A stretch of DNA of 64,000 nucleotides. Origin: a virus (taxonomy: Duplodnaviria; Caudoviricetes). The stretch lies in the IMG/VR virus record IMGVR_UViG_3300031998_000004. One strand, 5' to 3'. Within the stretch, counting starts at the first letter, position 1. Each line of letters starts with the position of its first letter. The translations under genes were made by a program, and so were the position numbers. Below are positions 1 through 64,000 of this stretch, in pieces. The notes under the pieces were generated by a model. The model searched no databases and had not been told where the DNA came from. It was given only the letters and a program-made list of their open reading frames with translations.

Positions 1-227
1 TGAATATCACTATTTATTTTAATAGGAGTCGGAAAATTCTTTTTAAGTAATGATGTTTTAATAGTATTTGTCAACCATTCATAATCCCTATCAGTGTGTC
101 GTTGATCATCATTTTTATAATCACCATCGATAATGTATACTCCTTTCACTCGATAATAATCACCAAATGTAGGAATATCTTTTTCCACAAGATCTTTATC
201 AAATAAGCTTTCTACTAATGACTTCAT
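1..227 (-). CDS. Partial ORF (runs off window); MKxLxE-SLFD family putative internal head protein
   Basis: Manual translation MKSLVESLFDKDLVEKDIPTFGDYYRV..., open to position 1; not in ORF track. Confidence 0.8.
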   Translation of the reverse strand, partial: MKSLVESLFDKDLVEKDIPTFGDYYRVKGVYIIDGDYKNDDQRHTDRDYEWLTNTIKTSLLKKNFPTPIKINSDI

Positions 228-240
228 ATATAAAAAATAA

Positions 241-261
241 AGGGAATCATTTAGATTCCCT
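241..261 (-). terminator. Intrinsic terminator hairpin
   Basis: AGGGAATC-attta-GATTCCCT followed by T-rich tract on minus strand. Confidence 0.65.
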
Positions 262-402
262 CGATTTCCTGGCGTTTCTTTTTGGACCATCTAATAAATC
301 ATTCCAATAAGGATCAATCTGTAGGTCCTTTAATAGAAAGGACTTCAAGTCCACCTCTGGAATGTTTATCTTCGGTACTTTTGGTTTCCTGTCTTTCGCC
401 AT
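247..402 (-). CDS. Small basic hypothetical protein (51 aa)
   Basis: ATG 2 nt after upstream stop; MAKDRKPKVPKINIPEVDLK... Confidence 0.5.
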   Translation of the reverse strand: MAKDRKPKVPKINIPEVDLKSFLLKDLQIDPYWNDLLDGPKRNARKSRESK

Positions 403-404
403 CT

Positions 405-1103
405 CTAACCTTCAGTAATTTCATCATCTCCGTCTACGGCAAGGTGAGTACCACAAGGACATACAGGTCCTTTCTCACCGTACTTCTTAAACATCTTCTT
501 GGTTACCTTACAGCTCCATCCACAGTTAGGACAAGTGTATGTGTATGTGTTCTTTTTCTTCTCACCGCTCTCATTCTTATGAATCACGACAGGCTTACCA
601 GGATAAGCACCCCACTGTCCAACCAACCTCTTATATACCTCCTCAAGAATATCTCTTAAGTAGTTTGTGGGATGATAACTATTATAGGGTTTGTCAAAGT
701 AGTACTTCTGTGCGAGTGCCTTAAACTTCTTTGTACTAGCTTTCGGTTCATTAAAGAACGCATGAATACACTCAAGAGCGAGCGCACCTAACATATCAAT
801 AGGATCTTTGATGGTGTAAGACACAGATATGGTTGTGGGAAAGAAATCCTCAAGAGTCACATCTTCACCATCAAATGGTTGTACACACTCAGTCATTTTC
901 TGGCCACCACATTTACCCGCGCCTATCTGATATCCGTGATTAAGAATATCAAGATCACCTTCAAAGAGCTGTGCATCAAGCTCTTCTACTGCATGCCTGA
1001 GCCACTCCTCACGTGTCATTCCATCCCTGGGTTTTGCTGTTGCTGTAAGTTTTTCAATCTCTGTTAGCGGGCGAATCTCCGCATTTACTTTAGCTTCTGT
1101 CAT
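405..1103 (-). CDS. SprT-like protein with degenerate HExxH and C-terminal zinc ribbon
   Basis: LALECIHA at the position of HExxH; C-terminal CPNCG...CPCG. Confidence 0.5.
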   Translation of the reverse strand: MTEAKVNAEIRPLTEIEKLTATAKPRDGMTREEWLRHAVEELDAQLFEGDLDILNHGYQIGAGKCGGQKMTECVQPFDGEDVTLEDFFPTTISVSYTIKDPIDMLGALALECIHAFFNEPKASTKKFKALAQKYYFDKPYNSYHPTNYLRDILEEVYKRLVGQWGAYPGKPVVIHKNESGEKKKNTYTYTCPNCGWSCKVTKKMFKKYGEKGPVCPCGTHLAVDGDDEITEG

Positions 1104-1123
1104 ATTAAAATATATTAAAATTG

Positions 1124-1417
1124 TTAATTTTCTTTGCCGAGATTTTTTATCTCCTGTAACTGATTGATAATGACATCTATAGACTTATCATCATAAAATA
1201 TAAATCGTACTGGATGATAACTATCAATATCTTGTCTTTCGTCATCAGGAATATTTCCTCCTATCTCATACTGTTTGTCCGCAGGGCTCAGAAAGAGTTC
1301 TCGTTCGATCTCTCCTGTTTCGTTATTTATGTTAGCGCATCCACCAACAATAATCTTTCCACCAAACACCACAACCAATTCACCGTCTTCGGTTGCATAA
1401 AATCCACTTTCTACCAT
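1124..1417 (-). CDS. Hypothetical protein
   Basis: 97 aa ORF co-oriented in operon. Confidence 0.7.
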   Translation of the reverse strand: MVESGFYATEDGELVVVFGGKIIVGGCANINNETGEIERELFLSPADKQYEIGGNIPDDERQDIDSYHPVRFIFYDDKSIDVIINQLQEIKNLGKEN

Positions 1418-1448
1418 AGTTATTCTGTTTTTCCTTTCTCTATATTAC

Positions 1449-1655
1449 CTAAATCTTTATGATAAATTTCTTACCGCACTTATTACAAGTCATATGCCAA
1501 ATTCCACAACTGTTAGTTGCCTCAATAAATTGTAGTGAAGTATTCTTACTACCACAATGAGGACATTTATCGTTATGGAAAAAGCCATATATTAACAATC
1601 CAATCAGGACGCATATTAAAAACATACAAATCCAAAATCCTATAGAATGTATCAT
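1449..1655 (-). CDS. Membrane-anchored zinc-ribbon protein
   Basis: N-terminal hydrophobic helix; CPHC...CNKC. Confidence 0.65.
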   Translation of the reverse strand: MIHSIGFWICMFLICVLIGLLIYGFFHNDKCPHCGSKNTSLQFIEATNSCGIWHMTCNKCGKKFIIKI

Positions 1656-2398
1656 AATTGTGTTGGTTTAAATTTTCCGTCTTCTATTATTAAATATTCT
1701 TTTAGGTCACAATCACATACCCAAATATTTATAGCGTCGTCGGGCACTTCCCAAGAACTGTCTGGGTTGTTCTTTGCATCCTCGCGACACACGTCAGTGA
1801 GATTAACTATATGTCTGAGAGTGGTATGTCCAACTACTTGATCGTAATGAGGAAGAGCATACTCGAGAAGAGTCTGTGGACGGACCCACGTGGGGCCTTG
1901 TGTCTCACTTATACCATAGTAATCGGAGAGTTTGCAAGGACGGAAACCAAAGAGTTCACTTGGTTCAAGATTGTTAATGTCTTCAACACACTCACATCCA
2001 CTATCGTGAAACCATCTACCTGTGATACCGGCGTGAGAAAATACTATATCATCAAAGACGTAAACCCATTGAGTATCACGGAGATACCTATCTCGGATCT
2101 CCGGTTTGGACATCTCCTTCTCTACTCCTCTAAAGAATCCACTACATTCAGCCCAACTATATCCCAGGTGTTGCATATCGTGGTTACCTCTCAAGAGTAT
2201 AACTTTGTCTGGGTTCTCTTCTTTATATAAAAGTATATCTAGGAGATTGTTGAGTTGTTGATCAACAGTAATATCTCTTTGATGAGTGCTCACATAATCC
2301 CCAAGAAATACAAAAAGATCTGCATTCTGTTCGCGATCGACTATAGTCTGCCAACTATCTCGACCGTGTACGTCTCCTATAACAACTATCTTACTCAT
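1652..2398 (-). CDS. Calcineurin-like metallophosphoesterase
   Basis: GDVHG, GDYV, GNHD, SHAG, VGHT motifs. Confidence 0.9.
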   Translation of the reverse strand: MSKIVVIGDVHGRDSWQTIVDREQNADLFVFLGDYVSTHQRDITVDQQLNNLLDILLYKEENPDKVILLRGNHDMQHLGYSWAECSGFFRGVEKEMSKPEIRDRYLRDTQWVYVFDDIVFSHAGITGRWFHDSGCECVEDINNLEPSELFGFRPCKLSDYYGISETQGPTWVRPQTLLEYALPHYDQVVGHTTLRHIVNLTDVCREDAKNNPDSSWEVPDDAINIWVCDCDLKEYLIIEDGKFKPTQL

Positions 2399-2430
2399 AC
2401 TATTATATATTTAATTAAATCTGTTAATTT

Positions 2431-2733
2431 ATGGATTACCAAGTAATGCCTACCTGCATAACTGTATATAACTCTTATGAGGTATCTAAAAAAGAATTTG
2501 ACCCATTTCTCAATGAACTCCGTGAAGGATACGAGGGCAATTTAGTATTATTCTATAGAACCAACAAGAGTCTCACCGACGAATGGGCATGTCATAACTT
2601 CTTATACGATATCGACTTCCTTGGTATTCTGAGGAGTCATACCAAAGATGTTGATATGCAGTATCCACTGGCTTGGTGGGAGAAGATAGCGTATCCATGC
2701 TTGGGTTGGTTCTGTAAATTATTTATCAAATAA
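2431..2733 (+). CDS. Hypothetical protein
   Basis: 100 aa ORF divergent from phosphoesterase. Confidence 0.65.
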   Translation: MDYQVMPTCITVYNSYEVSKKEFDPFLNELREGYEGNLVLFYRTNKSLTDEWACHNFLYDIDFLGILRSHTKDVDMQYPLAWWEKIAYPCLGWFCKLFIK

Positions 2734-2904
2734 AATGGAAGGAAAAAGTTCGGACTTGGGTGTATCTGGAGACTCGGCAGGTCCTTATCATAGACAACAT
2801 TCAGTCAATAAAAGACCTAGTTGTTACAATTAAAGAGGTGGAGAAAACACTCCACCTCTCATTTCGCATTCCGTTTACACTAATTCTCAAACTCCTACTT
2901 CATC

Positions 2905-3147
2905 TTACTTCCCAGACGAGACTGTTCCCGAACCGGATTTGAATAATAGAGCCGATAAGAAGGTTACTCCCCAGGCCTGCCAAAGTGTGAGTTTAGTGAG
3001 TCCGAAAATCATCGGCATCAGCCAGTTCCAGAGCAACCACACAGGGATTGCGAAGACAATAGAGATACCGAACGCGAGAGCGAGCGCCGCGACAATAACT
3101 GCAACGGCCGCACCAATTCCGATTGCTTTCATACTTGTTTTTGCCAT
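2905..3147 (-). CDS. Small membrane protein
   Basis: Hydrophobic; WLLWNWLMPMIFGL..LT.WQAWG motif. Confidence 0.75.
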   Translation of the reverse strand: MAKTSMKAIGIGAAVAVIVAALALAFGISIVFAIPVWLLWNWLMPMIFGLTKLTLWQAWGVTFLSALLFKSGSGTVSSGK

Positions 3148-3158
3148 ACTTACAATAA

Positions 3159-3590
3159 TTATTTCTGATTATAATGTTTTAAAATTTCCTCCGAGAATGT
3201 GGTAATATTGCCATTGACATCCATATAACCATCAAAGCAATTCATCACCATAAGAGATACATCTTCTGTCTGAGCCCAGGAAGGAATATAGCCTATGACC
3301 GGTTTTCCAAGAGCCTTTGCAAATCCCATCTCCCATACTGTACCAGTATCACTATAATGTCCGGTGTACATAGCTATGACCATATCTGAGTCTTTTATAG
3401 CCTGCACATCCATATCAAATACCTTCTTTGCCCATACTGGATTTGACATTTCCATCCCGCCGGGAATTTCGTGTTCCATTGGAATAAATAGTTCTGAATC
3501 GGGAAAACCAAAACGAACTTTGTTGATCATGTCTGTAAGAGACATACGTTCATTTTCGTTAAAGAACGGACCCGCGATGTAAATTTTCAT
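3159..3590 (-). CDS. Nucleoside 2-deoxyribosyltransferase family protein
   Basis: KIYIAGPFF, DVQAIKDSD, DTGTVWEMGFAKALGKP. Confidence 0.88.
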   Translation of the reverse strand: MKIYIAGPFFNENERMSLTDMINKVRFGFPDSELFIPMEHEIPGGMEMSNPVWAKKVFDMDVQAIKDSDMVIAMYTGHYSDTGTVWEMGFAKALGKPVIGYIPSWAQTEDVSLMVMNCFDGYMDVNGNITTFSEEILKHYNQK

Positions 3591-3880
3591 TACTTCCTTA
3601 CTACTTTAAAGGTTGCGGTTGTATCAATCTGACCATTGTGATTGGTAATGGTCGTATCACGAACAATCTCGTACTTGTCGTAGTTGTATTCGTAATGATC
3701 ACAAACATATCGCGTGTAGATACCTCCGACTACCATATACATCAAACCGACTATCGCAACCACCCATCCGAGCCAACTTTTTCGACTATCCTTTTCTTTG
3801 ATAGCCCATACTACATCCGCACAAAGCCAACCGAATAATCCACCAATAAAAAACAAAAAAAGTAAAAGAAAAATTTCCAT
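3590..3880 (-). CDS. Two-TM membrane protein
   Basis: Two hydrophobic segments. Confidence 0.7.
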   Translation of the reverse strand: MEIFLLLFLFFIGGLFGWLCADVVWAIKEKDSRKSWLGWVVAIVGLMYMVVGGIYTRYVCDHYEYNYDKYEIVRDTTITNHNGQIDTTATFKVVRK

Positions 3881-3882
3881 AA

Positions 3883-4263
3883 TTAATGATTTTTAAGATA
3901 TGTTTTAAGATTTTCCGTTATTTTATCGATACCATAATAGATATCCATCTTACAAAGAGCATCTCCGGTAAAATCGTATGCTTCTGTTAATGTATTATTG
4001 ATCTCCCCAATCATTTTATTTGCAGAAGTTTGACCATTCATATTAAATTGTGTTACCCAAGCACAGAATGTTGGAGGAAAGTAAATCAAAGAAGCAGATC
4101 CTCTTTCCACTGTGATTATCTTCTCCCAGAATTCTGAGTCTTCCCCCCATTTAGACGGGGCACCCCACTGTTTAGATTTCTTGAACCCCATCTTCCTGAG
4201 GAATCGTTCCGAGATCTTCTGATTACCTCCCCGAACACTATTATATGTATCAAATACGCCCAT
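3883..4263 (-). CDS. Hypothetical protein, N-terminal MGVFD (tag variant)
   Basis: ORF in operon; start resembles M[SG][ILV]F tag. Confidence 0.7.
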   Translation of the reverse strand: MGVFDTYNSVRGGNQKISERFLRKMGFKKSKQWGAPSKWGEDSEFWEKIITVERGSASLIYFPPTFCAWVTQFNMNGQTSANKMIGEINNTLTEAYDFTGDALCKMDIYYGIDKITENLKTYLKNH

Positions 4264-4264
4264 A

Positions 4265-4480
4265 CTAGTCAGGATCTATCATACACCAGCAATCGGGATC
4301 GTGAACAACACCAGCCCACTTATAACCAACAGCGAAGAGGATATACTGATGTTCTTCGCTAGTGAAATGCATTGCAGTCACATCCATCGTATCGTCAATG
4401 GAATGCGCTGATTTAACGGGGGCGGATGAACACCCGGAAAGACCGAGCACCACAGCAAGTATTATAAATAATTTCCTCAT
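4265..4480 (-). CDS. Predicted lipoprotein
   Basis: MRKLFIILAVVLGLSG-C lipobox. Confidence 0.75.
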   Translation of the reverse strand: MRKLFIILAVVLGLSGCSSAPVKSAHSIDDTMDVTAMHFTSEEHQYILFAVGYKWAGVVHDPDCWCMIDPD

Positions 4481-4503
4481 GAATTAAATTAACAAACAAC
4501 AAC

Positions 4504-5328
4504 CTAAAATTTAGCTTCTTTCATAATTCTTTGATATGCGGTATGAGGGTCTTCTCCGGGAAGCATTTCGCGTCCAAACGCAGTACATCCGCCCTTCCAT
4601 GAACCCGCTGCTTCACCAATCTCACTTGTGAGTTCGATCTCGAGACATCTACGCCTGTGCCTAAATATGGGTAGATAGTAAGTGGCTTTCGGTCTCCACT
4701 CTCGTTCCGCTACGTAATACATACCGATACATCTCTGTAGGGTTCCGTCTTCGCAGATGTACTCATATGGTGCTTCCCAATAGAAGGACGGCAAACTGTA
4801 TATGTCTGATAATGAATTGGTTGAGAGCGGTCTACATCCGTATTTCTTGGCTCTAACCCGGCGCTTCTTCCATTCGTCGCAAAACTCAATGTATTTCTTT
4901 CCGTCTTTCCCTTCTATGATAACGTGATGACAATCCAGATCCCAAGGCATATAAATAGTCTTGCTCCAATTCTTCCAAAATAACACTACCTGGTTGAATA
5001 GACTCTTTGGATCGGGGTTGTAGAGATACCCACCAAACCGATATGTTTTGTTTTCCCATCGTTTATTAGCGTCGGTTGGAACCTTCCACCATGGAAAATG
5101 AACGAAGAAACTATGCCACATACTATGAGCTACCAACTGCATGTATTCTTCGTTGTCATATTCCGGTTCGAACTCGAATCCAAGATTATAATATCCTTTA
5201 TATATGGTAAAGTTTTTGGTTACACGGATTTCTCCGCTACGGTGTTTGTTGCCTTCAATCCACTTAAAGGTCAACCAATCGGTTAAGGTCAATAACCCAA
5301 TTATTCCAAGAACCCAAATCCACCACAT
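4504..5328 (-). CDS. Hypothetical protein with N-terminal TM helix
   Basis: Start re-assigned to MWWIWVLG just after PNKP stop. Confidence 0.7.
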   Translation of the reverse strand: MWWIWVLGIIGLLTLTDWLTFKWIEGNKHRSGEIRVTKNFTIYKGYYNLGFEFEPEYDNEEYMQLVAHSMWHSFFVHFPWWKVPTDANKRWENKTYRFGGYLYNPDPKSLFNQVVLFWKNWSKTIYMPWDLDCHHVIIEGKDGKKYIEFCDEWKKRRVRAKKYGCRPLSTNSLSDIYSLPSFYWEAPYEYICEDGTLQRCIGMYYVAEREWRPKATYYLPIFRHRRRCLEIELTSEIGEAAGSWKGGCTAFGREMLPGEDPHTAYQRIMKEAKF

Positions 5329-5329
5329 A

Positions 5330-6262
5330 TTAAAAATCTCCGTAATAAACCTGACTACAAAGTACTCCATTATCCCTCCACATCTTAACAACACGGTCTC
5401 TATCATCAAAGACAGTTACAATATTATAGTATGGTTCGATCTGTTCTTTGTAAATCTCTTCTTTTACTATAGCGTCGTTTCGATGGTCTCCTTCTTTCCT
5501 GAATATGACTTCCCACTGAGGAATCTTTCTAGGAAAATCTTTTTCGAATTCTAATGTGAGATAACCAAAGTCATCTGCAAGATTTTTGGTTATCCATTCT
5601 TTAGTATCCTTCATACACTGTGCTGTTCCCTCACGACCAGATACAAATATAATCTTCATATGATATGCGAGATACCGCAGCAGTTTCTTCATTCGGGGAT
5701 CAAAAGTATCTTCTTTCACTCGTGACAAGTCATATGCGTTCCTACCATTATGAATAGCCACGGTTCCATCCAGATCACACACAATCACATCTTCTTTCGT
5801 GGGGTCTGGTAATTTGATATGGCGAGTATCCTTATGTCCGAGCTTGTTCGGGAAGTAATTTTTGAAGAATCTCTTAATAGTTTCCTCACCAACACTCCTC
5901 CCACCATTCTCTCCTCTCTTCCTATCTCTCTCGAGCGCCTCTTCGTAAGAGATTTCAAAGAGTTTATATTCTATTTCTGCGTTATGTTTCTCAGCAAGAT
6001 CATTCCATTTAAGAATGGTCTTGGGATTAAGATTAGTAGCATCTATAATAACATTGAGATAGTTGTCAAGAGCCATTTCTATCTGGTTCTTTTCAACATC
6101 GGATATATAGTTCTCCCTCTCCGGAACCCAGTACACACCAGTCCCTTCGCGGATACTATCACGACAGACTATAACATAATCTTTATGAGCCTGAGCAAAC
6201 TCCTTTGCCCAAGTACTTTTCCCACTCCCGGGAACTCCCTGTAAAACAATTATCTTACTCAT
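5330..6262 (-). CDS. pseT: Polynucleotide 5'-kinase/3'-phosphatase (T4 PseT-like)
   Basis: GVPGSGKST Walker A, CRDSIR, IIDATN; HAD domain DLDGT, SGR, FDDR. Confidence 0.92.
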   Translation of the reverse strand: MSKIIVLQGVPGSGKSTWAKEFAQAHKDYVIVCRDSIREGTGVYWVPERENYISDVEKNQIEMALDNYLNVIIDATNLNPKTILKWNDLAEKHNAEIEYKLFEISYEEALERDRKRGENGGRSVGEETIKRFFKNYFPNKLGHKDTRHIKLPDPTKEDVIVCDLDGTVAIHNGRNAYDLSRVKEDTFDPRMKKLLRYLAYHMKIIFVSGREGTAQCMKDTKEWITKNLADDFGYLTLEFEKDFPRKIPQWEVIFRKEGDHRNDAIVKEEIYKEQIEPYYNIVTVFDDRDRVVKMWRDNGVLCSQVYYGDF

Positions 6263-6597
6263 ATTACTTATAAGGACACATATCACAACTCCACGTACAC
6301 CTTTCACATGGTAGATTAGATATTGTACGAGAGTCTGACTGTGATGATTTGTTAATTTTGATTTCTGCGGGTCCTTCCCAATCCTTCTTTCTCCAAGAAG
6401 GAAGGTAAGACGACCAATATGGTGTGGGTCTAGCCATTACTTTTTGAAACGATCTATAAAGTACAACCACCCACACCTGACACTCTCTCTCCAAGAGATA
6501 CCTGTGGTGAGTCTCATTAAGATGATATCTCCTATAAGAGTAAACAGTGCTGTAATAACAGCCGCAATAAAAAAGTAGTAAAGAAATCCGAATAGTA

Positions 6598-6888
6598 TCA
6601 TTTGTCTTCTTTTTTGAATTCCATTATATTAAAGTCATTATCCAATACTCTCCTGGCGTAATCGGGTATCTTCAATCCCAACTTCCTCCATATAAACTGC
6701 ATCACAATCTTACTCGTGTCTTTAATGAGTTTGGTTCGTTGTGGATCCATGAAGTATATTCCTCCAGTGTTAACCTTACCCATCTTATCGTCCCACTTCT
6801 CCAGGACTAACTTGAGCTCATCTTTAATCGCTTGATAAAGAAGCTCTTCACTGTTTTCCTGTGGTGTATTTTGATTGAATATTGACAT
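6598..6888 (-). CDS. MSIF-tag hypothetical protein
   Basis: Starts MSIFNQN. Confidence 0.75.
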   Translation of the reverse strand: MSIFNQNTPQENSEELLYQAIKDELKLVLEKWDDKMGKVNTGGIYFMDPQRTKLIKDTSKIVMQFIWRKLGLKIPDYARRVLDNDFNIMEFKKEDK

Positions 6889-6903
6889 TACATATAAATA
6901 TAT

Positions 6904-7074
6904 TTAACTCATATCCTTATGTTTAATCTTACGAGTATACTTTTTTCTATTTTTGAACACCTTGCGGAAATTGATAGGATGACCATAGAGTTCTATCTCG
7001 GCCTCTCGAGAACCACGTCTCGAGGCCTTGATAAAATCCCTTTCATTTGCTATCTTTATCCTTATACGTGTCAT
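6904..7074 (-). CDS. Small basic protein (56 aa) with KKYTRKIKHK tail
   Basis: Manual translation MTRIRIKIANERDFIKASRRGSREAEIELYGHPINFRKVFKNRKKYTRKIKHKDMS. Confidence 0.7.
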   Translation of the reverse strand: MTRIRIKIANERDFIKASRRGSREAEIELYGHPINFRKVFKNRKKYTRKIKHKDMS

Positions 7075-7076
7075 AA

Positions 7077-7295
7077 TTAAAACATATCTCCTTCGGAGTA
7101 CTCATTAAATATAAGTTCTGTTCCTGTAAATTTAAGTTCGTAGTATCCCATCCCGAAACTGTAATCGGGTAGGAGCTCAAGCGCCCGTTCTTTTGTGATA
7201 GGATATTTCTGTGCCCCTTTCCAGGCAAGCCCGTAGCGGTAAAAACAAGCACCACCGTTAATAATCCACAATTTTGCTTCTTCGTTTGTTGACAT
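7077..7295 (-). CDS. Hypothetical protein
   Basis: ORF directly after sigma gene (start MSTNEE). Confidence 0.65.
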   Translation of the reverse strand: MSTNEEAKLWIINGGACFYRYGLAWKGAQKYPITKERALELLPDYSFGMGYYELKFTGTELIFNEYSEGDMF

Positions 7296-7299
7296 ATCT

Positions 7300-7971
7300 T
7301 TATGCAATTAAGTTTCCTAACATTTCAACTAGTTCTTCATCACCACGGATGAAAAGAATCATCTTCTTTATCTTCTGACTCACCAGACCTTCGCTTACTC
7401 CAAAAGCCTTCGCCACATCCTTACCCTTCTCATCTGCGAATCCCTTTAGACCGAAGATTCTATAGAACATCTCACAATCCCTCTCGGAGAACTTGTCTTC
7501 GAGCCTTGTATAGAGATATTCGTACACGTCTCCATCACTGAACTTATCCTTTTCATACACGCCATACTTATACTCTCTGCATCCCTTCCCATCATCATCT
7601 CCGCCAGTCACGCTTGCTTCACCACTGATAACCGAAAGTGACACAGAGTTAAATGTTGCTTCTCCGGCCTCCTGTGCTTTTTTCTGTGCATATGCGCTCA
7701 TGCTCACAGTCCTCAGTTCCTTATCCAGGGAACTCAGGATATTGTTTCGAATACTCCATCCAGCGAACTGCTTGAAGCTCAACTTGCTCCTCTCGTCATC
7801 ATAATTCATCATCGCGAGAACAAACCCTTCATACGCCATACTCTTCACGGAATCCCAGTCTATCTTGACCTGGCTGACAAACTGCTTGGTGAGCTTATTC
7901 ATCAGGGGTTCATACTGCTTGACGAGGTCCGTCTTTTCCTTCTCTGTAATGTTACTGTAAATCTTACACAT
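7300..7971 (-). CDS. RNA polymerase sigma70-family factor
   Basis: Region 2 (AYEGFVLAMMNYD..SFKQFAGWSIRNNI) and region 4 HTH (GKDVAKAFGVSEGLVSQ). Confidence 0.88.
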   Translation of the reverse strand: MCKIYSNITEKEKTDLVKQYEPLMNKLTKQFVSQVKIDWDSVKSMAYEGFVLAMMNYDDERSKLSFKQFAGWSIRNNILSSLDKELRTVSMSAYAQKKAQEAGEATFNSVSLSVISGEASVTGGDDDGKGCREYKYGVYEKDKFSDGDVYEYLYTRLEDKFSERDCEMFYRIFGLKGFADEKGKDVAKAFGVSEGLVSQKIKKMILFIRGDEELVEMLGNLIA

Positions 7972-7997
7972 ACTTATTCTATTTTATGAATCTTATA

Positions 7998-8813
7998 TTA
8001 ACAAAACTGCTCTTTTTCTTTAGTATCACCAATGTATTCTAATTCGACTCTCAATGAAATACTAACCGGGCATCCAACCTTTGTCCACACACATTGCGCT
8101 AGGTGTTGATCACCATACAACCGACCGAGTCTGTTTTCTTCGAAATCTGAGTACGGCCAAAATATATCCCCGAGTTTTTTATGTCCGTTAATTTTTATAG
8201 TAATGATGTATGAGTTAAATATATCATTAGTACCCGAATATGTAAACGATTCAAGATTACGCACAAATACCCGAGCATCTAAATCGGGATCCAGCCAATT
8301 CTCAACTCCTTCTCCCAACGAAGTCATTACCATATTCCACCACTTCCTTTCCGACACATGTCGTTCATCGGTTTGATACTGGTAGTATTTCATTGGATAT
8401 TTGCCATCAACGTACATCCACGGAGCGTTACGGTCCTGAAGTGGTATAAAGATATTATCCATATGTCCTTGTAGTCCGGCCGCGACTAAAAGCCTTATAT
8501 CTCTATATTCGGTTTTCTGAAGAAGTCCTTCTTTGAATAAAGTAAAATACTGTATCTCTCCCTGATTACAGACAAATCCGACATCATACATCGGCCATTC
8601 ACTCAAACGATCTATCTCAGGAAAATCCGGAACCACTTGCGTACCAAACATAAACCGTTCACTTTGAGGACAGTGTTCCCAATGTGTTGTGCCCGACTCC
8701 TTTGCGGTTGTCGGTTGCCAAATACTATCTCCGTTGGGATACGTAACATTAACTATCTTTACTACTTTCTGTAGCAACCCACCCTGGGCTAAATCCTCAT
8801 CAAATAAAGACAT
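7998..8813 (-). CDS. MSLF-tag hypothetical protein
   Basis: Starts MSLFDEDL. Confidence 0.8.
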   Translation of the reverse strand: MSLFDEDLAQGGLLQKVVKIVNVTYPNGDSIWQPTTAKESGTTHWEHCPQSERFMFGTQVVPDFPEIDRLSEWPMYDVGFVCNQGEIQYFTLFKEGLLQKTEYRDIRLLVAAGLQGHMDNIFIPLQDRNAPWMYVDGKYPMKYYQYQTDERHVSERKWWNMVMTSLGEGVENWLDPDLDARVFVRNLESFTYSGTNDIFNSYIITIKINGHKKLGDIFWPYSDFEENRLGRLYGDQHLAQCVWTKVGCPVSISLRVELEYIGDTKEKEQFC

Positions 8814-9480
8814 CGTTATCTGTGTTTGAATGTTTTCTATGAAGTCTTAAAAAGAATATTATGGTTGGTCTGGATGATGCCCATAATTTTGTTTTATCCA
8901 TATCGCACCAAAAACACTCCTCATTATTTATGGAGTTTATTGTGATTTCAACCTTAAATCGATTCACATCCGATAAATACCCATTATCAATAGAAGTACA
9001 ATGGACATCTGCAGAACACTCAGACCATATATGTCTTTTAATATTCTGTTCCATGTGACTTGCAACAATATTCCAATATGTTGAATATTTTGCTAGGGAT
9101 ATAAAAGGGCTAGTTGACCAATAAGGTCCGTAGCCGTGGTTTTCTGTGTCGGTTATTACCTCATCCGGTTCAGTCAGCGGCAGTGCTATGTCGAACTCAC
9201 CATCGAGACCGGCGAACCTTATAATATCTTCAAGTTTTCTAATATTTATATCAAATATCTCGATATAACTAACCCATCTACGTTTATCTCCTACATAGCA
9301 ATCAATTTTGTTCTCGGTTACCACATAATCCAATATGCCACGATCTCGAGGCCCAAGCATTCGTGCTCGTGTAGTATATCCGATTGCATCTCCTTCGGAG
9401 GCTTTGCAGTTTTTGAAATAACAAAAGTCAACACTGAAAGCGTTGTACATTTTGTCTTTGAAGTCACTGAATATACTCAT
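8800..9480 (-). CDS. MSIF-tag hypothetical protein
   Basis: Starts MSIFSDF. Confidence 0.8.
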   Translation of the reverse strand: MSIFSDFKDKMYNAFSVDFCYFKNCKASEGDAIGYTTRARMLGPRDRGILDYVVTENKIDCYVGDKRRWVSYIEIFDINIRKLEDIIRFAGLDGEFDIALPLTEPDEVITDTENHGYGPYWSTSPFISLAKYSTYWNIVASHMEQNIKRHIWSECSADVHCTSIDNGYLSDVNRFKVEITINSINNEECFWCDMDKTKLWASSRPTIIFFLRLHRKHSNTDNDVFI

Positions 9481-9665
9481 TATAGAGGCATGTTGGACAA
9501 TCTCATTATTTCTTCAGCCTTCTTTGCAGATTCGATATAGAGCTTTACTGCATAGGCCAAATATTCTTTATCATACAGAGCCTGAATAGGATCAATCATT
9601 TTCCATTCAATCAGGACGTCGATGATGTCTGCGATTTTTTCTTGTACTGTCATATCTGTTGTGTT

Positions 9666-10184
9666 TTAAGCTTCAATGGTTTTGAATATGTAAGTGTGTT
9701 TCTCAGCCAACCACTTCGGTAAGGTAACATAGACCTTGTTATTCTTACGCTCCACGGTGCACTGGCTCTTGGGAATGCGGTTCCAGTTGGTGCAAATGTG
9801 ATGGTAGAGATCAAAGCCCTTCCCACAGGCGTACTTGTAGGATTTAGAGCTACCGCTAAGGAGAACCCCTTTCTCAAGGACGTATGTGACCTTCTTGGCC
9901 CCCTCTTCCTTGGCCTTCTTCCAAGCTTCTTCCCTCTCCCTCTTCTCGCGCTCTACTCTCTCCTTCCACTGGCGTCCCTGTTCCAGGTACTGTTCGTAAG
10001 TAAAGGTGGAATTCAGCAAAGCCTTCTGACCGCAAGCCGTCAGGGTACCATCCGGGCGAATGTAGTTCTCAATAACGAACGCAACCATCAGACCGTCGGT
10101 GATCATATATGCACCTCTGCTAGTGCGATTGAGAACTGTAATGCCGCTTTCGTAGGTGTGGGGGAATGTGATCTCTGTATTCAT
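9666..10184 (-). CDS. Hypothetical protein, first gene after candidate promoter
   Basis: 172 aa ORF, central charged helix. Confidence 0.75.
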   Translation of the reverse strand: MNTEITFPHTYESGITVLNRTSRGAYMITDGLMVAFVIENYIRPDGTLTACGQKALLNSTFTYEQYLEQGRQWKERVEREKREREEAWKKAKEEGAKKVTYVLEKGVLLSGSSKSYKYACGKGFDLYHHICTNWNRIPKSQCTVERKNNKVYVTLPKWLAEKHTYIFKTIEA

Positions 10185-10210
10185 AACTCTATCCTTTATC
10201 TGTTATGTAT

Positions 10211-10241
10211 ATATTTACCAAATCAACGGCATAAATTTAGT
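10211..10241 (-). promoter_or_regulatory. Candidate phage promoter TAAA-N18-TAWWT
   Basis: ACTAAA-18nt-TAAATAT; same spacing at 23690, 41055, 48145, 56472, 61026 and others. Confidence 0.55.
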
Positions 10242-10248
10242 GAAAAAA

Positions 10249-10276
10249 AAAGGAGAAAATCCAAAAATTTTCTCCT
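10249..10276 (-). terminator. Intrinsic terminator
   Basis: AGGAGAAAAT/ATTTTCTCCT stem with T-run on minus strand. Confidence 0.7.
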
Positions 10277-10302
10277 CAAATTCAATATATTTTTTCTTTA
10301 GA

Positions 10303-10962
10303 TTAGAAATCAAGTTTATAAGGATTAGCATCTATCTTGATGGTCAACTTACCCCAGAACTCACTTCCCTGTTCGTATTTTGCAGTGAGGTTTCCTTTAG
10401 ACCACATATTTTCTCCTTCAGATTTCCAGGACTCAAGTTTATTCAATACATTTTTATTTTCTGCACCCGTGCTTACAAACGTAAACTGATCAACAAAATA
10501 ATAATTTGGATCAACATATCGGAATCCAAGATTTGTTAATTCGGGTTTCATGGTTTTGAAATTAGCTGCGCGACCGAGCTCATCTTCCAGATCACTCACA
10601 AGCACAAACTCAGCAAGATAAAAGTTATCCCGGCTATATCCACCGTAACTCGTATTTGATACAAACATAACCGTTTTATCAGGAGACACTATTGAACTCT
10701 TATAACTTACATCGGAACCGTCAGGAGTTATCTTCTCGCAGTCATCATACTCCATCCACCCAGCATCTTGAAGTTTGCTTATTACGTCACCAATCATCTG
10801 TTCGGCACGGTATCCACCTTTGGCTTTATAAGTGAGTTTATAAGGAGTAAAAGGTTCCTGTTTAAATGATGCTGGAACAGTGAATCCATTTTTCTTAATT
10901 GCTTTTTTAAGATCAGCAACATTACCTACGGCTTCGGTTATGTATTGTGTGAAATTATTCAT
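10303..10962 (-). CDS. Putative internal head protein (CTS-like leader)
   Basis: Starts MNNFTQYITE-A, like T4 internal-protein leader MKTYQEFIAE. Confidence 0.6.
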   Translation of the reverse strand: MNNFTQYITEAVGNVADLKKAIKKNGFTVPASFKQEPFTPYKLTYKAKGGYRAEQMIGDVISKLQDAGWMEYDDCEKITPDGSDVSYKSSIVSPDKTVMFVSNTSYGGYSRDNFYLAEFVLVSDLEDELGRAANFKTMKPELTNLGFRYVDPNYYFVDQFTFVSTGAENKNVLNKLESWKSEGENMWSKGNLTAKYEQGSEFWGKLTIKIDANPYKLDF

Positions 10963-10965
10963 ATG

Positions 10966-11508
10966 TTACTTTTTCTTATTTCCAAATATACTTATATTAA
11001 ACTTCTCGTACTGACTGACAGCAAAGACGTCTAATATATAATTAGCAGATTTTCTCAAGATAGTAAATTCTTTATCACCCCCAATCCACTCGTACGAGCG
11101 CATTACTTCCGTATATCCGTCAAACTCAGCGGGTGTGTCTTCAATCTTTCTAGCGCCGTTCTCTGTTAAGTAATCTTCTATGATCTTGATTGTTTGTCCT
11201 GGTTCACGACCGGGTCTCTCCGTCCAAGCGAGTGTAATCTTATATATTGATTCTTCAGGTACAGATTCGGATTCATTTTTAATAGGTTCATTAATTGGTT
11301 TACGACTATTTATCTTTTCATATTGTTCAAGAGCAGTTTTAATATAAGAAGAAGTATCGTTTACTTCAATTCCGAATTCTCTCAATTGTTGACAAATATC
11401 GAGATAATATTCTACTTGTTTTTTACAATCGGTTTTTCTTCGGAGATGATTTTTGATAGTCTCTTTTACGTTATAATGCTTTTTCTTTAGTTCTTGAATC
11501 TTGTCCAT
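10966..11508 (-). CDS. Hypothetical protein
   Basis: Start re-assigned to MDKIQELKK to avoid overlap with divergent gene. Confidence 0.7.
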   Translation of the reverse strand: MDKIQELKKKHYNVKETIKNHLRRKTDCKKQVEYYLDICQQLREFGIEVNDTSSYIKTALEQYEKINSRKPINEPIKNESESVPEESIYKITLAWTERPGREPGQTIKIIEDYLTENGARKIEDTPAEFDGYTEVMRSYEWIGGDKEFTILRKSANYILDVFAVSQYEKFNISIFGNKKK

Positions 11509-11546
11509 ATTATGTTTGATTATTGATAAAAATATATTAAATTTGT

Positions 11547-12161
11547 ATGTTATCTCTATCGTTATCTCCAAGATATGACTTATTTAAATTTGCTTTACCG
11601 AAGACTTTTCTCCCAAAGGAAGTGAGTGATAAGTATCAAAAGATACTCAATCAAAATGCTGGTGTGCTTGCCACTCCCATAGACTATCTTAATGAGAGTA
11701 TTAAAGGAGTAAACATTCCCGGCATTTCTGATCTTATCATAGAACAAACTCAACATTCGTCTAATAGTATTAAAGGTCTTGGCAAATTAAATGTGGAACC
11801 AGCAAGATCTAATTCATATAAGTCAACAGCAAACCCTCTTGATAAGATTAATAAGGAAATAACAGTCACATTTCGCTTCAATCAAGGGTTCTATAATTAC
11901 TTTATGTTATATGAAACAATTTTTTATAAATATTGCAAACCAATTGATTATCCGGATGAAGATGTATTATATATAGAACTTTTAGATGAAACTGGTCGAA
12001 TAACATCTCGAATAAAATTCTTTGATTGTGTGTTGGATGGTATTGAAGGATTGGAATTTGATTATTCTAAAATTGAGCGAGATACTGGTACATTTAATAT
12101 AACATTTAAGTTTAACAATATAGATTTCGTCTTTGTTGATGAGAATGGAAATGAGATATAA
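11547..12161 (+). CDS. T4 gp3-like tail-tube terminator / tail tube-fold protein
   Basis: GVNIPGI, ITVTF, IELLD, LEFDY pattern resembles T4 gp3 (SVPIPGI, LYILD, VEFSY). Confidence 0.6.
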   Translation: MLSLSLSPRYDLFKFALPKTFLPKEVSDKYQKILNQNAGVLATPIDYLNESIKGVNIPGISDLIIEQTQHSSNSIKGLGKLNVEPARSNSYKSTANPLDKINKEITVTFRFNQGFYNYFMLYETIFYKYCKPIDYPDEDVLYIELLDETGRITSRIKFFDCVLDGIEGLEFDYSKIERDTGTFNITFKFNNIDFVFVDENGNEI

Positions 12162-12167
12162 CCGATA

Positions 12168-12848
12168 ATGAAAACCCTAGTAGAAAGCATATTTGGTGAT
12201 AATGTTACTAACAATCCCAATGTAACTACCGTGCAAGATGCAGAAAAGGTTGTTGTGGATACTCTTGAAAGGTGTCTTAAAATGAAATGTCTTGATATTG
12301 CTGAGTCATCTCAATTTTTTCCTCAATTAAAGCAGAGCATGATATGGAAAAATGGTAAGTGGGCACTTGCTATGTGTCCTATGGATGAGGATTCTCAAAA
12401 TGTGTCTACAAACATATACTTACAATACAATCTTGATTGGCCCAGATACATTAAACCCGAAGAGAAAACGAAAATAGAAACATCAAATTTTTCTATTAGG
12501 ATTCTTATAAGAATCAGTCCCTGGAGAAACGATCAAATTATATTGAAAGAAATTGGTGTTGAAGTATATGAAGGATTTGGTTATGAATCTGGTACAGAGA
12601 TTTTAGATACTTCAATTTCCCATCATACTCGTCTCAAAGATATTATATTTAACACAAACACATTAGGTATAGTGAAATTCTTAGGAGAATGCTTTTTAAA
12701 GTTTAAGATGTACGTAGAGAATGATGTGTTTAATGAGGTATTCCGTCATCTTTATGCTAAACAAACAACCAAAGGTCAAACCAGTAGAAAACATGATAAT
12801 CTTGCAGCACAGGAGTTATCAAGAGTATTTAATACAATTGTAAAATAA
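12168..12848 (+). CDS. MKxLxE-SIF family putative internal head protein
   Basis: MKTLVE-SIFGDNVTN. Confidence 0.8.
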   Translation: MKTLVESIFGDNVTNNPNVTTVQDAEKVVVDTLERCLKMKCLDIAESSQFFPQLKQSMIWKNGKWALAMCPMDEDSQNVSTNIYLQYNLDWPRYIKPEEKTKIETSNFSIRILIRISPWRNDQIILKEIGVEVYEGFGYESGTEILDTSISHHTRLKDIIFNTNTLGIVKFLGECFLKFKMYVENDVFNEVFRHLYAKQTTKGQTSRKHDNLAAQELSRVFNTIVK

Positions 12849-13501
12849 TGAAACCGTTAGTAGAAAGCTTATTTGATAGTGATCTTGTTCAACAAGGCGT
12901 ACCCATAAATATAGACTATGTATACGAAGAAGTATTTGCTGCTCTTAAAAAGTATAACTTTGAAGATTGTCCATATGAGAAATTAAATACTGGTTATGTT
13001 CCGAGCAAAGATATCATTATGCCAAATTCTCATAGTGATTATTTTTCATTTACAGTTTTACGACCGAATTACAAAATTAAATCATATGCGTCTGGAAGAT
13101 TCGGTACTGCAGAAGAAGTACTTACAGGAATATCTTTTGTAATAGGAACAGACGATCTTAAAGATGACGACACCAGTGTATATCTCCTCCGAGCTGACGT
13201 TCATTGGGTCGATATTGTGGGAGGTATGTGTTTTTCGACAAGTAGACTATTGTGGAGTGGAAATGATTGGGAACATTACTCAAAACTCAAAACAAACAAG
13301 ATAACGTCGGAAACTCTCGGAGATATCATCGACTATATCAAGTCGCGAATAGATAAATGTTTTCAAATGGTCACGAGAGATCGACAAGAGATATATAATA
13401 TCAAATTTGGACAAGCAAACAATGGTGGTGACCCGTGGTTAAAAGGTAGAAAAGATAATGTTTGGTATTTAGAGAAAATGAAAAAGGGACTCCGGAGATA
13501 G
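12848..13501 (+). CDS. MKxLxE-SLF family putative internal head protein
   Basis: MKPLVE-SLFDSDLV. Confidence 0.8.
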   Translation: MKPLVESLFDSDLVQQGVPINIDYVYEEVFAALKKYNFEDCPYEKLNTGYVPSKDIIMPNSHSDYFSFTVLRPNYKIKSYASGRFGTAEEVLTGISFVIGTDDLKDDDTSVYLLRADVHWVDIVGGMCFSTSRLLWSGNDWEHYSKLKTNKITSETLGDIIDYIKSRIDKCFQMVTRDRQEIYNIKFGQANNGGDPWLKGRKDNVWYLEKMKKGLRR

Positions 13502-13511
13502 AGTCCCTTTT
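13482..13511. terminator. Bidirectional intrinsic terminator
   Basis: AAAAGGGACTC-8nt-GAGTCCCTTTT between convergent genes. Confidence 0.8.
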
Positions 13512-13542
13512 CTTATTTATGCAACAAAGTCTAACTCGCATA

Positions 13543-14619
13543 TTAGACAAAGACCAGGATGGGCTTGAGGTTGCACTTCACAAGGACCCCATCCTCGATG
13601 ATGTACGGATCAACGTGCTGCACCTGTCCAACTTCCTTGTTATAGAAAGTCTCTTCGTCAAATGAAGAAAGACGGACAGCAACGTTATCTCCGGGTTTGT
13701 AATTGACAAGCTCGTCAGGAGCTACCTTCACCATACCAGTGATGTTCAGATCGGTGACCTCAACAAAGACCCCACATTTCTTACTTGAGTTAATGACTCC
13801 CGTCACAACACCACCGTGCACTACCTTGGAGTACTTGTCCCACTGAGGTGAGTCCTCGCACCAGCGTTTGAACATCTCGATCATCCTTTCGTTACCCAGG
13901 AACGTCAAATAGGACTTTACAGAACATATAAGTGACATTCCATCACCTTTCGGAATGTAATTAAGAACGAACGCATCTACGTCCTTACCAATAAACTGTT
14001 CGAAGTCATCGGTGATGTTAAGAACGATCTGGCTACCAGGAATGAACGCATCTACTACATACTCTTCGCCAATGAATCCTGATGTAGAAGGAATAACTGC
14101 TTTACCAATAAATCCACCTGCAGTAAGCTGAAGATTCCTAACTTTAATAGTCCTGGGATCTCCAAGTACATTCTGACTGGTGGGATTAGAGACAGTATCC
14201 TGAATCCAAGCATCGGTCATTGGTTTGATGGGGTCGAGAGTGATTCGGTCTTTCTTGACATCAACAACCACAGCATCTATAGCCTCCTGTGAACCACCAC
14301 GGAGTTTCCTATACTTATATAGGTTAGATGCACACATCACCGTACCCTTGTAGTTGACATCTTCGAACTTGACGGAGTCCTTCGTGACGTTTGCAAGTCT
14401 GGTTTTGATGATATCACCAACTTTGTATTCTCGAGGGAGTTCATTTGCTTTACCATTGACTCCGGTAAGGTCTATTCCGTAAATTGTCTGGAAAGCTTCT
14501 GTTACTGTGTTGTTTCTGAATCGATCTGAATAAGATTTAATTCGCTTTTTGTCGTCAGCGAACTCCGGCCACTGGAACTGATCTCCAGGAACGGAACGAT
14601 TTGAATTTGAATGTTTCAA
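13543..14619 (-). CDS. Ribosomal protein S1-like multi-S1-domain RNA-binding protein
   Basis: Three S1-like repeats: YKVGDIIK..., AFIPGSQI...FIGKDV, GVVTGV..CGVFVEV..YKPGDNVAV; TTG start uncertain. Confidence 0.75.
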   Translation of the reverse strand: MKHSNSNRSVPGDQFQWPEFADDKKRIKSYSDRFRNNTVTEAFQTIYGIDLTGVNGKANELPREYKVGDIIKTRLANVTKDSVKFEDVNYKGTVMCASNLYKYRKLRGGSQEAIDAVVVDVKKDRITLDPIKPMTDAWIQDTVSNPTSQNVLGDPRTIKVRNLQLTAGGFIGKAVIPSTSGFIGEEYVVDAFIPGSQIVLNITDDFEQFIGKDVDAFVLNYIPKGDGMSLICSVKSYLTFLGNERMIEMFKRWCEDSPQWDKYSKVVHGGVVTGVINSSKKCGVFVEVTDLNITGMVKVAPDELVNYKPGDNVAVRLSSFDEETFYNKEVGQVQHVDPYIIEDGVLVKCNLKPILVFV

Positions 14620-14670
14620 TTTTCGTGTGTTTTAATACGTTAAACTTATATAGACTATAATATATAGAAT

Positions 14671-14937
14671 TTACCTATTATATTTAAATTCAGACTTCGG
14701 TGGTATATCCAAAGCTATTCTGGAACGACCATCATCAGGAATCTCTCCTTCCACTCGATTCCAAAGAATAATTGTATCCTGACCGTGTATCTTTTTTACA
14801 AAATCAACAAACTCATTATACACAGACTCTCCTTTCTTTATTATCGGAAGGTCTGTTACATATTCTTTAACGAGTTTTCCTTCTGGAGATACTACTCCTA
14901 TTTCGTAATAAAAACTATTTTGAGTACTTTTTGACAT
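14671..14937 (-). CDS. Hypothetical protein
   Basis: 88 aa ORF. Confidence 0.65.
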   Translation of the reverse strand: MSKSTQNSFYYEIGVVSPEGKLVKEYVTDLPIIKKGESVYNEFVDFVKKIHGQDTIILWNRVEGEIPDDGRSRIALDIPPKSEFKYNR

Positions 14938-15214
14938 CTCTTTCTGCTGCTTTGAGTTTAACTTTCCAAGCTCTTTTCTTCCTTGGGTCCATTTTCTTTC
15001 GCCCAGCTGTCTGCTTGGCTACCTTCAAGTCCCATTTGGCTATTTTGAGTTTTTCTTCTTTAGTCATAATTATCTTCCCATTCCTCCTTCAGCAATGGAA
15101 ATAATTTCATCATCCAACATTAACACATAAGCTTCTCGATATGGAGCCCACATACCTCCTACTAAGGTATGTTCTAATTTAAGATGATCTTTCAAATATT
15201 GTCTGATTTCCTTC

Positions 15215-15994
15215 TCATCCATTCCTATGCTCCCTATAATAAGCGGCTAACTTCCTCCAAGTATAAGGGCTAGCAACTTTATCCTTAAACCACTGAATGT
15301 ATCCAGGGTCGGACTTACATACTGCCATAAACTCCTGGTCCCTATACTTACCAATATTAAATACTATCCTTTCGGGTTCACCTGCATTAGCTGCATTCCT
15401 GATTGATCCTTCGGGAGAATAGAGATTATTCTCTGGCCACTCTTCAATCGGGATTCCGGACGTGTCGTCTTCTTTAATGACATCTTGCTGACATTTGAAT
15501 ACTTCTATTGTTGCTCCCACATCCGCGAGACTGTTATGTGCGTCCTCGAGACACTCTCCAGTGTAGTTGAAGTAGACGTTGGATAGTTTCCTAGGGTTGA
15601 GTCTTACCTCGATTCCGTAACTATCATAAAAGACCTTATCATCCATCGGGAAGTTCTTTCCAATCAGCAGTAGGTCTTTGTATATCATATTGACATCGAA
15701 GCGGTTACCATTAAAGGTGAGCACATCAGCATCATCAAACATTTCAATAAACTCATCTGCTACTGTGGACAGGAGAACACCGTTCTCTTCGATAAACTCT
15801 TTAGTAAGGCCATGTGCTTCAAACGCACCTTGTTTAATCTCATAAGCCCTGAGCGGACGAATGTAATGGTCAAAGGTCTTGACATGTTCGTAAGTGTCTT
15901 TCTTAAATTTAATAGCGGATAACTGAATAACGTAATCTTCCGTTTGCGAGAGACCCGTGGTCTCAACATCAAATGCAACAATGTAATGATTCAT
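15215..15994 (-). CDS. DEDDh 3'-5' exonuclease (DnaQ/epsilon-like)
   Basis: FDVETTG, FNGNRFD, AHNSLAD. Confidence 0.9.
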   Translation of the reverse strand: MNHYIVAFDVETTGLSQTEDYVIQLSAIKFKKDTYEHVKTFDHYIRPLRAYEIKQGAFEAHGLTKEFIEENGVLLSTVADEFIEMFDDADVLTFNGNRFDVNMIYKDLLLIGKNFPMDDKVFYDSYGIEVRLNPRKLSNVYFNYTGECLEDAHNSLADVGATIEVFKCQQDVIKEDDTSGIPIEEWPENNLYSPEGSIRNAANAGEPERIVFNIGKYRDQEFMAVCKSDPGYIQWFKDKVASPYTWRKLAAYYREHRNG

Positions 15995-16030
15995 GTATAA
16001 ATATACTTATATTACTGTGATTATTTATCC

Positions 16031-16300
16031 ATGAAGGATATTAAACAATATATACTTGAACGAGACGCTAATACCCTCCCCGCTCGTATCACAGTAGATG
16101 ATGATAAGGAGAAGGGTATCTTGAAGGTTTCTTTTGGAAAGAATGGTTGGGGTTTGAGTAATGAGTTCTCACAGATTGGAGAGATCGTCCAGGAGTACTC
16201 GAGACAGAATAACATCTATATCAGAAAATGTATCATTGACGAACTTGATGATGTATATGATATAGAGTTTACGTATTCAAATAAACACTTTAACGACTGA
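16031..16300 (+). CDS. Putative internal head protein (CTS-like leader)
   Basis: MKDIKQYILE-R. Confidence 0.65.
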   Translation: MKDIKQYILERDANTLPARITVDDDKEKGILKVSFGKNGWGLSNEFSQIGEIVQEYSRQNNIYIRKCIIDELDDVYDIEFTYSNKHFND

Positions 16301-16788
16301 TGAAAAGCTTACAGGAAAGTCTATTTGACAAAGACATAATCCAGAACTCTGATGTCAGACTTGGGGAACTCTATGAGATATCTCCTGTCATTCACTACTG
16401 TGGTGTTACCAACAACATCCGTGAGGTGTTGGGGATGTTTGATGAGAAGGCTTGGGCTCGCGCAAAGTGGCCTCTTCACGTTCGCGAAGATTGTAGTTTT
16501 ATTGAATACTGGTCGGATATTGAACCAAGGAGACTTGTTCCTTTTATAAATATGTTCTTCAATCTCCCGATGTCAGACATTAATAAACTCTTTGAAAAAC
16601 CATCTACTGGAAGCGAGCATCTTGCAAAGTGTCTTGAGAAGTATTATTCATATCATGGTGCGAAAGCAAAGCACATCTATATTGTTGGCCGAAAATTAGA
16701 TAAAGATAGACTTATTGAAATAACAGTGTATAAGGATATTCTCGTTCCTAGTCCGAGTAGTATAAAATTAACATTTGAGAAACGATGA
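16300..16788 (+). CDS. MKxLxE-SLF family protein; paralog of 16785
   Basis: MKSLQE-SLFDKDIIQ; shares LGELYE.SPV, IYIVGRKL, SPSSIKLTFEKR with next gene. Confidence 0.85.
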   Translation: MKSLQESLFDKDIIQNSDVRLGELYEISPVIHYCGVTNNIREVLGMFDEKAWARAKWPLHVREDCSFIEYWSDIEPRRLVPFINMFFNLPMSDINKLFEKPSTGSEHLAKCLEKYYSYHGAKAKHIYIVGRKLDKDRLIEITVYKDILVPSPSSIKLTFEKR

Positions 16789-17279
16789 AAACTCTAATGG
16801 AAAGTCTACAAGAAAGTCTATTTGACAAAGACATAGTAAAGGGCTCTGAGGTAAAACTTGGAGAACTTTATGAGTTGTCTCCTGTTAGACACCATAATAT
16901 GGTAATTAACAGTATACATAAAGTCCTCAATATGTTTGATGAGAAAAAATTGAAGAAAGAGAATTTTACTTTTAAGACAAACAGAGATCATGATTTCATA
17001 GACCTTTATGGATATCACACATGCATTGCTGAGTTTGTTGATATGATTCTTAATATACCTATGCAAGATATCAATAAGATATTCGAAGAACCATACAATG
17101 GAAACAAGCATATCGCTTCTACTATCGAGAAGTACTATTCAAACGGTGGATATTATGCAAAAAACATTTATATAGTAGGTAGAAAACTTAGTGCGGGAAA
17201 ATTGATTGAACTCACAGTATATGAGAATATCAATAATAGTTCTCCATCAAGCATAAAATTAACATTTGAAAAACGATGA
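16785..17279 (+). CDS. MKxLxE-SLF family protein; paralog of 16300
   Basis: MKTLMESLQE-SLFDKDIV (doubled LxE). Confidence 0.85.
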   Translation: MKTLMESLQESLFDKDIVKGSEVKLGELYELSPVRHHNMVINSIHKVLNMFDEKKLKKENFTFKTNRDHDFIDLYGYHTCIAEFVDMILNIPMQDINKIFEEPYNGNKHIASTIEKYYSNGGYYAKNIYIVGRKLSAGKLIELTVYENINNSSPSSIKLTFEKR

Positions 17280-17851
17280 AGACATTATCGGAAAGTCTAT
17301 TTGATAATAATTTAGTAGAGAAAGATATACTTGAGAATCCCGAGTTTAAGAAATGGATTAATCAACCGAATACTCTTTGGTATATTTATTATTACTGGGA
17401 GTGTGGGGAAGAAGATTGGTTAAATGATTTCATGAAAGAAGATTGGCGAGTATACAAACCACTTGTTGATGAATTGTTGGAAATAATAACTAATTCTATG
17501 GGTAAGGTGTATACTTGGTATATGATTAATTTAGATCAATTTTATTATTCCGATGAGGTAAAAGACAAGTTTGCTGATGAGGCTGAGTTTTATGATATGA
17601 TGAATGACGCGAACTCCATAATTATTCATAGTCGCTCGGAGACAAAAGATGGAATATCGAAATCTGGTTTTCGTGGTCCTCTTCCGAAAAACAGCAGTGT
17701 GACTGCTCTTCTTCAACAACTTGAAGAGAAATTTACAAAACCCGGGCTTGTTGACGGAGGATTTTTCCTCACTAATGAAGATACTATAATAGTACTAGCG
17801 TTTCCAAAAAGAACCCCAAAAAATATACTTAAATTATTTAATCTCGATTAA
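17276..17851 (+). CDS. MKxLxE-SLF family protein
   Basis: MKTLSE-SLFDNNLVEKD; distant paralog of 18065. Confidence 0.85.
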   Translation: MKTLSESLFDNNLVEKDILENPEFKKWINQPNTLWYIYYYWECGEEDWLNDFMKEDWRVYKPLVDELLEIITNSMGKVYTWYMINLDQFYYSDEVKDKFADEAEFYDMMNDANSIIIHSRSETKDGISKSGFRGPLPKNSSVTALLQQLEEKFTKPGLVDGGFFLTNEDTIIVLAFPKRTPKNILKLFNLD

Positions 17852-18060
17852 TGATACCGATCAAATCATATATGGCTGATGCTCTTGTAGGGAAACGATT
17901 ACACTTCAGGTGCGATTGTCTCCTAAACATAGACGTAGTCGGAACAGTCAAAGGGTGGAGCCTGTATCATGATGAGATTATATGGGATGTGTATACCGAT
18001 GAAGGTAAGTTTATTAGGATTGGTGAGAATCATCCAAATATGTTTATAAATGAATTGTAG
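17851..18060 (+). CDS. Small hypothetical protein
   Basis: 69 aa, translationally coupled. Confidence 0.7.
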   Translation: MIPIKSYMADALVGKRLHFRCDCLLNIDVVGTVKGWSLYHDEIIWDVYTDEGKFIRIGENHPNMFINEL

Positions 18061-18064
18061 CAGC

Positions 18065-18640
18065 ATGAAAACCTTACGAGAAAGCTTGTTTGATAAAGAT
18101 ATAATCGAGAAAGACCCAATTGATTTTACTGAGTTTAAGAATCTTTGTAAGAGACCCGAGACTCGTGCGGATATATTTAAGATTATCATGGCTATTATGA
18201 TGACTCCGAATAATTACATACCCGATTGGTACATAACTACTTATAAAGAAAATGATAGAGTCCTGGACTATATTATTAATGCTTTGCGTGATCAATTCAA
18301 AAAGAATGGTTGTACTTGGTTTGATGTTGAAGATGGAGACTTCGAAGAAGCTGGTGATGAGATGACTGATGAGGAAATCGACAAGGCAAACGAATGGTTA
18401 AGAGAGTTCTTCAATAAAGCAATAGAAGATGATTGTGGATGTAGGTTTAAGATATGTAAAGGTAAGATTCCAGACTTCCTCAAAAAACTCTTCAAAAATA
18501 CAGGGTATTGGTTCGATAAACTGAATCAGATAGATACTTGGGCTGTTGGGTATTATAGAAATGGAGAACAAATCCTATCATTCTATGGCTGTCCAAAAGG
18601 TCTCGATCCTACCGTTAAAAAACTATTATATAATCAATGA
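18065..18640 (+). CDS. MKxLxE-SLF family protein
   Basis: MKTLRE-SLFDKDIIEKD (start re-assigned). Confidence 0.85.
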   Translation: MKTLRESLFDKDIIEKDPIDFTEFKNLCKRPETRADIFKIIMAIMMTPNNYIPDWYITTYKENDRVLDYIINALRDQFKKNGCTWFDVEDGDFEEAGDEMTDEEIDKANEWLREFFNKAIEDDCGCRFKICKGKIPDFLKKLFKNTGYWFDKLNQIDTWAVGYYRNGEQILSFYGCPKGLDPTVKKLLYNQ

Positions 18641-19188
18641 AGACTCTCAGAGAAAGCCTGTTTGATGATAATCTTGTATCAAAAGATATAAGATTGGGAG
18701 ATCTGTATGAGTTGGAGTTTGTTCATTTACAAAGTCCTTATTGTTTTAATAAACTATATACAAAAAGAATTATCTCACAGAATTCGAAATTGGCTGACGA
18801 AAAGGACCTTAAGAAATATTGGTATTATTATGGTTCGGATAAGAATTATAAAACCCCACCACCAGAGATGGAAGCCGTGAGTAATGTAATTATTGGAGAA
18901 ATAGAAAAATTTCCAATGTATAAAGCACAAGGCGAACCACGAGGAAATGGGTTTTTGTATGTGTTTATTCAAGGACCAGATGACCCGTTTTCTAATGCAC
19001 TGAGACAATATTTACACGAATTTATAGACCCATATATTGTTGCGATGCAACCACATCGGATTTATGTGGATACTAATTATAAGTATCATAAACAAGAAGG
19101 ATACATTCAAGTTAAAATTGGTAAAAACACAAATCGAGGAAGATCAAGTATTCCAGATAGTATAGAATTTGTATTTAGAAAAAAATGA
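18637..19188 (+). CDS. MKxLxE-SLF family protein
   Basis: MKTLRE-SLFDDNLVSKD. Confidence 0.85.
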   Translation: MKTLRESLFDDNLVSKDIRLGDLYELEFVHLQSPYCFNKLYTKRIISQNSKLADEKDLKKYWYYYGSDKNYKTPPPEMEAVSNVIIGEIEKFPMYKAQGEPRGNGFLYVFIQGPDDPFSNALRQYLHEFIDPYIVAMQPHRIYVDTNYKYHKQEGYIQVKIGKNTNRGRSSIPDSIEFVFRKK

Positions 19189-19844
19189 AACACTTAAAAA
19201 CATATATAGAATGTGATGCTGGAATCACCGCGACTCCCACAAATACCATGGGTATGGGTAATCCAGGAGAGATCGCTCCAGACACTCTTTCCGAACCCAT
19301 CGGTGGAACAGCGAAGTCTGAAGTGGAGAAGAAAAAGAAAAAGAAGAAAATGAAGTCTCTGGCGGAATCTCTTTTCGATATTGACAATAATGTTACAAAC
19401 GACTTAACTTTTGGTGGAACATTTAAGTTGGTTAATATAGAAACAAAAGACTCATTATCTAGGCCAGGACATGGACAAACTAGAGGCAGAATGGTGAAAA
19501 TGAAAAGTAAACCTGAGGATATGTACAAGGTGAGTTTAATATCAAAACACTCTGGCTTGAAGGTCAATAAAGATATGGAGTCAATAGCAGCTGCTCTAGC
19601 TGTTATAGTTGAGAAAATCCCATTTACTGCTGAGTCTATAAAAATGTCTTTATATGATTTTTCTCAAACAACTTTAAAACCACTCAAACAATACTATTCA
19701 TCTAATGTAGGAGCTGGATATTTGAGTATGGGTGCTGATGTATATGCACACACACCAGACTGGAAGAGAGATGTCGATGTGTTAGATGCCCATGAAGTGG
19801 ATATAGATTTCTTGAACATAAAATTACACTACGTTAAAAAATGA
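19185..19844 (+). CDS. Fusion of CTS-like peptide/poly-Lys segment with internal MKSLAE-SLF protein
   Basis: MKHLKTYIE-C...KKKKKKK-MKSLAE-SLFDIDNNVTND; in-frame ATG at 19350. Confidence 0.8.
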   Translation: MKHLKTYIECDAGITATPTNTMGMGNPGEIAPDTLSEPIGGTAKSEVEKKKKKKKMKSLAESLFDIDNNVTNDLTFGGTFKLVNIETKDSLSRPGHGQTRGRMVKMKSKPEDMYKVSLISKHSGLKVNKDMESIAAALAVIVEKIPFTAESIKMSLYDFSQTTLKPLKQYYSSNVGAGYLSMGADVYAHTPDWKRDVDVLDAHEVDIDFLNIKLHYVKK

Positions 19845-20368
19845 AGACATTAGTGGAGAGTTTATTTGACGACAATATTAAAAAAGACATCCATCTCGGA
19901 GACTTACTCGAACTCGAAAAATGGGATACACCAGAGGCATGGGATGACGATATAATATCTAAAATGTTGAGAGCAAACTACGATATGAAGAAAGCAAAAT
20001 CCCTCATAAACAAACCCAAGTGGAAGAAGTTTTTAGAACCATATCGTGATGAATATAAAAAACCCCCAACTAATTATATTAATGCTAAATACAATTGGGA
20101 AACGATTTGTTGGTATTTGACTTGGGTGGCGCTGAGTTGTGGTTCTGGAAAAGAAGCAGAGACAAAACTTGTAGAATATTTGAAAGATATATCTTACGAA
20201 GATGAATTGGCTGATGAATTCACAATCAATGAGGTGGAAGTAATATCTCTTAATCGATCATTTATGAACGGGCTACCAAGAATGATAGTATTCAAGTTCC
20301 ATACGAGATACGACAATATAAAAGAAGGAGTTAAAATACTTTATATGACATTAAAAAAGAAGGACTAA
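19841..20368 (+). CDS. MKxLxE-SLF family protein
   Basis: MKTLVE-SLFDDNIKKD. Confidence 0.85.
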   Translation: MKTLVESLFDDNIKKDIHLGDLLELEKWDTPEAWDDDIISKMLRANYDMKKAKSLINKPKWKKFLEPYRDEYKKPPTNYINAKYNWETICWYLTWVALSCGSGKEAETKLVEYLKDISYEDELADEFTINEVEVISLNRSFMNGLPRMIVFKFHTRYDNIKEGVKILYMTLKKKD

Positions 20369-20379
20369 CGTCCTTCTTT
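20356..20379. terminator. Bidirectional intrinsic terminator
   Basis: AAAGAAGGAC-taac-GTCCTTCTTT at convergence of + and - operons. Confidence 0.75.
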
Positions 20380-20613
20380 CTTTTTATCCACCAACGCGGC
20401 TATGTATGTTCCTGCCGCAGCCACCATACATATTAATCCAAAACAAATCAGAAACATCATTTACTTGGTTGACTTATCGTTTTTTAATTCAGGGAACTGT
20501 GTAAGGAGGACTAACCGAGCCTCTTCACTGAGGTTCTGTGCGAGGAGCTTACGTGCCTGTTCTAATTCTAACTCTCTACTTTTCATACTATTATAGGTTT
20601 ATTTATAATAATA

Positions 20614-21024
20614 CTAACACCCATGCGCATATTTACCGAAACGTTTGTATAAAATAGTCGAAATCTTCTTTTTAACGTCTCGGTTCACCTGATAGTAACG
20701 TTTCTGGTTGTAAACCAAGCAAGGAAGTTCCAGACCCCTGATAGTCTCTTCAAAGACCGGGTAAAGATGATATGTATCCATTCCGGGTACATCTCCATAC
20801 ATTGAACGAAAGATACTATGTTCTTCTTTGAAGGTCCCCGTAGGAATCTTGGTGGTCTTCTTTGCTCCCCAAAATAATTTTTTCTGTCTGGGAGTTAACG
20901 CAAATGAACCCTCACGCGGAATCAGGGTACTACCACTGTTGGATATCTTATAGTTCTTAAGGATCATCTTATCGCTCTCTGCCTGGAGCTGTTTGGGATC
21001 AAGGTGGTTGTCAAATACACTCAT
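20614..21024 (-). CDS. MSVF-tag hypothetical protein
   Basis: MSVFDNHL. Confidence 0.8.
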   Translation of the reverse strand: MSVFDNHLDPKQLQAESDKMILKNYKISNSGSTLIPREGSFALTPRQKKLFWGAKKTTKIPTGTFKEEHSIFRSMYGDVPGMDTYHLYPVFEETIRGLELPCLVYNQKRYYQVNRDVKKKISTILYKRFGKYAHGC

Positions 21025-21027
21025 ATT

Positions 21028-21453
21028 CTAAAATTTATAAATTTTCTTATGTTGAAAGGCTCTTCTTCTTATTACTTGAGAGATCCAATATTCATTAAAT
21101 GCATTATATAAAGGCCAAAGTACCGCTTTATCAAAATAAATTTGATTCTTAAAAATCAGTTTTCTTATGTCCGGGTGTCCAAACCCATGTGCGAATTTAG
21201 AAAAATCCCATTCCGAAGGAAGATCATAATTATCAAGCATCCTTGCTATATCAGCAACACCTTCATTCATATAAAAATCCCAAACAACACTTATTGGAAC
21301 AAACATCCTACCAGAGCGGCTCCTAAGCGCATCAGTAAATGTTCCAGACTTCTCTACTAAAACAATTGCTCCATAATCGGTTGAAAAAAACCAATTGTAA
21401 TGCTCAAGAATGAAGTCGTCTTGATTGGTGATATGATCACTAAATATACTCAT
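21028..21453 (-). CDS. MSIF-tag hypothetical protein
   Basis: MSIFSDHITN (start re-assigned). Confidence 0.8.
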   Translation of the reverse strand: MSIFSDHITNQDDFILEHYNWFFSTDYGAIVLVEKSGTFTDALRSRSGRMFVPISVVWDFYMNEGVADIARMLDNYDLPSEWDFSKFAHGFGHPDIRKLIFKNQIYFDKAVLWPLYNAFNEYWISQVIRRRAFQHKKIYKF

Positions 21454-21461
21454 ATATTTAA

Positions 21462-21899
21462 TTACCAAATAACTTCAGAATCTTTAAGTATATATAAAAA
21501 CAATTGCTCCGCAAGATGACTCATCATTCCATGAGGAATAATATAGAAAGGAGTATCTTTGTATGTAATAAATTCACCAATATCACTAAATAACTTCATC
21601 GGATATATAACAACGCCCACATTATGTTCTTCTAGTTCCCGTTCGACTATAAATTTAAATTGCTCATCAGTAATCTTCCCAATATATCCCGGACACATAG
21701 TATATATAATGTTCATCAATTCATCAAAACAAAGTAATCTCTGACCATTATATTCTTTTTCATATTCGCGACGTGGAAGAAGTTCAACAATAGTGCAGTG
21801 TCCTTTTCCGTCCGGCCCCACAGCTGGTATAAACCTTTGATTTATTAAACGGTATTCGGCTTCTTTGTCATACCCGTCTATTGAAGAAAATATACTCAT
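21462..21899 (-). CDS. MSIF-tag hypothetical protein
   Basis: MSIFSSID. Confidence 0.8.
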   Translation of the reverse strand: MSIFSSIDGYDKEAEYRLINQRFIPAVGPDGKGHCTIVELLPRREYEKEYNGQRLLCFDELMNIIYTMCPGYIGKITDEQFKFIVERELEEHNVGVVIYPMKLFSDIGEFITYKDTPFYIIPHGMMSHLAEQLFLYILKDSEVIW

Positions 21900-22366
21900 T
21901 TCTTATGCGTGCGTTTGAAATACTTCGAGTTACACGTTTCTTTGGATATATAATTAAACATCGTCTCAATGATTCTATTTTTAAGACTAGATGGATTGGC
22001 ATCATACAAATCGGTTTTAATATAGGTGTCTCCTTTATATTGCAAAACGCCACACTCCGTAATCATTCTATTAAATCGAACCATAAGATTTCCCTCGTCC
22101 AGTTTACTTAATTCAATCTTGCCTCTGTCTTTTTTCGAGACAATATCTCGTATACTATCGAGTGTTCTACCTACATAGTAAAAGAAAACATACATCGGGT
22201 TATAATATACACTACCATGAGGATAACTAAACTTACCATCAAGATTTTTAGGAAAGAGTCCTTTCCGAATCCTTTTCCCCTTCACATAATCCCATTCGAG
22301 ATTGTAAAGCTGCTCGATAGTATCATCGTTGGTTGCCTGGATGTTGTCGTTGCCAAATATACTCAT
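21896..22366 (-). CDS. MSIF-tag hypothetical protein
   Basis: MSIFGNDNI. Confidence 0.8.
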   Translation of the reverse strand: MSIFGNDNIQATNDDTIEQLYNLEWDYVKGKRIRKGLFPKNLDGKFSYPHGSVYYNPMYVFFYYVGRTLDSIRDIVSKKDRGKIELSKLDEGNLMVRFNRMITECGVLQYKGDTYIKTDLYDANPSSLKNRIIETMFNYISKETCNSKYFKRTHKK

Positions 22367-22369
22367 GAC

Positions 22370-22828
22370 CTACTTATAATCGTAATTAAGTTTATACTTA
22401 TATATCGGATATATACTACTTATATACTTTGCAAAGGACCTAATCAACCAATAATGATTTTGTTTTTCGTAATATTTGTGTTTTTTGTAAGTGATGTATT
22501 TTCCGTTTTCAATATCCTGAAAAAAGATCTTTTCAAGATCACGGATATGCCTCAACTCAACGTGTTTTCTAACCTTAATGTTTGCTGCTCCTTTTTTGTG
22601 AGATGTTCGAAGATCTATTTCAATCATCGTAACAGCCCCCTGATATATATCCCAAAAGTCAGTATTTCTCTTATCTACATACTCTACACCATCATATCTT
22701 ATAGACCACACATCATTATATGCAGGGTCTTCACTCTTGAAAAAACTGTATCTTTTCATCTGGTCCGCGTGTTCTTCAAGAAAGGCGTCGTTAATTCCTT
22801 CTTCGGTTGTTCTATCAAATACACTCAT
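22370..22828 (-). CDS. MSVF-tag hypothetical protein
   Basis: MSVFDRT. Confidence 0.8.
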   Translation of the reverse strand: MSVFDRTTEEGINDAFLEEHADQMKRYSFFKSEDPAYNDVWSIRYDGVEYVDKRNTDFWDIYQGAVTMIEIDLRTSHKKGAANIKVRKHVELRHIRDLEKIFFQDIENGKYITYKKHKYYEKQNHYWLIRSFAKYISSIYPIYKYKLNYDYK

Positions 22829-22831
22829 ATC

Positions 22832-23290
22832 TTATTCAAGTGGTCCGTCCCAATGGAACTTGTGTTTCTCACAATACTTTAAAATCAAGTTAATTTCATA
22901 CATGGTATGAAAACTACGAACATCCCGCCAACAAAAATAGAGGAGCCCTTTGTACATATGCGCTCTTATTTCTCCATTATCATATGCCTTTTGAATAGCT
23001 CGGAGGTAGTGTCTTTTATCTATACGAATATTAGAAAATTCCTCTACATGATACTGTTTTGCCATCTTATAGGTTCTCCAAGGCCTCCAATCATTATACG
23101 CAGCTATAGCAGTGCAGTAATCTCCGCGATCCCATATATCATGGGGTGCTTTGTTCATTCTTGGATATAACCATCCATCGCTCCTACCCCATGCACCATT
23201 CCACAAGGGAGCGTCCGAGTCCTCAGATCTTTCGTACCACTGGCTAAGGATTTCGTCAGATTCTACTATATGATTGGTAAATATACTCAT
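22832..23290 (-). CDS. MSIF-tag hypothetical protein
   Basis: MSIFTNHIVE. Confidence 0.8.
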   Translation of the reverse strand: MSIFTNHIVESDEILSQWYERSEDSDAPLWNGAWGRSDGWLYPRMNKAPHDIWDRGDYCTAIAAYNDWRPWRTYKMAKQYHVEEFSNIRIDKRHYLRAIQKAYDNGEIRAHMYKGLLYFCWRDVRSFHTMYEINLILKYCEKHKFHWDGPLE

Positions 23291-23685
23291 AGTCCGTGAT
23301 GTCTTAAAATTATGTCTCTATCCATATCGTTTTCAAAACGACATAAATCTCCAACATTGTAATAAGTCTCTCCATTCAGAATCAGGATTCTAACATCACC
23401 GCTGGCTACCTTTCTGGAGAGTTTGTTGATATAAGTCTGTCTTCTAGGTTGATAGCTGATTCGGAACCCAGCAAAGTAGTTTCGTTTTCCGGCGAGATAA
23501 GTCTCCCAAGCTTCTTCAAGTATAATATAAGAAGTGTGTTTGTATGTGGAGCCACGATCTCCCTTATCGATAAGGTAAGTCCGGTCTTCTCTCTTACCAC
23601 GATCAACATTGGTATAATATCCCAACTCGAACTTTTCGAGAATTATATCGTCTGCTTTGGCTATATGATCTTCAAATACACTCAT
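23287..23685 (-). CDS. MSVF-tag hypothetical protein
   Basis: MSVFEDHIAK. Confidence 0.8.
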   Translation of the reverse strand: MSVFEDHIAKADDIILEKFELGYYTNVDRGKREDRTYLIDKGDRGSTYKHTSYIILEEAWETYLAGKRNYFAGFRISYQPRRQTYINKLSRKVASGDVRILILNGETYYNVGDLCRFENDMDRDIILRHHGL

Positions 23686-23689
23686 GTAT

Positions 23690-23720
23690 ATATTTACTAA
23701 AACTCTCTCAAATCTTTAGT
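23690..23720 (-). promoter_or_regulatory. Candidate phage promoter driving first tag-gene array
   Basis: ACTAAA-18nt-TAAATAT. Confidence 0.55.
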
Positions 23721-23753
23721 TTTTGCTATCATACTTCGTGTATAACAAAAGAA

Positions 23754-23789
23754 AAAAGAAGAGATGATAAAATGGTCATCTCTTCTTTT
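23754..23789 (-). terminator. Intrinsic terminator after SSB gene
   Basis: AAAAGAAGAGATGA/TCATCTCTTCTTTT stem. Confidence 0.75.
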
Positions 23790-23810
23790 CAAGCGCTTTA
23801 AATCGAATCT

Positions 23811-24902
23811 TTAGAAAGGAAGATCCTCACCAGGAGCAGCACCGAAAGCGGTCTCTATCTGTGCTTCGGGAGAAGCGGGAGCTTCTGCTACAGCAGCACC
23901 GGCTTCAATGAGAGGGTTGCCCTGCTTGAAATCCTCGTAAGAGATGTTCTCAGGATTCTTACCAGCAAGAACAATCTCAATCCACTGATTGACTTTCTTC
24001 TCGGTATTCTCATCCCATTCCTTCCAACCACACTCCTGACGGAGATCAAACGCATTCTCCTTTACATAATTGTAAGCAATCTCGTAAAGAGGACGGAGCT
24101 GAGGACGAAGTGCTTCAAGCTGGTTAGCAGCTGCCTTACGCTTGGCTTCGGTCTTTGCACCAGTGCTATCCTTGATAGCAGTTACATAGTTGTCAATCAC
24201 CTCGAGCTGCTCTTCGGTGAAGAGAGGAGTACCATCAGTCTTGATGATAGGTGCGTAATCACCAAAATCACAGAGATTGTAGTTAATCTCACGCTGCTTA
24301 CGCTGAGGATTTGCAGGGTCATCCGGACCAGGAACAACCTCCATGTTGAGTTCGAGACCAATAACATAATCCATTACAGGATAAGGGGTCTTCTTGGAGT
24401 CCTTACTCGGAGCCATGCGTGCCTTGAGCTTATCATGAATTGCCTGGGGAAGCTTCATTGCCATGAACTTACCAACGAGATCCGGCTTATTCTCATCTTC
24501 GAGAATCTGTACGATCACATAGTCGCTTTCATTTTTCTGGAAAAGACTCTTTGCACGTTCCTTCTCGGCATCGTCTCCTGAAAACCATAGCTTCTTCCAC
24601 GCCCTAAAAATCGGACAGTTTTTAAACTCCGGGTCGCTCGGTCCATTACCAAGGCGACTTCTTACGAGCATGCTTCCGTCTGCACTCTTAAGAAAATAAG
24701 TTGCCTGATGAACGATTGAGTCCTTGGGTGCGGTAGGATTATACACCACTCGCGCCTTACTGAGATAGTGACCAGACTCCGACTTGGTGTCCTTGGGATT
24801 AGTCTTGTAGATGTTAGCGTCATAGGAACGCTGCTCGGGTTCGTTGAATGCGGATACATCCTGAGGATTGAAACCCATTACCTCATCAATAAAATCTGCC
24901 AT
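23811..24902 (-). CDS. T4 gp32-like single-stranded DNA-binding protein
   Basis: gp32-type core (CPI..AW..LW, VQILEDENKPDLVGK, P..I..K) and acidic SSB tail EDLPF. Confidence 0.75.
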   Translation of the reverse strand: MADFIDEVMGFNPQDVSAFNEPEQRSYDANIYKTNPKDTKSESGHYLSKARVVYNPTAPKDSIVHQATYFLKSADGSMLVRSRLGNGPSDPEFKNCPIFRAWKKLWFSGDDAEKERAKSLFQKNESDYVIVQILEDENKPDLVGKFMAMKLPQAIHDKLKARMAPSKDSKKTPYPVMDYVIGLELNMEVVPGPDDPANPQRKQREINYNLCDFGDYAPIIKTDGTPLFTEEQLEVIDNYVTAIKDSTGAKTEAKRKAAANQLEALRPQLRPLYEIAYNYVKENAFDLRQECGWKEWDENTEKKVNQWIEIVLAGKNPENISYEDFKQGNPLIEAGAAVAEAPASPEAQIETAFGAAPGEDLPF

Positions 24903-24989
24903 AATTTGTTTAATTTATTTGAACTAATTTATTTGGTTAATTGTTGAAAATTGGCATTTCCAACTCTTTAAATAATATAGTAAAAATTG

Positions 24990-26768
24990 TCAATTATTTA
25001 ATTTTAAAATGTATTTTGTTTGTCCGCTATCATAGATTCTATAGTATCCTTTTGCTTTCATTATTTCAAACTCCGATTCACTTGGATTTTCGCCATTTTT
25101 TACCAATTCAGACTTTCTAAATTTAAATCTATGATATCGATTCATGTCTTTATCAATATACCAATATGAGTGTTTTGTAATTGATAAATAAGAAAATCCA
25201 AGAGTTTTATATAATTCTCCATTACTTATATCATTAGAAGAAAATGATTCAATAGAATTTGGATGATAATTATTAATAAAATACTTTAATAATTTACTTG
25301 CTCCTCCTGCTATACTTGTATTTAATTTATTACAAAATCTATATAATTCCCAATCATTTTGTTTACCTTTATTACCTAGAGATCCTCTCTTTTTTCCAAA
25401 GGCCATTAATGATACCAATTCATCGCCATAATACAAACCAACACGGATGGAAGAATTTACGTACCCTTGTAGATGATTATCATTTAAAAATTTTAACGCA
25501 TCAGAATTTGACACTATTTTAATATTGCATTTTCTAGCATATATCTTTCTTTGATATAATCCCAGGTTATGTAATAATATAGATTCTACTATATTGGGTT
25601 TATTTAATATTTGATCCTCCCAAAATGACAATAATTTAATACCAATTTCTCGACATTTTTTCCATTTATTATAATGATAATTACTATCTTTTAATGAATG
25701 CCAATAAATACCATTACATTCGATCGCAATATTGTGTTCCGGGATAAATATATCTAATTCTTTCCCATTTAATATACTTTTATTATTTGTCTCATAAAAT
25801 ACATTATATTTGTCGAGAATATCTCTTATAAATAATTCTATAGTAGTTCCTTTATTAGTATTGCCGGGACATAACACAACACATAACTCTCTATTTTCAT
25901 AATTTCTTACAAAGTATTTATCATAGGGAATAATAAATTCTTTTTCATTACATTTATTGCATTCTGGATGGGGACATTTACATTTAAAAAATTTACCGTC
26001 GAAATTTTCAATCCTATCAATTATTATATCAGAATTATTAATATGGTTTTGAATTCTTGTTTGTTTTGACTTATCATTCAATTCTTTATTTTGAAGAGGA
26101 TATATTGAGCCATATTTTTTAAGACGGGTTTGTTTGCCTTTTTCCTGTATTTCTTGAGATTGAAATGGATACTCTACTCCGAATTTTTTTAAATTATTCT
26201 GTTTAATTAATTCCAAATTAATATAATTTTCATCTCCGTATTTCTCTAATTTAGTATGTTTTGCTTTTTCAATAATTTTTTGTTTCTCCTCATCTGAACG
26301 AGTAGAAACTGTTTCATTTATTTTCTCTCGAATCTTCTTGTTAGACAAAGGAAACTCACACCCATATTTTTCTAAACATGTTTTTTTGCGCTTTTCTAAT
26401 ATAATATCATTGTAGTTTTCTCCATATCTATCAATCATGGTTTGTTTACATCTATTAACAAACCCATTATCCATTAGATATCTCTCTTTAAACGTTTCTT
26501 TTTGTTTCCGTAGTTTTTCTTTATCCGTATTTGCACAGTTAGAACAACAATATTTACCATACCCATGAGAATATGATATGAAATTAAGTTTTTTACCACA
26601 ATTTAAACAAACCGAATCTTTATCAATATGATATACATATTTGTATAATTTTTCGGCAAACACCCCATCAAAATTGTCCATCAAGTATTGATAAAATTCC
26701 GGATAGTTCTTTTTTATAAAAGATTCGGTTCTTTGCCCTCGAGTATTAAATGTTTCGGGTATGATCAT
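24990..26768 (-). mobile_element. Free-standing homing-type endonuclease (PD-(D/E)xK / DUF559-like) with KYG repeats
   Basis: ELDIFIP..NIAIECNGIYWH nuclease motif; repeated T.L.KYG units; C-terminal ARKC..FLNDNHLQG domain; markedly lower GC than flanks. Confidence 0.7.
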
Positions 26769-26817
26769 ATCTATATAATAATATGGGGCACTTCTTTATT
26801 TAAATAAATATCAAATC

Positions 26818-27213
26818 TCACCACTTCATAGGATCAAAATTATTAATTTTCTGTTCCTCTCTAACAATCAATTTGCTTGGGATATTGACATTCAATATTT
26901 CAACATATCGAGAAATCCATAAAATGTTCTCCCTCCCATTAACATGATCAACAATCGCTACTGTAATATTAACATTCCAGTGATCATTATAATCGTGTAC
27001 AATCATCTTGGGATAACGATAATCACATTCCTCTAAATTACTATATGTATGATTAGCATAGAATAAATTATTGAATACGTTTGCAATCCTCTCCGGATCA
27101 AACATACAATAATTAGCAGTCTCTGAGAAATGTCCCAAAATCAACCCTCTCATTTGTGACACTATCTTCTCAAGAGTTATTTCATTGGTTATATTATTAT
27201 CAAATATACTCAT
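26818..27213 (-). CDS. MSIF-tag hypothetical protein
   Basis: MSIFDNNITNE. Confidence 0.8.
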   Translation of the reverse strand: MSIFDNNITNEITLEKIVSQMRGLILGHFSETANYCMFDPERIANVFNNLFYANHTYSNLEECDYRYPKMIVHDYNDHWNVNITVAIVDHVNGRENILWISRYVEILNVNIPSKLIVREEQKINNFDPMKW

Positions 27214-27230
27214 ACAAAGGGGACTTTCGA

Positions 27231-27323
27231 TTATAACAATAAAACATCTCCCATCTCTTCAATCCGTTCAATCCGCTCATAAAGCAACTCTTGTTCTATA
27301 AGATCTGGATTAAACTGGGATAT
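27231..27323 (-). pseudogene. Relic of a tag-family gene
   Basis: ATA-start frame ISQFNPDLIEQELLYERIERIEEMGD resembles neighbour MSIFNPDLIQDESDIRRVKTMEELRD. Confidence 0.5.
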
Positions 27324-27467
27324 ATACGGTATTAATAAATTCATCTAATATGAACTCATAGTTACCAGTACCATCCCAAGGACAATAGGGATCATCAAAT
27401 AGTTCAGCAATTAAACCAATACACTTTACCCTCATACGTCCAAAATTATATTTTTTCAATTGTCATC

Positions 27468-27680
27468 CTATTCATCAAGGCTCAAGAAAAATGTCTTCGT
27501 TGTATCTAGAATCATGGGCGAATACATCATAGACGCATATACAGGAGCTCGCTTACCGCCTTTTGTAGACCAATGACCAATATCAGTGGTTGCCCATATC
27601 AGGTCTCTTAATTCCTCCATGGTCTTTACTCGTCTGATATCAGATTCATCTTGAATCAAGTCTGGATTAAATATACTCAT
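27468..27680 (-). CDS. MSIF-tag protein, probably truncated
   Basis: MSIFNPDLIQ; only 70 aa; coding-like frame continues out of frame at about 27311-27460. Confidence 0.6.
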   Translation of the reverse strand: MSIFNPDLIQDESDIRRVKTMEELRDLIWATTDIGHWSTKGGKRAPVYASMMYSPMILDTTKTFFLSLDE

Positions 27681-27970
27681 CTAAATTCTACTGGTTCTTC
27701 TATATTAAATTTTTGATGATTAGGCCATGTTGGCTGGGTAACCTCGAGCTTCAAATGACCGAATCCCTCCCTATAACAAACTATATGCAAATGCGAATAT
27801 GCCTGTTGAACTCGTCGAACTATTTTCTTTACAGCCAATCCCGGATTATAACCAATATCATACATAATCCCTTCCGTGAGATTAAAGCCAAACTCCTCTT
27901 CACATAACATTTCAAAGTACGTTTGTGGGTCTGGTAGGGTCTGGATTATGTCTTTATCAAATATGCTCAT
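27677..27970 (-). CDS. MSIF-tag hypothetical protein
   Basis: MSIFDKDIIQ. Confidence 0.8.
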   Translation of the reverse strand: MSIFDKDIIQTLPDPQTYFEMLCEEEFGFNLTEGIMYDIGYNPGLAVKKIVRRVQQAYSHLHIVCYREGFGHLKLEVTQPTWPNHQKFNIEEPVEFR

Positions 27971-28422
27971 TGTATATACTTTTCTCGAAGCTCTTTATAC
28001 TTTTCTCGAAACTCTTGAACTTGTTTTGCAACAAGATCTAAAGTCTCTTCTGGTATTTGAAGAACTATGTGTTGTAATTGTAAGTTCCCTCGTAATCTGT
28101 AACTTACTATCAAGTATTCTTGTATAAGTGGTTTCGAATTATCCTGTTCTTTACATATGTCGTATTCAATCAGGTTGGCAAAAGGTCCTTTCCAATCGGT
28201 TGGTGGAGTGGGCTCTGTACATAAATTCGACATATATTGATCTAGGACATACGACAGAAACCCTGAAGGACTAACCGCAGGCGGTGAAGTTAGTTGAGGT
28301 TCATTCATATACACATCCACAAGTCTATTAAATTCTTGTTGGATTTGTATCCCTACGTTATCAACCACATACGGGCTATATCCCAAGTCCTTTGAAACTA
28401 TATCTTTATCGAATAGGCTCAT
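27967..28422 (-). CDS. MSLF-tag hypothetical protein
   Basis: MSLFDKDIVS. Confidence 0.8.
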   Translation of the reverse strand: MSLFDKDIVSKDLGYSPYVVDNVGIQIQQEFNRLVDVYMNEPQLTSPPAVSPSGFLSYVLDQYMSNLCTEPTPPTDWKGPFANLIEYDICKEQDNSKPLIQEYLIVSYRLRGNLQLQHIVLQIPEETLDLVAKQVQEFREKYKELREKYIQ

Positions 28423-28781
28423 ATCGTTTGTAGTGGAGTAAACTTAAAATTATAAAGTTCTGTATGTATTGGCCCTTCAAGATTCTGTTTATAATACCGG
28501 ATATCAACAACAATATCTAATCCCGCATGTCCATATTTGTGTGGAAGGAGTGTAATGTGGAAGTCATTAACGTCTAAATCATTTCTTTCAAAAACCTGCT
28601 CATAATTACTTCTAACCAAATTCCGCAATATTTCTTCCATAAAAACAATTCCCCAGAACTTACCTTTGACCACATAATCATTAATCCATATTGCCATCTG
28701 TGCATGGATATGTTTCTTTATTTCCTCAAACATCTCTTCTACGGAAGTTTTGTTGGATATGTTTTCGCTAAATATACTCAT
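28419..28781 (-). CDS. MSIF-tag hypothetical protein
   Basis: MSIFSENISN (start re-assigned). Confidence 0.8.
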   Translation of the reverse strand: MSIFSENISNKTSVEEMFEEIKKHIHAQMAIWINDYVVKGKFWGIVFMEEILRNLVRSNYEQVFERNDLDVNDFHITLLPHKYGHAGLDIVVDIRYYKQNLEGPIHTELYNFKFTPLQTI

Positions 28782-28783
28782 AT

Positions 28784-29278
28784 TCAATACAAATAGAAAT
28801 AGGAATAATTCCAATCTGTGACTTTTTCTTTTAGACAATTCATATCCTTATCGAAACGAAGAATTACTTCGCCTGTGGGTTCACATGAGCTCTCAATTTC
28901 ATCTTTCATTCGTTGACGAGCTTCTGATATTTCAGCCCAACCAAGAGTATTCATTTTGTGTGAGTAACGCGCCCTGATATGTTCTTCCTGACTATCAGAA
29001 ACTTTAATTACAATGTAAAGTTCTCCGTCTATATATCGGTATTTTCCAAAAGAACCAATATAAGCGTCAGCGTCAGGCACATACAAATTATATTTTGGTA
29101 AGAGTTCATAACACCAATCATTAATTTTGTTGTAATTAAGATTTGCTCTGTTATTATCTCTGTTTCTGATAAAATATGATTTGTATGAGTCAATCTTTGC
29201 TCTCAAAGCAAGCATAAACTGAAACTTTCTTTTTACGTCTAACCGACGTTCAATTATGTTTTCACTAAATAACCCCAT
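28784..29278 (-). CDS. MGLF-tag hypothetical protein
   Basis: MGLFSENIIE. Confidence 0.8.
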   Translation of the reverse strand: MGLFSENIIERRLDVKRKFQFMLALRAKIDSYKSYFIRNRDNNRANLNYNKINDWCYELLPKYNLYVPDADAYIGSFGKYRYIDGELYIVIKVSDSQEEHIRARYSHKMNTLGWAEISEARQRMKDEIESSCEPTGEVILRFDKDMNCLKEKVTDWNYSYFYLY

Positions 29279-29281
29279 ATC

Positions 29282-29728
29282 TTAAATCGTCCACCATTCG
29301 TGTTTAAGTTTTTCTATATTGTATTCCAACACCTTTCCATACTGATTAAGAACAATGTGGATGTTTCCATAGTTCTCCCAATAATTTTCATCACCGAAGC
29401 CGCTATAGTCATCCGTAGGGATAGTAATAAAGTAATACCCGTCTTTCCACTCAACCCAGGGATATTCTGTTTTATAGTCAAACCTCCTATCTTTGGGATC
29501 ATACATCTGTCCTTCGACACATAATATATTATTATATTTTGTGCTATTCTTAATACTTACAATATACATAAATATAAGATTACACACATTTGCTGGTCCA
29601 TGAGTCTTTCTTGTTGCAAGAATATCTTTGCGATGTGCCTGTAACTTATCAATCACACTAAAGCAAAACTGATCGATGAGAGGAACGTGTACTTCTTTCT
29701 CGATTATGTCACTATCAAATAGACTCAT
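29282..29728 (-). CDS. MSLF-tag hypothetical protein
   Basis: MSLFDSDIIE. Confidence 0.8.
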   Translation of the reverse strand: MSLFDSDIIEKEVHVPLIDQFCFSVIDKLQAHRKDILATRKTHGPANVCNLIFMYIVSIKNSTKYNNILCVEGQMYDPKDRRFDYKTEYPWVEWKDGYYFITIPTDDYSGFGDENYWENYGNIHIVLNQYGKVLEYNIEKLKHEWWTI

Positions 29729-29776
29729 GTATTAAATCAACTTTATTGATCGATTCAAACTCTGTTTGAATTTATA

Positions 29777-30130
29777 TTAACAAAACTTCACAAAATATAT
29801 AGATTTTATTCTCCCGTTACTTCCCATTTGTATCTTCCACTTTACCCATACACCATACTTGCTATAGATGCGTTGTACTGTATTGTCAAGCGATTCTTGC
29901 CATGATTTGGGAAGATGCTTCATATTATGAAACATTTTTTTAATATCCTTTTTACTGTATGGTGGTGTATCAGAACTATCTACATCGATGAAATGACCAC
30001 TCGTACGATCCCACGCGGTTTGAAATCCGCGTCTCTTGAGGTATTCGCGAGCAAGAATGTCATAACAAACATTATTCCAATTGGTGTCTTTTGGAATAGA
30101 AGGGGTGATGTTATTAGTGAATATTCCCAT
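29777..30130 (-). CDS. MGIF-tag hypothetical protein
   Basis: MGIFTNNIT. Confidence 0.8.
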   Translation of the reverse strand: MGIFTNNITPSIPKDTNWNNVCYDILAREYLKRRGFQTAWDRTSGHFIDVDSSDTPPYSKKDIKKMFHNMKHLPKSWQESLDNTVQRIYSKYGVWVKWKIQMGSNGRIKSIYFVKFC

Positions 30131-30386
30131 TTGAGTATTTATCTATTAATTTATCAAGATTAGCAAATTCGATTTTTTTCCAATATCCGTGTCGTCTAAA
30201 TGGATCGACCCAATTAACATATACATCACTTTTTCTTAATTCTCCTATAATGTAATTCATTTTAGTGACACACATATTCTTATAAAGATCTCCATTCAGT
30301 TCATTGTATGTCTCCCCCCATCGTTTGAGATCAAGGAGTTTTTCAAGAACTGTTTCATTAGTTACGTTATCACCAAATATGCTCAT
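30114..30386 (-). CDS. MSIF-tag hypothetical protein
   Basis: MSIFGDNVTNE. Confidence 0.8.
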   Translation of the reverse strand: MSIFGDNVTNETVLEKLLDLKRWGETYNELNGDLYKNMCVTKMNYIIGELRKSDVYVNWVDPFRRHGYWKKIEFANLDKLIDKYSNGNIH

Positions 30387-30724
30387 AGACTAGGCACAGG
30401 AAGTTTAAGACAAAGAAACACATTATCTGGACTAGGAAGAAAGTCTTCTTGAGATTCTGAATAGATTATAGATAAGGAAATCCTCGAAAAACAATTCTCA
30501 TAAACTACATAATTCACAATTACCTCAGGATGATACATATTGAATTTATTAAAACGATATATCACCCCGCTCAGAGCGCGTTGGCAAGCTTTCTCGGTTT
30601 CTATTATATTCCCACCATTCTGTATAAAGAGAAGTTCAAAGTTATCAGTATACCACCTCTTGAGAAGATCATGAAACTTCTCCAACGGAGAAGGTGTAGT
30701 TATATTATCGTCAAATACACTCAT
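30383..30724 (-). CDS. MSVF-tag hypothetical protein; paralog of 30721
   Basis: MSVFDDNITT..PLEKF. Confidence 0.8.
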   Translation of the reverse strand: MSVFDDNITTPSPLEKFHDLLKRWYTDNFELLFIQNGGNIIETEKACQRALSGVIYRFNKFNMYHPEVIVNYVVYENCFSRISLSIIYSESQEDFLPSPDNVFLCLKLPVPSL

Positions 30725-31125
30725 AAGACCGGTTTTTGATGAATATCAAAATTCATATGAAGGAATATTTTTGCTTTGTCGTGTACATATATAGTAGGGT
30801 CATCGCCGTAGTAAAGAGTGACTTCTATATAGTATTTAGATTCTCCCGGATGTCGATCATAACGAGTGTGAAATGTTAAATGAACCCATGGCTGATAAAT
30901 TTTATGCGCCTTGAACATGTCTTTGATCTTCTGCGATTCCCCTAACTCAGCGATACTATTTATATGTCCGTTAACCATAGCGTTAAATTCAGTTGCAGTC
31001 CATGATAGATTATAACTTGATTTTTCGTAGACGCAATAAAAATTTTCTTCGAGATAGGATTTTATAAAATCATAAAATTTCTCTAGCGGAGTTTTGTCTG
31101 TTATGTGTTCACTAAATACACTCAT
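30721..31125 (-). CDS. MSVF-tag hypothetical protein
   Basis: MSVFSEHITD..PLEKF. Confidence 0.8.
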   Translation of the reverse strand: MSVFSEHITDKTPLEKFYDFIKSYLEENFYCVYEKSSYNLSWTATEFNAMVNGHINSIAELGESQKIKDMFKAHKIYQPWVHLTFHTRYDRHPGESKYYIEVTLYYGDDPTIYVHDKAKIFLHMNFDIHQKPVL

Positions 31126-31490
31126 TTTATTATTCCATTTATACCAACATTAAACTCACAAAGATACTCTTGGTGTACATGCATGTCACCAGATGGTTTA
31201 GCATAATAAAAATATACAGTATATAGGGTTTTATGATTATGGCTGGTTTGAAATACTTCAAAACGATATATTTTTTCATCGTTATTTTTTGGATCACTGC
31301 TATAATCGTAGCTATAATCATAAAACAACAATCTTTTACATACTAATTCCTGCCTGATATAGTAATACATCAATTGTTCATCAGCATTGTAGCGTATCAT
31401 CTCTCTTGGAATGACTCTCCCTACAATCTCTTTACATTGATCGTAGAGTTCGTCAAGTGGGTGTTTGATATTATCACAAAACAGACTCAT
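31122..31490 (-). CDS. MSLF-tag hypothetical protein; paralog of 31474
   Basis: MSLFCDNI..PLDELYDQCK; ends VGINGII. Confidence 0.8.
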   Translation of the reverse strand: MSLFCDNIKHPLDELYDQCKEIVGRVIPREMIRYNADEQLMYYYIRQELVCKRLLFYDYSYDYSSDPKNNDEKIYRFEVFQTSHNHKTLYTVYFYYAKPSGDMHVHQEYLCEFNVGINGIIK

Positions 31491-31854
31491 CGATTATTCC
31501 ATTTATACCAACAGTAAATTGAGCAAGAGGTTTTCCTTGTTGCCCCCACAGATCATTAATAATTTCATCCAAAAAATAGAATCTTACTACATATGTGGGT
31601 ATTCCCCGAATATACGCTCCAGTCTTTACATCTACCTCACTGATTTTATTAATATCTGATGAATTTCTTTCGGGCCACCACCTATTTGCTAGCAACCCTA
31701 TACAGTTTAATTCGAACATTATATCTCGTTGCATTGTCTCACATCTACCATTATAATGCATCATATTACCGGGAATAATTGTTCGACATATATCTTTACA
31801 CGCGTCGTAGAGGTGGTCAATAGGAAGCTGAATATCTTTATCAAATATGCTCAT
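31474..31854 (-). CDS. MSIF-tag hypothetical protein
   Basis: MSIFDKDI..PIDHLYDACK; ends VGINGII (start re-assigned). Confidence 0.8.
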   Translation of the reverse strand: MSIFDKDIQLPIDHLYDACKDICRTIIPGNMMHYNGRCETMQRDIMFELNCIGLLANRWWPERNSSDINKISEVDVKTGAYIRGIPTYVVRFYFLDEIINDLWGQQGKPLAQFTVGINGIIDESVL

Positions 31855-31862
31855 GTATTTAA

Positions 31863-32075
31863 TTAACAATTAATACCGAAATATTTAAAGTATTGTTTCA
31901 CCACTTTCTCATCTATATGACTATATCGATCATATTGCTCCTTTTCCTTAAAATTACCAACCACTTTCTCCGGAGCACCAAGTAGGTATTTCATTATCCA
32001 ATACTCTGGATAGTCGCGACATAGTTGTGCTTCTGAACAAGCACTCTCAACTGCTTTTTTATCGAATATGCTCAT
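31863..32075 (-). CDS. MSIF-tag small protein
   Basis: MSIFDKK (start re-assigned). Confidence 0.7.
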   Translation of the reverse strand: MSIFDKKAVESACSEAQLCRDYPEYWIMKYLLGAPEKVVGNFKEKEQYDRYSHIDEKVVKQYFKYFGINC

Positions 32076-32463
32076 AAATACCCTCTCCAAATATATCTAT
32101 TTTTAGATCTTTGACTTCTACTTCCAGATCGTCATCATCCATTAATATTTTTTCATCAATAGCAAGCTTAATATTTACACGAAATTTATTGCCCCCTATC
32201 TTCTTCCTCACATCCGTCCTCGTACTGAGGACTCCCATCTCAACTAGTTCTCTATGATAAGTATTTACCCATAGATTAGCTAGGTCTTTATAAATGAGAT
32301 CTGTTATATGATAATCATCTGTAAATATTTTCCAATGATCGGATGTATCCCTGTACTGAAGACTGTACTCTGCAAACTGCTCAAGAATTCGATCTCTGAA
32401 CCAACAACGGATCTTCTCGGTCCGAGAAAGATCATTTGTTATATTATCGTTAAATATGCTCAT
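32059..32463 (-). CDS. MSIF-tag hypothetical protein; paralog of 32872
   Basis: MSIFNDNITND; GV.STRT..GNKF. Confidence 0.8.
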   Translation of the reverse strand: MSIFNDNITNDLSRTEKIRCWFRDRILEQFAEYSLQYRDTSDHWKIFTDDYHITDLIYKDLANLWVNTYHRELVEMGVLSTRTDVRKKIGGNKFRVNIKLAIDEKILMDDDDLEVEVKDLKIDIFGEGIYEHIR

Positions 32464-32479
32464 GTATTTAATTATCCTA

Positions 32480-32875
32480 TTATTTTACACTAAATCCTTC
32501 AGCATAACTATTTGTACCATAAGCAAACGAATAAAATCCCTCGGTGTGATCAAAAGTATTTGATTCTTCGAAGATTACTTCTTTTATATTTCCTTTCATA
32601 TAAGTATCCTCGGGCCATAAGATATATTTGGGTCGCATCTTTTTACCGACACGATCATAATATCGTTGTATTCCCAACTGCAGAAAACAGTTAATTACAG
32701 AGGTTCTGCTAGGCGGATACTTGTTAATGAGTCCTTTATATAATGTTCCCGCGGAATCCCATATGGAATTTTGAGTATTATAGTTCGGGTTCCACTCACG
32801 AAAGATATCACAAGCATATTGCAAAATGATTTCCGTGGTTGTTTTTGATGTTATATTATTACTAAAAATGCTCAT
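32480..32875 (-). CDS. MSIF-tag hypothetical protein; paralog of 33240
   Basis: MSIFSNNITS (start re-assigned). Confidence 0.8.
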   Translation of the reverse strand: MSIFSNNITSKTTTEIILQYACDIFREWNPNYNTQNSIWDSAGTLYKGLINKYPPSRTSVINCFLQLGIQRYYDRVGKKMRPKYILWPEDTYMKGNIKEVIFEESNTFDHTEGFYSFAYGTNSYAEGFSVK

Positions 32876-33243
32876 AATATCATCCAATTTGATTCAACAA
32901 TATCTACTTCTTTATCACTCCAAAACCCATGTTCTCTACAAGATGGATCTAGCGAGAATCTTATTATAACCTTAAACTTATTTCCGCGTTGTTTAATTTC
33001 AGTTCGCGTGCTATACACCCCTAAATGCTCCAACTGAGTCTTGTATTGTTTCACCCAAAGAAAAACGAGATGGTGATATATATATAATTTTTTAGTGGAA
33101 ATACTTTGACAAAATTCACGCTCCCCTTTTTCGTGATATACTTGTTGACATAAATCCCACTGTTCCTTTATCTTACACAAGAACCACTTTTTAATCCTTT
33201 CGTTAGGGAGTTCATTTGTTATATTATCGTCAAACACACTCAT
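32872..33243 (-). CDS. MSVF-tag hypothetical protein
   Basis: MSVFDDNITNE. Confidence 0.8.
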   Translation of the reverse strand: MSVFDDNITNELPNERIKKWFLCKIKEQWDLCQQVYHEKGEREFCQSISTKKLYIYHHLVFLWVKQYKTQLEHLGVYSTRTEIKQRGNKFKVIIRFSLDPSCREHGFWSDKEVDIVESNWMIL

Positions 33244-33572
33244 ACTTCAGTTACTACTATAGCTTTAGTGAGACCTGATAAATGTCCATTACCTCGAGGC
33301 CATCGTTCAACATGGAAAGTATAATGTTTACCAGTAATTGTAGTCAACCTCATCATTCCTTTTGTGATGTAGTAAGACCACCCGTACAAATCTCCATTAC
33401 CATTAAAGTTATAACGGATCAGTAAATTATAAAGATCACGACCACAAGAGATTGTGTTGTTGAAGGTATCCGTAAAACTGAGAGGACGACCGCTGGTATA
33501 TTCATCCCAAGCGAAGTCAAAAACCCGTTCGGTGATGATCTGAGACGTGATATTATCGCTAAATATACTCAT
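33240..33572 (-). CDS. MSIF-tag hypothetical protein
   Basis: MSIFSDNITS (start re-assigned). Confidence 0.8.
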   Translation of the reverse strand: MSIFSDNITSQIITERVFDFAWDEYTSGRPLSFTDTFNNTISCGRDLYNLLIRYNFNGNGDLYGWSYYITKGMMRLTTITGKHYTFHVERWPRGNGHLSGLTKAIVVTEV

Positions 33573-33630
33573 GTATATAAATGAATTAAAATTCATTAAT
33601 TCAAACTCTGTATAAATTTAATTACCAAAT

Positions 33631-34008
33631 CTACAACCAATCTTTATTGAATATAAATGTCCTTGTCTTAATTCCAGTAATTTCATCTTGTTGAGGATGA
33701 TATTCGAGAGTTATAAGAATATATTCACCATCATCTTTGAATGTAAGGGAATTCTTAAATATAATCTCATAAGGAGCAAAGCAATCTGGGAACCACCAGA
33801 GTGGACAGGCATTGTTTAGTGCTTCAAAGAATATATCCCATTGAACAGTGAAGAACTCTTGCAGATCAAGATATGGATTGATATCAAGATTGGTCAAGTA
33901 TAGATCACAGAAGAAATTAAAAGAATAGTCGAGGAGCATTCCGGTACGATCATTGTCATCTACCTCGACTTCTTTCTTGATTACTCCTTCTGTGTCAAAT
34001 ATACTCAT
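33631..34008 (-). CDS. MSIF-tag hypothetical protein
   Basis: MSIFDTEGVI. Confidence 0.8.
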   Translation of the reverse strand: MSIFDTEGVIKKEVEVDDNDRTGMLLDYSFNFFCDLYLTNLDINPYLDLQEFFTVQWDIFFEALNNACPLWWFPDCFAPYEIIFKNSLTFKDDGEYILITLEYHPQQDEITGIKTRTFIFNKDWL

Positions 34009-35102
34009 TAAATCTCCTCAAATATACTTTCGATATCTGTGTCTTCCTGTGTCTTGGCAAGAAGTCTATAGTTGTTTCTCAACATCCCTACATCGACCTG
34101 TTTGTATTCGGTTTCATTCATAGACTGAATAACCGGTGCTGGAATAGTCTCTTCATTCAACCAAACGAGCTTGATGTTGTAGTCAAGCATCTCAATGATG
34201 TCTTTCTTTTTGAACTTGTAAGGAGAGAACTTCTTGGAATGCATAATCCAATCAGCAATATCCTCGCGACATTCTTTTAAGTCCCCTACTGTTGTCATAG
34301 GGAGATCGTGTTCTTGATACTTCTTCAAATCACCTTCGGAGAACCGATAAGTCCTCCCTCCTTTCTCAAAGCGAACCACCGCCTTAATATTATCTCCACT
34401 ATCCCCACAAAGCACTTTCTCTATGACCACGTCATCTGGATTGACATATATTACTTTTCCTGTTGATCCCGCCTTTAGTGAATCAATCAATTGTGTATCA
34501 TAGGCAAGCGGAGTCATAAAGAAATCCATTGGATCTTCTTCTTTATCTCCACTCTTATAACACTCTGGGAGACACAGTTGGCTCGTGCGATCACTATACC
34601 AAGCGGTGAAGGTTCCGTCCGCGGTCTTCTGAACAAGCTGTTGAAGGTCACGGTCAATACTCCATATGAGAACGTTAGTGCCTTCTGCATTAAGCCTCCT
34701 TGACCAGTACCACACCCAGTCATCGCCCTCAGCAGAGAGGGTCTGAGAGACAGTCACACCAACCCCACGAGCGTTGGTCATCAAATCATTAAGAGCATTA
34801 AAGACGTGTTCCCAATCAACCTCTACTTGCTGCTCGCGATTACCCTTATACTTTGTTCCTTTGAGTTGAGTAGGAATAGGAAGTTGTTTACGCCAGCTAC
34901 CCCCGTCACCAACAAGAACAACATTATCCACAGCAGGGAACCTGTTGAGCATGATATTAATACTACGAGCTAACATATCTGTAAGATTCTGTTGAGCCTT
35001 CTGTAGAGCCACTTCCGGGACTCCTTTCTCGAAACCACCGACAACACTAAATCTTGACATCAAGACATAGTTCATGTCGCAAACCAATGTAAGATTATTC
35101 AT
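34008..35102 (-). CDS. rnh: T4-type RNase H / 5'-3' exonuclease (FEN family)
   Basis: VCDMN, DGGSWRK..YKGNR, EGDD, SIDRDLQQL, LCGDSGDNI. Confidence 0.88.
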   Translation of the reverse strand: MNNLTLVCDMNYVLMSRFSVVGGFEKGVPEVALQKAQQNLTDMLARSINIMLNRFPAVDNVVLVGDGGSWRKQLPIPTQLKGTKYKGNREQQVEVDWEHVFNALNDLMTNARGVGVTVSQTLSAEGDDWVWYWSRRLNAEGTNVLIWSIDRDLQQLVQKTADGTFTAWYSDRTSQLCLPECYKSGDKEEDPMDFFMTPLAYDTQLIDSLKAGSTGKVIYVNPDDVVIEKVLCGDSGDNIKAVVRFEKGGRTYRFSEGDLKKYQEHDLPMTTVGDLKECREDIADWIMHSKKFSPYKFKKKDIIEMLDYNIKLVWLNEETIPAPVIQSMNETEYKQVDVGMLRNNYRLLAKTQEDTDIESIFEEI

Positions 35103-35136
35103 GAATTAATATATTAAAGGAGTTATTATTTGTTTA

Positions 35137-35349
35137 ATGAATATCCAACCTAAATCTAGATCGGATTGTAATAAACACGTAGTTAAACGTGAACATTACA
35201 GTAGAAAGAACGGAATTTGGAAACCAAAGAAACCTTTTGAAACTGAACAAGATGCGGTAAGCTGGATAAATAAATATAAAATGAGTGGCTATTCGGCATA
35301 CATCTGTAAGGTGTGTGGCAAGTGGCATATTGGCAAAAAGAAAGTATGA
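35137..35349 (+). CDS. Small zinc-finger protein
   Basis: AYICKVCGKWHIG. Confidence 0.7.
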   Translation: MNIQPKSRSDCNKHVVKREHYSRKNGIWKPKKPFETEQDAVSWINKYKMSGYSAYICKVCGKWHIGKKKV

Positions 35350-35672
35350 AACAATTAACCGAAAGTCTATTTGATAAGGATCTTACAATAAAGAATCTCT
35401 CACCCGCAGAGATAGCTAATTTATACAAAGGGTATAAACTTAACAAAACCGATGGTACTAAGGATTGTTTTGGAACACTATTAAAGAAGGGTGATTTGGT
35501 TTTAGTATATCGCAATGCCTCCGGAATGAGTATAGGAGTGTATAATGGATTGTATAAAGAAAATAGGGGGAGACTTTGCGAAATTTTAATTCCTGATAGT
35601 GATTTAACGAGATCTCATGCTTGTTATTGTGATAGTGTATTTAAATTAACTAATATACCAGAAATTAAATAA
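35346..35672 (+). CDS. MKxLxE-SLF family protein
   Basis: MKQLTE-SLFDKDLT (start re-assigned, ATGA overlap). Confidence 0.8.
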   Translation: MKQLTESLFDKDLTIKNLSPAEIANLYKGYKLNKTDGTKDCFGTLLKKGDLVLVYRNASGMSIGVYNGLYKENRGRLCEILIPDSDLTRSHACYCDSVFKLTNIPEIK

Positions 35673-35682
35673 AGAGCAATAT

Positions 35683-36117
35683 ATGAAAACAATAGTAGAA
35701 TACATCAACGAAGGCCTTCGTCTTGACGAAGCAAAGAATGTTAAGAAAGATGACCTTCTCAAAGAGCTTGAACAAATAGCTAAATGGAATAACGAGAATA
35801 ATATTAAGAAGTTAATGATTTCTTATTCTCCCGAAGACTCCAAAGTTTTTGGTAAGTCCCACTGGAAGGCTTGCGAAGAAGCAGTTGCATGGGTAAGTGA
35901 TATCCTTAGAACCTTTGTCGATAATGAAGATGATAAGGTTATTGACTTGAGTGGTCTCAGTGATTGGGTTGCCGACACTATCGATAATGAAAGTTATGAT
36001 AATGAACTTAATGAAATGGATGATGACTCAGAATCATCTCCATGGGATACCGATGCAATAATCAATCTCTTTAATACAGTCTCAACAAAAGTATGTAAAG
36101 AAGTATGGCTGATCTAA
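35683..36117 (+). CDS. Putative internal head protein (CTS-like leader)
   Basis: MKTIVEYINE-GLRLDE-A; acidic. Confidence 0.7.
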   Translation: MKTIVEYINEGLRLDEAKNVKKDDLLKELEQIAKWNNENNIKKLMISYSPEDSKVFGKSHWKACEEAVAWVSDILRTFVDNEDDKVIDLSGLSDWVADTIDNESYDNELNEMDDDSESSPWDTDAIINLFNTVSTKVCKEVWLI

Positions 36118-36611
36118 AAAACAAAATAGACATCAAAGATATAGACCTTGAACAGTTTGATGCTGTATTGGTGCTTGACGGTGAATCTATTAATGAAGCC
36201 GGGCTCGGTGATTTAATGGGTAATAGTGGTTCAGATACTCGTGCAAATTCAGCAATAATAACTCCACAAATAGACCGAGGTGCTTATAGTCAGTATCTCA
36301 ATTATCAAGACCCAAAAATATATGCGAGTTGGTCATTTGGCCGTCAGCTCCAAAATCAACTAAATGGCATGGGTGCTGGGTTTGCTGCAGAAGTCGCAGA
36401 CTTTGGACGTTACGTGAGTGCAAAAGTAACGTATAGTAATCCACCAACTGGTAAGACCGCATCAAAAGTATTTCTTGTTGTGTTTGAACCCGATGGTAAA
36501 AAAGGAAATATCTTTCAGACATCTAATCGTTATCGCACCTTCTCTGGTGTGGGACAAGCCGCTTCTTATATTAAGAGTTGTGTGAGTTCGTTAAGAGATA
36601 AAACTAATTAA
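36105..36611 (+). CDS. Hypothetical virion-associated protein
   Basis: Acidic N-terminus ending ESINE-A (possible protease site). Confidence 0.65.
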   Translation: MADLKNKIDIKDIDLEQFDAVLVLDGESINEAGLGDLMGNSGSDTRANSAIITPQIDRGAYSQYLNYQDPKIYASWSFGRQLQNQLNGMGAGFAAEVADFGRYVSAKVTYSNPPTGKTASKVFLVVFEPDGKKGNIFQTSNRYRTFSGVGQAASYIKSCVSSLRDKTN

Positions 36612-36617
36612 TTGATT

Positions 36618-38045
36618 ATGAAACATTTACCGCAATTTATATTAGAATCACTTTTCCTCGAAGCTAATATGGCAAAGGAAACCCTTATACAAGAAACTCT
36701 TACTTGTATGTTTTTTGATGCCTGGTTTAACATGGACGAACGATTTGATAACATTAACGAGATTGTAGAGTATTATAATGCTAATAAAGATCTTATAGAA
36801 AAAATTGCAAGTGGTGCTGGATTGACCATTAATGATTATGATGCGTTGTTTTTGGACTTAAATACCAAAGGTAAAAGTTCAGCGAAGGCGAAGCAATGGC
36901 AGAATTCATTTATATATCAGTGTGAGTCGTTTGAGAATTGGATAAATTCTCATAAGTCTTTTGATACGGATCTTGTATTTGTTCATCACGACACATCTAT
37001 CGCAGTACATAATGGAAAAATAGAAAATGGTTGGGGAATCGCTGATAGAGTTGATATTGGAACGAAGAAATTTGGATATAAGGACAAAGACATATATCAG
37101 AAAGCAGACATATATGCTATTGTAAATAAGATAGGAAACACTCCTGAAGATGATATCAGTGAAGAAGTATCATACTGGGTAAAGTCAATCAATGGAGAGA
37201 CCTCAGATAAGTTTGTAGGAATATCTCTTAAGAAACTTGGACGTGCTCTCGGACATGTACATACATACGGAATTGATCAATCGGTTATTAACATTGATCC
37301 GAAGTCAATCAATTTCAAATTTGATATATTCAATAATGTAGAATTTGATCCGGCACAAGGAGTACTCAAACCGGGCATAGTAACTACTTCTGTATTCTTT
37401 GATTTCGATGATGGGCAAGAAAAGAAAGAATGTAAGATTGATATTAGAGCTAATAGTAAAGGTCCTAAACATGCTATGATAGACCCTCATGTTAGCTATG
37501 GGGCGGCTGTGACAGTTGAGATGGCTATGAAGGGAGCAAAAGCACTTGCTGGTAAAGCACAGTCACTTATATCCGAGTGGATCGGTGAGAAGATGGAATC
37601 CGCCAAGACTAAAGGTTCTGCAGATTATAAATCCAAATTAAATTACATCAAGTCAATCTTCGCTTCTGAGGGTGTAGACTTTGATGTGACATTAGATGAT
37701 GCAACAACAAAATTCCTTAATTTCCTTTCTGCTAATAACGAGAAGATCATGGATATGTATAAGTCATTTGAGAAGAACGGAAAGAACCTTGAGTCAATAC
37801 AACCTTATCTTGACGAACTAGGAATCAATATGGATGGTTCTATAAAGGATATAATGGATGTACTATATGCTTCTACAAAATGGCATAACGTCTCTTGGAA
37901 AATCCTTTGTGATGTTGAAGCAATTGCAACGTACACAAAACAACATGGAATTAACGAAGCAATAACCCAAATATATAAGACCTGTAAAGGTATATCCGGG
38001 AAGGATTCAAAACCACATCTTCCATATGTTTTGATTGGAGAGTAA
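36618..38045 (+). CDS. CTS-leader protein with PD-(D/E)xK-like nuclease signature
   Basis: MKHLPQFILE-SLF; QE..T, KADIY...VGISLKK. Confidence 0.55.
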   Translation: MKHLPQFILESLFLEANMAKETLIQETLTCMFFDAWFNMDERFDNINEIVEYYNANKDLIEKIASGAGLTINDYDALFLDLNTKGKSSAKAKQWQNSFIYQCESFENWINSHKSFDTDLVFVHHDTSIAVHNGKIENGWGIADRVDIGTKKFGYKDKDIYQKADIYAIVNKIGNTPEDDISEEVSYWVKSINGETSDKFVGISLKKLGRALGHVHTYGIDQSVINIDPKSINFKFDIFNNVEFDPAQGVLKPGIVTTSVFFDFDDGQEKKECKIDIRANSKGPKHAMIDPHVSYGAAVTVEMAMKGAKALAGKAQSLISEWIGEKMESAKTKGSADYKSKLNYIKSIFASEGVDFDVTLDDATTKFLNFLSANNEKIMDMYKSFEKNGKNLESIQPYLDELGINMDGSIKDIMDVLYASTKWHNVSWKILCDVEAIATYTKQHGINEAITQIYKTCKGISGKDSKPHLPYVLIGE

Positions 38046-38046
38046 A

Positions 38047-38072
38047 AAAAAGGAACCTTAGGGTTCCTTTTT
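38047..38072. terminator. Bidirectional intrinsic terminator
   Basis: AAAAAGGAACC-ttag-GGTTCCTTTTT. Confidence 0.8.
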
Positions 38073-39327
38073 ATTTAATATCTACGTGTACTGCTTTATC
38101 TCTTCCGTTATTCTTGATAGTTCCAGAAGGAATGATGTATTCCTTTTTAAGGAGTTCCAGGATATGGCCTGGTGTGGTAAATTCGTCCTTATGGAAGATT
38201 TCGAAATGAACATTGAAGTCTTTTGAGTGTTTGATATCCAGGGGTTGTTTGGAATCAATCTTTAAGTGCGTCCAGCCTTCGAGTCTGGGATAGACAAACC
38301 CATCATGACAGGCGTTGATCCAGTCAACTGACTTTTCAGTAAACTTACCGTCAAAAAAGAAGTCCCTCCAATGTTCCTTCATATCCCTAATAAACAACTC
38401 TCGATCTTCGTTGGATATATATTTTGAATATGTATTCATTTTTACTCCTGCAAACCATCGAATACAATCTTCATCACTGATTTTTCTCAATTTAAAATCA
38501 TTGTATTTATCAATCATTCCATACCCCAACATGTCTTCCCCCACAGCGTTAACATCGGACTGAACCTGACAACTAAGACGACCACCAGCAGCTTTCATTT
38601 CAAGATTGACACCGGACTTTGTACAAAGATCCCCGTGTTTCTCTTTAGACATATCCTTAATCTTCAATCTCATTAGGTACTCACCATTACCTATTGCAGT
38701 TGAGCCGGCCTGTCTAATATTATAGAGCTTATAAAGAAGTTCGGCTGGAATACCTGGAAACATTTTTTGATAACTATCGATGCCTTTGTTATACTGCTGA
38801 ATAAACTCTATGCCAGTCCATCTTCTTTTACAAAATTCATCATAGTAATCCTTACCATAAAGAGACTCCACCTTTACAAACGAATCAATAAATGTAAGGG
38901 CAATATCCTCTGTAAATCCTTCTATAGGGCGAATAATGCCTTTTGGAGACATTCGTGAAATAGGAAAGAAGAAACGATAGTATTTATAAACATTTGGAAT
39001 AACAGTTACATAAAGCCATCGATCCTTAATAAATTCTTTCAAATTCTTTTCGTATAAAGAGACTCTCTCACGAATACGAGTAATTGTATCGTGTTTTAAT
39101 TTACTTTGATTATAAGCAATTTTTGTATTGGTTTTGTGGCGATTTCGGACACGGATCTCTCCGAGGACTGCGTAGAGAGTAGGAAGATCATATGCATATT
39201 TGGGTCTTGACTTACACCATTCGATACGTTTGAGAATGGAGGATTCGGTTTTGTAGCGATTACGAATGATTTCCTTCTTATGGGGTTTCAGTTCGTTAGC
39301 TCTACGTTCTTTTTCTTCTTGCGCCAT
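38071..39327 (-). CDS. Putative PD-(D/E)xK nuclease-like protein
   Basis: IGNGEY...GDL...LEMK..GGRL. Confidence 0.5.
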   Translation of the reverse strand: MAQEEKERRANELKPHKKEIIRNRYKTESSILKRIEWCKSRPKYAYDLPTLYAVLGEIRVRNRHKTNTKIAYNQSKLKHDTITRIRERVSLYEKNLKEFIKDRWLYVTVIPNVYKYYRFFFPISRMSPKGIIRPIEGFTEDIALTFIDSFVKVESLYGKDYYDEFCKRRWTGIEFIQQYNKGIDSYQKMFPGIPAELLYKLYNIRQAGSTAIGNGEYLMRLKIKDMSKEKHGDLCTKSGVNLEMKAAGGRLSCQVQSDVNAVGEDMLGYGMIDKYNDFKLRKISDEDCIRWFAGVKMNTYSKYISNEDRELFIRDMKEHWRDFFFDGKFTEKSVDWINACHDGFVYPRLEGWTHLKIDSKQPLDIKHSKDFNVHFEIFHKDEFTTPGHILELLKKEYIIPSGTIKNNGRDKAVHVDIK

Positions 39328-39330
39328 AAC

Positions 39331-39735
39331 TTAAATCAAATTTTCAAGACAATACTTTATTGCTGCTTCACAAGCTTCTTCATAGGTTTCAAGTTCCACC
39401 GTATCATAAATAGGAACTATAGGTATATCTTTTTTTCCTATGTTAATAACATCAAAATCATACCATATTCTTCTTCCGTCATAGTCTCCAACCATTATTT
39501 CTATAAACAAGTTATGTACCTCCCTCAACCACTTCATTGCTATTTGGAGGGTCACTAAAGGACACTTCTCTTCACAATCAATAGAAGCCTCAATAGCCAT
39601 ATCTTTTGAAGGGAATGTTTCATACTTGTTATAATGTCTGCCACTCTTGCCAAGTAGCATACCATTACTATTCTTAAACCCCTTTTCTTTTAGGAGTTTA
39701 GCAATTTCAAAACTAACGTAGTCTTCTGTAATCAT
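39331..39735 (-). CDS. MITEDYVS-family hypothetical protein
   Basis: MITEDYVSFEIAKLLKEKGF...AMKWLREV...AIKYCLENLI. Confidence 0.8.
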   Translation of the reverse strand: MITEDYVSFEIAKLLKEKGFKNSNGMLLGKSGRHYNKYETFPSKDMAIEASIDCEEKCPLVTLQIAMKWLREVHNLFIEIMVGDYDGRRIWYDFDVINIGKKDIPIVPIYDTVELETYEEACEAAIKYCLENLI

Positions 39736-39916
39736 ATTTATTTTTCCACATCAAGCAAAAAATGAATTAAAACTGTCAACGGCCAGAAAGCAATCAATAC
39801 GCCATCAGAAAGCGACTCCAAAAAATCATCAGTGTCATATAATACGCCAATCTTATCACATATCAGTGTTCCCAATAATGAATAAACTAAAAATATTAAT
39901 ATTATCTGAATCATAT

Positions 39917-40315
39917 CTAAATCAAATTTTCAAGACAATACTTTATCGCAGATTCACAAGCGTCTTCGTAAGAATCTTCTACGTATGTAGAAGCCTTGCA
40001 TCCATAGTTCTTTTGATAAACAGACCACTCAAAAACCTTTCCTGTCATGTCTTCTGTAATTCGTATAAACAAGCCATATACTTCCCTCAACCATTTCATT
40101 GCCATTTGAAGAGTTGGTATATAGAAAAGAAGCTTGTATCTTGGATTAGATTTATTTTTGTCATCATATTGTACTGTTCTATATGTCCTGTCTCCAGAAG
40201 GGTCACCACCCCAGTAAGAAGTAGATTCTGCATACCATACGGTACATGGGCTATCAAACCCCTTTTCTTTTAGGAGTTTGGCTGTTTCAAGACTAACGTA
40301 ATCTTCTGTAATCAT
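39917..40315 (-). CDS. MITEDYVS-family hypothetical protein (paralog)
   Basis: Same N- and C-terminal blocks as 39331, different middle. Confidence 0.8.
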   Translation of the reverse strand: MITEDYVSLETAKLLKEKGFDSPCTVWYAESTSYWGGDPSGDRTYRTVQYDDKNKSNPRYKLLFYIPTLQMAMKWLREVYGLFIRITEDMTGKVFEWSVYQKNYGCKASTYVEDSYEDACESAIKYCLENLI

Positions 40316-40490
40316 AATTAATAAGAGGTGTCTTTACAAATTGATTCCCCGCAAAGTTTGATTTCCACAGTAATATTGTGTTCATCAGGTTCCATCCAAG
40401 TATCATAATAACCAACATCGTGTTCTGGATGCCGAACTTCGACTGTTAAATTCTCTTTTAGAAATTGTATTAGTTCTTCCTTATTCATAT

Positions 40491-40757
40491 CTATTCCTCC
40501 TTTCTCGTATCAAGAACTTGGTCAATATAAGTTCGTGCGTAAAACCGGATATCATCTTTCCATACTTGGCGACGCATTTTTATAAGTTGTCCATCTTTGT
40601 AGAAAAAGAATGTCAATCCTTTCCCCAGACCAGATAACATAATAACATCGTATCCTTTATAGGACATTGTTTGTAGATGTTGTGGATTATGTCGTTGTTT
40701 CAAATATTCAAATTTCTCGCTGTAAGAATATCTTGCATTCCTTTCGAATTCGGTCAT
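40491..40757 (-). CDS. Hypothetical protein
   Basis: 88 aa ORF in operon. Confidence 0.7.
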   Translation of the reverse strand: MTEFERNARYSYSEKFEYLKQRHNPQHLQTMSYKGYDVIMLSGLGKGLTFFFYKDGQLIKMRRQVWKDDIRFYARTYIDQVLDTRKEE

Positions 40758-40760
40758 ATT

Positions 40761-41030
40761 CTACCTCTCATTTCTTGCGTTAACCCCAAGTTCGTAGAAG
40801 TGGCGAAGCATTTTATTGCACTCACACCAAGTCCATTTCCCATTTTTACAGGAATCTTCATCACCTATCCAATTAAGAATCTCTTTCTCCAAATCCACCT
40901 CCGGCTGCTCCTGCTGGAGAGAGGTGATGAAATTATACAAATCATCCATAGCCAACTTTAATTGCCAGCTTGGATATTTATCTTTCAGTCTTTCTATCTC
41001 GGCAATCAGCTTTTCTGTGTCAATGTACAT
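40761..41030 (-). CDS. Hypothetical protein
   Basis: MYIDTEKLIAEIERLK. Confidence 0.7.
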   Translation of the reverse strand: MYIDTEKLIAEIERLKDKYPSWQLKLAMDDLYNFITSLQQEQPEVDLEKEILNWIGDEDSCKNGKWTWCECNKMLRHFYELGVNARNER

Positions 41031-41054
41031 AGACTATAATTTTTTCAATTGTTT

Positions 41055-41085
41055 ATATATAACAAATTATTAAAAAACATTTAAC
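41055..41085 (-). promoter_or_regulatory. Candidate phage promoter
   Basis: GTTAAA-18nt-TATATAT. Confidence 0.5.
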
Positions 41086-41115
41086 TATTTTATATGAAAT
41101 CATAATTATATTAAC

Positions 41116-42969
41116 ATGAGTTCATTCAATCCAATAAAAGAAGATAAAGAAGGAGTAATCGCAAAACGAACTATATGGTCTACCCAGTCGGTTAATATGG
41201 CACTTCGTGGCCTAGAACAAGGACGTAAGTTGGTCGCTAATCCGTTCTACGAGAACAACACAAAAATTCTCAAAGGGGACTTGGTGTTTGAGAGAACTCC
41301 TGAGGAGATTGCCGAATGGAAGCATTGTGCAAACGACATCATATATTTTGTAGAGAAGTATTGTAAGTTGATGACTCCAGAGGGAATTCAAAATATCGTC
41401 TTACGAGATTATCAAGAAGCATACTTGCGTCACCTAGAGAAACATAGGTTATCTGTGATGCTCTCTGCACGACAGGCTGGTAAGACAACGACATCTGCAC
41501 TGTTTATGTTGCATTATATATGTTTCAACTTTGATAAGAATGCACTCGTGTTGGGTAACAAAAGGAAGACCGCAATTGAAATACTTGACAAGGCGAAAAA
41601 GATATTTATCGAACTCCCGTACTTCTTGAGACCCGGTGTATATAAATGGAACGAAGCTGAGATCGTTCTAGATAACGGATGTAGACTGATGGCGGAAGCA
41701 ACCACGATCAACTCGGGTATTTCATTCACGTTCCACTGCGTCCTCGCAGACGAGTTTGGGCACATTGCTCCAAACATCTTGGATAAGTTCTACGAAAACC
41801 TATTTCCTACTATCACTGCTGCAAAGGCACGATTTATGATTACCTCCACACAGAACGGATATAATCTCTTTTATCGTATATATAAAGCAGCTGAAGCTGG
41901 GGAGAATGAATATGCTGCGTTTAAGGTTGACTGGGATCAGATACCTGAATGGAACCCCGATAAGCGTTGCTGGGAACCGAGAACCGAAGAGTGGCACCGG
42001 ATGCAGATAGCAAACTACGGCTCTGAAGAAGCCTTCAATCGTCAGTTCGGTACGGACTTTGATGTGGATGCTAACACATTGATTAATAAGAAGATACTAA
42101 AGACCTGTCAACACGATTGTCAAGAATTCATTAATAAAGACATTCCCGGAGTGTCACTAGCCAATCATTATTATTGGAGTCCTGACTACGACCCAGTATC
42201 ACAGCTCAGAAAAGATTATATTATCGCACTCGGAGACCTGGCGGAAGGAGTAGAGAAAGACTATACGCATTTTAATATATGTAGGCTTATTGAACCTGAC
42301 TCCGATAAACTTGAATGTGTGGGGTACTACAGGTCAAATAACGTAGATCGAAAGGATATTGCGAAGTCTCTTATGGAACTCTGTTCGATTCAATGTGACC
42401 AGAACCACACTCTTCTTTCATTCGAGAGAAACACCTACGGAGAACTCTTCCTTAAACACATAGAGGACTTCGAAGAGAAAAACACCATTCCTGGATTTGA
42501 TAAGAGTGTGTTGGTTAAGTTCTTTAATGATAGTGGAACGAGATTTGAATATGGTGTTAGGATTACTCGCGGAAACAAATCCAATATGTGTATTCTCTTT
42601 AAGGAGGATTTTGAGAAGGGGCGAGTTATAAACAAATCAACAATCTTCTGTTCCGAGCTTTTGAACTTCTCCGATCCCGAAGAGAAAGGTGTTTGGAAAG
42701 CTGCGTTTGGTCATGACGATGCTGTGATGTCTATGATTCAATATGAAGCGGTAAAGAAGACCCTTCAGTTTACACTCCTCAAACAGGAATTCGATTCAAT
42801 GGCCGGGCAAACCGATACAAGTTATAATCCATATTCTAATATATATGATACATTGACTCCTACCTCAGATGATATTTATGGGAGATTTTTAGAATCGGGG
42901 TGTAAAACGTTTGCTGAGTTTGAATCAAAGGAATCAGAGAGACGATTAGGTGGATGTAGATTGATGTAA
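41116..42969 (+). CDS. terL: Terminase large subunit (T4 gp17-like)
   Basis: LRDYQ, SARQAGKTT Walker A, LADEF Walker B, ITSTQNG, GDLAEG and HDDAVMS nuclease motifs. Confidence 0.93.
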   Translation: MSSFNPIKEDKEGVIAKRTIWSTQSVNMALRGLEQGRKLVANPFYENNTKILKGDLVFERTPEEIAEWKHCANDIIYFVEKYCKLMTPEGIQNIVLRDYQEAYLRHLEKHRLSVMLSARQAGKTTTSALFMLHYICFNFDKNALVLGNKRKTAIEILDKAKKIFIELPYFLRPGVYKWNEAEIVLDNGCRLMAEATTINSGISFTFHCVLADEFGHIAPNILDKFYENLFPTITAAKARFMITSTQNGYNLFYRIYKAAEAGENEYAAFKVDWDQIPEWNPDKRCWEPRTEEWHRMQIANYGSEEAFNRQFGTDFDVDANTLINKKILKTCQHDCQEFINKDIPGVSLANHYYWSPDYDPVSQLRKDYIIALGDLAEGVEKDYTHFNICRLIEPDSDKLECVGYYRSNNVDRKDIAKSLMELCSIQCDQNHTLLSFERNTYGELFLKHIEDFEEKNTIPGFDKSVLVKFFNDSGTRFEYGVRITRGNKSNMCILFKEDFEKGRVINKSTIFCSELLNFSDPEEKGVWKAAFGHDDAVMSMIQYEAVKKTLQFTLLKQEFDSMAGQTDTSYNPYSNIYDTLTPTSDDIYGRFLESGCKTFAEFESKESERRLGGCRLM

Positions 42970-42971
42970 AA

Positions 42972-42999
42972 AAAAAAGAACCCCGAAGGGTTCTTTTTT
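42972..42999. terminator. Bidirectional intrinsic terminator
   Basis: AAAAAAGAACCC-cgaa-GGGTTCTTTTTT. Confidence 0.8.
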
Positions 43000-43744
43000 A
43001 GTCCTGATAAGGAACCGGATCTTTCAATCCGTTCTTCTCAAATGCTTCTAGTCGTTCTGTACAACTACCACACTTCCCACAGCTCCTACCTTCAGGGTCC
43101 GGATCATAGCATGTGTGGGTATTGGAAAGGAACTCATCACGGTCCTCATCATTCCATCCAAGAGTCTTCATCGCCTTCAACCCCTCTGCAAGAACTTCCG
43201 CTTTATCAATATCAACAAACGGTGCTTCGTAAGCTACTTTGTCTGCGTTCCAATCAGAAATCCTAAATGCCTTCTCACATGCCTCACGAGATTCAGGACG
43301 ACAGTCGGGATAGATAGTATGGTCTCCGGCATGGATACCAAGACTGATGATGACATTCTCTCCACTCTCTACTGCCCAGTTGATCGCTTTACTAAATACA
43401 ACTGCACTAAAGAGTACATTCCTAAGGGGAACTACTGTACTCTTCATATTCTCTGCAGCATAGTGTCCGTGAGGAATATCCTTTCCAGTACTCGCTACAA
43501 GTGAACTGGTATTTCCAGAGAATACATCAACCATATTAATAATCTGATGACTGACCGGAAGACCCTTTGCTCGTAAGAACGCGATGTTTTTGGTAATCTT
43601 CTCAAGTTCAATCCTATGTTTCTGACCGTAGTCAAAACTATAACATCTTACTTCCTTGCCTTCTGCAAGGAGCTTTAGTAAAAGCATGCTGCTATCCAAT
43701 CCGCCGGAGCAGCTAAGAACGGCCTTCTTTGCAAAATTACTCAT
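42998..43744 (-). CDS. queC: 7-cyano-7-deazaguanine synthase
   Basis: SGGLDS, FDYGQKH, VPLRN, YPDCR, CY...CGKCGSC. Confidence 0.95.
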   Translation of the reverse strand: MSNFAKKAVLSCSGGLDSSMLLLKLLAEGKEVRCYSFDYGQKHRIELEKITKNIAFLRAKGLPVSHQIINMVDVFSGNTSSLVASTGKDIPHGHYAAENMKSTVVPLRNVLFSAVVFSKAINWAVESGENVIISLGIHAGDHTIYPDCRPESREACEKAFRISDWNADKVAYEAPFVDIDKAEVLAEGLKAMKTLGWNDEDRDEFLSNTHTCYDPDPEGRSCGKCGSCTERLEAFEKNGLKDPVPYQD

Positions 43745-44291
43745 ATCTTAAATCTCCATAATTTTTCATTATATCCTCAACAATTGCCACTCTTTCCTCA
43801 ACAGTTCCTCTCAACTCAATGTAATCAACGCCCATTCCATCAAGCAGGTCTTTAATGTTCTTATCGATTGCTTTCCTGAAATCTTCATCCATTGAACGGA
43901 AACCATCATACTCCACATCAAACTCAATAGGAACATAGAAATAAACAGTATCGTTTCCATACTTCTCTTGGAACTCCACGAGTCTCTCTATCTGGTCATC
44001 CAAGAACTTCTCTCCTTCCTCTCCCTTGTCCTGCATGTTATAACAAGTATATGCAATAACATCTGTCAATCCACGATCAGAAATGAATGGAATTTCCTCT
44101 TTACTCAACACCTGTTCATAAGTGTCAAAGATCCTTGTCTGTCCCCTCATGTTTCCTTGTTCGTTGACCGGGATCTGTTCGTCCTTTGCAAGATTCCTAA
44201 CCACTTCAGTTACAATGTTTATCTTCCCTTCAAAATGTTTTAATATAGAAGTTTTTCCCACACCTTGTGCTCCTGTTAATATATACCTCAT
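43737..44291 (-). CDS. P-loop nucleotide kinase / AAA_28 (NadR-like) protein
   Basis: TGAQGVGKTS, SDRGLTD..AY, DGFR. Confidence 0.75.
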   Translation of the reverse strand: MRYILTGAQGVGKTSILKHFEGKINIVTEVVRNLAKDEQIPVNEQGNMRGQTRIFDTYEQVLSKEEIPFISDRGLTDVIAYTCYNMQDKGEEGEKFLDDQIERLVEFQEKYGNDTVYFYVPIEFDVEYDGFRSMDEDFRKAIDKNIKDLLDGMGVDYIELRGTVEERVAIVEDIMKNYGDLRYE

Positions 44292-44316
44292 AATTAATTA
44301 GTTATAAAATTTAACA

Positions 44317-45357
44317 TTAATCTTTTACAGTATTAATATATTGTTTTATCTTATTAAATTTATCCCTTAACTCCTCCGGAATCATCCCTTCAGTCATCGT
44401 TTCGATATTGTATCCTTCAAACTTCTTAATGTCTACTGTTGTGTTCTCGTTCTCGTCCGGTTGAGGAATCCTCCATATATTCTTAAACTTCTTTGTCCAC
44501 TGTGAGTAAGCATCCGCGTATTTCTTTTGAGCCACCTTAGACCTATCTATATATATCTCTATATAGTCATCCTTCTTAACAGACTTCGGAATCTCAAATA
44601 TCTCGTCATTATAGAATCTCCAGAATCGGATACTCTTGGTGTTTGGAATAAACTTTAGTTCACCACCATCCTCGTATTCGTAGAATCCCCTTTCGGAGTT
44701 GTTATCAGTAAATGTCAATGCAAATACACTGCCGAGATTCTTGATATTGTCTTTAAAGTATGGGGTATGAATATGTCCTGAGATAATATTCTGACATTCT
44801 ATATCCGTTTTTTCACGAACCAAGTCAGCATGTGTAAAGATGTGTGTGATGTCGGCGTCGGGGGAGCGATCCGGATCATTTCTAAAGTTTTCTAAATATT
44901 CCACCAGATCGTCATGTTTGATCCACTCATACCATGGAACATACAAGCATACTTCATTCCCCCAAGTATCTCCTTGTTTAGATCGGGATATTATGTTAAA
45001 AATAGAAGGATATTTTAATTGTAATTGTTGAAACATTAGTGTTACCGTATCCACGTCTTCTATCCGTTCCCCGTAGTAATCATGATTTCCAGAAACTATG
45101 ATAAACTTATCTACTATCTCACATATCTGTAAAAATAGATCCACCACTGTTGTTGCTATATAAGTATTAATTGTTGAACGACTGTCAAACACATCCCCAC
45201 AATGAATGAGACGAACCATATATCCATCTTTCTTTCTCTTTTTAAGATGCGGAATGAGTTGTTTGTCAAAAAACTCCTTTTGAGACTTCAACCACGTCAT
45301 ACTACAATTATGTGTCCCAAAATGAGTATCTGTTATAAGAACTGTTATATACTTCAT
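44317..45357 (-). CDS. Recombination nuclease subunit (T4 gp47 / SbcD-like)
   Basis: TDTHFG, CGDVFDSR, GNHD, SGHIH, GS.F.LT..D...RGF. Confidence 0.85.
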   Translation of the reverse strand: MKYITVLITDTHFGTHNCSMTWLKSQKEFFDKQLIPHLKKRKKDGYMVRLIHCGDVFDSRSTINTYIATTVVDLFLQICEIVDKFIIVSGNHDYYGERIEDVDTVTLMFQQLQLKYPSIFNIISRSKQGDTWGNEVCLYVPWYEWIKHDDLVEYLENFRNDPDRSPDADITHIFTHADLVREKTDIECQNIISGHIHTPYFKDNIKNLGSVFALTFTDNNSERGFYEYEDGGELKFIPNTKSIRFWRFYNDEIFEIPKSVKKDDYIEIYIDRSKVAQKKYADAYSQWTKKFKNIWRIPQPDENENTTVDIKKFEGYNIETMTEGMIPEELRDKFNKIKQYINTVKD

Positions 45358-46271
45358 TAATAATTACGGAATATATTTACGTTATATTCAATAAGTCTCT
45401 GTGTATGAAGGTCAAACTCCTCCAACATAAAGTCATCAATAATTGTTTTTGGTTTTGCTTTCTCAAGTCCTAGTACTTCGCCTTCAATAGCAAGTTTAAC
45501 GGGATATCCAGTATCCATACTCACTGGACTGTTTTTAGAGAAAAGCGTCTTCAGGTACTTCTTCTCTGCAGGACAATGACTACCAAGGAAATGAAGTAAT
45601 GTATATTGAGGCTTCCCATCAGGGGCAAGTATATCCAATCCCCAATGTTTCATCCACATACACCTACCCATCGCATACCGTACATCTTCTGTACAGATAT
45701 TATAACCAGCAGTTGCAAACTCATATGCAATATCTCCATCACATTCATCTATCTCTTCTTTAAGGAATGTATTATGAAATGGGATAGCAATGTTGGTGTA
45801 TCCCATATTAAAGAGCGTAGTTAGGCAACTATTGAATTCCTCAACTGTGTTTCCTTGAACAACAGCAATCGGCTGAGGAAAAAGCTCTCCAACAACACGG
45901 TCAGCATCTTCAATTTCTGAAAAATATTTTTCTATATTCCTCTGGTGGTTGGTTTTGAACTTCAGGACATCAAGCACTGTCTTATCCTTATCCATCAGGG
46001 TATCTGGAAGGATATAATAGTCTGGATTGAGTTCAATGATGGCTTTCTCATATGCATCCAGGTCAAGTTCCTGTCCTTTAACAAAGAACTCATACGCGGA
46101 GTTATCAAAAATCATTCTCCGTTCGGGATGCTTCTCTCGCATCTCGTCAAAGTACTTCTTATACTCCGGTTCGGTTGTATATAAGTGAAATAATACGAAA
46201 TCGAAATCGTTGAGCTTCTCATTACAATCATTGAGAAGTGTAATAGGTAATTCTGAGTTTGTTCTAATCAT
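45357..46271 (-). CDS. TGT/DpdA-like TIM-barrel protein (putative base-exchange enzyme)
   Basis: IFDNSAYEF, ILPD, AVVQG, HFLG, SMDT pattern parallels TGT motifs; in operon with queC. Confidence 0.5.
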   Translation of the reverse strand: MIRTNSELPITLLNDCNEKLNDFDFVLFHLYTTEPEYKKYFDEMREKHPERRMIFDNSAYEFFVKGQELDLDAYEKAIIELNPDYYILPDTLMDKDKTVLDVLKFKTNHQRNIEKYFSEIEDADRVVGELFPQPIAVVQGNTVEEFNSCLTTLFNMGYTNIAIPFHNTFLKEEIDECDGDIAYEFATAGYNICTEDVRYAMGRCMWMKHWGLDILAPDGKPQYTLLHFLGSHCPAEKKYLKTLFSKNSPVSMDTGYPVKLAIEGEVLGLEKAKPKTIIDDFMLEEFDLHTQRLIEYNVNIFRNY

Positions 46272-46300
46272 GAAATAATATATAAAAAAGAAGGAATCAA

Positions 46301-47776
46301 TTAAGATTCCTCCTCCATGTCATGTTCGCCAGCATCGTGGCTCTTCTTCTCAAGATCATAGTGAGCCTTCGTCTTGAGCTTCCAGGCCCGAGGGAGCGGA
46401 TCGTTGTTGATTCGGATAACTACTCCTTCGCGTGGTGCCTTCATCCGACAGAGTGGTTCCTGGAGCTCCATACCAAGCAAGGTCTTGTCGGTCTTCATCT
46501 TTTCGAGAAGCTCAAGTGACCACCCCTCGTCGTCGTGATTGAGATCGGGATAGAGCTCGCCAAGTACTCCATCATAAAGGATCGGTACTGTCATGAGTCT
46601 CTCTACTCCTTCGTACTTATGTTCGATAGCAAAGTGTGCTCGGAGATTATCTGTCCATGTAGCCACCTCACCAAGGTTCCACTCGCGTCTGTTTCCTTTT
46701 CTGTCTACTTCAACAATCCTATAAGGCATAAACTTCCACTCACCAGGACGGCAACCGTAGTCGTGTCCTTTCTGAATCATCTTTGTAGTTCCACCGACGT
46801 ATCCTACTATCTCACCATAGACAATCATCCCCGTGGTGATGTGGTCTGCTAGTAGGTCGCGGACCGGTGCCCAGATGTCGCTTCCATAGAAGTAATTTGC
46901 CTCACGAGGAACGTCATAGACCTTCTCATTACGAATCTTCGTCCGGGAAGCATACAAAAGTCTATATTCCTTTGGATGGAAGATACTATAAAGGATCTTC
47001 TTGAATTTATTATCCGTCTGCTTATAACAAAGGACATTTGCGAAGATACCACTACTACCGTGTACCTTAACAGAAATAGTTACATCATCCGTCGGACGGA
47101 ATCCCTTGTAGCAGTCTTCGAAGTGAGGTGTGTCGTAGTGATACTTGAACTGTCCGGGAACAAGCACACGAGCGCGTCTAAGGTTCTTTGAACGCTGCTG
47201 GTAGTGCTTCTGGTCATTGGCTTTCTGTTCTACAGGCCGCTTACCACCAACCAAGTACTTCTCGCAGAACACTTCATCCCCAACCACATCGAAACTCTCT
47301 CCAACAACATCTTCAAACTCATACTCAGACCACTGATTGAGGATAGGGTATGCTGCTTGGAGACTCTTGATGTCAGCAAGATACCCCTGAGAGTAAACAC
47401 CACGAATCTTAATCTGTTTTACTCGTCCGTTGGTCTCAAAGTATCCACCCATCCCACTCAGTTCCTCAAGAGACTTACCAGAGCATAGTGCCTCGGTGAC
47501 CTCTTCAAAGTTGTCGTTGAGTTGATAGGATTCACTAGAAATTCTATATAAGTTATTCTTACTCAAGAACTTATGTGAGAGACTAGTCTCTACAGGAACA
47601 TATACATAGATGTTATCTCGGGGAAGATCCTTTGATATAACCACATCTCGTCCGCATACGATTGCTCGTACGAGTCGATCTGCTCCCGGAATGGGGAACA
47701 CAGCATCAATCTTGGTAAAGGTAGCTCTGTAGTTTACAAAACCGCCTTCTGATTGCTTGAATAAATCTTTAAGCAT
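46301..47776 (-). CDS. RNA ligase (Rnl2/DRB0094-like)
   Basis: N-terminal PIPGADRL domain; KVHGSS (motif I), YGEIVG, REGVVIR, WKLK. Confidence 0.82.
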   Translation of the reverse strand: MLKDLFKQSEGGFVNYRATFTKIDAVFPIPGADRLVRAIVCGRDVVISKDLPRDNIYVYVPVETSLSHKFLSKNNLYRISSESYQLNDNFEEVTEALCSGKSLEELSGMGGYFETNGRVKQIKIRGVYSQGYLADIKSLQAAYPILNQWSEYEFEDVVGESFDVVGDEVFCEKYLVGGKRPVEQKANDQKHYQQRSKNLRRARVLVPGQFKYHYDTPHFEDCYKGFRPTDDVTISVKVHGSSGIFANVLCYKQTDNKFKKILYSIFHPKEYRLLYASRTKIRNEKVYDVPREANYFYGSDIWAPVRDLLADHITTGMIVYGEIVGYVGGTTKMIQKGHDYGCRPGEWKFMPYRIVEVDRKGNRREWNLGEVATWTDNLRAHFAIEHKYEGVERLMTVPILYDGVLGELYPDLNHDDEGWSLELLEKMKTDKTLLGMELQEPLCRMKAPREGVVIRINNDPLPRAWKLKTKAHYDLEKKSHDAGEHDMEEES

Positions 47777-47780
47777 AACT

Positions 47781-48140
47781 TTATCCTCTTAAATAATTCT
47801 TCCACCAGTCAACTGCATCAGATACCGTTGCGTTAATTGCATACGTATAAGGATCTGGTCTGTTTGGATCGGCGGTTGCGTTAGTTGCATTATCTCCGCA
47901 CATTATAGTGTTCCTCTCCCACGGAGTTTCGTCTCTATAAGGTTCTGTAGTCCATGGCTTATACGGTTCGGTCACCCACGGGTTCTGATAAGGAATATAT
48001 ACATATTCCTTTTCGTTTTCATAAATTGATATTATAAGCGTGAGAGCATCAGCAAAATCGATTTTCTTGTCCTCTACTAATTTCTGTACTATATCGAGAG
48101 CCTTCCTTTGGGTCTCGGTGAGTTGTTTTGAAGTATTCAT
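47781..48140 (-). CDS. Hypothetical protein
   Basis: Contains short PW.TEPY repeats. Confidence 0.7.
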   Translation of the reverse strand: MNTSKQLTETQRKALDIVQKLVEDKKIDFADALTLIISIYENEKEYVYIPYQNPWVTEPYKPWTTEPYRDETPWERNTIMCGDNATNATADPNRPDPYTYAINATVSDAVDWWKNYLRG

Positions 48141-48144
48141 GATT

Positions 48145-48182
48145 AAATATATAAAAAAAGACCTCTTTGTTTAGAGGCTTTT
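48145..48182 (-). promoter_or_regulatory. Composite terminator hairpin + candidate promoter
   Basis: AAAGACCTCT..AGAGGCTTT hairpin containing CTAAA-18nt-TATATTT; near-identical to 61026-61064. Confidence 0.55.
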
Positions 48183-48187
48183 GTCGT

Positions 48188-49309
48188 TTATTTAAATGAT
48201 TCATATAAATAATCTGATAAATCCATACATTCCTTAACTTTCCCATGTTTGTCGATGTAAACTTTATGTTCTGCATCTTTTGGAGATCCGTCCGGCCAAT
48301 AGAATTTACCACCGCGTGGACCTGTATGGGTCGTTACTTTCTTTTTCTTTCCGTCCTTATCGGTGATCTCTTCTTGTTTTATGATATTACCATCCTTATC
48401 TTTTTCGACTTCTTTTTCAGACCCTTTATTTTTTGGAGCAAAATCAGATAGATCTCCTTTTTTTGCAAATTTTCGTTCATTCTTTCTAGCATTTTTGGCT
48501 GCTTCCTCATAAGTGGCTAAATCTGTTGAGGATATATGTTTTGAAATTTTTTCTATTTTCTTTAATCCTTTATCAACTTTTTTCCTTCCTCTATCTGTAT
48601 CCCATTCTTCAATTTTAGTCACCAATCTATCATAATTTTTCCTACCAACAGTGGATTTTAAAGCATCTTCAAATTCATCAGGGCTTCTTTCTTCACCATT
48701 TTCATCATATATACAATGATTTAATAGAAGGTATTGTTTTTTTAATGAATTTCGAACTTTTTCATCATCTGCTGTTTGAGAAGCCGAATACATAATCATC
48801 ATTCGTTTTTTAAGATCATCCATAGATTTTTTATTTTCCGCTTCTTTATCAGCTTGTGCATTTTGATATTTGACATATTGTGATGCTCCCCAAGTCGCAA
48901 CAGCAATAGCTTTTCCAACATATGGGATATCCTTTACATGTTTACTTACCACCGATTTTAAAATATCTCCCCCAGCATCTACACCAAATTGTTTCAGCTT
49001 ACGTAATTGTTGTTCTCTTTTGGCGTCTTCTTTTTCGGATTCGGTAATTTGAGTATCCACAAAAAGAGATTCAGATAAAAATCCTTCAATATCCTCATCA
49101 GAAATATCTGCCATTTTTAAGAATTCATCATCTTTCTTATTTTTCTCCTCATCCTCTTTTGAGTCCTTTTCTTCATCATCAACCACTTCTTCAAGATCAT
49201 CCGCATCGAGTTTGCCTTTTTTCCAGGTTTTAAAATAATCTATGACTTTCTTACGAAGATCATCGTCTTCTATATCATTAATATTTATATTTAATCCTTC
49301 TTTTATCAT
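48188..49309 (-). CDS. Charged putative internal head protein with GPRGG motif
   Basis: Acidic N-part with LSE-SLF and ITE sites; C-terminal THTGPRGGKFYW. Confidence 0.6.
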   Translation of the reverse strand: MIKEGLNININDIEDDDLRKKVIDYFKTWKKGKLDADDLEEVVDDEEKDSKEDEEKNKKDDEFLKMADISDEDIEGFLSESLFVDTQITESEKEDAKREQQLRKLKQFGVDAGGDILKSVVSKHVKDIPYVGKAIAVATWGASQYVKYQNAQADKEAENKKSMDDLKKRMMIMYSASQTADDEKVRNSLKKQYLLLNHCIYDENGEERSPDEFEDALKSTVGRKNYDRLVTKIEEWDTDRGRKKVDKGLKKIEKISKHISSTDLATYEEAAKNARKNERKFAKKGDLSDFAPKNKGSEKEVEKDKDGNIIKQEEITDKDGKKKKVTTHTGPRGGKFYWPDGSPKDAEHKVYIDKHGKVKECMDLSDYLYESFK

Positions 49310-49319
49310 GATCTCAAAC

Positions 49320-49679
49320 TTAATTTAAAATGGCTTCTATTTTATCCTTATCAGAACTATTATCCACATATGGTAAAATGACTTTTTTAATCACATTATC
49401 AATACCATCATCCACATCACATTGATCCTTAGCATCTTTTCCTATTTTATTTATATTACCTTTCAATATCTTAAGTAATATATCGAATTCTTTTTTATGA
49501 TTAGGATATTTTTGTACAAACTCATCCACCCATTCATCTAATTTCGAATTTGCTAAATCCAAACCGACCGTTATTAAAACACGCTTCAATAATGGTAATA
49601 ATTTTGTTCCGATTTGTTTTAATAAAGCTGGAGAGATAAACGCTTCATCAACCACCAAATATGTATATAAATCTTTCAT
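49320..49679 (-). CDS. Putative internal head protein (CTS-like leader)
   Basis: MKDLYTYLVVDE-A (start re-assigned). Confidence 0.6.
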   Translation of the reverse strand: MKDLYTYLVVDEAFISPALLKQIGTKLLPLLKRVLITVGLDLANSKLDEWVDEFVQKYPNHKKEFDILLKILKGNINKIGKDAKDQCDVDDGIDNVIKKVILPYVDNSSDKDKIEAILN

Positions 49680-49765
49680 ACTATTATAATAATACTTGAA
49701 ATTGGTGTTGTTTTGGTTTAAATATTTAAACACAATTTTTATTTTACCCATTATTATTTTCATAT

Positions 49766-52700
49766 ATGGCATTAAATAACGTAAATAAACCAAAACAAAA
49801 CACTCCAGATTTTGCGAGTGTAACTAATCTTGTTAATAGCTTTGTAAATTCTATACAAAGCCTTGATAAGATAAACAAGAAAAATATTAGAAAAAATGTA
49901 TCCGTACTCAAATCTGTGGTACCGGATATAATTAAATTTGTGAATATTGGTGAACAGTTATCTAATTTAAACGTCCATATTGATCAAACTTCTTTAAATA
50001 ACAATAAAATAGTTTTAGAACATATGACTAAGACTATATCTGTTATGAAAGAAATGAGTGAGTTGAAGGTACCATCAATGATGATATTTTATTACAAATT
50101 AAGTAAGTTTAGAAATCAGCTTGGTAGTATCTTAAATATATTCTTTGGCAAGCACGGAATAATTGATTATTTTAACGCACTAGATTTCACAAATGCATCT
50201 GATAAAAAAGAAGTTGTTGATGAAAAAACACATAAGATTTTTTCATTCAAAAGAAAAAAAACTATTGATTTAAAAAATACAAAGACATCTATAAGTCTAT
50301 TTGAAGAATTAGTAGACTCTACTATCGGTATAGTCAAAAAAACATCTGAACTTGGTATGATGGTCTTTAAGGCTAGTATTGTACAAAGAGCTACTTTACC
50401 GCTATTGAAGAAAATCATACGAAATTATATAGATTTATTAGATAATAGACATCTTAAAAAACTCACACAAGACAGTGAGAAAAATTCTATAATATTTATC
50501 GAACAAAATATTAGAGCAATCTTCAATATTATAAAAACCGTTTCGAGTCTTGACGAAGAAGATGAAAAGAATGCTAAACAAGCCGAAAAGGTAATCCATA
50601 GTGTATTGCTCAATATGATGAAGATAATAAAAGCAATATCTAGATTCTCTGAAAGAATGAAAGCTATAAATATCGAAGACATGAGCAATTCGGTTAAAGC
50701 TATTAAAGGAATTGTTGATAGTATGCTCTTCGTTATTGGTGAAATTCTTCTTCTCGCAATAAGTTCGGTACCTTTAGCCTATGCATTTATGCCTGCTCTC
50801 ATTTCAATAATTATGATAGGAGGGTTTATTAGAACCGTCATGTGGACTGTAAAAAGGATTGGTAGAAGAAGAGATTATTCGCAAACACTTATAGCTGTTC
50901 GTAATATAGAAAAGATAGTAAGATTGATGGTTTTGATGGTGGGCGAAATATTAGTTGCATTTGCAATTATTGCAATGGCTGCACCGTATATAATAATGTA
51001 TTGGAAATCCACAGCTAAAATATTTGCCGTTATAGCATTAGCTATTCTTGCAATTGCTAGACTTGCTAGATTAGTCGAGTGGATAATTCGCTGGGGTGGA
51101 AATAGATTAGAAATGGGTCTTTTCTTGATCATGATACTTATAGGAGATATCCTAATAACATGCGGTGCATTGTTATTGCTTGGCTATATGGGGAAATTAT
51201 TCTTCAAGAATAATATATGGCTGGCTGCAATGGGTATGTTTATCATAGTATCTGGTGTGATAACAGCTATATCCATTCTTGGGTATATGATAATGTTAAT
51301 GATTCCTGGAATAGAAGCTTTCGCTTTAGGTATAAGTCTTATAGCGTTATCTATTTTGGCAATGCTTATAATAGGTAAGGAATTATTACTTCTTACCGAA
51401 TTCGAATTCGATCAAGATGATCGAGAAGCTGTTCGAGAAACAACTAAAACTATTATAGGAGCTTCTATGGATGTGATAGATGCTGTGTTTAATGGGTTTG
51501 ATGAAGAAGGAAATATTATTAAAGAACCAACGGATGATCATGGACGTAAAATAGGATTATTTAGAAAAGTATTTAGATCAATCTTTAAAGGTTCTGCTCT
51601 TATTGTCGAGGCACTCGCAACATCAGTGGTTTTGGTCCTCACAGTAGTATCTGTCACCATGACGCTTATCTTAGGTGCAGAATTACAATTCGTTGCTCAA
51701 TATAAAATTGATAGAAAAACCGTTGAAGAAAATGTTTCAAAAATAATGAATACCGCCGAATATTGTATTTATTCGGTTTTTGAAGATATGTCTACAACAA
51801 GGACAAGAAACACCGATGGTTCATATACAGTAACTCGACATATTCCAAAACGCACTATTATGGCATCTCTTCATCATTTCTTTTCTGGTCTCGCTAATAT
51901 TCTTGAGTTGGTCGTTTCTGTTGGTAAGTTAGCTGTTATCATGATATCAATAGGGTTAATCAGATTAACAGGAGAAACTCTTAAATGGGTAACTAAATTT
52001 GATACAACAGAAGTAAGTAGTGCTGGTGAAAAAGCAGCATCTATCATGAAAGCCGCAAATGCTTGTGTTGAAGTGATATTTAACCCCAATGAAGATGAAG
52101 GAAACGGGAAGAAAAAGAAAACGAGAGTGAATAGAGGTAATCCGAAACGCAAATTATGGAGATTAGTAAAAGAAGTATTTAAGAATATCAGCAATGATAT
52201 GTTCGTGGAGATGGGTAAAACTGGTGTTGTCTTAGCTGCTATTAGTTTGATAGTATTAGTAGCAAAAGAATTAGATTATTTAGCTAAATACACACTTCCC
52301 GAAGATAATACTATTGTTGCTAACGCTCAAAATATTATATCTACTGCAAAAGCATGTGCTGATATTGCTTTTGGTGAAGATATAATAAAAGATAGTAACG
52401 ATGAACTGAATACAAAACTCGAGAAATTTGGTCAGTTTGCAAATTCAGTAGAATCTACAAACAAGGCAATAGTTAGGATATATAATTCGATTAATAATAT
52501 CGATGCTGTTAAACTAGGAAAAGCCGCAAGAATATTGACAGAAGTTCGTGATGGTAAACGAAATTCCTTTATTCGCGATGCTGTTGAGTATATGAAAGAT
52601 ATATCACAAAACAGTTTCGATATTAAAAGATATAATGAAAACGTCCATGCGCTTGACACACTCGTAACTGTATTAGATAAGTTTGTTAAGGTTGGGGAAA

Positions 52701-53146
52701 GAAAAGGATTCATTAAATATAAGGAAGGATTAAAAGACACAGAAAAATTCCTTAAAGTAATAAATGACTCTAATCTAAATAAACTAGAAACTGCATATAA
52801 ATTATTCAAAGAGATAGCAGATATCAGTAAGAGTATTAATGGTAACTTCCAGGGATTGGCTGATACTATTAACTATAAGTTGGTACGGGCGTTGAATAAT
52901 ATAAAATCAACACTCGATCAGTTACAATCTGGTGAGATTACTGTTAAGTCGGAGATAGTGCATTCAACTGATCTTGGTGAAGGCAATAAGAAGGCAAAAT
53001 ATTATAATGCAGAAAAACGAGAATGGACAGAATATGATCCTAGGTGGTCTTTATCCGAAGATCTTCAATATATCAGATTATTATTACAGGGTTCTATTAC
53101 CGCAGAAGATTCAAAACGTGGTGCTGCGGTTCACGATGCAAAATAA
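49766..53146 (+). CDS. Large helical multi-TM protein (tape-measure / ejection-channel candidate)
   Basis: 1126 aa; many central hydrophobic helices flanked by amphipathic regions. Confidence 0.55.
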   Translation: MALNNVNKPKQNTPDFASVTNLVNSFVNSIQSLDKINKKNIRKNVSVLKSVVPDIIKFVNIGEQLSNLNVHIDQTSLNNNKIVLEHMTKTISVMKEMSELKVPSMMIFYYKLSKFRNQLGSILNIFFGKHGIIDYFNALDFTNASDKKEVVDEKTHKIFSFKRKKTIDLKNTKTSISLFEELVDSTIGIVKKTSELGMMVFKASIVQRATLPLLKKIIRNYIDLLDNRHLKKLTQDSEKNSIIFIEQNIRAIFNIIKTVSSLDEEDEKNAKQAEKVIHSVLLNMMKIIKAISRFSERMKAINIEDMSNSVKAIKGIVDSMLFVIGEILLLAISSVPLAYAFMPALISIIMIGGFIRTVMWTVKRIGRRRDYSQTLIAVRNIEKIVRLMVLMVGEILVAFAIIAMAAPYIIMYWKSTAKIFAVIALAILAIARLARLVEWIIRWGGNRLEMGLFLIMILIGDILITCGALLLLGYMGKLFFKNNIWLAAMGMFIIVSGVITAISILGYMIMLMIPGIEAFALGISLIALSILAMLIIGKELLLLTEFEFDQDDREAVRETTKTIIGASMDVIDAVFNGFDEEGNIIKEPTDDHGRKIGLFRKVFRSIFKGSALIVEALATSVVLVLTVVSVTMTLILGAELQFVAQYKIDRKTVEENVSKIMNTAEYCIYSVFEDMSTTRTRNTDGSYTVTRHIPKRTIMASLHHFFSGLANILELVVSVGKLAVIMISIGLIRLTGETLKWVTKFDTTEVSSAGEKAASIMKAANACVEVIFNPNEDEGNGKKKKTRVNRGNPKRKLWRLVKEVFKNISNDMFVEMGKTGVVLAAISLIVLVAKELDYLAKYTLPEDNTIVANAQNIISTAKACADIAFGEDIIKDSNDELNTKLEKFGQFANSVESTNKAIVRIYNSINNIDAVKLGKAARILTEVRDGKRNSFIRDAVEYMKDISQNSFDIKRYNENVHALDTLVTVLDKFVKVGERKGFIKYKEGLKDTEKFLKVINDSNLNKLETAYKLFKEIADISKSINGNFQGLADTINYKLVRALNNIKSTLDQLQSGEITVKSEIVHSTDLGEGNKKAKYYNAEKREWTEYDPRWSLSEDLQYIRLLLQGSITAEDSKRGAAVHDAK

Positions 53147-53212
53147 TTTATGAATATCTTGATAAACCAAACAATTTCATCTATTCTTTAAGCAATAAAC
53201 AAAAGAGAATAG

Positions 53213-53815
53213 ATGAAATTTTTTATAGTAGGGCTTCATGCGAGTGGTAAACAAGAGATACTTGATATTCTCGAGAAACAAGGAGCAAACGTAGGGAGAC
53301 TCTTTTCAAATATTGAAGGAGCGAGTCCAGAAATTTATAATTCATATAATTACGAACTAATGTCCACGACGGATATTAATGAAATGTTTGAAAATAAAGC
53401 ATATATGTTCTTGCAAGAATTGGAGTCGTCTGCAACTACCAAGTCATACAAGTACTACGAGGGTCTTTCCATGTGGACTTATGACAATAACCAGGTCTTT
53501 GCACTCAGCCCCGATCAGTTCATATCTATTCCACAAAAAGCATATAGAAATGATGAAGTGGTCATTATCTGGGTAGATAGTGATAAGCATAATCGGACCA
53601 ACAGATACCATCTCGAAAAACGATCCTACAGCTTTAAGGAACGTGAAGAGATAGAGACACGAGACATCGCGGTCTTTGGACGATCGGTCTACTCCTTACC
53701 TAACTCACATATCATCTACTTCGCAAACGAAGAACCGGGACGCGTCGCCTGCTCGGTACTGACTCTATTACAACACCCCGAATACTTACCATTATACGAA
53801 AAATACTTTGATTAA
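53213..53815 (+). CDS. Guanylate-kinase-like P-loop protein
   Basis: IVGLHASGKQ; Y..MS...I.EMF; KYYEG. Confidence 0.5.
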   Translation: MKFFIVGLHASGKQEILDILEKQGANVGRLFSNIEGASPEIYNSYNYELMSTTDINEMFENKAYMFLQELESSATTKSYKYYEGLSMWTYDNNQVFALSPDQFISIPQKAYRNDEVVIIWVDSDKHNRTNRYHLEKRSYSFKEREEIETRDIAVFGRSVYSLPNSHIIYFANEEPGRVACSVLTLLQHPEYLPLYEKYFD

Positions 53816-53821
53816 ACACAT

Positions 53822-54640
53822 ATGATGAACGGAATGAATTTTGGAATGGATGGCCCTACCGTAACTGGGTGGTGGTATAATCCTTCAACAGGAGATAGAT
53901 TCAACGCAGTTGATACTTACTTCGAAGACAATAACCTTTTGATCAAGACATCTGAAGGTAGATTATTGAATTACAATCAGATACAGAATTATGTTCATGT
54001 CGAGAAACCCGATATGATCCCAGATAAACCCATTTCTAAACTCCCCACAACAACCGAAGACGATATCCCCGCAGAAGTACTCGCAGAGATTGATAACGGT
54101 GAAGATAACGGTGGGATTTTAATTCCTGATGATAATATCTATGGAGTAGGTGGTCCGAAGCTGGGACCAGCTGATGCTCTTGGAAATATCTATCGTGGAA
54201 CTGAACCCGCGGCCAAACCAGCTATTCAGGATTTCGCAATCATCGATCGTGCACTTGCTGGTAAGGACATCCCCAGTCTCAATGCAGACATTACCTGGGA
54301 TCAGTTCCCAAAACGTGAAGTGGAAATGCTTGTAGACGTAATGAATATTTCTGAGGATGAAATAGTACAGTATTATATTAATAAAGTGACTATAGATACT
54401 GTAAAGGACATGGTTGCTGAAGGGATACGATCGTATATATATCATTCTCTTCATGACGATGGATCTAATGGACAGTTCGTGGGTTCTCACGTAAAGGTAA
54501 CCTCAGGTCCTGAACTCGATAGAATGCTTGAAGAAGAAAGGAAGAAACGTGAAGCGGAGGAACAATACAAGCAGGGACTCGTAGTAGACCCCAACAATGT
54601 TCCTAAGGAAAAGAAAACAAAGAAAAAAGTAAATGGCTAA
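53822..54640 (+). CDS. Hypothetical protein
   Basis: 272 aa ORF in + operon. Confidence 0.75.
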   Translation: MMNGMNFGMDGPTVTGWWYNPSTGDRFNAVDTYFEDNNLLIKTSEGRLLNYNQIQNYVHVEKPDMIPDKPISKLPTTTEDDIPAEVLAEIDNGEDNGGILIPDDNIYGVGGPKLGPADALGNIYRGTEPAAKPAIQDFAIIDRALAGKDIPSLNADITWDQFPKREVEMLVDVMNISEDEIVQYYINKVTIDTVKDMVAEGIRSYIYHSLHDDGSNGQFVGSHVKVTSGPELDRMLEEERKKREAEEQYKQGLVVDPNNVPKEKKTKKKVNG

Positions 54641-55184
54641 ACCAGGAGACCCAGATTTTGATCCTTCAGACTTAATTGATAACGAAGAAGACGTTGTTAA
54701 TATCGATACAGACCGTATTGACTCGGAGTCACTTAAAGAAGCCTCGGACCTAGTAGAGAACCTCAAGGATATCTATTCCGATCCTGAGTTCATGAAAGCT
54801 AATCCAAAATTTGCAACGCGTCTCAAAGCTGAAGTCGAAAACTTGAGGATATTGATAAAGATTCGTAAGAGTGACGAAGTCGCACACGATGTCCTCTTGG
54901 GTGCTATTGGTCGTAATAGTGCCAATGCCTCTTTGTACAGATCACTTTCTGATATCCAAAGAACCATTCTCTCAACCACATCTGAACTCACAGATAAGGT
55001 CAAAGACATTAATACTATGTTAAAGAATATCCAACTTGAACTTAACTTCCAACCGGGGCCTAATCCAGAGTCTGGAAAGAGTGGTGGAGAATCACAAGAC
55101 ACCCAACCAGAACAATCAACGTTTCGTGGGTCGAAGGATTTCATCAAACAGATGAGACAAGAGCTTGAAGAAGAAAATGAATAA
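54633..55184 (+). CDS. Probable terminase small subunit (T4 gp16-like)
   Basis: Helical core and C-terminal TFRGSKDFIKQM resembling gp16 VFMGSPTELMEE. Confidence 0.45.
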   Translation: MAKPGDPDFDPSDLIDNEEDVVNIDTDRIDSESLKEASDLVENLKDIYSDPEFMKANPKFATRLKAEVENLRILIKIRKSDEVAHDVLLGAIGRNSANASLYRSLSDIQRTILSTTSELTDKVKDINTMLKNIQLELNFQPGPNPESGKSGGESQDTQPEQSTFRGSKDFIKQMRQELEEENE

Positions 55185-55206
55185 AGGAACCTTTACTGGT
55201 TCCTTT
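55183..55206. terminator. Bidirectional intrinsic terminator
   Basis: AAAGGAACC-6nt-GGTTCCTTT. Confidence 0.7.
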
Positions 55207-55474
55207 CTTTGTCATTCATCATCTTGAATGCTTTTTTTGACCATGGTATAACCGCATACACTATAGCCCAGCAACAGAATGCTATTATAGCACCGTCAAA
55301 GATAAGAGCCCAGAGCGGTACCATACCGGCGAGAATCATTAAGATAAACCAAGCCAGACAACAGCCTATTCCAAAAGCTCCGAGCAGGAGAACACAACCC
55401 AGGAATGTACTACCGGTTTTCGGATTAGTATTGATTTTATCAACAATCTGTTTAATTTTATTCCAAATTTCCAT
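55193..55474 (-). CDS. Two-TM membrane protein
   Basis: Two hydrophobic helices. Confidence 0.7.
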   Translation of the reverse strand: MEIWNKIKQIVDKINTNPKTGSTFLGCVLLLGAFGIGCCLAWFILMILAGMVPLWALIFDGAIIAFCCWAIVYAVIPWSKKAFKMMNDKERNQ

Positions 55475-55642
55475 ATTACTTTCTATCTTGATCGCTGCAA
55501 TAACTATCTTTGTCTTTTACATAATGTCCGGCTTTGCAATAATCATATCCTCCGCGGTAATTTTTGCAGTGGCTACAAACCTCCGGTGTTCTGAGGGATT
55601 TTGCGAGATAATACAATCCCTGTAAAATAAGTGGATTAAACA

Positions 55643-56272
55643 TTACTCAATAGATTTATAATATAGAAGTGTAGGATTGTTCTTATGAACGTCAATACCG
55701 GGGTACTTCTTTAAGAACTCACCAACATCAAACGCATTGGTAATCAAATGATAACCGTGTTTGGTTGGAACTGCTTTCTGAGCGATCCTACCGCGATCAT
55801 CTCGTCTACCACGCAAAGTATTAACAAACTCCGCAACCTTCAAGACATCTTCGTATTCAAAATCATCCAAATCTACAACAAACTGTTTATCGCCAGAGAC
55901 GTATGACTGTCCTGCAGCAGTGGAGTAAACCCCACGGAGTCCAATCCAGTTCTGAGAGACAAAGGTAAGCGAGGTGTCAATCAATGCCTTGTTGGCAACC
56001 TCTTTCAGAGAACGTCTTGTTGGATGAATGTATGCGCGTCCGTTCACCACACCACAGATACCAACGATCTCATCTTTCAACTGTAAGAACTGTTCCTTTG
56101 ACCGGATGACATAGTACTTAACAAGTCTGTTTTTGTTGTTTCCACTTACGTGGTTTCCATCTTTACCCCTCACGAGAATCTGCAAGAAATAGAACTCATC
56201 CTCAGTCAAAGGACGACGTTCATCGAAGAGGTACTCACCTAGGAGTTCAAAGTTGTCTACTAATCCATTCAT
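55643..56272 (-). CDS. Conserved phage protein with AEP-like motifs
   Basis: FVVDLD and PTKHGYHLI resemble AEP motifs I/II. Confidence 0.5.
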   Translation of the reverse strand: MNGLVDNFELLGEYLFDERRPLTEDEFYFLQILVRGKDGNHVSGNNKNRLVKYYVIRSKEQFLQLKDEIVGICGVVNGRAYIHPTRRSLKEVANKALIDTSLTFVSQNWIGLRGVYSTAAGQSYVSGDKQFVVDLDDFEYEDVLKVAEFVNTLRGRRDDRGRIAQKAVPTKHGYHLITNAFDVGEFLKKYPGIDVHKNNPTLLYYKSIE

Positions 56273-56471
56273 AATGACGTCAAATTTTTGTTTTAATAGC
56301 GATTCTCACAAATCCTGATAAATTATATATCCGAAAAATTTCTCGCTTTATTTGAAGTTTTTTCTAAACCATGCATCAAATGTCTTTCTGGTGGAGCGTT
56401 CGTCGATCGGGTACTGTGAAATGGGTTTTTTATTGTGTTTCTTGCTCATAGTTGTATCTGTTTGAATATAT

Positions 56472-56502
56472 ATATATAACAAAAGACTCCACATCATTTA
56501 GT
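56472..56502 (-). promoter_or_regulatory. Candidate phage promoter overlapping hairpin
   Basis: ACTAAA-18nt-TATATAT. Confidence 0.55.
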
Positions 56503-56543
56503 GAAGTCTTATTTGGATTTACAATTTACAAATTGTGAATCTC

Positions 56544-56714
56544 TTACTCTTCAACAACAGTAAGAGTACTGTCAGCGACCTCGAGAACCTCAACAGCTGC
56601 GCTGTCTACGGACTCAACAACGGTCCCATCAACTGCCTTCTGATTGCTACATGTGCAAGCACCTGCAAACATTAACATTGCTGACATAGCAAGAATTGCA
56701 AAAACTTTCTTCAT
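56544..56714 (-). CDS. Small lipoprotein, Bacteroidetes style (56 aa)
   Basis: MKKVFAILAMSAMLMFAGA-CTC..VDSAAVEV..ADST; not in ORF track. Confidence 0.7.
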   Translation of the reverse strand: MKKVFAILAMSAMLMFAGACTCSNQKAVDGTVVESVDSAAVEVLEVADSTLTVVEE

Positions 56715-56729
56715 AATTAAAAAATTTAT

Positions 56730-57248
56730 TTATCTATTTAATATATTGATTGCCTCACGCATCTTTAATTCCGTCAATCCAGTCTCTCCCGGATGACACT
56801 CTTGTGCCGCCTGTAGAAAGTCACAACAACAATGTACAAAGTGTCCCTGTAGTTGGTCTTCTGTGAAATCCTTATCATCATCAAGGATGACATAATTGTC
56901 GCAAGGATGAACCCTCAGGAACAGTTCCACTTCTTCACCACGATCAGGCCACGTCAACACACCATTCTCGTCTTCGTGTGTAAGCGAAGGGGTGATGTCA
57001 AAGTCTGTCGGGATACCAACGGTTTCAAAATATTTCTTCAACTCCATGTCGAGCCTCCAGCTGGAACTCACTACAAGTCTGGCACCGGTCTCCGTAAGTA
57101 TCTGATTCAGTCTCTTAACACATTCAGGATCGAAGCATTCTTCCCACCAGCAGGTAAAAGGCCGCTTGGCTTCGACCTCTCTGATTTTATTAATATACCA
57201 ATCCTCGTGGTTGAGGACTCCGTCTATATCTAGAAATAAATACTTCAT
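56730..57248 (-). CDS. HAD phosphatase (HAD_SAK_2 / RNA-repair-associated type)
   Basis: FLDIDGVLN, VVSSSWR, RG.E, YVILDD. Confidence 0.85.
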   Translation of the reverse strand: MKYLFLDIDGVLNHEDWYINKIREVEAKRPFTCWWEECFDPECVKRLNQILTETGARLVVSSSWRLDMELKKYFETVGIPTDFDITPSLTHEDENGVLTWPDRGEEVELFLRVHPCDNYVILDDDKDFTEDQLQGHFVHCCCDFLQAAQECHPGETGLTELKMREAINILNR

Positions 57249-57496
57249 CTGTACTTCTTATTAAATATTTTTCTCAACCCTTTTCGATGAAAGAGTTTTA
57301 GCCCGTATAATTCTCTTCTGCGTTTACATACAGGACATACAAAGTATTCTATAATATCAGGTTCATAATAATGAGGTTCTAGTTGAATATCACTTTTCTC
57401 CACTTCTAATATACTTCCGCAATGATAACATTTATAGATGTATTTCGGATTTTTCGGGGGAATCTGATCGTTTCTATGTTCTTCTATTACCTTCAT
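57245..57496 (-). CDS. Zinc-ribbon protein
   Basis: CYHC...CPVC. Confidence 0.7.
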   Translation of the reverse strand: MKVIEEHRNDQIPPKNPKYIYKCYHCGSILEVEKSDIQLEPHYYEPDIIEYFVCPVCKRRRELYGLKLFHRKGLRKIFNKKYR

Positions 57497-57500
57497 ATCT

Positions 57501-57869
57501 TTACTTAATTATGTGAAAATCAATGTATTGTCCGAAGTACCACTTCAAAAACTCCTTTTCTCGCTCACCCCAGTAAACCGAACCCTCATCGGTATCCACC
57601 CACGGGAACGCAGACGAGATAGTGAGTGTATTGAGTCGACCCGTGACAATCTCTTCTATATCATATTCCATATCAGGATTACTGAGCATCGCTTTCTGAA
57701 TATTTGAATAGAACTCCGGATACCACTTCCGAGTCTTTAACCAACACTCAATCTCAACGGGTTCTCGACCAACGAGTTTATAATACTTTAAGTTATTCTG
57801 CTGAATAATGTAGATTACTATTGGAGCAACCAATAGGAGTATAAATAATATCCAAAGAAATGTCATCAT
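57501..57869 (-). CDS. Membrane-anchored hypothetical protein
   Basis: N-terminal TM; AFPW.DT.EG..YW. Confidence 0.7.
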   Translation of the reverse strand: MMTFLWILFILLLVAPIVIYIIQQNNLKYYKLVGREPVEIECWLKTRKWYPEFYSNIQKAMLSNPDMEYDIEEIVTGRLNTLTISSAFPWVDTDEGSVYWGEREKEFLKWYFGQYIDFHIIK

Positions 57870-57872
57870 AGC

Positions 57873-58952
57873 TTAACAGTTTTGAATTCCTTTTTTATAT
57901 GCGGCAGCCGCTGCTGGTGTGATTCGCGAAAGCACAGAATTGATTCTGAACTCCTCGAGATTGTATGCATTACAGTAAGACATAGAACTCTTAATTGCAG
58001 ATTCAATCTGTTCTGTCCTTTCCGCGAGCGTACAATCTACCTGGACGACATCAATAATACCTTCACTGTTCTTGAGAGTGGTGTTACCCATGTCTATCTG
58101 TGCTCGTTTAGTAGACATACCCCAGTACTCTTTGAATCGAACTGGATTAGATGTGCCTACCTGAGTGGCGTCACAGAGCACAGGACTAGCACTTTCTTCA
58201 ACCGAACAAAGGAACCGCCCACACATCACCGCATCCGCGCCCAGCGCAAGTGCCTTGCAGATATCTTCACTATCACCTATTCCACCATCAGCAATGAGCT
58301 TCAGGTAGCGTCTACCATTGAACTCAAAGGTGCTCCTGTAGAAGTGGCTTTCTGCAATGAGAGATGCCATTGGATAGTGTACACCCGTCTGTGCAGAAGT
58401 TGTACATACACTACCACCACCGATCCCAAGACGGACCCAATCAGCAAAGTCGTTATATGCGATGGTTGTGATAGTTCGTGGGTTAGCTATATTACCAACC
58501 ATTATCTCGGACCCCGGAGCAATAATATCGAGTCTCTCACGGAGAATCTTGCCTACCGTGATGACATCTTCCATATGACCATTGGCCTGGTCAATACAGA
58601 TTTTAACCGGGCCGAAATTCTTAAAGAATTTAGAAAACTCCGCCAATTCATCAATAAGACGTTTCGTTTCATGAAGACCGAAAGCAACCCAGGTACCTGT
58701 CCTCAAGAGCTCGAGTCTCATACTATAATCAATAGTCCTAGGGTAGATGGCATGAAAGTCTTTATTAAAAAGATCGAAGTTCTGCTCGTCTACCACACAG
58801 TTCATAGGAGAGACAAACACAGGGAGTTTTCCATCGGACATCCTCGCGTTACACTCTTTTGTACGAGAATGAACCTTTGTCTGTTTTGAAGGAATGATAG
58901 CGACCTCACACAGTTCAAGGAGAGGTTCTTGTATGTTTTTGATTATATTCAT
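57873..58952 (-). CDS. IMP dehydrogenase / GMP reductase family protein
   Basis: IDQANG, VGNI, GIGGGSVCTT catalytic Cys loop, IADGGI, ALALGAD.VM.G, YWGMST, SEG. Confidence 0.88.
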   Translation of the reverse strand: MNIIKNIQEPLLELCEVAIIPSKQTKVHSRTKECNARMSDGKLPVFVSPMNCVVDEQNFDLFNKDFHAIYPRTIDYSMRLELLRTGTWVAFGLHETKRLIDELAEFSKFFKNFGPVKICIDQANGHMEDVITVGKILRERLDIIAPGSEIMVGNIANPRTITTIAYNDFADWVRLGIGGGSVCTTSAQTGVHYPMASLIAESHFYRSTFEFNGRRYLKLIADGGIGDSEDICKALALGADAVMCGRFLCSVEESASPVLCDATQVGTSNPVRFKEYWGMSTKRAQIDMGNTTLKNSEGIIDVVQVDCTLAERTEQIESAIKSSMSYCNAYNLEEFRINSVLSRITPAAAAAYKKGIQNC

Positions 58953-58955
58953 ATA

Positions 58956-59399
58956 TTATTCGTTTATAATTCCGTATTCCTTAGCACAATTCCAGTTAAT
59001 CTTAAATACATTATCATGATCAAGTAACCACACGTCAAAACCGAGGATTTTGAACTTATAAGTTATCTTTTTAATCATCTTTTCACCAGTCGCCGTACCT
59101 TGATTGTATGGAGTTATTCCAAATATCTCAGCCGGAAAATCTGTAGTGAATCTACTTACACTTACAGTGTGATTGTCTAGTCCCAGCTTCACATAATAAT
59201 ATATATAAGATACTACATCATTTATAACGGAATCTATTGTTTCTTCAGGAATAAAATCAAGACATTGAAAGTCATCCCGGCTGTACATATAATCTACAGC
59301 GGAATGACCTATATTCTTACTCACACTATCATGCAGATTGAAAATTGTCTGTGCGGTGATAGTAGGAGATTCTATTATATCTTTATCAAAGAGACTCAT
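58956..59399 (-). CDS. MSLF-tag hypothetical protein
   Basis: MSLFDKDIIE. Confidence 0.8.
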   Translation of the reverse strand: MSLFDKDIIESPTITAQTIFNLHDSVSKNIGHSAVDYMYSRDDFQCLDFIPEETIDSVINDVVSYIYYYVKLGLDNHTVSVSRFTTDFPAEIFGITPYNQGTATGEKMIKKITYKFKILGFDVWLLDHDNVFKINWNCAKEYGIINE

Positions 59400-59791
59400 G
59401 CGTCAGTAGAAATTCCACCACCGAGATCTGTCAGTGGACTTGCTACACCGTTCAACGGATTTTCACTATCTCCGTCTTCCGGAAGTCTATATCCACAGAG
59501 ACCAGCGAGCTCGTAACAACGATTATCCAACAGGGTCTTACACGACTCGCGAATAATCAAAAGCACGTCGTTAGGGAGATCAATCTCAAGAGGGAAGTGC
59601 CAGAAGTTAGGGAGCCACCTGAGTTGGTACCCCACAGTCTTGACGAGCGTCGGACTCTCCCGCTTAAATTCAAATCCACTCTGATCCAGGAAGATCTGAA
59701 TCTTCTCTATCTCTGCCGAGAGAGGAATCTCTGTCTTAAAAACATCAAATGCGTGTTTCCTGAGTTTCTTGATTTCGTTTTCTGTCCACAT
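59396..59791 (-). CDS. Hypothetical protein
   Basis: 131 aa ORF in operon. Confidence 0.7.
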   Translation of the reverse strand: MWTENEIKKLRKHAFDVFKTEIPLSAEIEKIQIFLDQSGFEFKRESPTLVKTVGYQLRWLPNFWHFPLEIDLPNDVLLIIRESCKTLLDNRCYELAGLCGYRLPEDGDSENPLNGVASPLTDLGGGISTDA

Positions 59792-59810
59792 ATTATAAAT
59801 TGTTTAATGG

Positions 59811-60230
59811 TTAATTTTCTTCTTCCCAATTGATTTCTATATACTTACCAAGCATCGTTGGGTCGTCATCGTATACGTCCCATTTTATTTTCATCTTGAA
59901 TCCGCGTTCCTGAAAATATTTACAAAACTCAACGAACTTCGGTTCTAGGTCTTTCCCGTGAATACCCTTGTTATCATACATTAGTTTTTTCACGTTTGTC
60001 CCTTTCTTAAAAGCACTAGTTAATCCCAACGCTTTCGGACAAATCCTATGATAATAAACCACACGCGGAACGGAATACTTTACTTCATCGTAAATAACTC
60101 CCAATAGTTTATCACAAGTGGTCTCGAGAGGTTCTCCTTCTGGTGGAACCATCCGTTTACTTATGAGATCCCTCAGAAAACTTGCGGTGATGGGGTTATC
60201 CGCGTTTATATTATCGTTAAATATGCTCAT
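59811..60230 (-). CDS. MSIF-tag hypothetical protein
   Basis: MSIFNDNIN (start re-assigned); distant paralog of 58956. Confidence 0.8.
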   Translation of the reverse strand: MSIFNDNINADNPITASFLRDLISKRMVPPEGEPLETTCDKLLGVIYDEVKYSVPRVVYYHRICPKALGLTSAFKKGTNVKKLMYDNKGIHGKDLEPKFVEFCKYFQERGFKMKIKWDVYDDDPTMLGKYIEINWEEEN

Positions 60231-60253
60231 GAATTTATTTAACAAATTCTTCG

Positions 60254-60985
60254 TTATTCTTTAGCGATCTCAACCGAGAATGGTGGATAGTTCTTCTTGT
60301 AGTCTTCATCTAACATACTTACGTTAACCACTTTCGTTCCATTTCCCCCATCGGTCTCGTGGTGATCCCCGCTGTGAACGTGTCCACAAAACACATAACC
60401 GATCTGCTTAAAGTAAATAGCATCTGTGAGTTCCTGGCATCCGAAGTTTCGACCCCAGTTCCATCCCCTCTGAAGAACGGTTCCTGCATCACCAATCCGT
60501 GGAGGGCAGTGAGTGAGGAGCACGTCAACCCGATCTGGAATTTTAGCATACTCTTGCTCTAGTTTGAAGTGATCTCCGTAGAACGCCCATGACTGTAAGT
60601 CGGGACACCAAGAAGTACCATAGAAGGTAAACCCTTCATATTTCCATCCGTTGTCACAAAGGATAACGAGTTTATGTTGCCCTTTGAGAGAGCCAGGCAT
60701 AAGGAGTCTGGACATCATCTCACCATTATTCATATGGTCCGGCCCGATGTGTTGTGCAAAGAAGTCATGATTTCCAAAGACCATCACTACTTTCTTAAAA
60801 GGAAGGGAGTCGGTCCATGGGATGAACACCTGGCAGAACCACGCGATGGACTGTACGTCGTTGCGTTGAAGATCAAGCGGAACTACATCTCCACATATAC
60901 AGAGGACATCTCCCTCCTCGAAGAAATCGGGCTTCGGGAGATTTCCGTGAAGGTCACTAATTGCTGATAATTTAAGTTTTCTCAT
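60254..60985 (-). CDS. Metallophosphoesterase
   Basis: SDLHG, CGD, GNHD, THCPP, CGHVH. Confidence 0.9.
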   Translation of the reverse strand: MRKLKLSAISDLHGNLPKPDFFEEGDVLCICGDVVPLDLQRNDVQSIAWFCQVFIPWTDSLPFKKVVMVFGNHDFFAQHIGPDHMNNGEMMSRLLMPGSLKGQHKLVILCDNGWKYEGFTFYGTSWCPDLQSWAFYGDHFKLEQEYAKIPDRVDVLLTHCPPRIGDAGTVLQRGWNWGRNFGCQELTDAIYFKQIGYVFCGHVHSGDHHETDGGNGTKVVNVSMLDEDYKKNYPPFSVEIAKE

Positions 60986-61025
60986 ATTGTAATTACGAAG
61001 TCTTTTGGTTGAGACTCCTCAACTA

Positions 61026-61064
61026 AAATATATAAAAAAAGACCCCCTTGTTTAGGAGGTCTTT
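61026..61064 (-). promoter_or_regulatory. Composite terminator hairpin + candidate promoter
   Basis: AAAAGACC..GGTCTTTT hairpin containing CTAAA-18nt-TATATTT. Confidence 0.55.
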
Positions 61065-61086
61065 TGGAGTGAAATTTTGGTAATTA

Positions 61087-62430
61087 TTAAATCACGCCGT
61101 CATCGCCGTTATTAACGCCACGCAAATCATAATCAATAAACGCAATATAATATCCGAAATCTTCGGCGTATGTTTTCCAATCGTCTCCGGTATACCCATG
61201 AATTACATTAACAAATACTATTGCTGCAAGATATACATGAGATTCTGATGGATCTGGGGGGAATGATGAGTAAAAAATACAAGGATATTCCCATATTTCG
61301 CTCAAATACATATGAGTTTTCGTTCTCCAAGCAATGTCATTTGTATCCAAGACTTTATATCCAGTTATTGAAGTATCGTCTTTTACTGTTATATCATATA
61401 GTTGCTGATTCATAGGTTCATTCCACATACCATTTTGACTCGTATACATATATCCTCCATAAACCGGCCCACTAATAGTTCCTTCGGAATCAAATACAAA
61501 TTCATATGTTGAATTATATATATATCCGGGTTGTAATGCTGGTTGCCATGTATTATCACCAACATATCCGGGGAAAGAATAATTCAAATCATTAGTAATA
61601 TTTTTTAGTAATAATATTTTTGGTTGAACTGGGGCGTCGGGAATAAATGGTAAACTTACTGTGCTGATTGATCCAGGACAGTTATAATTTGATAAAAGTG
61701 TACAAAGACTTGAAAAATAATTATCGGAATCTCGTTCAGGAAGATTTTCATAATCAGATATAAAATCTAAAATACTATATTCACACATTGTATCAATAGA
61801 TTCCTTGGTTAAAATAAAAGCATTATTTTTATCCTTTGGATAATATTTTTGACCATATGTAACCAAATTATCTTCTTCAAGGCTCTGAAACCAACTATAA
61901 TATCCTTCTTCGCCAAGCTCATTTATCATTTTATTTATAAATGTTTGAGCATCATCATTGATATTAAAATCATTATCAAGAGTGCTTTTTACAAATGATA
62001 TTTGATTCGATGATAAATTAACATGATATATTTGTTCTACCCAAAATGCCCCCATATCATATCTATGAGCCGACGGTGTATTTGTAAGTATTCCGTCATA
62101 ATAATCAGTTGGTATTGAATCCAATAATCCATTTTTAGCGACATAGTCGCCAGATGGAGATCCACCAGACACATCAACGTCAGCATACTCGTAAGCAGCA
62201 ACGTTAACAGTGCCGTTTTCTGTAATTTCAATAGTACCAGTAGGAGTACTTCCACCAGATACATTCACTTCTGCTGTGGCGTAATCGGTGACATCTACCT
62301 CACCGTTCTCTGTAATCTGGATGGTTCCGGTAGGAGAATCATGTATATCAAGAGACTCAGCAAGCTCGTCTGAAGGAACTACTTGAGTTATATAACCCGC
62401 GTTTTTAAGTTTATCAACTATTTCACTCAT
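61087..62430 (-). CDS. Putative virion surface/fiber protein with two N-terminal repeats
   Basis: PTGTI[QE]ITENG.V.V..Y..A.V.VSGG x2; TATAAATA (T4 late-promoter-like) upstream. Confidence 0.65.
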   Translation of the reverse strand: MSEIVDKLKNAGYITQVVPSDELAESLDIHDSPTGTIQITENGEVDVTDYATAEVNVSGGSTPTGTIEITENGTVNVAAYEYADVDVSGGSPSGDYVAKNGLLDSIPTDYYDGILTNTPSAHRYDMGAFWVEQIYHVNLSSNQISFVKSTLDNDFNINDDAQTFINKMINELGEEGYYSWFQSLEEDNLVTYGQKYYPKDKNNAFILTKESIDTMCEYSILDFISDYENLPERDSDNYFSSLCTLLSNYNCPGSISTVSLPFIPDAPVQPKILLLKNITNDLNYSFPGYVGDNTWQPALQPGYIYNSTYEFVFDSEGTISGPVYGGYMYTSQNGMWNEPMNQQLYDITVKDDTSITGYKVLDTNDIAWRTKTHMYLSEIWEYPCIFYSSFPPDPSESHVYLAAIVFVNVIHGYTGDDWKTYAEDFGYYIAFIDYDLRGVNNGDDGVI

Positions 62431-62464
62431 TTCAAATTCTTTTATTTATACTATAATAATCATA

Positions 62465-62494
62465 AAAAAAGACCCTCCTCGAAAGGAAGGTCTT
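62465..62494 (-). terminator. Terminator ending tRNA cluster
   Basis: AAGACC.TCCT-cgaa-AGGA.GGTCTT with T-run on minus strand. Confidence 0.7.
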
Positions 62495-62501
62495 GGGTAT
62501 G

Positions 62502-62573
62502 AGCCGGAAGTCGGAGTCGAACCAACAACCTACGGTTTACAAAACCGTTGCTCTGCCATTGAGCTATTCCGGC
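62502..62573 (-). tRNA. tRNA-Thr(TGT)
   Basis: GCCGGAA acceptor; ACGGT-TTTGTAA-ACCGT anticodon arm; GTTCGACTC T loop; no encoded CCA. Confidence 0.92.
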
Positions 62574-62582
62574 GGGTATTTG

Positions 62583-62654
62583 AGTGAAGTGGAGGAATCA
62601 AACCTCCGTCTCCTGCCTTCTCGGCTAGGTGTTCTCTCACTAAACTAATTCCAC
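62583..62654 (-). pseudogene. Degenerate or atypical tRNA
   Basis: GGAGG-TTTGATT-CCTCC T arm and D arm present; acceptor mismatched; irregular anticodon arm. Confidence 0.55.
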
Positions 62655-62659
62655 TGTTA

Positions 62660-63000
62660 CGGTCCTCTATCGCGGTCCCGTATAAACACATCGTCGGATT
62701 TCTACCGAAGGCATTAGCGCGTTTGCCAATTTTCACTTCTTGCAAGTCTCTGCATCAGTATAAGCCGAATATTCTCATCAGAGATCCGTTATTACAAACT
62801 ACAATCGCTTCAGTGATTTCGTTCCGGTTTGCCGTCATAGTCGCTGACGGTTTCCTCATTGGCTGTAGATAGGATAGGATTATGTATTATCCCTATCTCT
62901 CACTCCTCAAGACACTGACGTACGGTTCAGCACTCTCTTTAAGTCTCTGTTGTCGTGGTAGTCTCCTGGACTCGAACAGGAGTAGGACCATTCTGCATCT
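62660..63000 (-). ncRNA. Candidate structured ncRNA (about 340 nt)
   Basis: No credible ORF, GC-richer, several hairpins, T-arm-like/ACCA motif at 5' end, candidate promoter at 63026-63056. Confidence 0.4.
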
Positions 63001-63059
63001 ATCTTATACCTTCAAAGAACTAATATAAAATAACTAAAATCTGAAAGAAATTTAATATG

Positions 63060-63137
63060 TGGTAGTCCCGGAGAGATTCGAACTCTCACTGAATAGATCC
63101 TAAGTCTATTGCCATCTTCCAGTTGGGCTACGGGACC
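63060..63137 (-). tRNA. tRNA-Leu(TAG) with short variable loop
   Basis: ATAGA-CTTAGGA-TCTAT anticodon arm; GAGAG-TTCGAAT-CTCTC; encoded CCA. Confidence 0.85.
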
Positions 63138-63151
63138 AAGTAAAAAAAAAA

Positions 63152-63270
63152 TCATCACCTGTACCTACTCGCTGCACGGCACATCTCCCGGTAACGTCAG
63201 TCTCGAGGACCAACGCGTCTTCGATAAAATCCAGGGCTCTTTTGGAACGATCTCTTGAGCTAAAGTGATG
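63152..63270 (-). ncRNA. Expanded-cloverleaf tRNA-like RNA
   Basis: CATCACTT/AGGTGATG, GCTC/GAGC, CCTGG/CCGGG, GTGCC/GGTAC stems with enlarged loops. Confidence 0.55.
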
Positions 63271-63426
63271 TAAATATCAAGTTTAGTATATACCCTAAAC
63301 TAAGGTGGAGTCCCTATTAACGGAACCGAGCCGATACCTTGCTCGAAAAATTACAAATGAAGATTTATACTCTCAGCCAAATGACTTACGTCATCACCTT
63401 ATGAAGTTAAAATTCGGGTATTTAGT

Positions 63427-63461
63427 CAACATTAACTTTACAACATTAACTTTACAACATT
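63427..63461. repeat. 14-bp tandem repeat CAACATTAACTTTA x2.5
   Basis: Read directly. Confidence 0.7.
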
Positions 63462-63543
63462 ATTCAAATAAATACTTTATGACTATCCCTTAATTGGTCC
63501 ACTACATAAGATGTAAAAGAAAAAGAGCGAAAAGTAATGACGT

Positions 63544-63615
63544 TGGTCAGGCGGGGATTCGAACCCCGGTCTCTTCATCATTAGTGAAGTGTCTTGTCCT
63601 CTAGACTACCCGATC
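63544..63615 (-). tRNA. Atypical tRNA with AAT anticodon (nominal Ile), nested in a closing-stem module
   Basis: CTTCA-CTAATGA-TGAAG; CGGGG-TTCGAAT-CCCCG; one acceptor mismatch; G37. Confidence 0.7.
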
Positions 63616-63659
63616 GGACTAGCGAATAGGAACTTTATATGCTCTTTAAAAAAAAAACA

Positions 63660-63798
63660 CTCGCGGAAAGTAAGCAATATTTCGTCGGCTATGCCATTTG
63701 CCTATCTCCCGAGAGTATGAATGATTTTTTGCCGGGAGAGCTGGACTCGAACCAGCATACAACGAATCCAGATTAGCAATAGGAACTTTCTATGCAAG
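63660..63798 (-). ncRNA. Circularly permuted tRNA-like RNA in closing stem (Y-RNA/YrlA-like architecture)
   Basis: Order: TTCGT - T arm - TCTCCCG - linker - CGGGAGA - D arm - ACGAA. Confidence 0.65.
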
Positions 63799-63807
63799 TG
63801 TAAGGTA

Positions 63808-63896
63808 CAAGCGAGAAGTAATACAACTCCGGCTATGTCGGAATTGAAGGAATCGAACCTTCGTTGACCATTTTAAATAGGAACTTCTTTTGCTTG
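63808..63896 (-). ncRNA. Minimal permuted tRNA-like RNA (T arm + closed acceptor) in closing stem
   Basis: GAAGG-TTCGATT-CCTTC, AATTCCG-ACATAGC-CGGAGTT; CAAGC..AAGT/ACTT..GCTTG. Confidence 0.6.
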
Positions 63897-63897
63897 T

Positions 63898-63974
63898 TGG
63901 TGGGCACGGGTGGATTCGAACCACCGGCTTTCACTTTGTAAGAGTGACGGTCTAAACCACTGGCGTACGCGCCC
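63898..63974 (-). tRNA. tRNA-Val(TAC)
   Basis: GGGCGCG acceptor; TCACT-CTTACAA-AGTGA; GGTGG-TTCGAAT-CCACC; encoded CCA. Confidence 0.9.
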
Positions 63975-64000
63975 ATAGATGCCGCATTTACGGTAGTGCG

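Follow-up and report, generated by a model that had tools for sequence, protein, structure and literature searches.

The locus analysed here raises the question of why more than 40 otherwise unrelated proteins of one phage should share a short peptide at their start, in some cases right at the N-terminus and in others behind a capsid-loading leader that is presumably removed. The window, the whole 64-kb stretch of DNA that was analysed, belongs to an uncultured T4-like phage of 240 kb, the host of which is probably a member of the rumen Bacteroidales. The kind of phage was identified from a T4-type large terminase (41116..42969, plus strand, by homology), found within the window together with gp32 and RNase H; gp23 is present in three relatives, the close relative G001 among them, and an S77 protease was seen, among the relatives searched, in the more distant G002 alone. 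The shared peptide, referred to below as the tag, has the consensus [SG]-[ILV]-F-[DSN]-x-[ND]-[IL]-[ITV], and approximately 60 tagged protein families are found once relatives are taken in. The overall picture suggests a single partner that handles a large, exchangeable set of phage proteins.

Two classes of tagged genes

In the first, leaderless class, Met is followed directly by the tag and a leader with a cut motif is absent. All 32 of the minus-strand M-[SG]-[ILV]-F starts reported in the initial annotation lie where they had been placed, against 0.14 expected by chance (114 ORFs, window composition), and the same start occurs in 0 of 462 ORFs from bacterial genome loci (mostly Bacteroidota). 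Four of these genes are dispersed (a Gly variant at 3883..4263, one gene at 6598..6888 and two within 7998..9480 encoding proteins of 271 and 226 aa) and two more lie at 58956..59399 and 59811..60230. The others form two arrays: seven genes at 20614..23685, downstream of a gp32-like ssDNA-binding protein (23811..24902, minus strand, by homology) whose gene is the anchor of arrays in relatives, and nineteen genes at 26818..34008, downstream of a T4-type RNase H (5'-3' exonuclease; 34008..35102, minus strand, by homology), with gene order and content of the latter array differing among relatives. The RNase H itself exhibits a conserved C-terminal I-E-S-I-F motif that may have a link to the tag. 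A degenerate scan of viral contigs for the DNA pattern of the leaderless tag returned matches in two known close relatives only.

The leadered class was likewise recovered at all 12 positions claimed for it, of which 36618 is doubtful, giving 11–12 members. ORF 1..227, in which MKSLVE precedes the tag and which is truncated by the window edge, is on the minus strand and all others are on the plus strand; beyond this edge follow three further leadered genes, one with a DUF285 body. Two leadered genes are found at 12168..13501, and the main cluster (16300, 16785, 17276, 18065, 18637, 19185/19350 and 19841; 16300..20368) is preceded by TATAAATA (15996..16003, plus strand), which is a T4-type late promoter by consensus match only. 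Within the cluster, 19185..19844 is a fusion in which translation continues from a small leader-bearing peptide into a tagged body. In relatives, seven sequences retain the internal L-x-E and tag, have the inner Met changed to Ile, and carry two different bodies behind the internal tag. A further member lies at 35346..35672, and in the doubtful one (36618..38045) the leader is followed by SLF and then by Leu-Glu-Ala where others have an acidic extension. Capsid-type leaders without the tag, at 16031..16300 and, as a complete ten-residue leader, at 35683..36117 (both plus strand), provide internal controls. The leader motif examined, a hydrophobic residue 4 together with [LI]-x-E, is present, and none of 51 aligned homologues departs from L4 or E6. 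The tag is invariably preceded by [ILMY]-x-E or Met, including after complete T4-type ten-residue leaders and within fused polyproteins, and the exact peptide matches between the two classes that had been quoted earlier are present. The context of the peptide fits two putative routes to one free N-terminus.

Conservation of the tag and diversity of the bodies

Free variation of the tag among orthologues, named in the initial annotation as a refuting outcome, is not seen: of 84 orthologues detected from the body without use of the tag, 82 have it unchanged, even where the bodies are as little as 25% identical. It is present in 52 of 52 homologues of 17276 and for the 30721 family, in 23 of 23 full-length sequences drawn from a library of 50%-identity cluster representatives. 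Within families, the invariant Phe of the tag shows 101 synonymous and 0 non-synonymous codon differences, a set that was picked by the tag and is to be weighed alongside the orthologues found from the body. The tag is thus selected as a peptide. The earlier statement that residue 2 is only ever Ser or Gly was imposed by the search pattern that had been used, although it holds in the orthologues found without the tag (one of which begins MSSIF). Tag codons are strongly biased (AGY, ATA, TTT), from which it follows that common descent contributes to the likeness of the tags; TCN/AGY switches also occur, and the tag-coding and leader DNA has been copied and exchanged between genes.

The bodies had been described as lacking visible similarity, which is correct for most but not for all: those of 16300/16785 are 51% identical, those of 31122/31474 and 32059/32872 approximately 33%, the pairs 22832/23287 and 30383/30721 are connected via relatives, and a few neighbouring genes give weak profile matches. 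The leadered and leaderless classes are never mixed within one family, and across the roughly 60 families profile scores are close to the reversed control. AlphaFold models of 17276 and 30721 show bodies near pLDDT 90 with an unlike order of secondary structure, the tag in both lying outside the folded body on a low-confidence arm (pLDDT <50 or ~57). Neither the profiles, nor these two models, nor the DUF285 body point to one common fold, a second outcome that the initial annotation had named as refuting, and the bodies do not appear to form a single paralog family; some neighbours may be remote kin. Pfam, PHROGs and NCBIfam named 0 of 50 tagged proteins, DUF285 being the only family assigned to any tagged body, and Atlas feature matches for tagged proteins were all below 0.9. 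A fold search with the 17276 model gave no clear match (best Z 4.2); the 30721 model showed weak gp25/TssE-like and kinase-lobe likeness (Z 5.3–5.8, TM 0.54–0.58), an arrangement that is a common one.

A possible docking motif, capsid signal or clamp ligand

The reading that we favour, giving it a little less than an even chance, is that the tag serves at the mature N-terminus as a docking motif for a single partner within the infected cell. It would be a short linear motif on a flexible arm, held at the extreme start of the mature protein. Judging from T4 biology, leadered proteins would be synthesised late, loaded into the prohead, cut by a gp21-type protease after L-x-E and injected, and leaderless proteins would come from the transcription units of RNase H and gp32 and have their Met removed by methionine aminopeptidase. 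The weakest step is that both classes would then show an identical free end to a common partner in the infected cell, and an exchangeable assortment of small proteins would thereby be brought to a single site. This docking reading is supported by the conservation of the tag, by the unlike bodies and the place of the tag outside the two modelled ones, by its persistence behind complete leaders and in fusions, and by the position of the genes, the leaderless arrays following RNase H and gp32 and the main leadered cluster following the late promoter match. Tag position 1 is never N, D, E or T, as expected if processing is required, whilst PolB tails often have these residues. Against the docking reading stand the difference between the classes at position 2 (I 47%, V 28% and L 25% in leaderless tags; L 82% in leadered tags), the fact that one leadered cluster shares its strand with early genes, the codon bias with the common descent that it shows, and T4 Alt, in which hydrophobic residues beyond the cleavage site demonstrably can belong to a normal capsid leader region. 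In the major capsid proteins of relatives, candidate cleavage sites too have E followed by G-[LI], so that positions 1 and 2 of the leadered tag may reflect protease preference.

A wider form of this reading, possible if doubtful, is a phage-wide addressing system in which one N-terminal peptide docks some 50 exchangeable proteins on one hub of host or phage origin, the peptide being uncovered by the head protease or by Met removal and new bodies being loaded through recombination of tag DNA. One possibility for the hub is the sliding clamp of the host, apparently also in use by the phage polymerase. If one partner does read the tag, it offers a way into approximately 60 uncharacterised phage protein families and an example of a phage exchanging accessory genes whilst the delivery address is unchanged.

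The main rival, which we consider rather unlikely, is that the tag represents the half of an extended, Alt-like capsid signal that stays on the protein, and that it acts in the virion (prohead core binding or ejection guidance), in which case both classes would be head cargo and the leaderless class would need no cut. T4 Alt loses exactly six residues (cleavage after E6) and continues LFDE, and of eight sampled Alt homologues, six have L-x-E with [VL]F[DE] or [VL]L[DE] behind it close to the start and a seventh has it further in; this six-residue leader with conserved [LV]FD behind it is why the tag could be half of such a signal and not an in-cell label. The leader and the first four tag residues together are ten residues in length, and the doubled tag, found repeatedly on several unrelated bodies, would raise avidity before the cut. 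In T4, residues 4 and 7 are needed for capsid targeting, which tolerates Asp at position 10 (PMC9026906). However, the tag persists after complete ten-residue leaders and in fusions that have an N-terminal leader already, contexts in which another packaging signal would be superfluous; in addition, many leadered genes are without the tag, the leaderless arrays are positioned after replication genes, and the strict Ser/Gly at leaderless position 1 would have no obvious use if the free end were irrelevant.

T4 Alt is also the closest precedent, overlooked when the initial annotation stated that no comparable system was known: as in the capsid targeting of IPI, IPII and IPIII, a short leader ending in [LI]-x-E and cut by gp21 is found on unrelated, variable proteins, and the leadered class is hence of a known kind. 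It differs from Alt and the CTS in having an extra Ser/Gly before the hydrophobic pair and a retained piece of about eight residues common to dozens of bodies, whilst the larger leaderless class carries the retained piece alone, for which no T4 counterpart was found. For this leaderless twin class, or such a system, no describing paper was found in a literature search of incomplete coverage. The finding points to a function for the residues that the head protease leaves in place, and even T4 Alt conserves them.

The best named candidate for the partner is the host beta sliding clamp, which accounts for about one third of the docking reading and is itself quite unlikely. The tag would then be a shortened clamp-binding motif, inserting Leu/Ile-Phe into beta-clamp subsite I and tethering proteins to replicating DNA. 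The split PolB of the phage (P0177 on the 240,263-bp contig, located by homology) terminates I-E-M-S-L-F-D-F and thereby includes the first five residues of the leaderless tag; in the PolB family the tail motif starts with Gln in 188 of 236 cases, mostly as Q-[MLI]-x-L-F, x frequently being S or G. No gp45, gp44 or DnaN was found in five relative records (one 97% complete), and in this phage family the bacterial clamp appears to serve a T4-type polymerase, although a phage clamp too divergent for detection may exist. The S/G-L-F core is common to the tag and the beta-clamp motif (Q-phi-x-[LM]-[FL]), and E. coli delta binds the clamp via AMSLF, which has no Gln, LF alone being able to bind (PMC11139829). 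In contrast to the clamp motif, the tag has no Gln at 1 with an aliphatic residue at 2 after processing (before it, x-Glu or Met only, so that position 2 is Glu, Met or absent). At motif positions 4 (Leu/Met) and 5 (Phe/Leu), Phe is invariant and Leu reaches the 82% and 25% given above; PolB tails have Leu in 230 of 236 cases and never Val, whereas 75% of leaderless tags have Ile or Val. The tag also has an N-terminal location after processing and a conserved extension, positions 6–8 of which are without counterpart in PolB tails. A complex prediction for Bacteroidales DnaN with the mature 17276 tag (residues 7–42) scored 0.02 against a mark of 0.32 and was not used either way.

Weaker rivals and distant analogies

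We regard it as improbable that the tag is a turnover signal, an N-terminal degron or protease-adaptor ligand that would set when injected and early proteins are removed. Early action would be shared by both classes, and six relatives have, after the arrays or gp32, a ClpP gene approximately 70% identical to its Bacteroidales counterpart; however, ClpP is absent from the 64-kb window even though the arrays are there, Ser and Gly N-termini are normally stabilising, and the tag is unlike the IGF-loop pattern. Just as slim is the chance of a very old ordinary paralog expansion or start-region effect, with the tag a structural or translational relic that has no shared partner. The tandem arrays, the clear paralog pairs, the faint profile links between neighbours, the codon bias and an ATGA overlap with the preceding stop in 11 of the 32 leaderless genes would suit such a relic, but Phe changes are synonymous only, TCN/AGY switches occur, the 21 genes without the overlap keep Ser/Gly too, the tag sits 6–10 codons inside leadered genes, and it heads a DUF285 body as well as two modelled bodies of unlike architecture, outside the fold. 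As sufficient DNA-level causes, ATGA coupling was rejected since it applies to 11 of 32 genes only and a Bacteroidetes -7 promoter word within the tag codons since it matches a single codon combination; a membrane-anchor helix (PspA/EIIA-like M-G-[LI]-F) was discarded by reasoning, the tag being acidic and its hydrophobic spacing not amphipathic.

No dedicated modifying enzyme adjoining the arrays was seen in the loci read. By analogy only, the IAP-binding motif of Reaper/Hid/Grim and Smac is likewise one N-terminal motif on unrelated proteins, exposed via Met removal or proteolysis, yet it is eukaryotic, has another sequence, occurs on few proteins and shows no homology to the tag. RiPP-type shared leaders also place a conserved N-terminal piece on variable bodies; the tagged bodies differ from these in being folded domains of 70–270 aa.

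Occurrence and conservation of the N-terminal tag

The peptide [SG]-[ILV]-F-[DSN]-x-[ND]-[IL]-[ITV], with which many otherwise unrelated proteins of this T4-like phage begin, is a real, selected and clade-wide feature. All tagged starts claimed by the initial annotation were found in the window, 32 of 32 in leaderless genes (M class, Met directly before the tag) and 12 of 12 in leadered genes (E class, tag after an L-x-E leader), with 0.14 expected by chance and 0/462 in bacterial control ORFs; three further E genes lie just past the left window edge. Loci of related phages yielded 207 distinct tagged proteins (201 once false frames were removed) in approximately 60 families, none of which mixes the two classes, with the consensus S88/G12, [ILV], F100, D/S/N, x, N/D/H, I/L, I/T/V. 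The M arrays occupy fixed positions, after RNase H and after gp32, with gene content differing in each genome; since distant relatives have few E genes and almost no M genes, these arrays look like a clade-specific expansion. Within a 373-aa protein (48188-49309, minus strand), L-S-E precedes SLF at residue 81, possibly as another internal tag and possibly as a chance match.

The tag is not freely mutable among orthologues: a search of tag-masked bodies against six-frame translations gave 84 true homologues, 82 of them with the exact tag, the two exceptions being one MSSIF and one SVF after Val (possible GTG start). It is kept in 52/52 homologues of the gene at 17276, where L4, E6, S7, F9 and D10 are invariant and positions 3 and 5 variable, and in all 23 full-length sequences that represent the 30721 family in a library clustered at 50% identity. 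Within-family pairs show 101 synonymous differences at the tag Phe codon and no others. Selection acts on the tag as a peptide; the tag codons are biased (AGY, ATA, TTT), which suggests that shared ancestry of the tag DNA, or preferences in the start region, also contributed. Only 11 of the 32 M genes show ATGA coupling.

Tagged bodies and movement of the tag

The view that the bodies are unrelated largely held, as cross-family scores lie near those of reversed controls (21 vs 8 profile-search matches at E<0.01; 2 vs 0 hhalign scores >30, one pair being counted in both directions), although a few tandem paralogs are related; remote kinship among some M neighbours is possible. One shared fold for all bodies is not supported either: AlphaFold models of one E and one M family, both with a confident body and a low-confidence tag, differ in secondary-structure order (a five-strand mixed sheet among helices vs three helices plus a three-strand meander). 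One E gene bears a DUF285 body, and family-database searches matched no family for the remaining tagged proteins.

The tag is doubled by a ten-residue insertion ahead of at least four unrelated families and also on three genes of one relative; the DNA of the insertion is near-identical where compared. Two unrelated families in one genome have one long leader, nearly base-for-base alike, and the small leader peptide of 19185 is a stand-alone gene in a distant relative and elsewhere is fused to tagged bodies that differ by genome. We infer that new bodies were acquired by recombination between tag-coding sequences. Besides a capsid-type leader, the conserved 19185 peptide (19185-19350, plus strand) has a poly-Lys tail and the motif MGMGNP, and relatives' major capsid proteins contain a similar GMGNP in their N-terminal part.

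Routes to the tag and candidate readings

In E genes [ILMY]-x-E invariably precedes the tag, in six-residue leaders, complete ten-residue T4-like leaders and fusions with the inner Met changed to Ile. Leader and tag are separable, since 16031 and 35683 have leaders without tag. A gp21-type prohead protease would cut at the leader site, and Met would be removed before Ser/Gly; gp21-type cleavage (E) and Met removal (M) are the predicted routes, as follows from established knowledge. Relatives encode gp23, one relative record also an S77 protease, a gene not seen in this genome, and relatives' capsid proteins contain candidate [IV]-x-E sites with G-[LI] behind them. A TATAAATA box lies upstream of the main E cluster.

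That the tag is a docking motif read in the infected cell is a reading to which we give slightly less than an even chance. The host beta-clamp, as a special case, is an improbable reader. PolBs of this phage family (P0053-P0292) terminate in a clamp motif of bacterial type, in most of them Q-[MLI]-x-L-F, the phage's own PolB (P0177 / L133:8472-9383) ends in I-E-M-S-L-F-D-F, and searches of relatives turned up neither a phage clamp nor a loader (gp45/gp44), but Leu is kept in 230/236 PolB tails, whereas in M tags Ile or Val prevails, residues disfavoured by the clamp pocket at this position (PMC11139829). Given this tail motif and the lack of gp45/gp44 in relatives, the T4-type PolBs themselves probably use the host clamp. 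In this phage a 376-aa gene interrupts the polymerase.

A virion signal for both classes is rather doubtful. T4 Alt loses six residues (PMC5694885); its sequence continues with LFDE, and L-x-E then [VL]FD is kept in most sampled Alt homologues. As T4 targeting moreover requires residues 4 and 7 of its ten-residue signal (PMC9026906), the E tag may be part of the capsid signal. Compared with the T4 capsid targeting sequence and Alt, the E class resembles the cargo and, by this analogy, would work like it as a candidate member, whereas the M class, of which no description was found in the literature, falls outside that family. Against a capsid signal as the whole story stand the retention of the tag behind complete leaders and inside fusions and the existence of the M class. 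Across Straboviridae Alt proteins (L135, L139-L146), [VL]FD is conserved behind the gp21 site.

A degron, the tag serving as protease-adaptor ligand, is very unlikely: a host-like ClpP gene lies immediately behind the second M array or gp32 in six relatives (L001, L022, L023, L025, L029:15011-15661, L038) but is absent at that place in the window. That the tag is a relic is just as improbable.

The phage and its host

The window encodes a T4-type large terminase, a gp32-like protein and RNase H, the best cultured match reaching only 32% identity; its proteins are encoded on a 240,263-bp contig. A rumen Bacteroidales is the probable host, since ClpP of close relatives is ~70% identical to Bacteroidales ClpP, with a yak-rumen assembly as top match. 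An untagged homologue of the CBASS inhibitor Acb3 (PF25187, E 3e-18) is encoded at 4504-5328 (minus strand). QueC (42998-43744, minus strand) may form a 7-deazaguanine pathway with the PTPS and radical-SAM genes that lie up to 10 kb beyond the left window edge. Four tRNA calls lie at 62501-63974 (minus strand), one an unusual tRNA-Ile(AAT). The gp32-like protein (23811-24902, minus strand) ends in DLPF, resembling the bacterial SSB tail and kept in all relatives read, and RNase H (34008-35102, minus strand) has a tail D-I-E-S-I-F, kept in close relatives, that may be an interaction helix.

Follow-up and report, generated by a model that had tools for sequence, protein, structure and literature searches.

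What are the three tandem RNA modules encoded on the minus strand near the end of this viral sequence, each of which closes a conserved stem around a tRNA or part of one? The DNA analyzed is a stretch of 64,000 nucleotides (the window), and a preliminary description had proposed that the modules are protein-binding handles that display tRNA mimics, on the plan of the bacterial Y RNAs. The answer depends on how the modules are built, how widely their closing stem is conserved, and which gene it accompanies.

Read directly from the sequence, the minus strand carries unit A at 63896-63808, unit B at 63798-63660 and unit C at 63647-63522, just where the three modules had been placed. All three units follow a common order: an outer helix (P1), an A-N-A bulge, a 6-bp helix (P2), an unpaired UCCUAUU, a cargo, UU, the P2 return strand A-C-N4, a bulged C, and the return strand of P1. 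The last two pairs of P1 are G-C and C-G, and P2 consists of four free pairs followed by G-C and U-A, its 5′ strand ending in G-U. We refer to the constant part of the unit as the handle. In unit A, P1 pairs 63896-63892 with 63812-63808, the bulge is AAA, P2 pairs 63888-63883 with 63819-63814, UCCUAUU occupies 63882-63876, and the bulged C is 63813. In unit B, P1 pairs 63798-63794 with 63664-63660, the bulge is AUA, P2 pairs 63790-63785 with 63671-63666, UCCUAUU is at 63784-63778, and the bulged C is 63665. In unit C, P1 pairs 63647-63641 with 63528-63522, the bulge is again AUA, P2 pairs 63637-63632 with 63535-63530 with one U-U mismatch, UCCUAUU is at 63631-63625, and the bulged C is 63529.

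The sequence of P1 is wholly different from one unit to another, CAAGC/GCUUG in A, CUUGC/GCGAG in B and AAAGAGC/GCUCUUU in C, yet it pairs in all of them, and the free pairs of P2 covary likewise; the covariation of the outer pairs that had been claimed for these units is thus real, and it is also strong across homologous units. The modules had been described with spacers of three to four arbitrary nucleotides inside the outer stem. The modules stand, and the spacers resolve into a fixed A-N-A bulge plus four covarying P2 pairs, with a single bulged C on the 3′ side. The 11-mer AAGTTCCTATT occurs exactly three times in the 64-kb window, once per unit; allowing up to one mismatch, there are 7 matches in the window when 2.3 are expected, a number reached in none of 100 shuffles. 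A different handle sequence, ACAGCAA, shows no enrichment in the window. The closing stem is retained in the minimum free energy (MFE) folds of all three units.

The cargos differ. The handle of unit A (63808-63896) surrounds a canonical T arm (63862-63846) followed by an acceptor-like hairpin (63846-63824), a stem of 7-8 bp under a 7-nt loop in the MFE fold, with neither a D arm nor an anticodon stem in the unit; sequence and fold agree on this arrangement, the covariance model R1 (introduced below) recognizes the unit, and the T arm plus loop-closed acceptor stem first described here is what we find. Unit B (63660-63798) encloses a complete circularly permuted cloverleaf, in the order 3′ part of the anticodon loop with its stem strand, variable loop, T arm, acceptor stem with a 21-nt loop, D arm, and 5′ strand of the anticodon stem. 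When unit B is rotated in silico so that the sealed acceptor loop provides the ends, ARAGORN reads it as tRNA-Gln(CUG) in which 13 nucleotides of linker are left over at position 34; once position 33 is joined to 34 it becomes a clean 76-nt tRNA, which bears out the permuted cloverleaf. In unit C (63522-63647) the handle is linked to the ends of a normal-order tRNA at 63615-63544 with anticodon AAT, also as first described. ARAGORN and Rfam both recover this tRNA, the latter at 58.7 bits for the tRNA family RF00005 against a gathering score of 29. This tRNA has a 7-nt anticodon loop, one A-C mismatch in the acceptor stem and no encoded CCA, and it is tied into the handle through linkers of 9 and 8 nt. 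An unmodified-type A34 (AAT) anticodon is unusual in bacteria.

Is the handle conserved elsewhere? Among 251 IMG/VR sites picked by the 5′ pattern alone, 41 have a full complementary 3′ side, counted as the complementary strand with its bulged C within 250 nt, compared with 19 of 5020 in shuffled downstream sequence. We aligned 46 short-cargo units from other phages, leaving the window units out, and built from them the covariance model R1. In this alignment 90% of the cells pair, a percentage partly due to how the units were selected; the double changes, which are unaffected by that selection, appear in 10 of the 13 pairs. The covariation score is 0.65, as opposed to 0.22 after shuffling and at most 0.20 when pairing partners are slid. 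For 92 further units from GTDB genomes the figures are 91% of the cells paired and double changes in 12 of 13 pairs; these are the best R1 units and the alignment is fitted to the R1 model, so that it leans toward pairing. Across phyla, the unpaired positions A8, A10, U17-C18-C19-U20 and C165 hardly vary or do not vary at all. Covariation in homologs had been set as the test of the proposed family, and these 46 phage and 92 GTDB units provide it in strength.

The consensus that emerges (P1, A-N-A, P2 ending in G-U, UUCCU, return strand A-C-N4, bulged C, P1′) is that of A, B and C. Within 61000-64000, R1 scores unit A at 47.4 bits (E-value 1e-11), unit C at 30.4 bits (5e-7) and unit B at 22.4 bits (7e-5, with filters off), and nothing else above 5.5 bits. 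Units A, B and C are members of one large modular RNA family of phages and bacteria. Rfam 15 has no family for the handle, either in 62300-64000 at E-values up to 10 or in four array-rich loci. The region has no megablast or blastn match in 50,697 phage records, the metagenome collection contains no exact copy of a 39-mer from unit A, and none of the handle loci compared has more than two proteins in common with the window. We found no published description of the handle or of the protein that accompanies it; the motif may appear, unnamed, among the 10,006 viral candidate RNAs catalogued in 2023 (PMC10690425).

Cargos range across the family from none at all, through a hairpin or a lone T arm, to a permuted or a whole tRNA. 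The majority of the members are tRNA-free and have just 11-40-nt inserts, and tRNA-bearing cargos are far commoner in phages: only 1 of the 92 bacterial units holds a clear permuted tRNA. Units occur in arrays of up to six or more copies with differing cargos. Sealed acceptor stems capped by UUCG tetraloops or 8-9 bp long are found in the cyanophage S-CRM01, in locus L004 and in a Ktedonobacter MAG, and whole-tRNA cargos in other loci have anticodon loops of 6 or 8 nt. The handle can also be the insert. ARAGORN finds it as a 27-44-nt hairpin within the anticodon loop at four minus-strand positions: L003 1599-1712, L040 7683-7798, L070 about 8850-8965, and L072 about 520-640. These four are normal-order phage tRNAs (Pro-UGG, Leu-UAG, Glu-type), and their layout is intron-like.

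In an all-against-all comparison of the ORFs around the IMG/VR units, one cluster stands out, a protein of 600-700 aa (roughly 630 aa) that we call the partner. In 17 of 31 IMG/VR handle loci its gene immediately follows the array and has the same orientation. A back-translated profile search finds 320 partner relatives in GTDB species genomes; some are on large chromosomal contigs from isolates (Ktedonobacter racemifer and Marinicella meishanensis, for example) and many in MAGs. Since the partner gene played no part in building R1, a scan of these loci with the model tests the link independently. Scanning the best 80 of the 320 loci together with the window (902 kb) yields 107 R1 matches: units A and C on the window's minus strand, and all others on the partner's strand. 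Matches are present in about 70 of the 80 genome loci; nearly all are no more than 500 nt upstream of the partner gene, and the final unit often stops 10-25 nt ahead of the start codon. The same pairing is present in a cultured phage. S-CRM01 encodes a partner homologue, g174, within its tRNA cluster; at least five handle units immediately precede the gene and one immediately follows it. Among these units are one with a permuted tRNA and one that, like unit A, encloses a T arm and a sealed stem. Five phage records have handle loci without an adjacent partner gene. In four of them, one a complete 424-kb genome, exactly one partner copy is found elsewhere on the contig; the fifth is a 10%-complete fragment.

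This tight co-location suggests a protein-binding role for the handle, to the extent that gene order can speak for it. The bacterial units sit in the 5′ leader of the partner gene, and therefore the neighbourhood alone cannot tell a trans-acting ribonucleoprotein from a cis-regulatory element. No second conserved gene was found beside the partner in the 80 loci. An association with RNA-repair genes in bacteria was considered and rejected: the 25 commonest Pfam families of the 138 flanking genes in these 80 loci are varied and housekeeping, and include no RNA-repair family, RtcB among them. As a separate observation, many of the closest partner homologues, 50-56% identical to phage copies and with handles upstream, are on contigs binned as archaeal MAGs (Promethearchaeota, Nanoarchaeota, Woesearchaeota; loci L245, L246, L247, L250-L253, L255, L256 and L292). 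They could be mis-binned viral contigs, or true copies of archaea or archaeal viruses.

Comparison with Pfam, PHROG and the PDB sequences gives no match for the partner. Modelled at full length with AlphaFold (pLDDT 76), it is helical in its N-terminal part and folds into a beta-sandwich at the C-terminus. In this model the C-terminal domain is TerD-like rather than vWA, matching TerD structures with a Foldseek probability of 1.0 and a VIA-align Z of 8.8 (145 residues aligned, rmsd 3.3). We know of no TerD domain that binds RNA. The N-terminal 418 residues, folded alone with a 67-sequence alignment, reach pLDDT 86 and pTM 0.73; a Foldseek search with them returns nothing significant, and the highest VIA-align Z, 7.4, comes from short helical segments. 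Among the PDB entries, two alone cover most of the helical domain, both of them Ro60 structures: 1yvp from Xenopus (Z 6.0, 230 aligned, rmsd 7.1) and 9l5y from the Thermus phage phiLo (Z 6.0, 200 aligned, rmsd 6.1), at values within the noise range for helical repeats and thus a hint. Neither Pfam nor the PDB sequence comparison connects the partner to Ro60. Judging from the models, its layout of a helical part plus a cation-binding-type domain appears analogous to that of Ro60, with no kinship implied.

What else does the window encode? Its terminase is T4-like, with Tenacibaculum jumbo phages as nearest relatives (32% identity), and from this terminase and its jumbo-phage kin we take the window to be a fraction of a large genome. 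Within these 64 kb no profile match to the partner is better than an E-value of 0.03, and neither TROVE nor TerD is among 25 of the 27 Pfam families listed for the 100 ORFs. On the minus strand there are a T4-type Pnkp with kinase and HAD phosphatase domains (5333-6262, E-value 5e-40), an RNA ligase (PF09414) with an N-terminal OB-like domain (46304-47776), and three calcineurin-like metallophosphoesterases (44320-45357, 60257-60985 and 1655-2398). Together, the Pnkp, the ligase and the three phosphoesterases look like a T4-type tRNA-repair kit. The minus strand also encodes QueC (43001-43744, E-value 1e-43), and elsewhere in the window there are a nucleoside 2-deoxyribosyltransferase and an IMPDH/GMP-reductase-type protein; QueC and these companions suggest 7-deazaguanine or nucleotide modification functions. 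A 592-aa protein of the HNH/homing-endonuclease family (phrog_3339, E-value 3e-114) is encoded at 24993-26768, also on the minus strand.

The three units lie in a minus-strand tRNA operon, 62465-64000 by ARAGORN and Rfam calls and by sequence, which runs past the window end at 64000. Its other members, all on the same strand, are tRNA-Val (63974-63898), tRNA-Leu (63137-63060), a weak tRNA (62654-62583; Rfam 38.3 bits, no ARAGORN call), tRNA-Thr (62573-62501), and a strong intrinsic terminator (62494-62469). The next ORF after the operon is a 447-aa orphan (61090-62430) unrelated to the partner; it has no Pfam or PHROG match and no relatives in IMG/VR. As a candidate for a divergent partner we rejected it, at an hhalign probability of 0.3%.

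Several other features of the operon may deserve attention. The weak tRNA has an oversized anticodon-loop region in the alignment, and may be another non-decoding tRNA look-alike, without a handle. The non-coding spacer of about 400 nt at 62655-63060 contains a T-arm-like hairpin, CUCCUG-UUCGAGU-CCAGGAG, at about 62990-62965, followed by ACUACCA, which is the 3′ tail of the adjoining tRNA-Leu; this could be a tRNA fragment or a minihelix. The spacer as a whole was dismissed as a structured RNA, since its fold z-score of -0.46 is no better than that of shuffles. Between unit C and tRNA-Leu, at 63426-63462, there are about 2.5 tandem copies of the 13-14-nt unit AAUGUUGUAAAGUU with a TATAAAT box nearby, possibly regulatory. 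Runs of ten Ts follow right after the closing stem of unit B (63649-63658) and precede tRNA-Leu (63142-63152), and the run behind unit B could turn its handle into a long-range terminator-like structure. The sequence GAAGTTCCTATT resembles an FRT half-site; it has no inverted partner, and because of this we treat the resemblance as a coincidence.

Are the tRNA cargos mimics, or precursors of working tRNAs? Directly ahead of the 39-43 strand, permuted and intron-form relatives have five nucleotides that look like N34-36, a purine at 37 (12 of 13) and A38 (11 of 13); after the 27-31 strand, 9 of 12 have U33. On either side, between 1 and 10 nt separate the handle from the presumed junction. A parse by fixed rules favours insertion at 33/34, and ARAGORN places it anywhere from 32 to 39. 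Given this spread, we claim only that the break is 5′ of the anticodon. With sealed acceptors here and 6- or 8-nt anticodon loops elsewhere, we favour mimics over precursors, as far as the sequences indicate.

There is a further reading of the handle itself. If the last pair of P2 is left off, a 5-bp stem remains, with U16 and A159 as possible counterparts of positions 32 and 38, and U17-C18-C19-U20 reads as U33 plus the anticodon CCU; the cargo would then enter near position 37/38 of an anticodon-loop-like handle core (for example, 63633-63625). In one case, locus L070, ARAGORN did read the handle core as the loop of a tRNA-Arg(CCU). By this resemblance, the handle may derive from or imitate an anticodon stem-loop.

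We propose that A, B and C are genes for small stable RNAs made of a constant handle and a tRNA-derived cargo, that the handle docks onto the partner of about 630 aa, and that the resulting particle shows a tRNA look-alike; we give this reading a probability of roughly 0.55. By analogy, handle RNA and partner would probably form a particle on the Ro60/Y-RNA plan without being related to Ro60: the handle, absent from Rfam 15 and from the papers searched, accompanies one and the same unstudied protein in phages and in bacteria. The most likely docking site would be the handle, with its P1, A-N-A bulge, P2, unpaired UUCCU and bulged C. The units are probably co-transcribed with the tRNA operon and would be freed by the tRNA-processing enzymes. 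In large phages the partner is encoded once per genome, often away from the dispersed handle RNAs. The RNA family, its covariation, the make-up of the cargos and the gene neighbourhood are what the analysis demonstrates; partner binding, release from the operon transcript and every function downstream are steps that we infer. The particle would present a look-alike that either cannot be charged or cannot decode, with the acceptor sealed in A and B, the anticodon loop broken on its 5′ side in B, and the odd A34 anticodon in C. A look-alike of this sort could attract tRNA-handling factors, keep them occupied or report on them, in the way that Ro60 acts with YrlA. A bolder version, which we hold only tentatively and consider doubtful as it stands, makes the module, across bacteria and large phages, an evolutionarily independent counterpart of Ro60/Y RNA in which the cargo slot programmes the target. 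The phage versions, which would display tRNA bodies with the anticodon loop held open on the 5′ side, might then act on anticodon-loop damage, either as a platform for Pnkp/ligase repair or splicing or as bait for nucleases.

Other explanations have to be weighed against this proposal. The units could be unusual tRNA genes in which the handle is a processing signal that is excised, with Pnkp and RNA ligase healing and sealing the ends, and RNase P and 3′ trimming opening the acceptor loop to leave working tRNAs. Unit B is after all a full cloverleaf, the anticodon-loop remnants (purine 37, A38, U33, at the frequencies given above) are kept and, with Pnkp and ligase, fit a cut-and-rejoin scheme, the window encodes both enzymes, the four loci L003, L040, L070 and L072 carry the handle hairpin in the anticodon loop of normal-order tRNAs, and the YrlA RNA of M. 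smegmatis is cut by RNase P and receives CCA (PMC4201824). However, the tRNA-free majority would have nothing to splice into a tRNA, the scatter of the junction (1-10 nt from the handle, 32-39 by ARAGORN) is a misfit for an enzyme that takes its distance from the handle, acceptor stems end in UUCG caps or are extended to 8-9 bp, there is neither a bulge-helix-bulge nor a splicing endonuclease among 25 of the 27 listed Pfam families of the window, and the bacterial units are found only upstream of the partner gene. For its tRNA-free majority, variable linkers, sealed acceptors, odd loops and geometry unlike a bulge-helix-bulge, we favour tRNA mimicry on a protein handle and regard splicing as unlikely. 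It is also rather improbable that the phage RNAs are sponges or hijackers that load or titrate a host copy of the partner, or bait the host's anticodon nucleases as counter-defence. Partner and handles are indeed chromosomal in many bacteria (320 partner loci), the 64-kb window has no partner gene, and tRNA cargos are mostly a phage trait; on the other hand, a phage whose handles are dispersed usually has a partner gene of its own (4 of 5 records), and the bacterial module, set among 138 varied housekeeping genes, shows no sign of a defence system.

Could the handle simply be a cis-acting leader of the partner mRNA, a riboswitch-like aptamer or an autoregulatory operator, with the copies in tRNA operons secondary? 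Units at most 500 nt upstream on the same strand in about 70 of 80 loci, the last one often 10-25 nt before the start codon, are what a leader would look like, and two covarying helices around an invariant asymmetric loop are typical of aptamers and protein operators. But units A, B and C precede tRNA genes and a terminator rather than the partner, the next ORF being the unrelated 447-aa orphan, while arrays of up to six or more copies with differing cargos and tRNAs are unlike known leaders, and handle hairpins also occur inside tRNA anticodon loops; we give a general leader role little credence. That the units are true YrlA-type Y RNAs binding a Ro60/Rsr (TROVE) protein is already largely refuted, and we consider it highly improbable. 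The design is the same (PMC4201824), and the two Ro60 structures alone span most of the partner's helical domain; against this, the region 62300-64000 has no YrlA or Y_RNA match at E-values up to 10, TROVE is missing among the listed Pfam families of the 100 ORFs, the handle has a different sequence without GNCGAAN0-1G, and the co-located protein has no sequence link to Ro60.

If the proposal of a handle docked on the partner is correct, annotation has overlooked a widespread module of RNA and protein, carried by hundreds of bacterial species and by many large phages, S-CRM01 included; no Rfam family covers its RNA, and neither Pfam nor PHROG covers its protein. The handle-plus-tRNA-mimic design of Ro60/YrlA would have been reached a second time, independently, and the swappable cargo of the module would be a natural experiment on what such particles recognise. 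Part of the phage tRNA clusters, annotated or skipped, would then be tRNA mimicry and not tRNA supply, possibly tied to conflict over anticodon nucleases.

How do these units compare with known systems? In T4-type tRNA repair, Pnkp and RNA ligase counter anticodon nucleases such as PrrC, which cleaves at 33/34. The window has both enzymes, and the permuted cloverleaf is broken 5′ of the anticodon, near the PrrC site; the difference is that the flanks of the bacterial partner (138 genes) have no RNA-repair family among their 25 commonest. Circularly permuted and intron-bearing tRNA genes, known from Cyanidioschyzon merolae and from archaea, mature by bulge-helix-bulge splicing (PMC4090602). Unit B resembles them in placing the 3′ half before the 5′ half, in its junction at the anticodon loop, and in the helix formed by the precursor ends. 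A bulge-helix-bulge, however, has 3-nt bulges on opposite strands 4 bp apart, whereas the handle is asymmetric and conserved in sequence, a 3-nt bulge, 6 bp and a large asymmetric loop. The sealed acceptors also look built to stay closed, and most family members are tRNA-free. No tRNA-intron splicing endonuclease is found among 25 of the 27 Pfam families listed for the window.

The closest comparison is with YrlA, in which a terminal stem is the protein site and a tRNA-like domain has a sealed acceptor, and which is encoded beside its partner and also occurs in phages (Chen et al. 2014, PMC4201824; RF02553). The motif GNCGAAN0-1G goes with its Ro60-binding stem, and in M. smegmatis the RNA is cut by RNase P and CCA is added (PMC4201824). 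The handle family has the same design, as the comparison with Y RNAs had supposed: a terminal stem formed by the 5′ and 3′ ends, a tRNA-like domain with T arm, D arm and loop-closed acceptor, a place beside a partner gene, and occurrence in phages. That tRNA-like domain is complete in unit B, reduced to T arm and sealed stem in unit A, and an open, normal-order tRNA in unit C. The cargo of a sibling unit (L093, 781-853) even aligns, over the cargo only, to positions 23-87 of the YrlA model, with 37 bits where the gathering score is 69. The suggestion of Y RNAs and Ro60 themselves, on the other hand, fails: the Infernal models RF02553 and RF00019 match nothing over the units, or anywhere in 62300-64000, at E-values up to 10, direct reading finds no GNCGAAN0-1G in A, B or C, and the co-located protein is TerD-like in its C-terminal domain, with no match to Ro60 in sequence. 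What survives of the earlier idea is a set of conserved handles that enclose tRNA mimics and are tightly linked to one protein gene; what falls is Ro60 as the partner. The handle has its A-N-A bulge, UUCCU and bulged C in place of the YrlA motif, the partner has a TerD-like C-terminal domain in place of TROVE and vWA, and the cargo is interchangeable, with handles that also sit inside anticodon loops and arrays of many units. These units are Y-RNA-like in design, but they are not Y RNAs.
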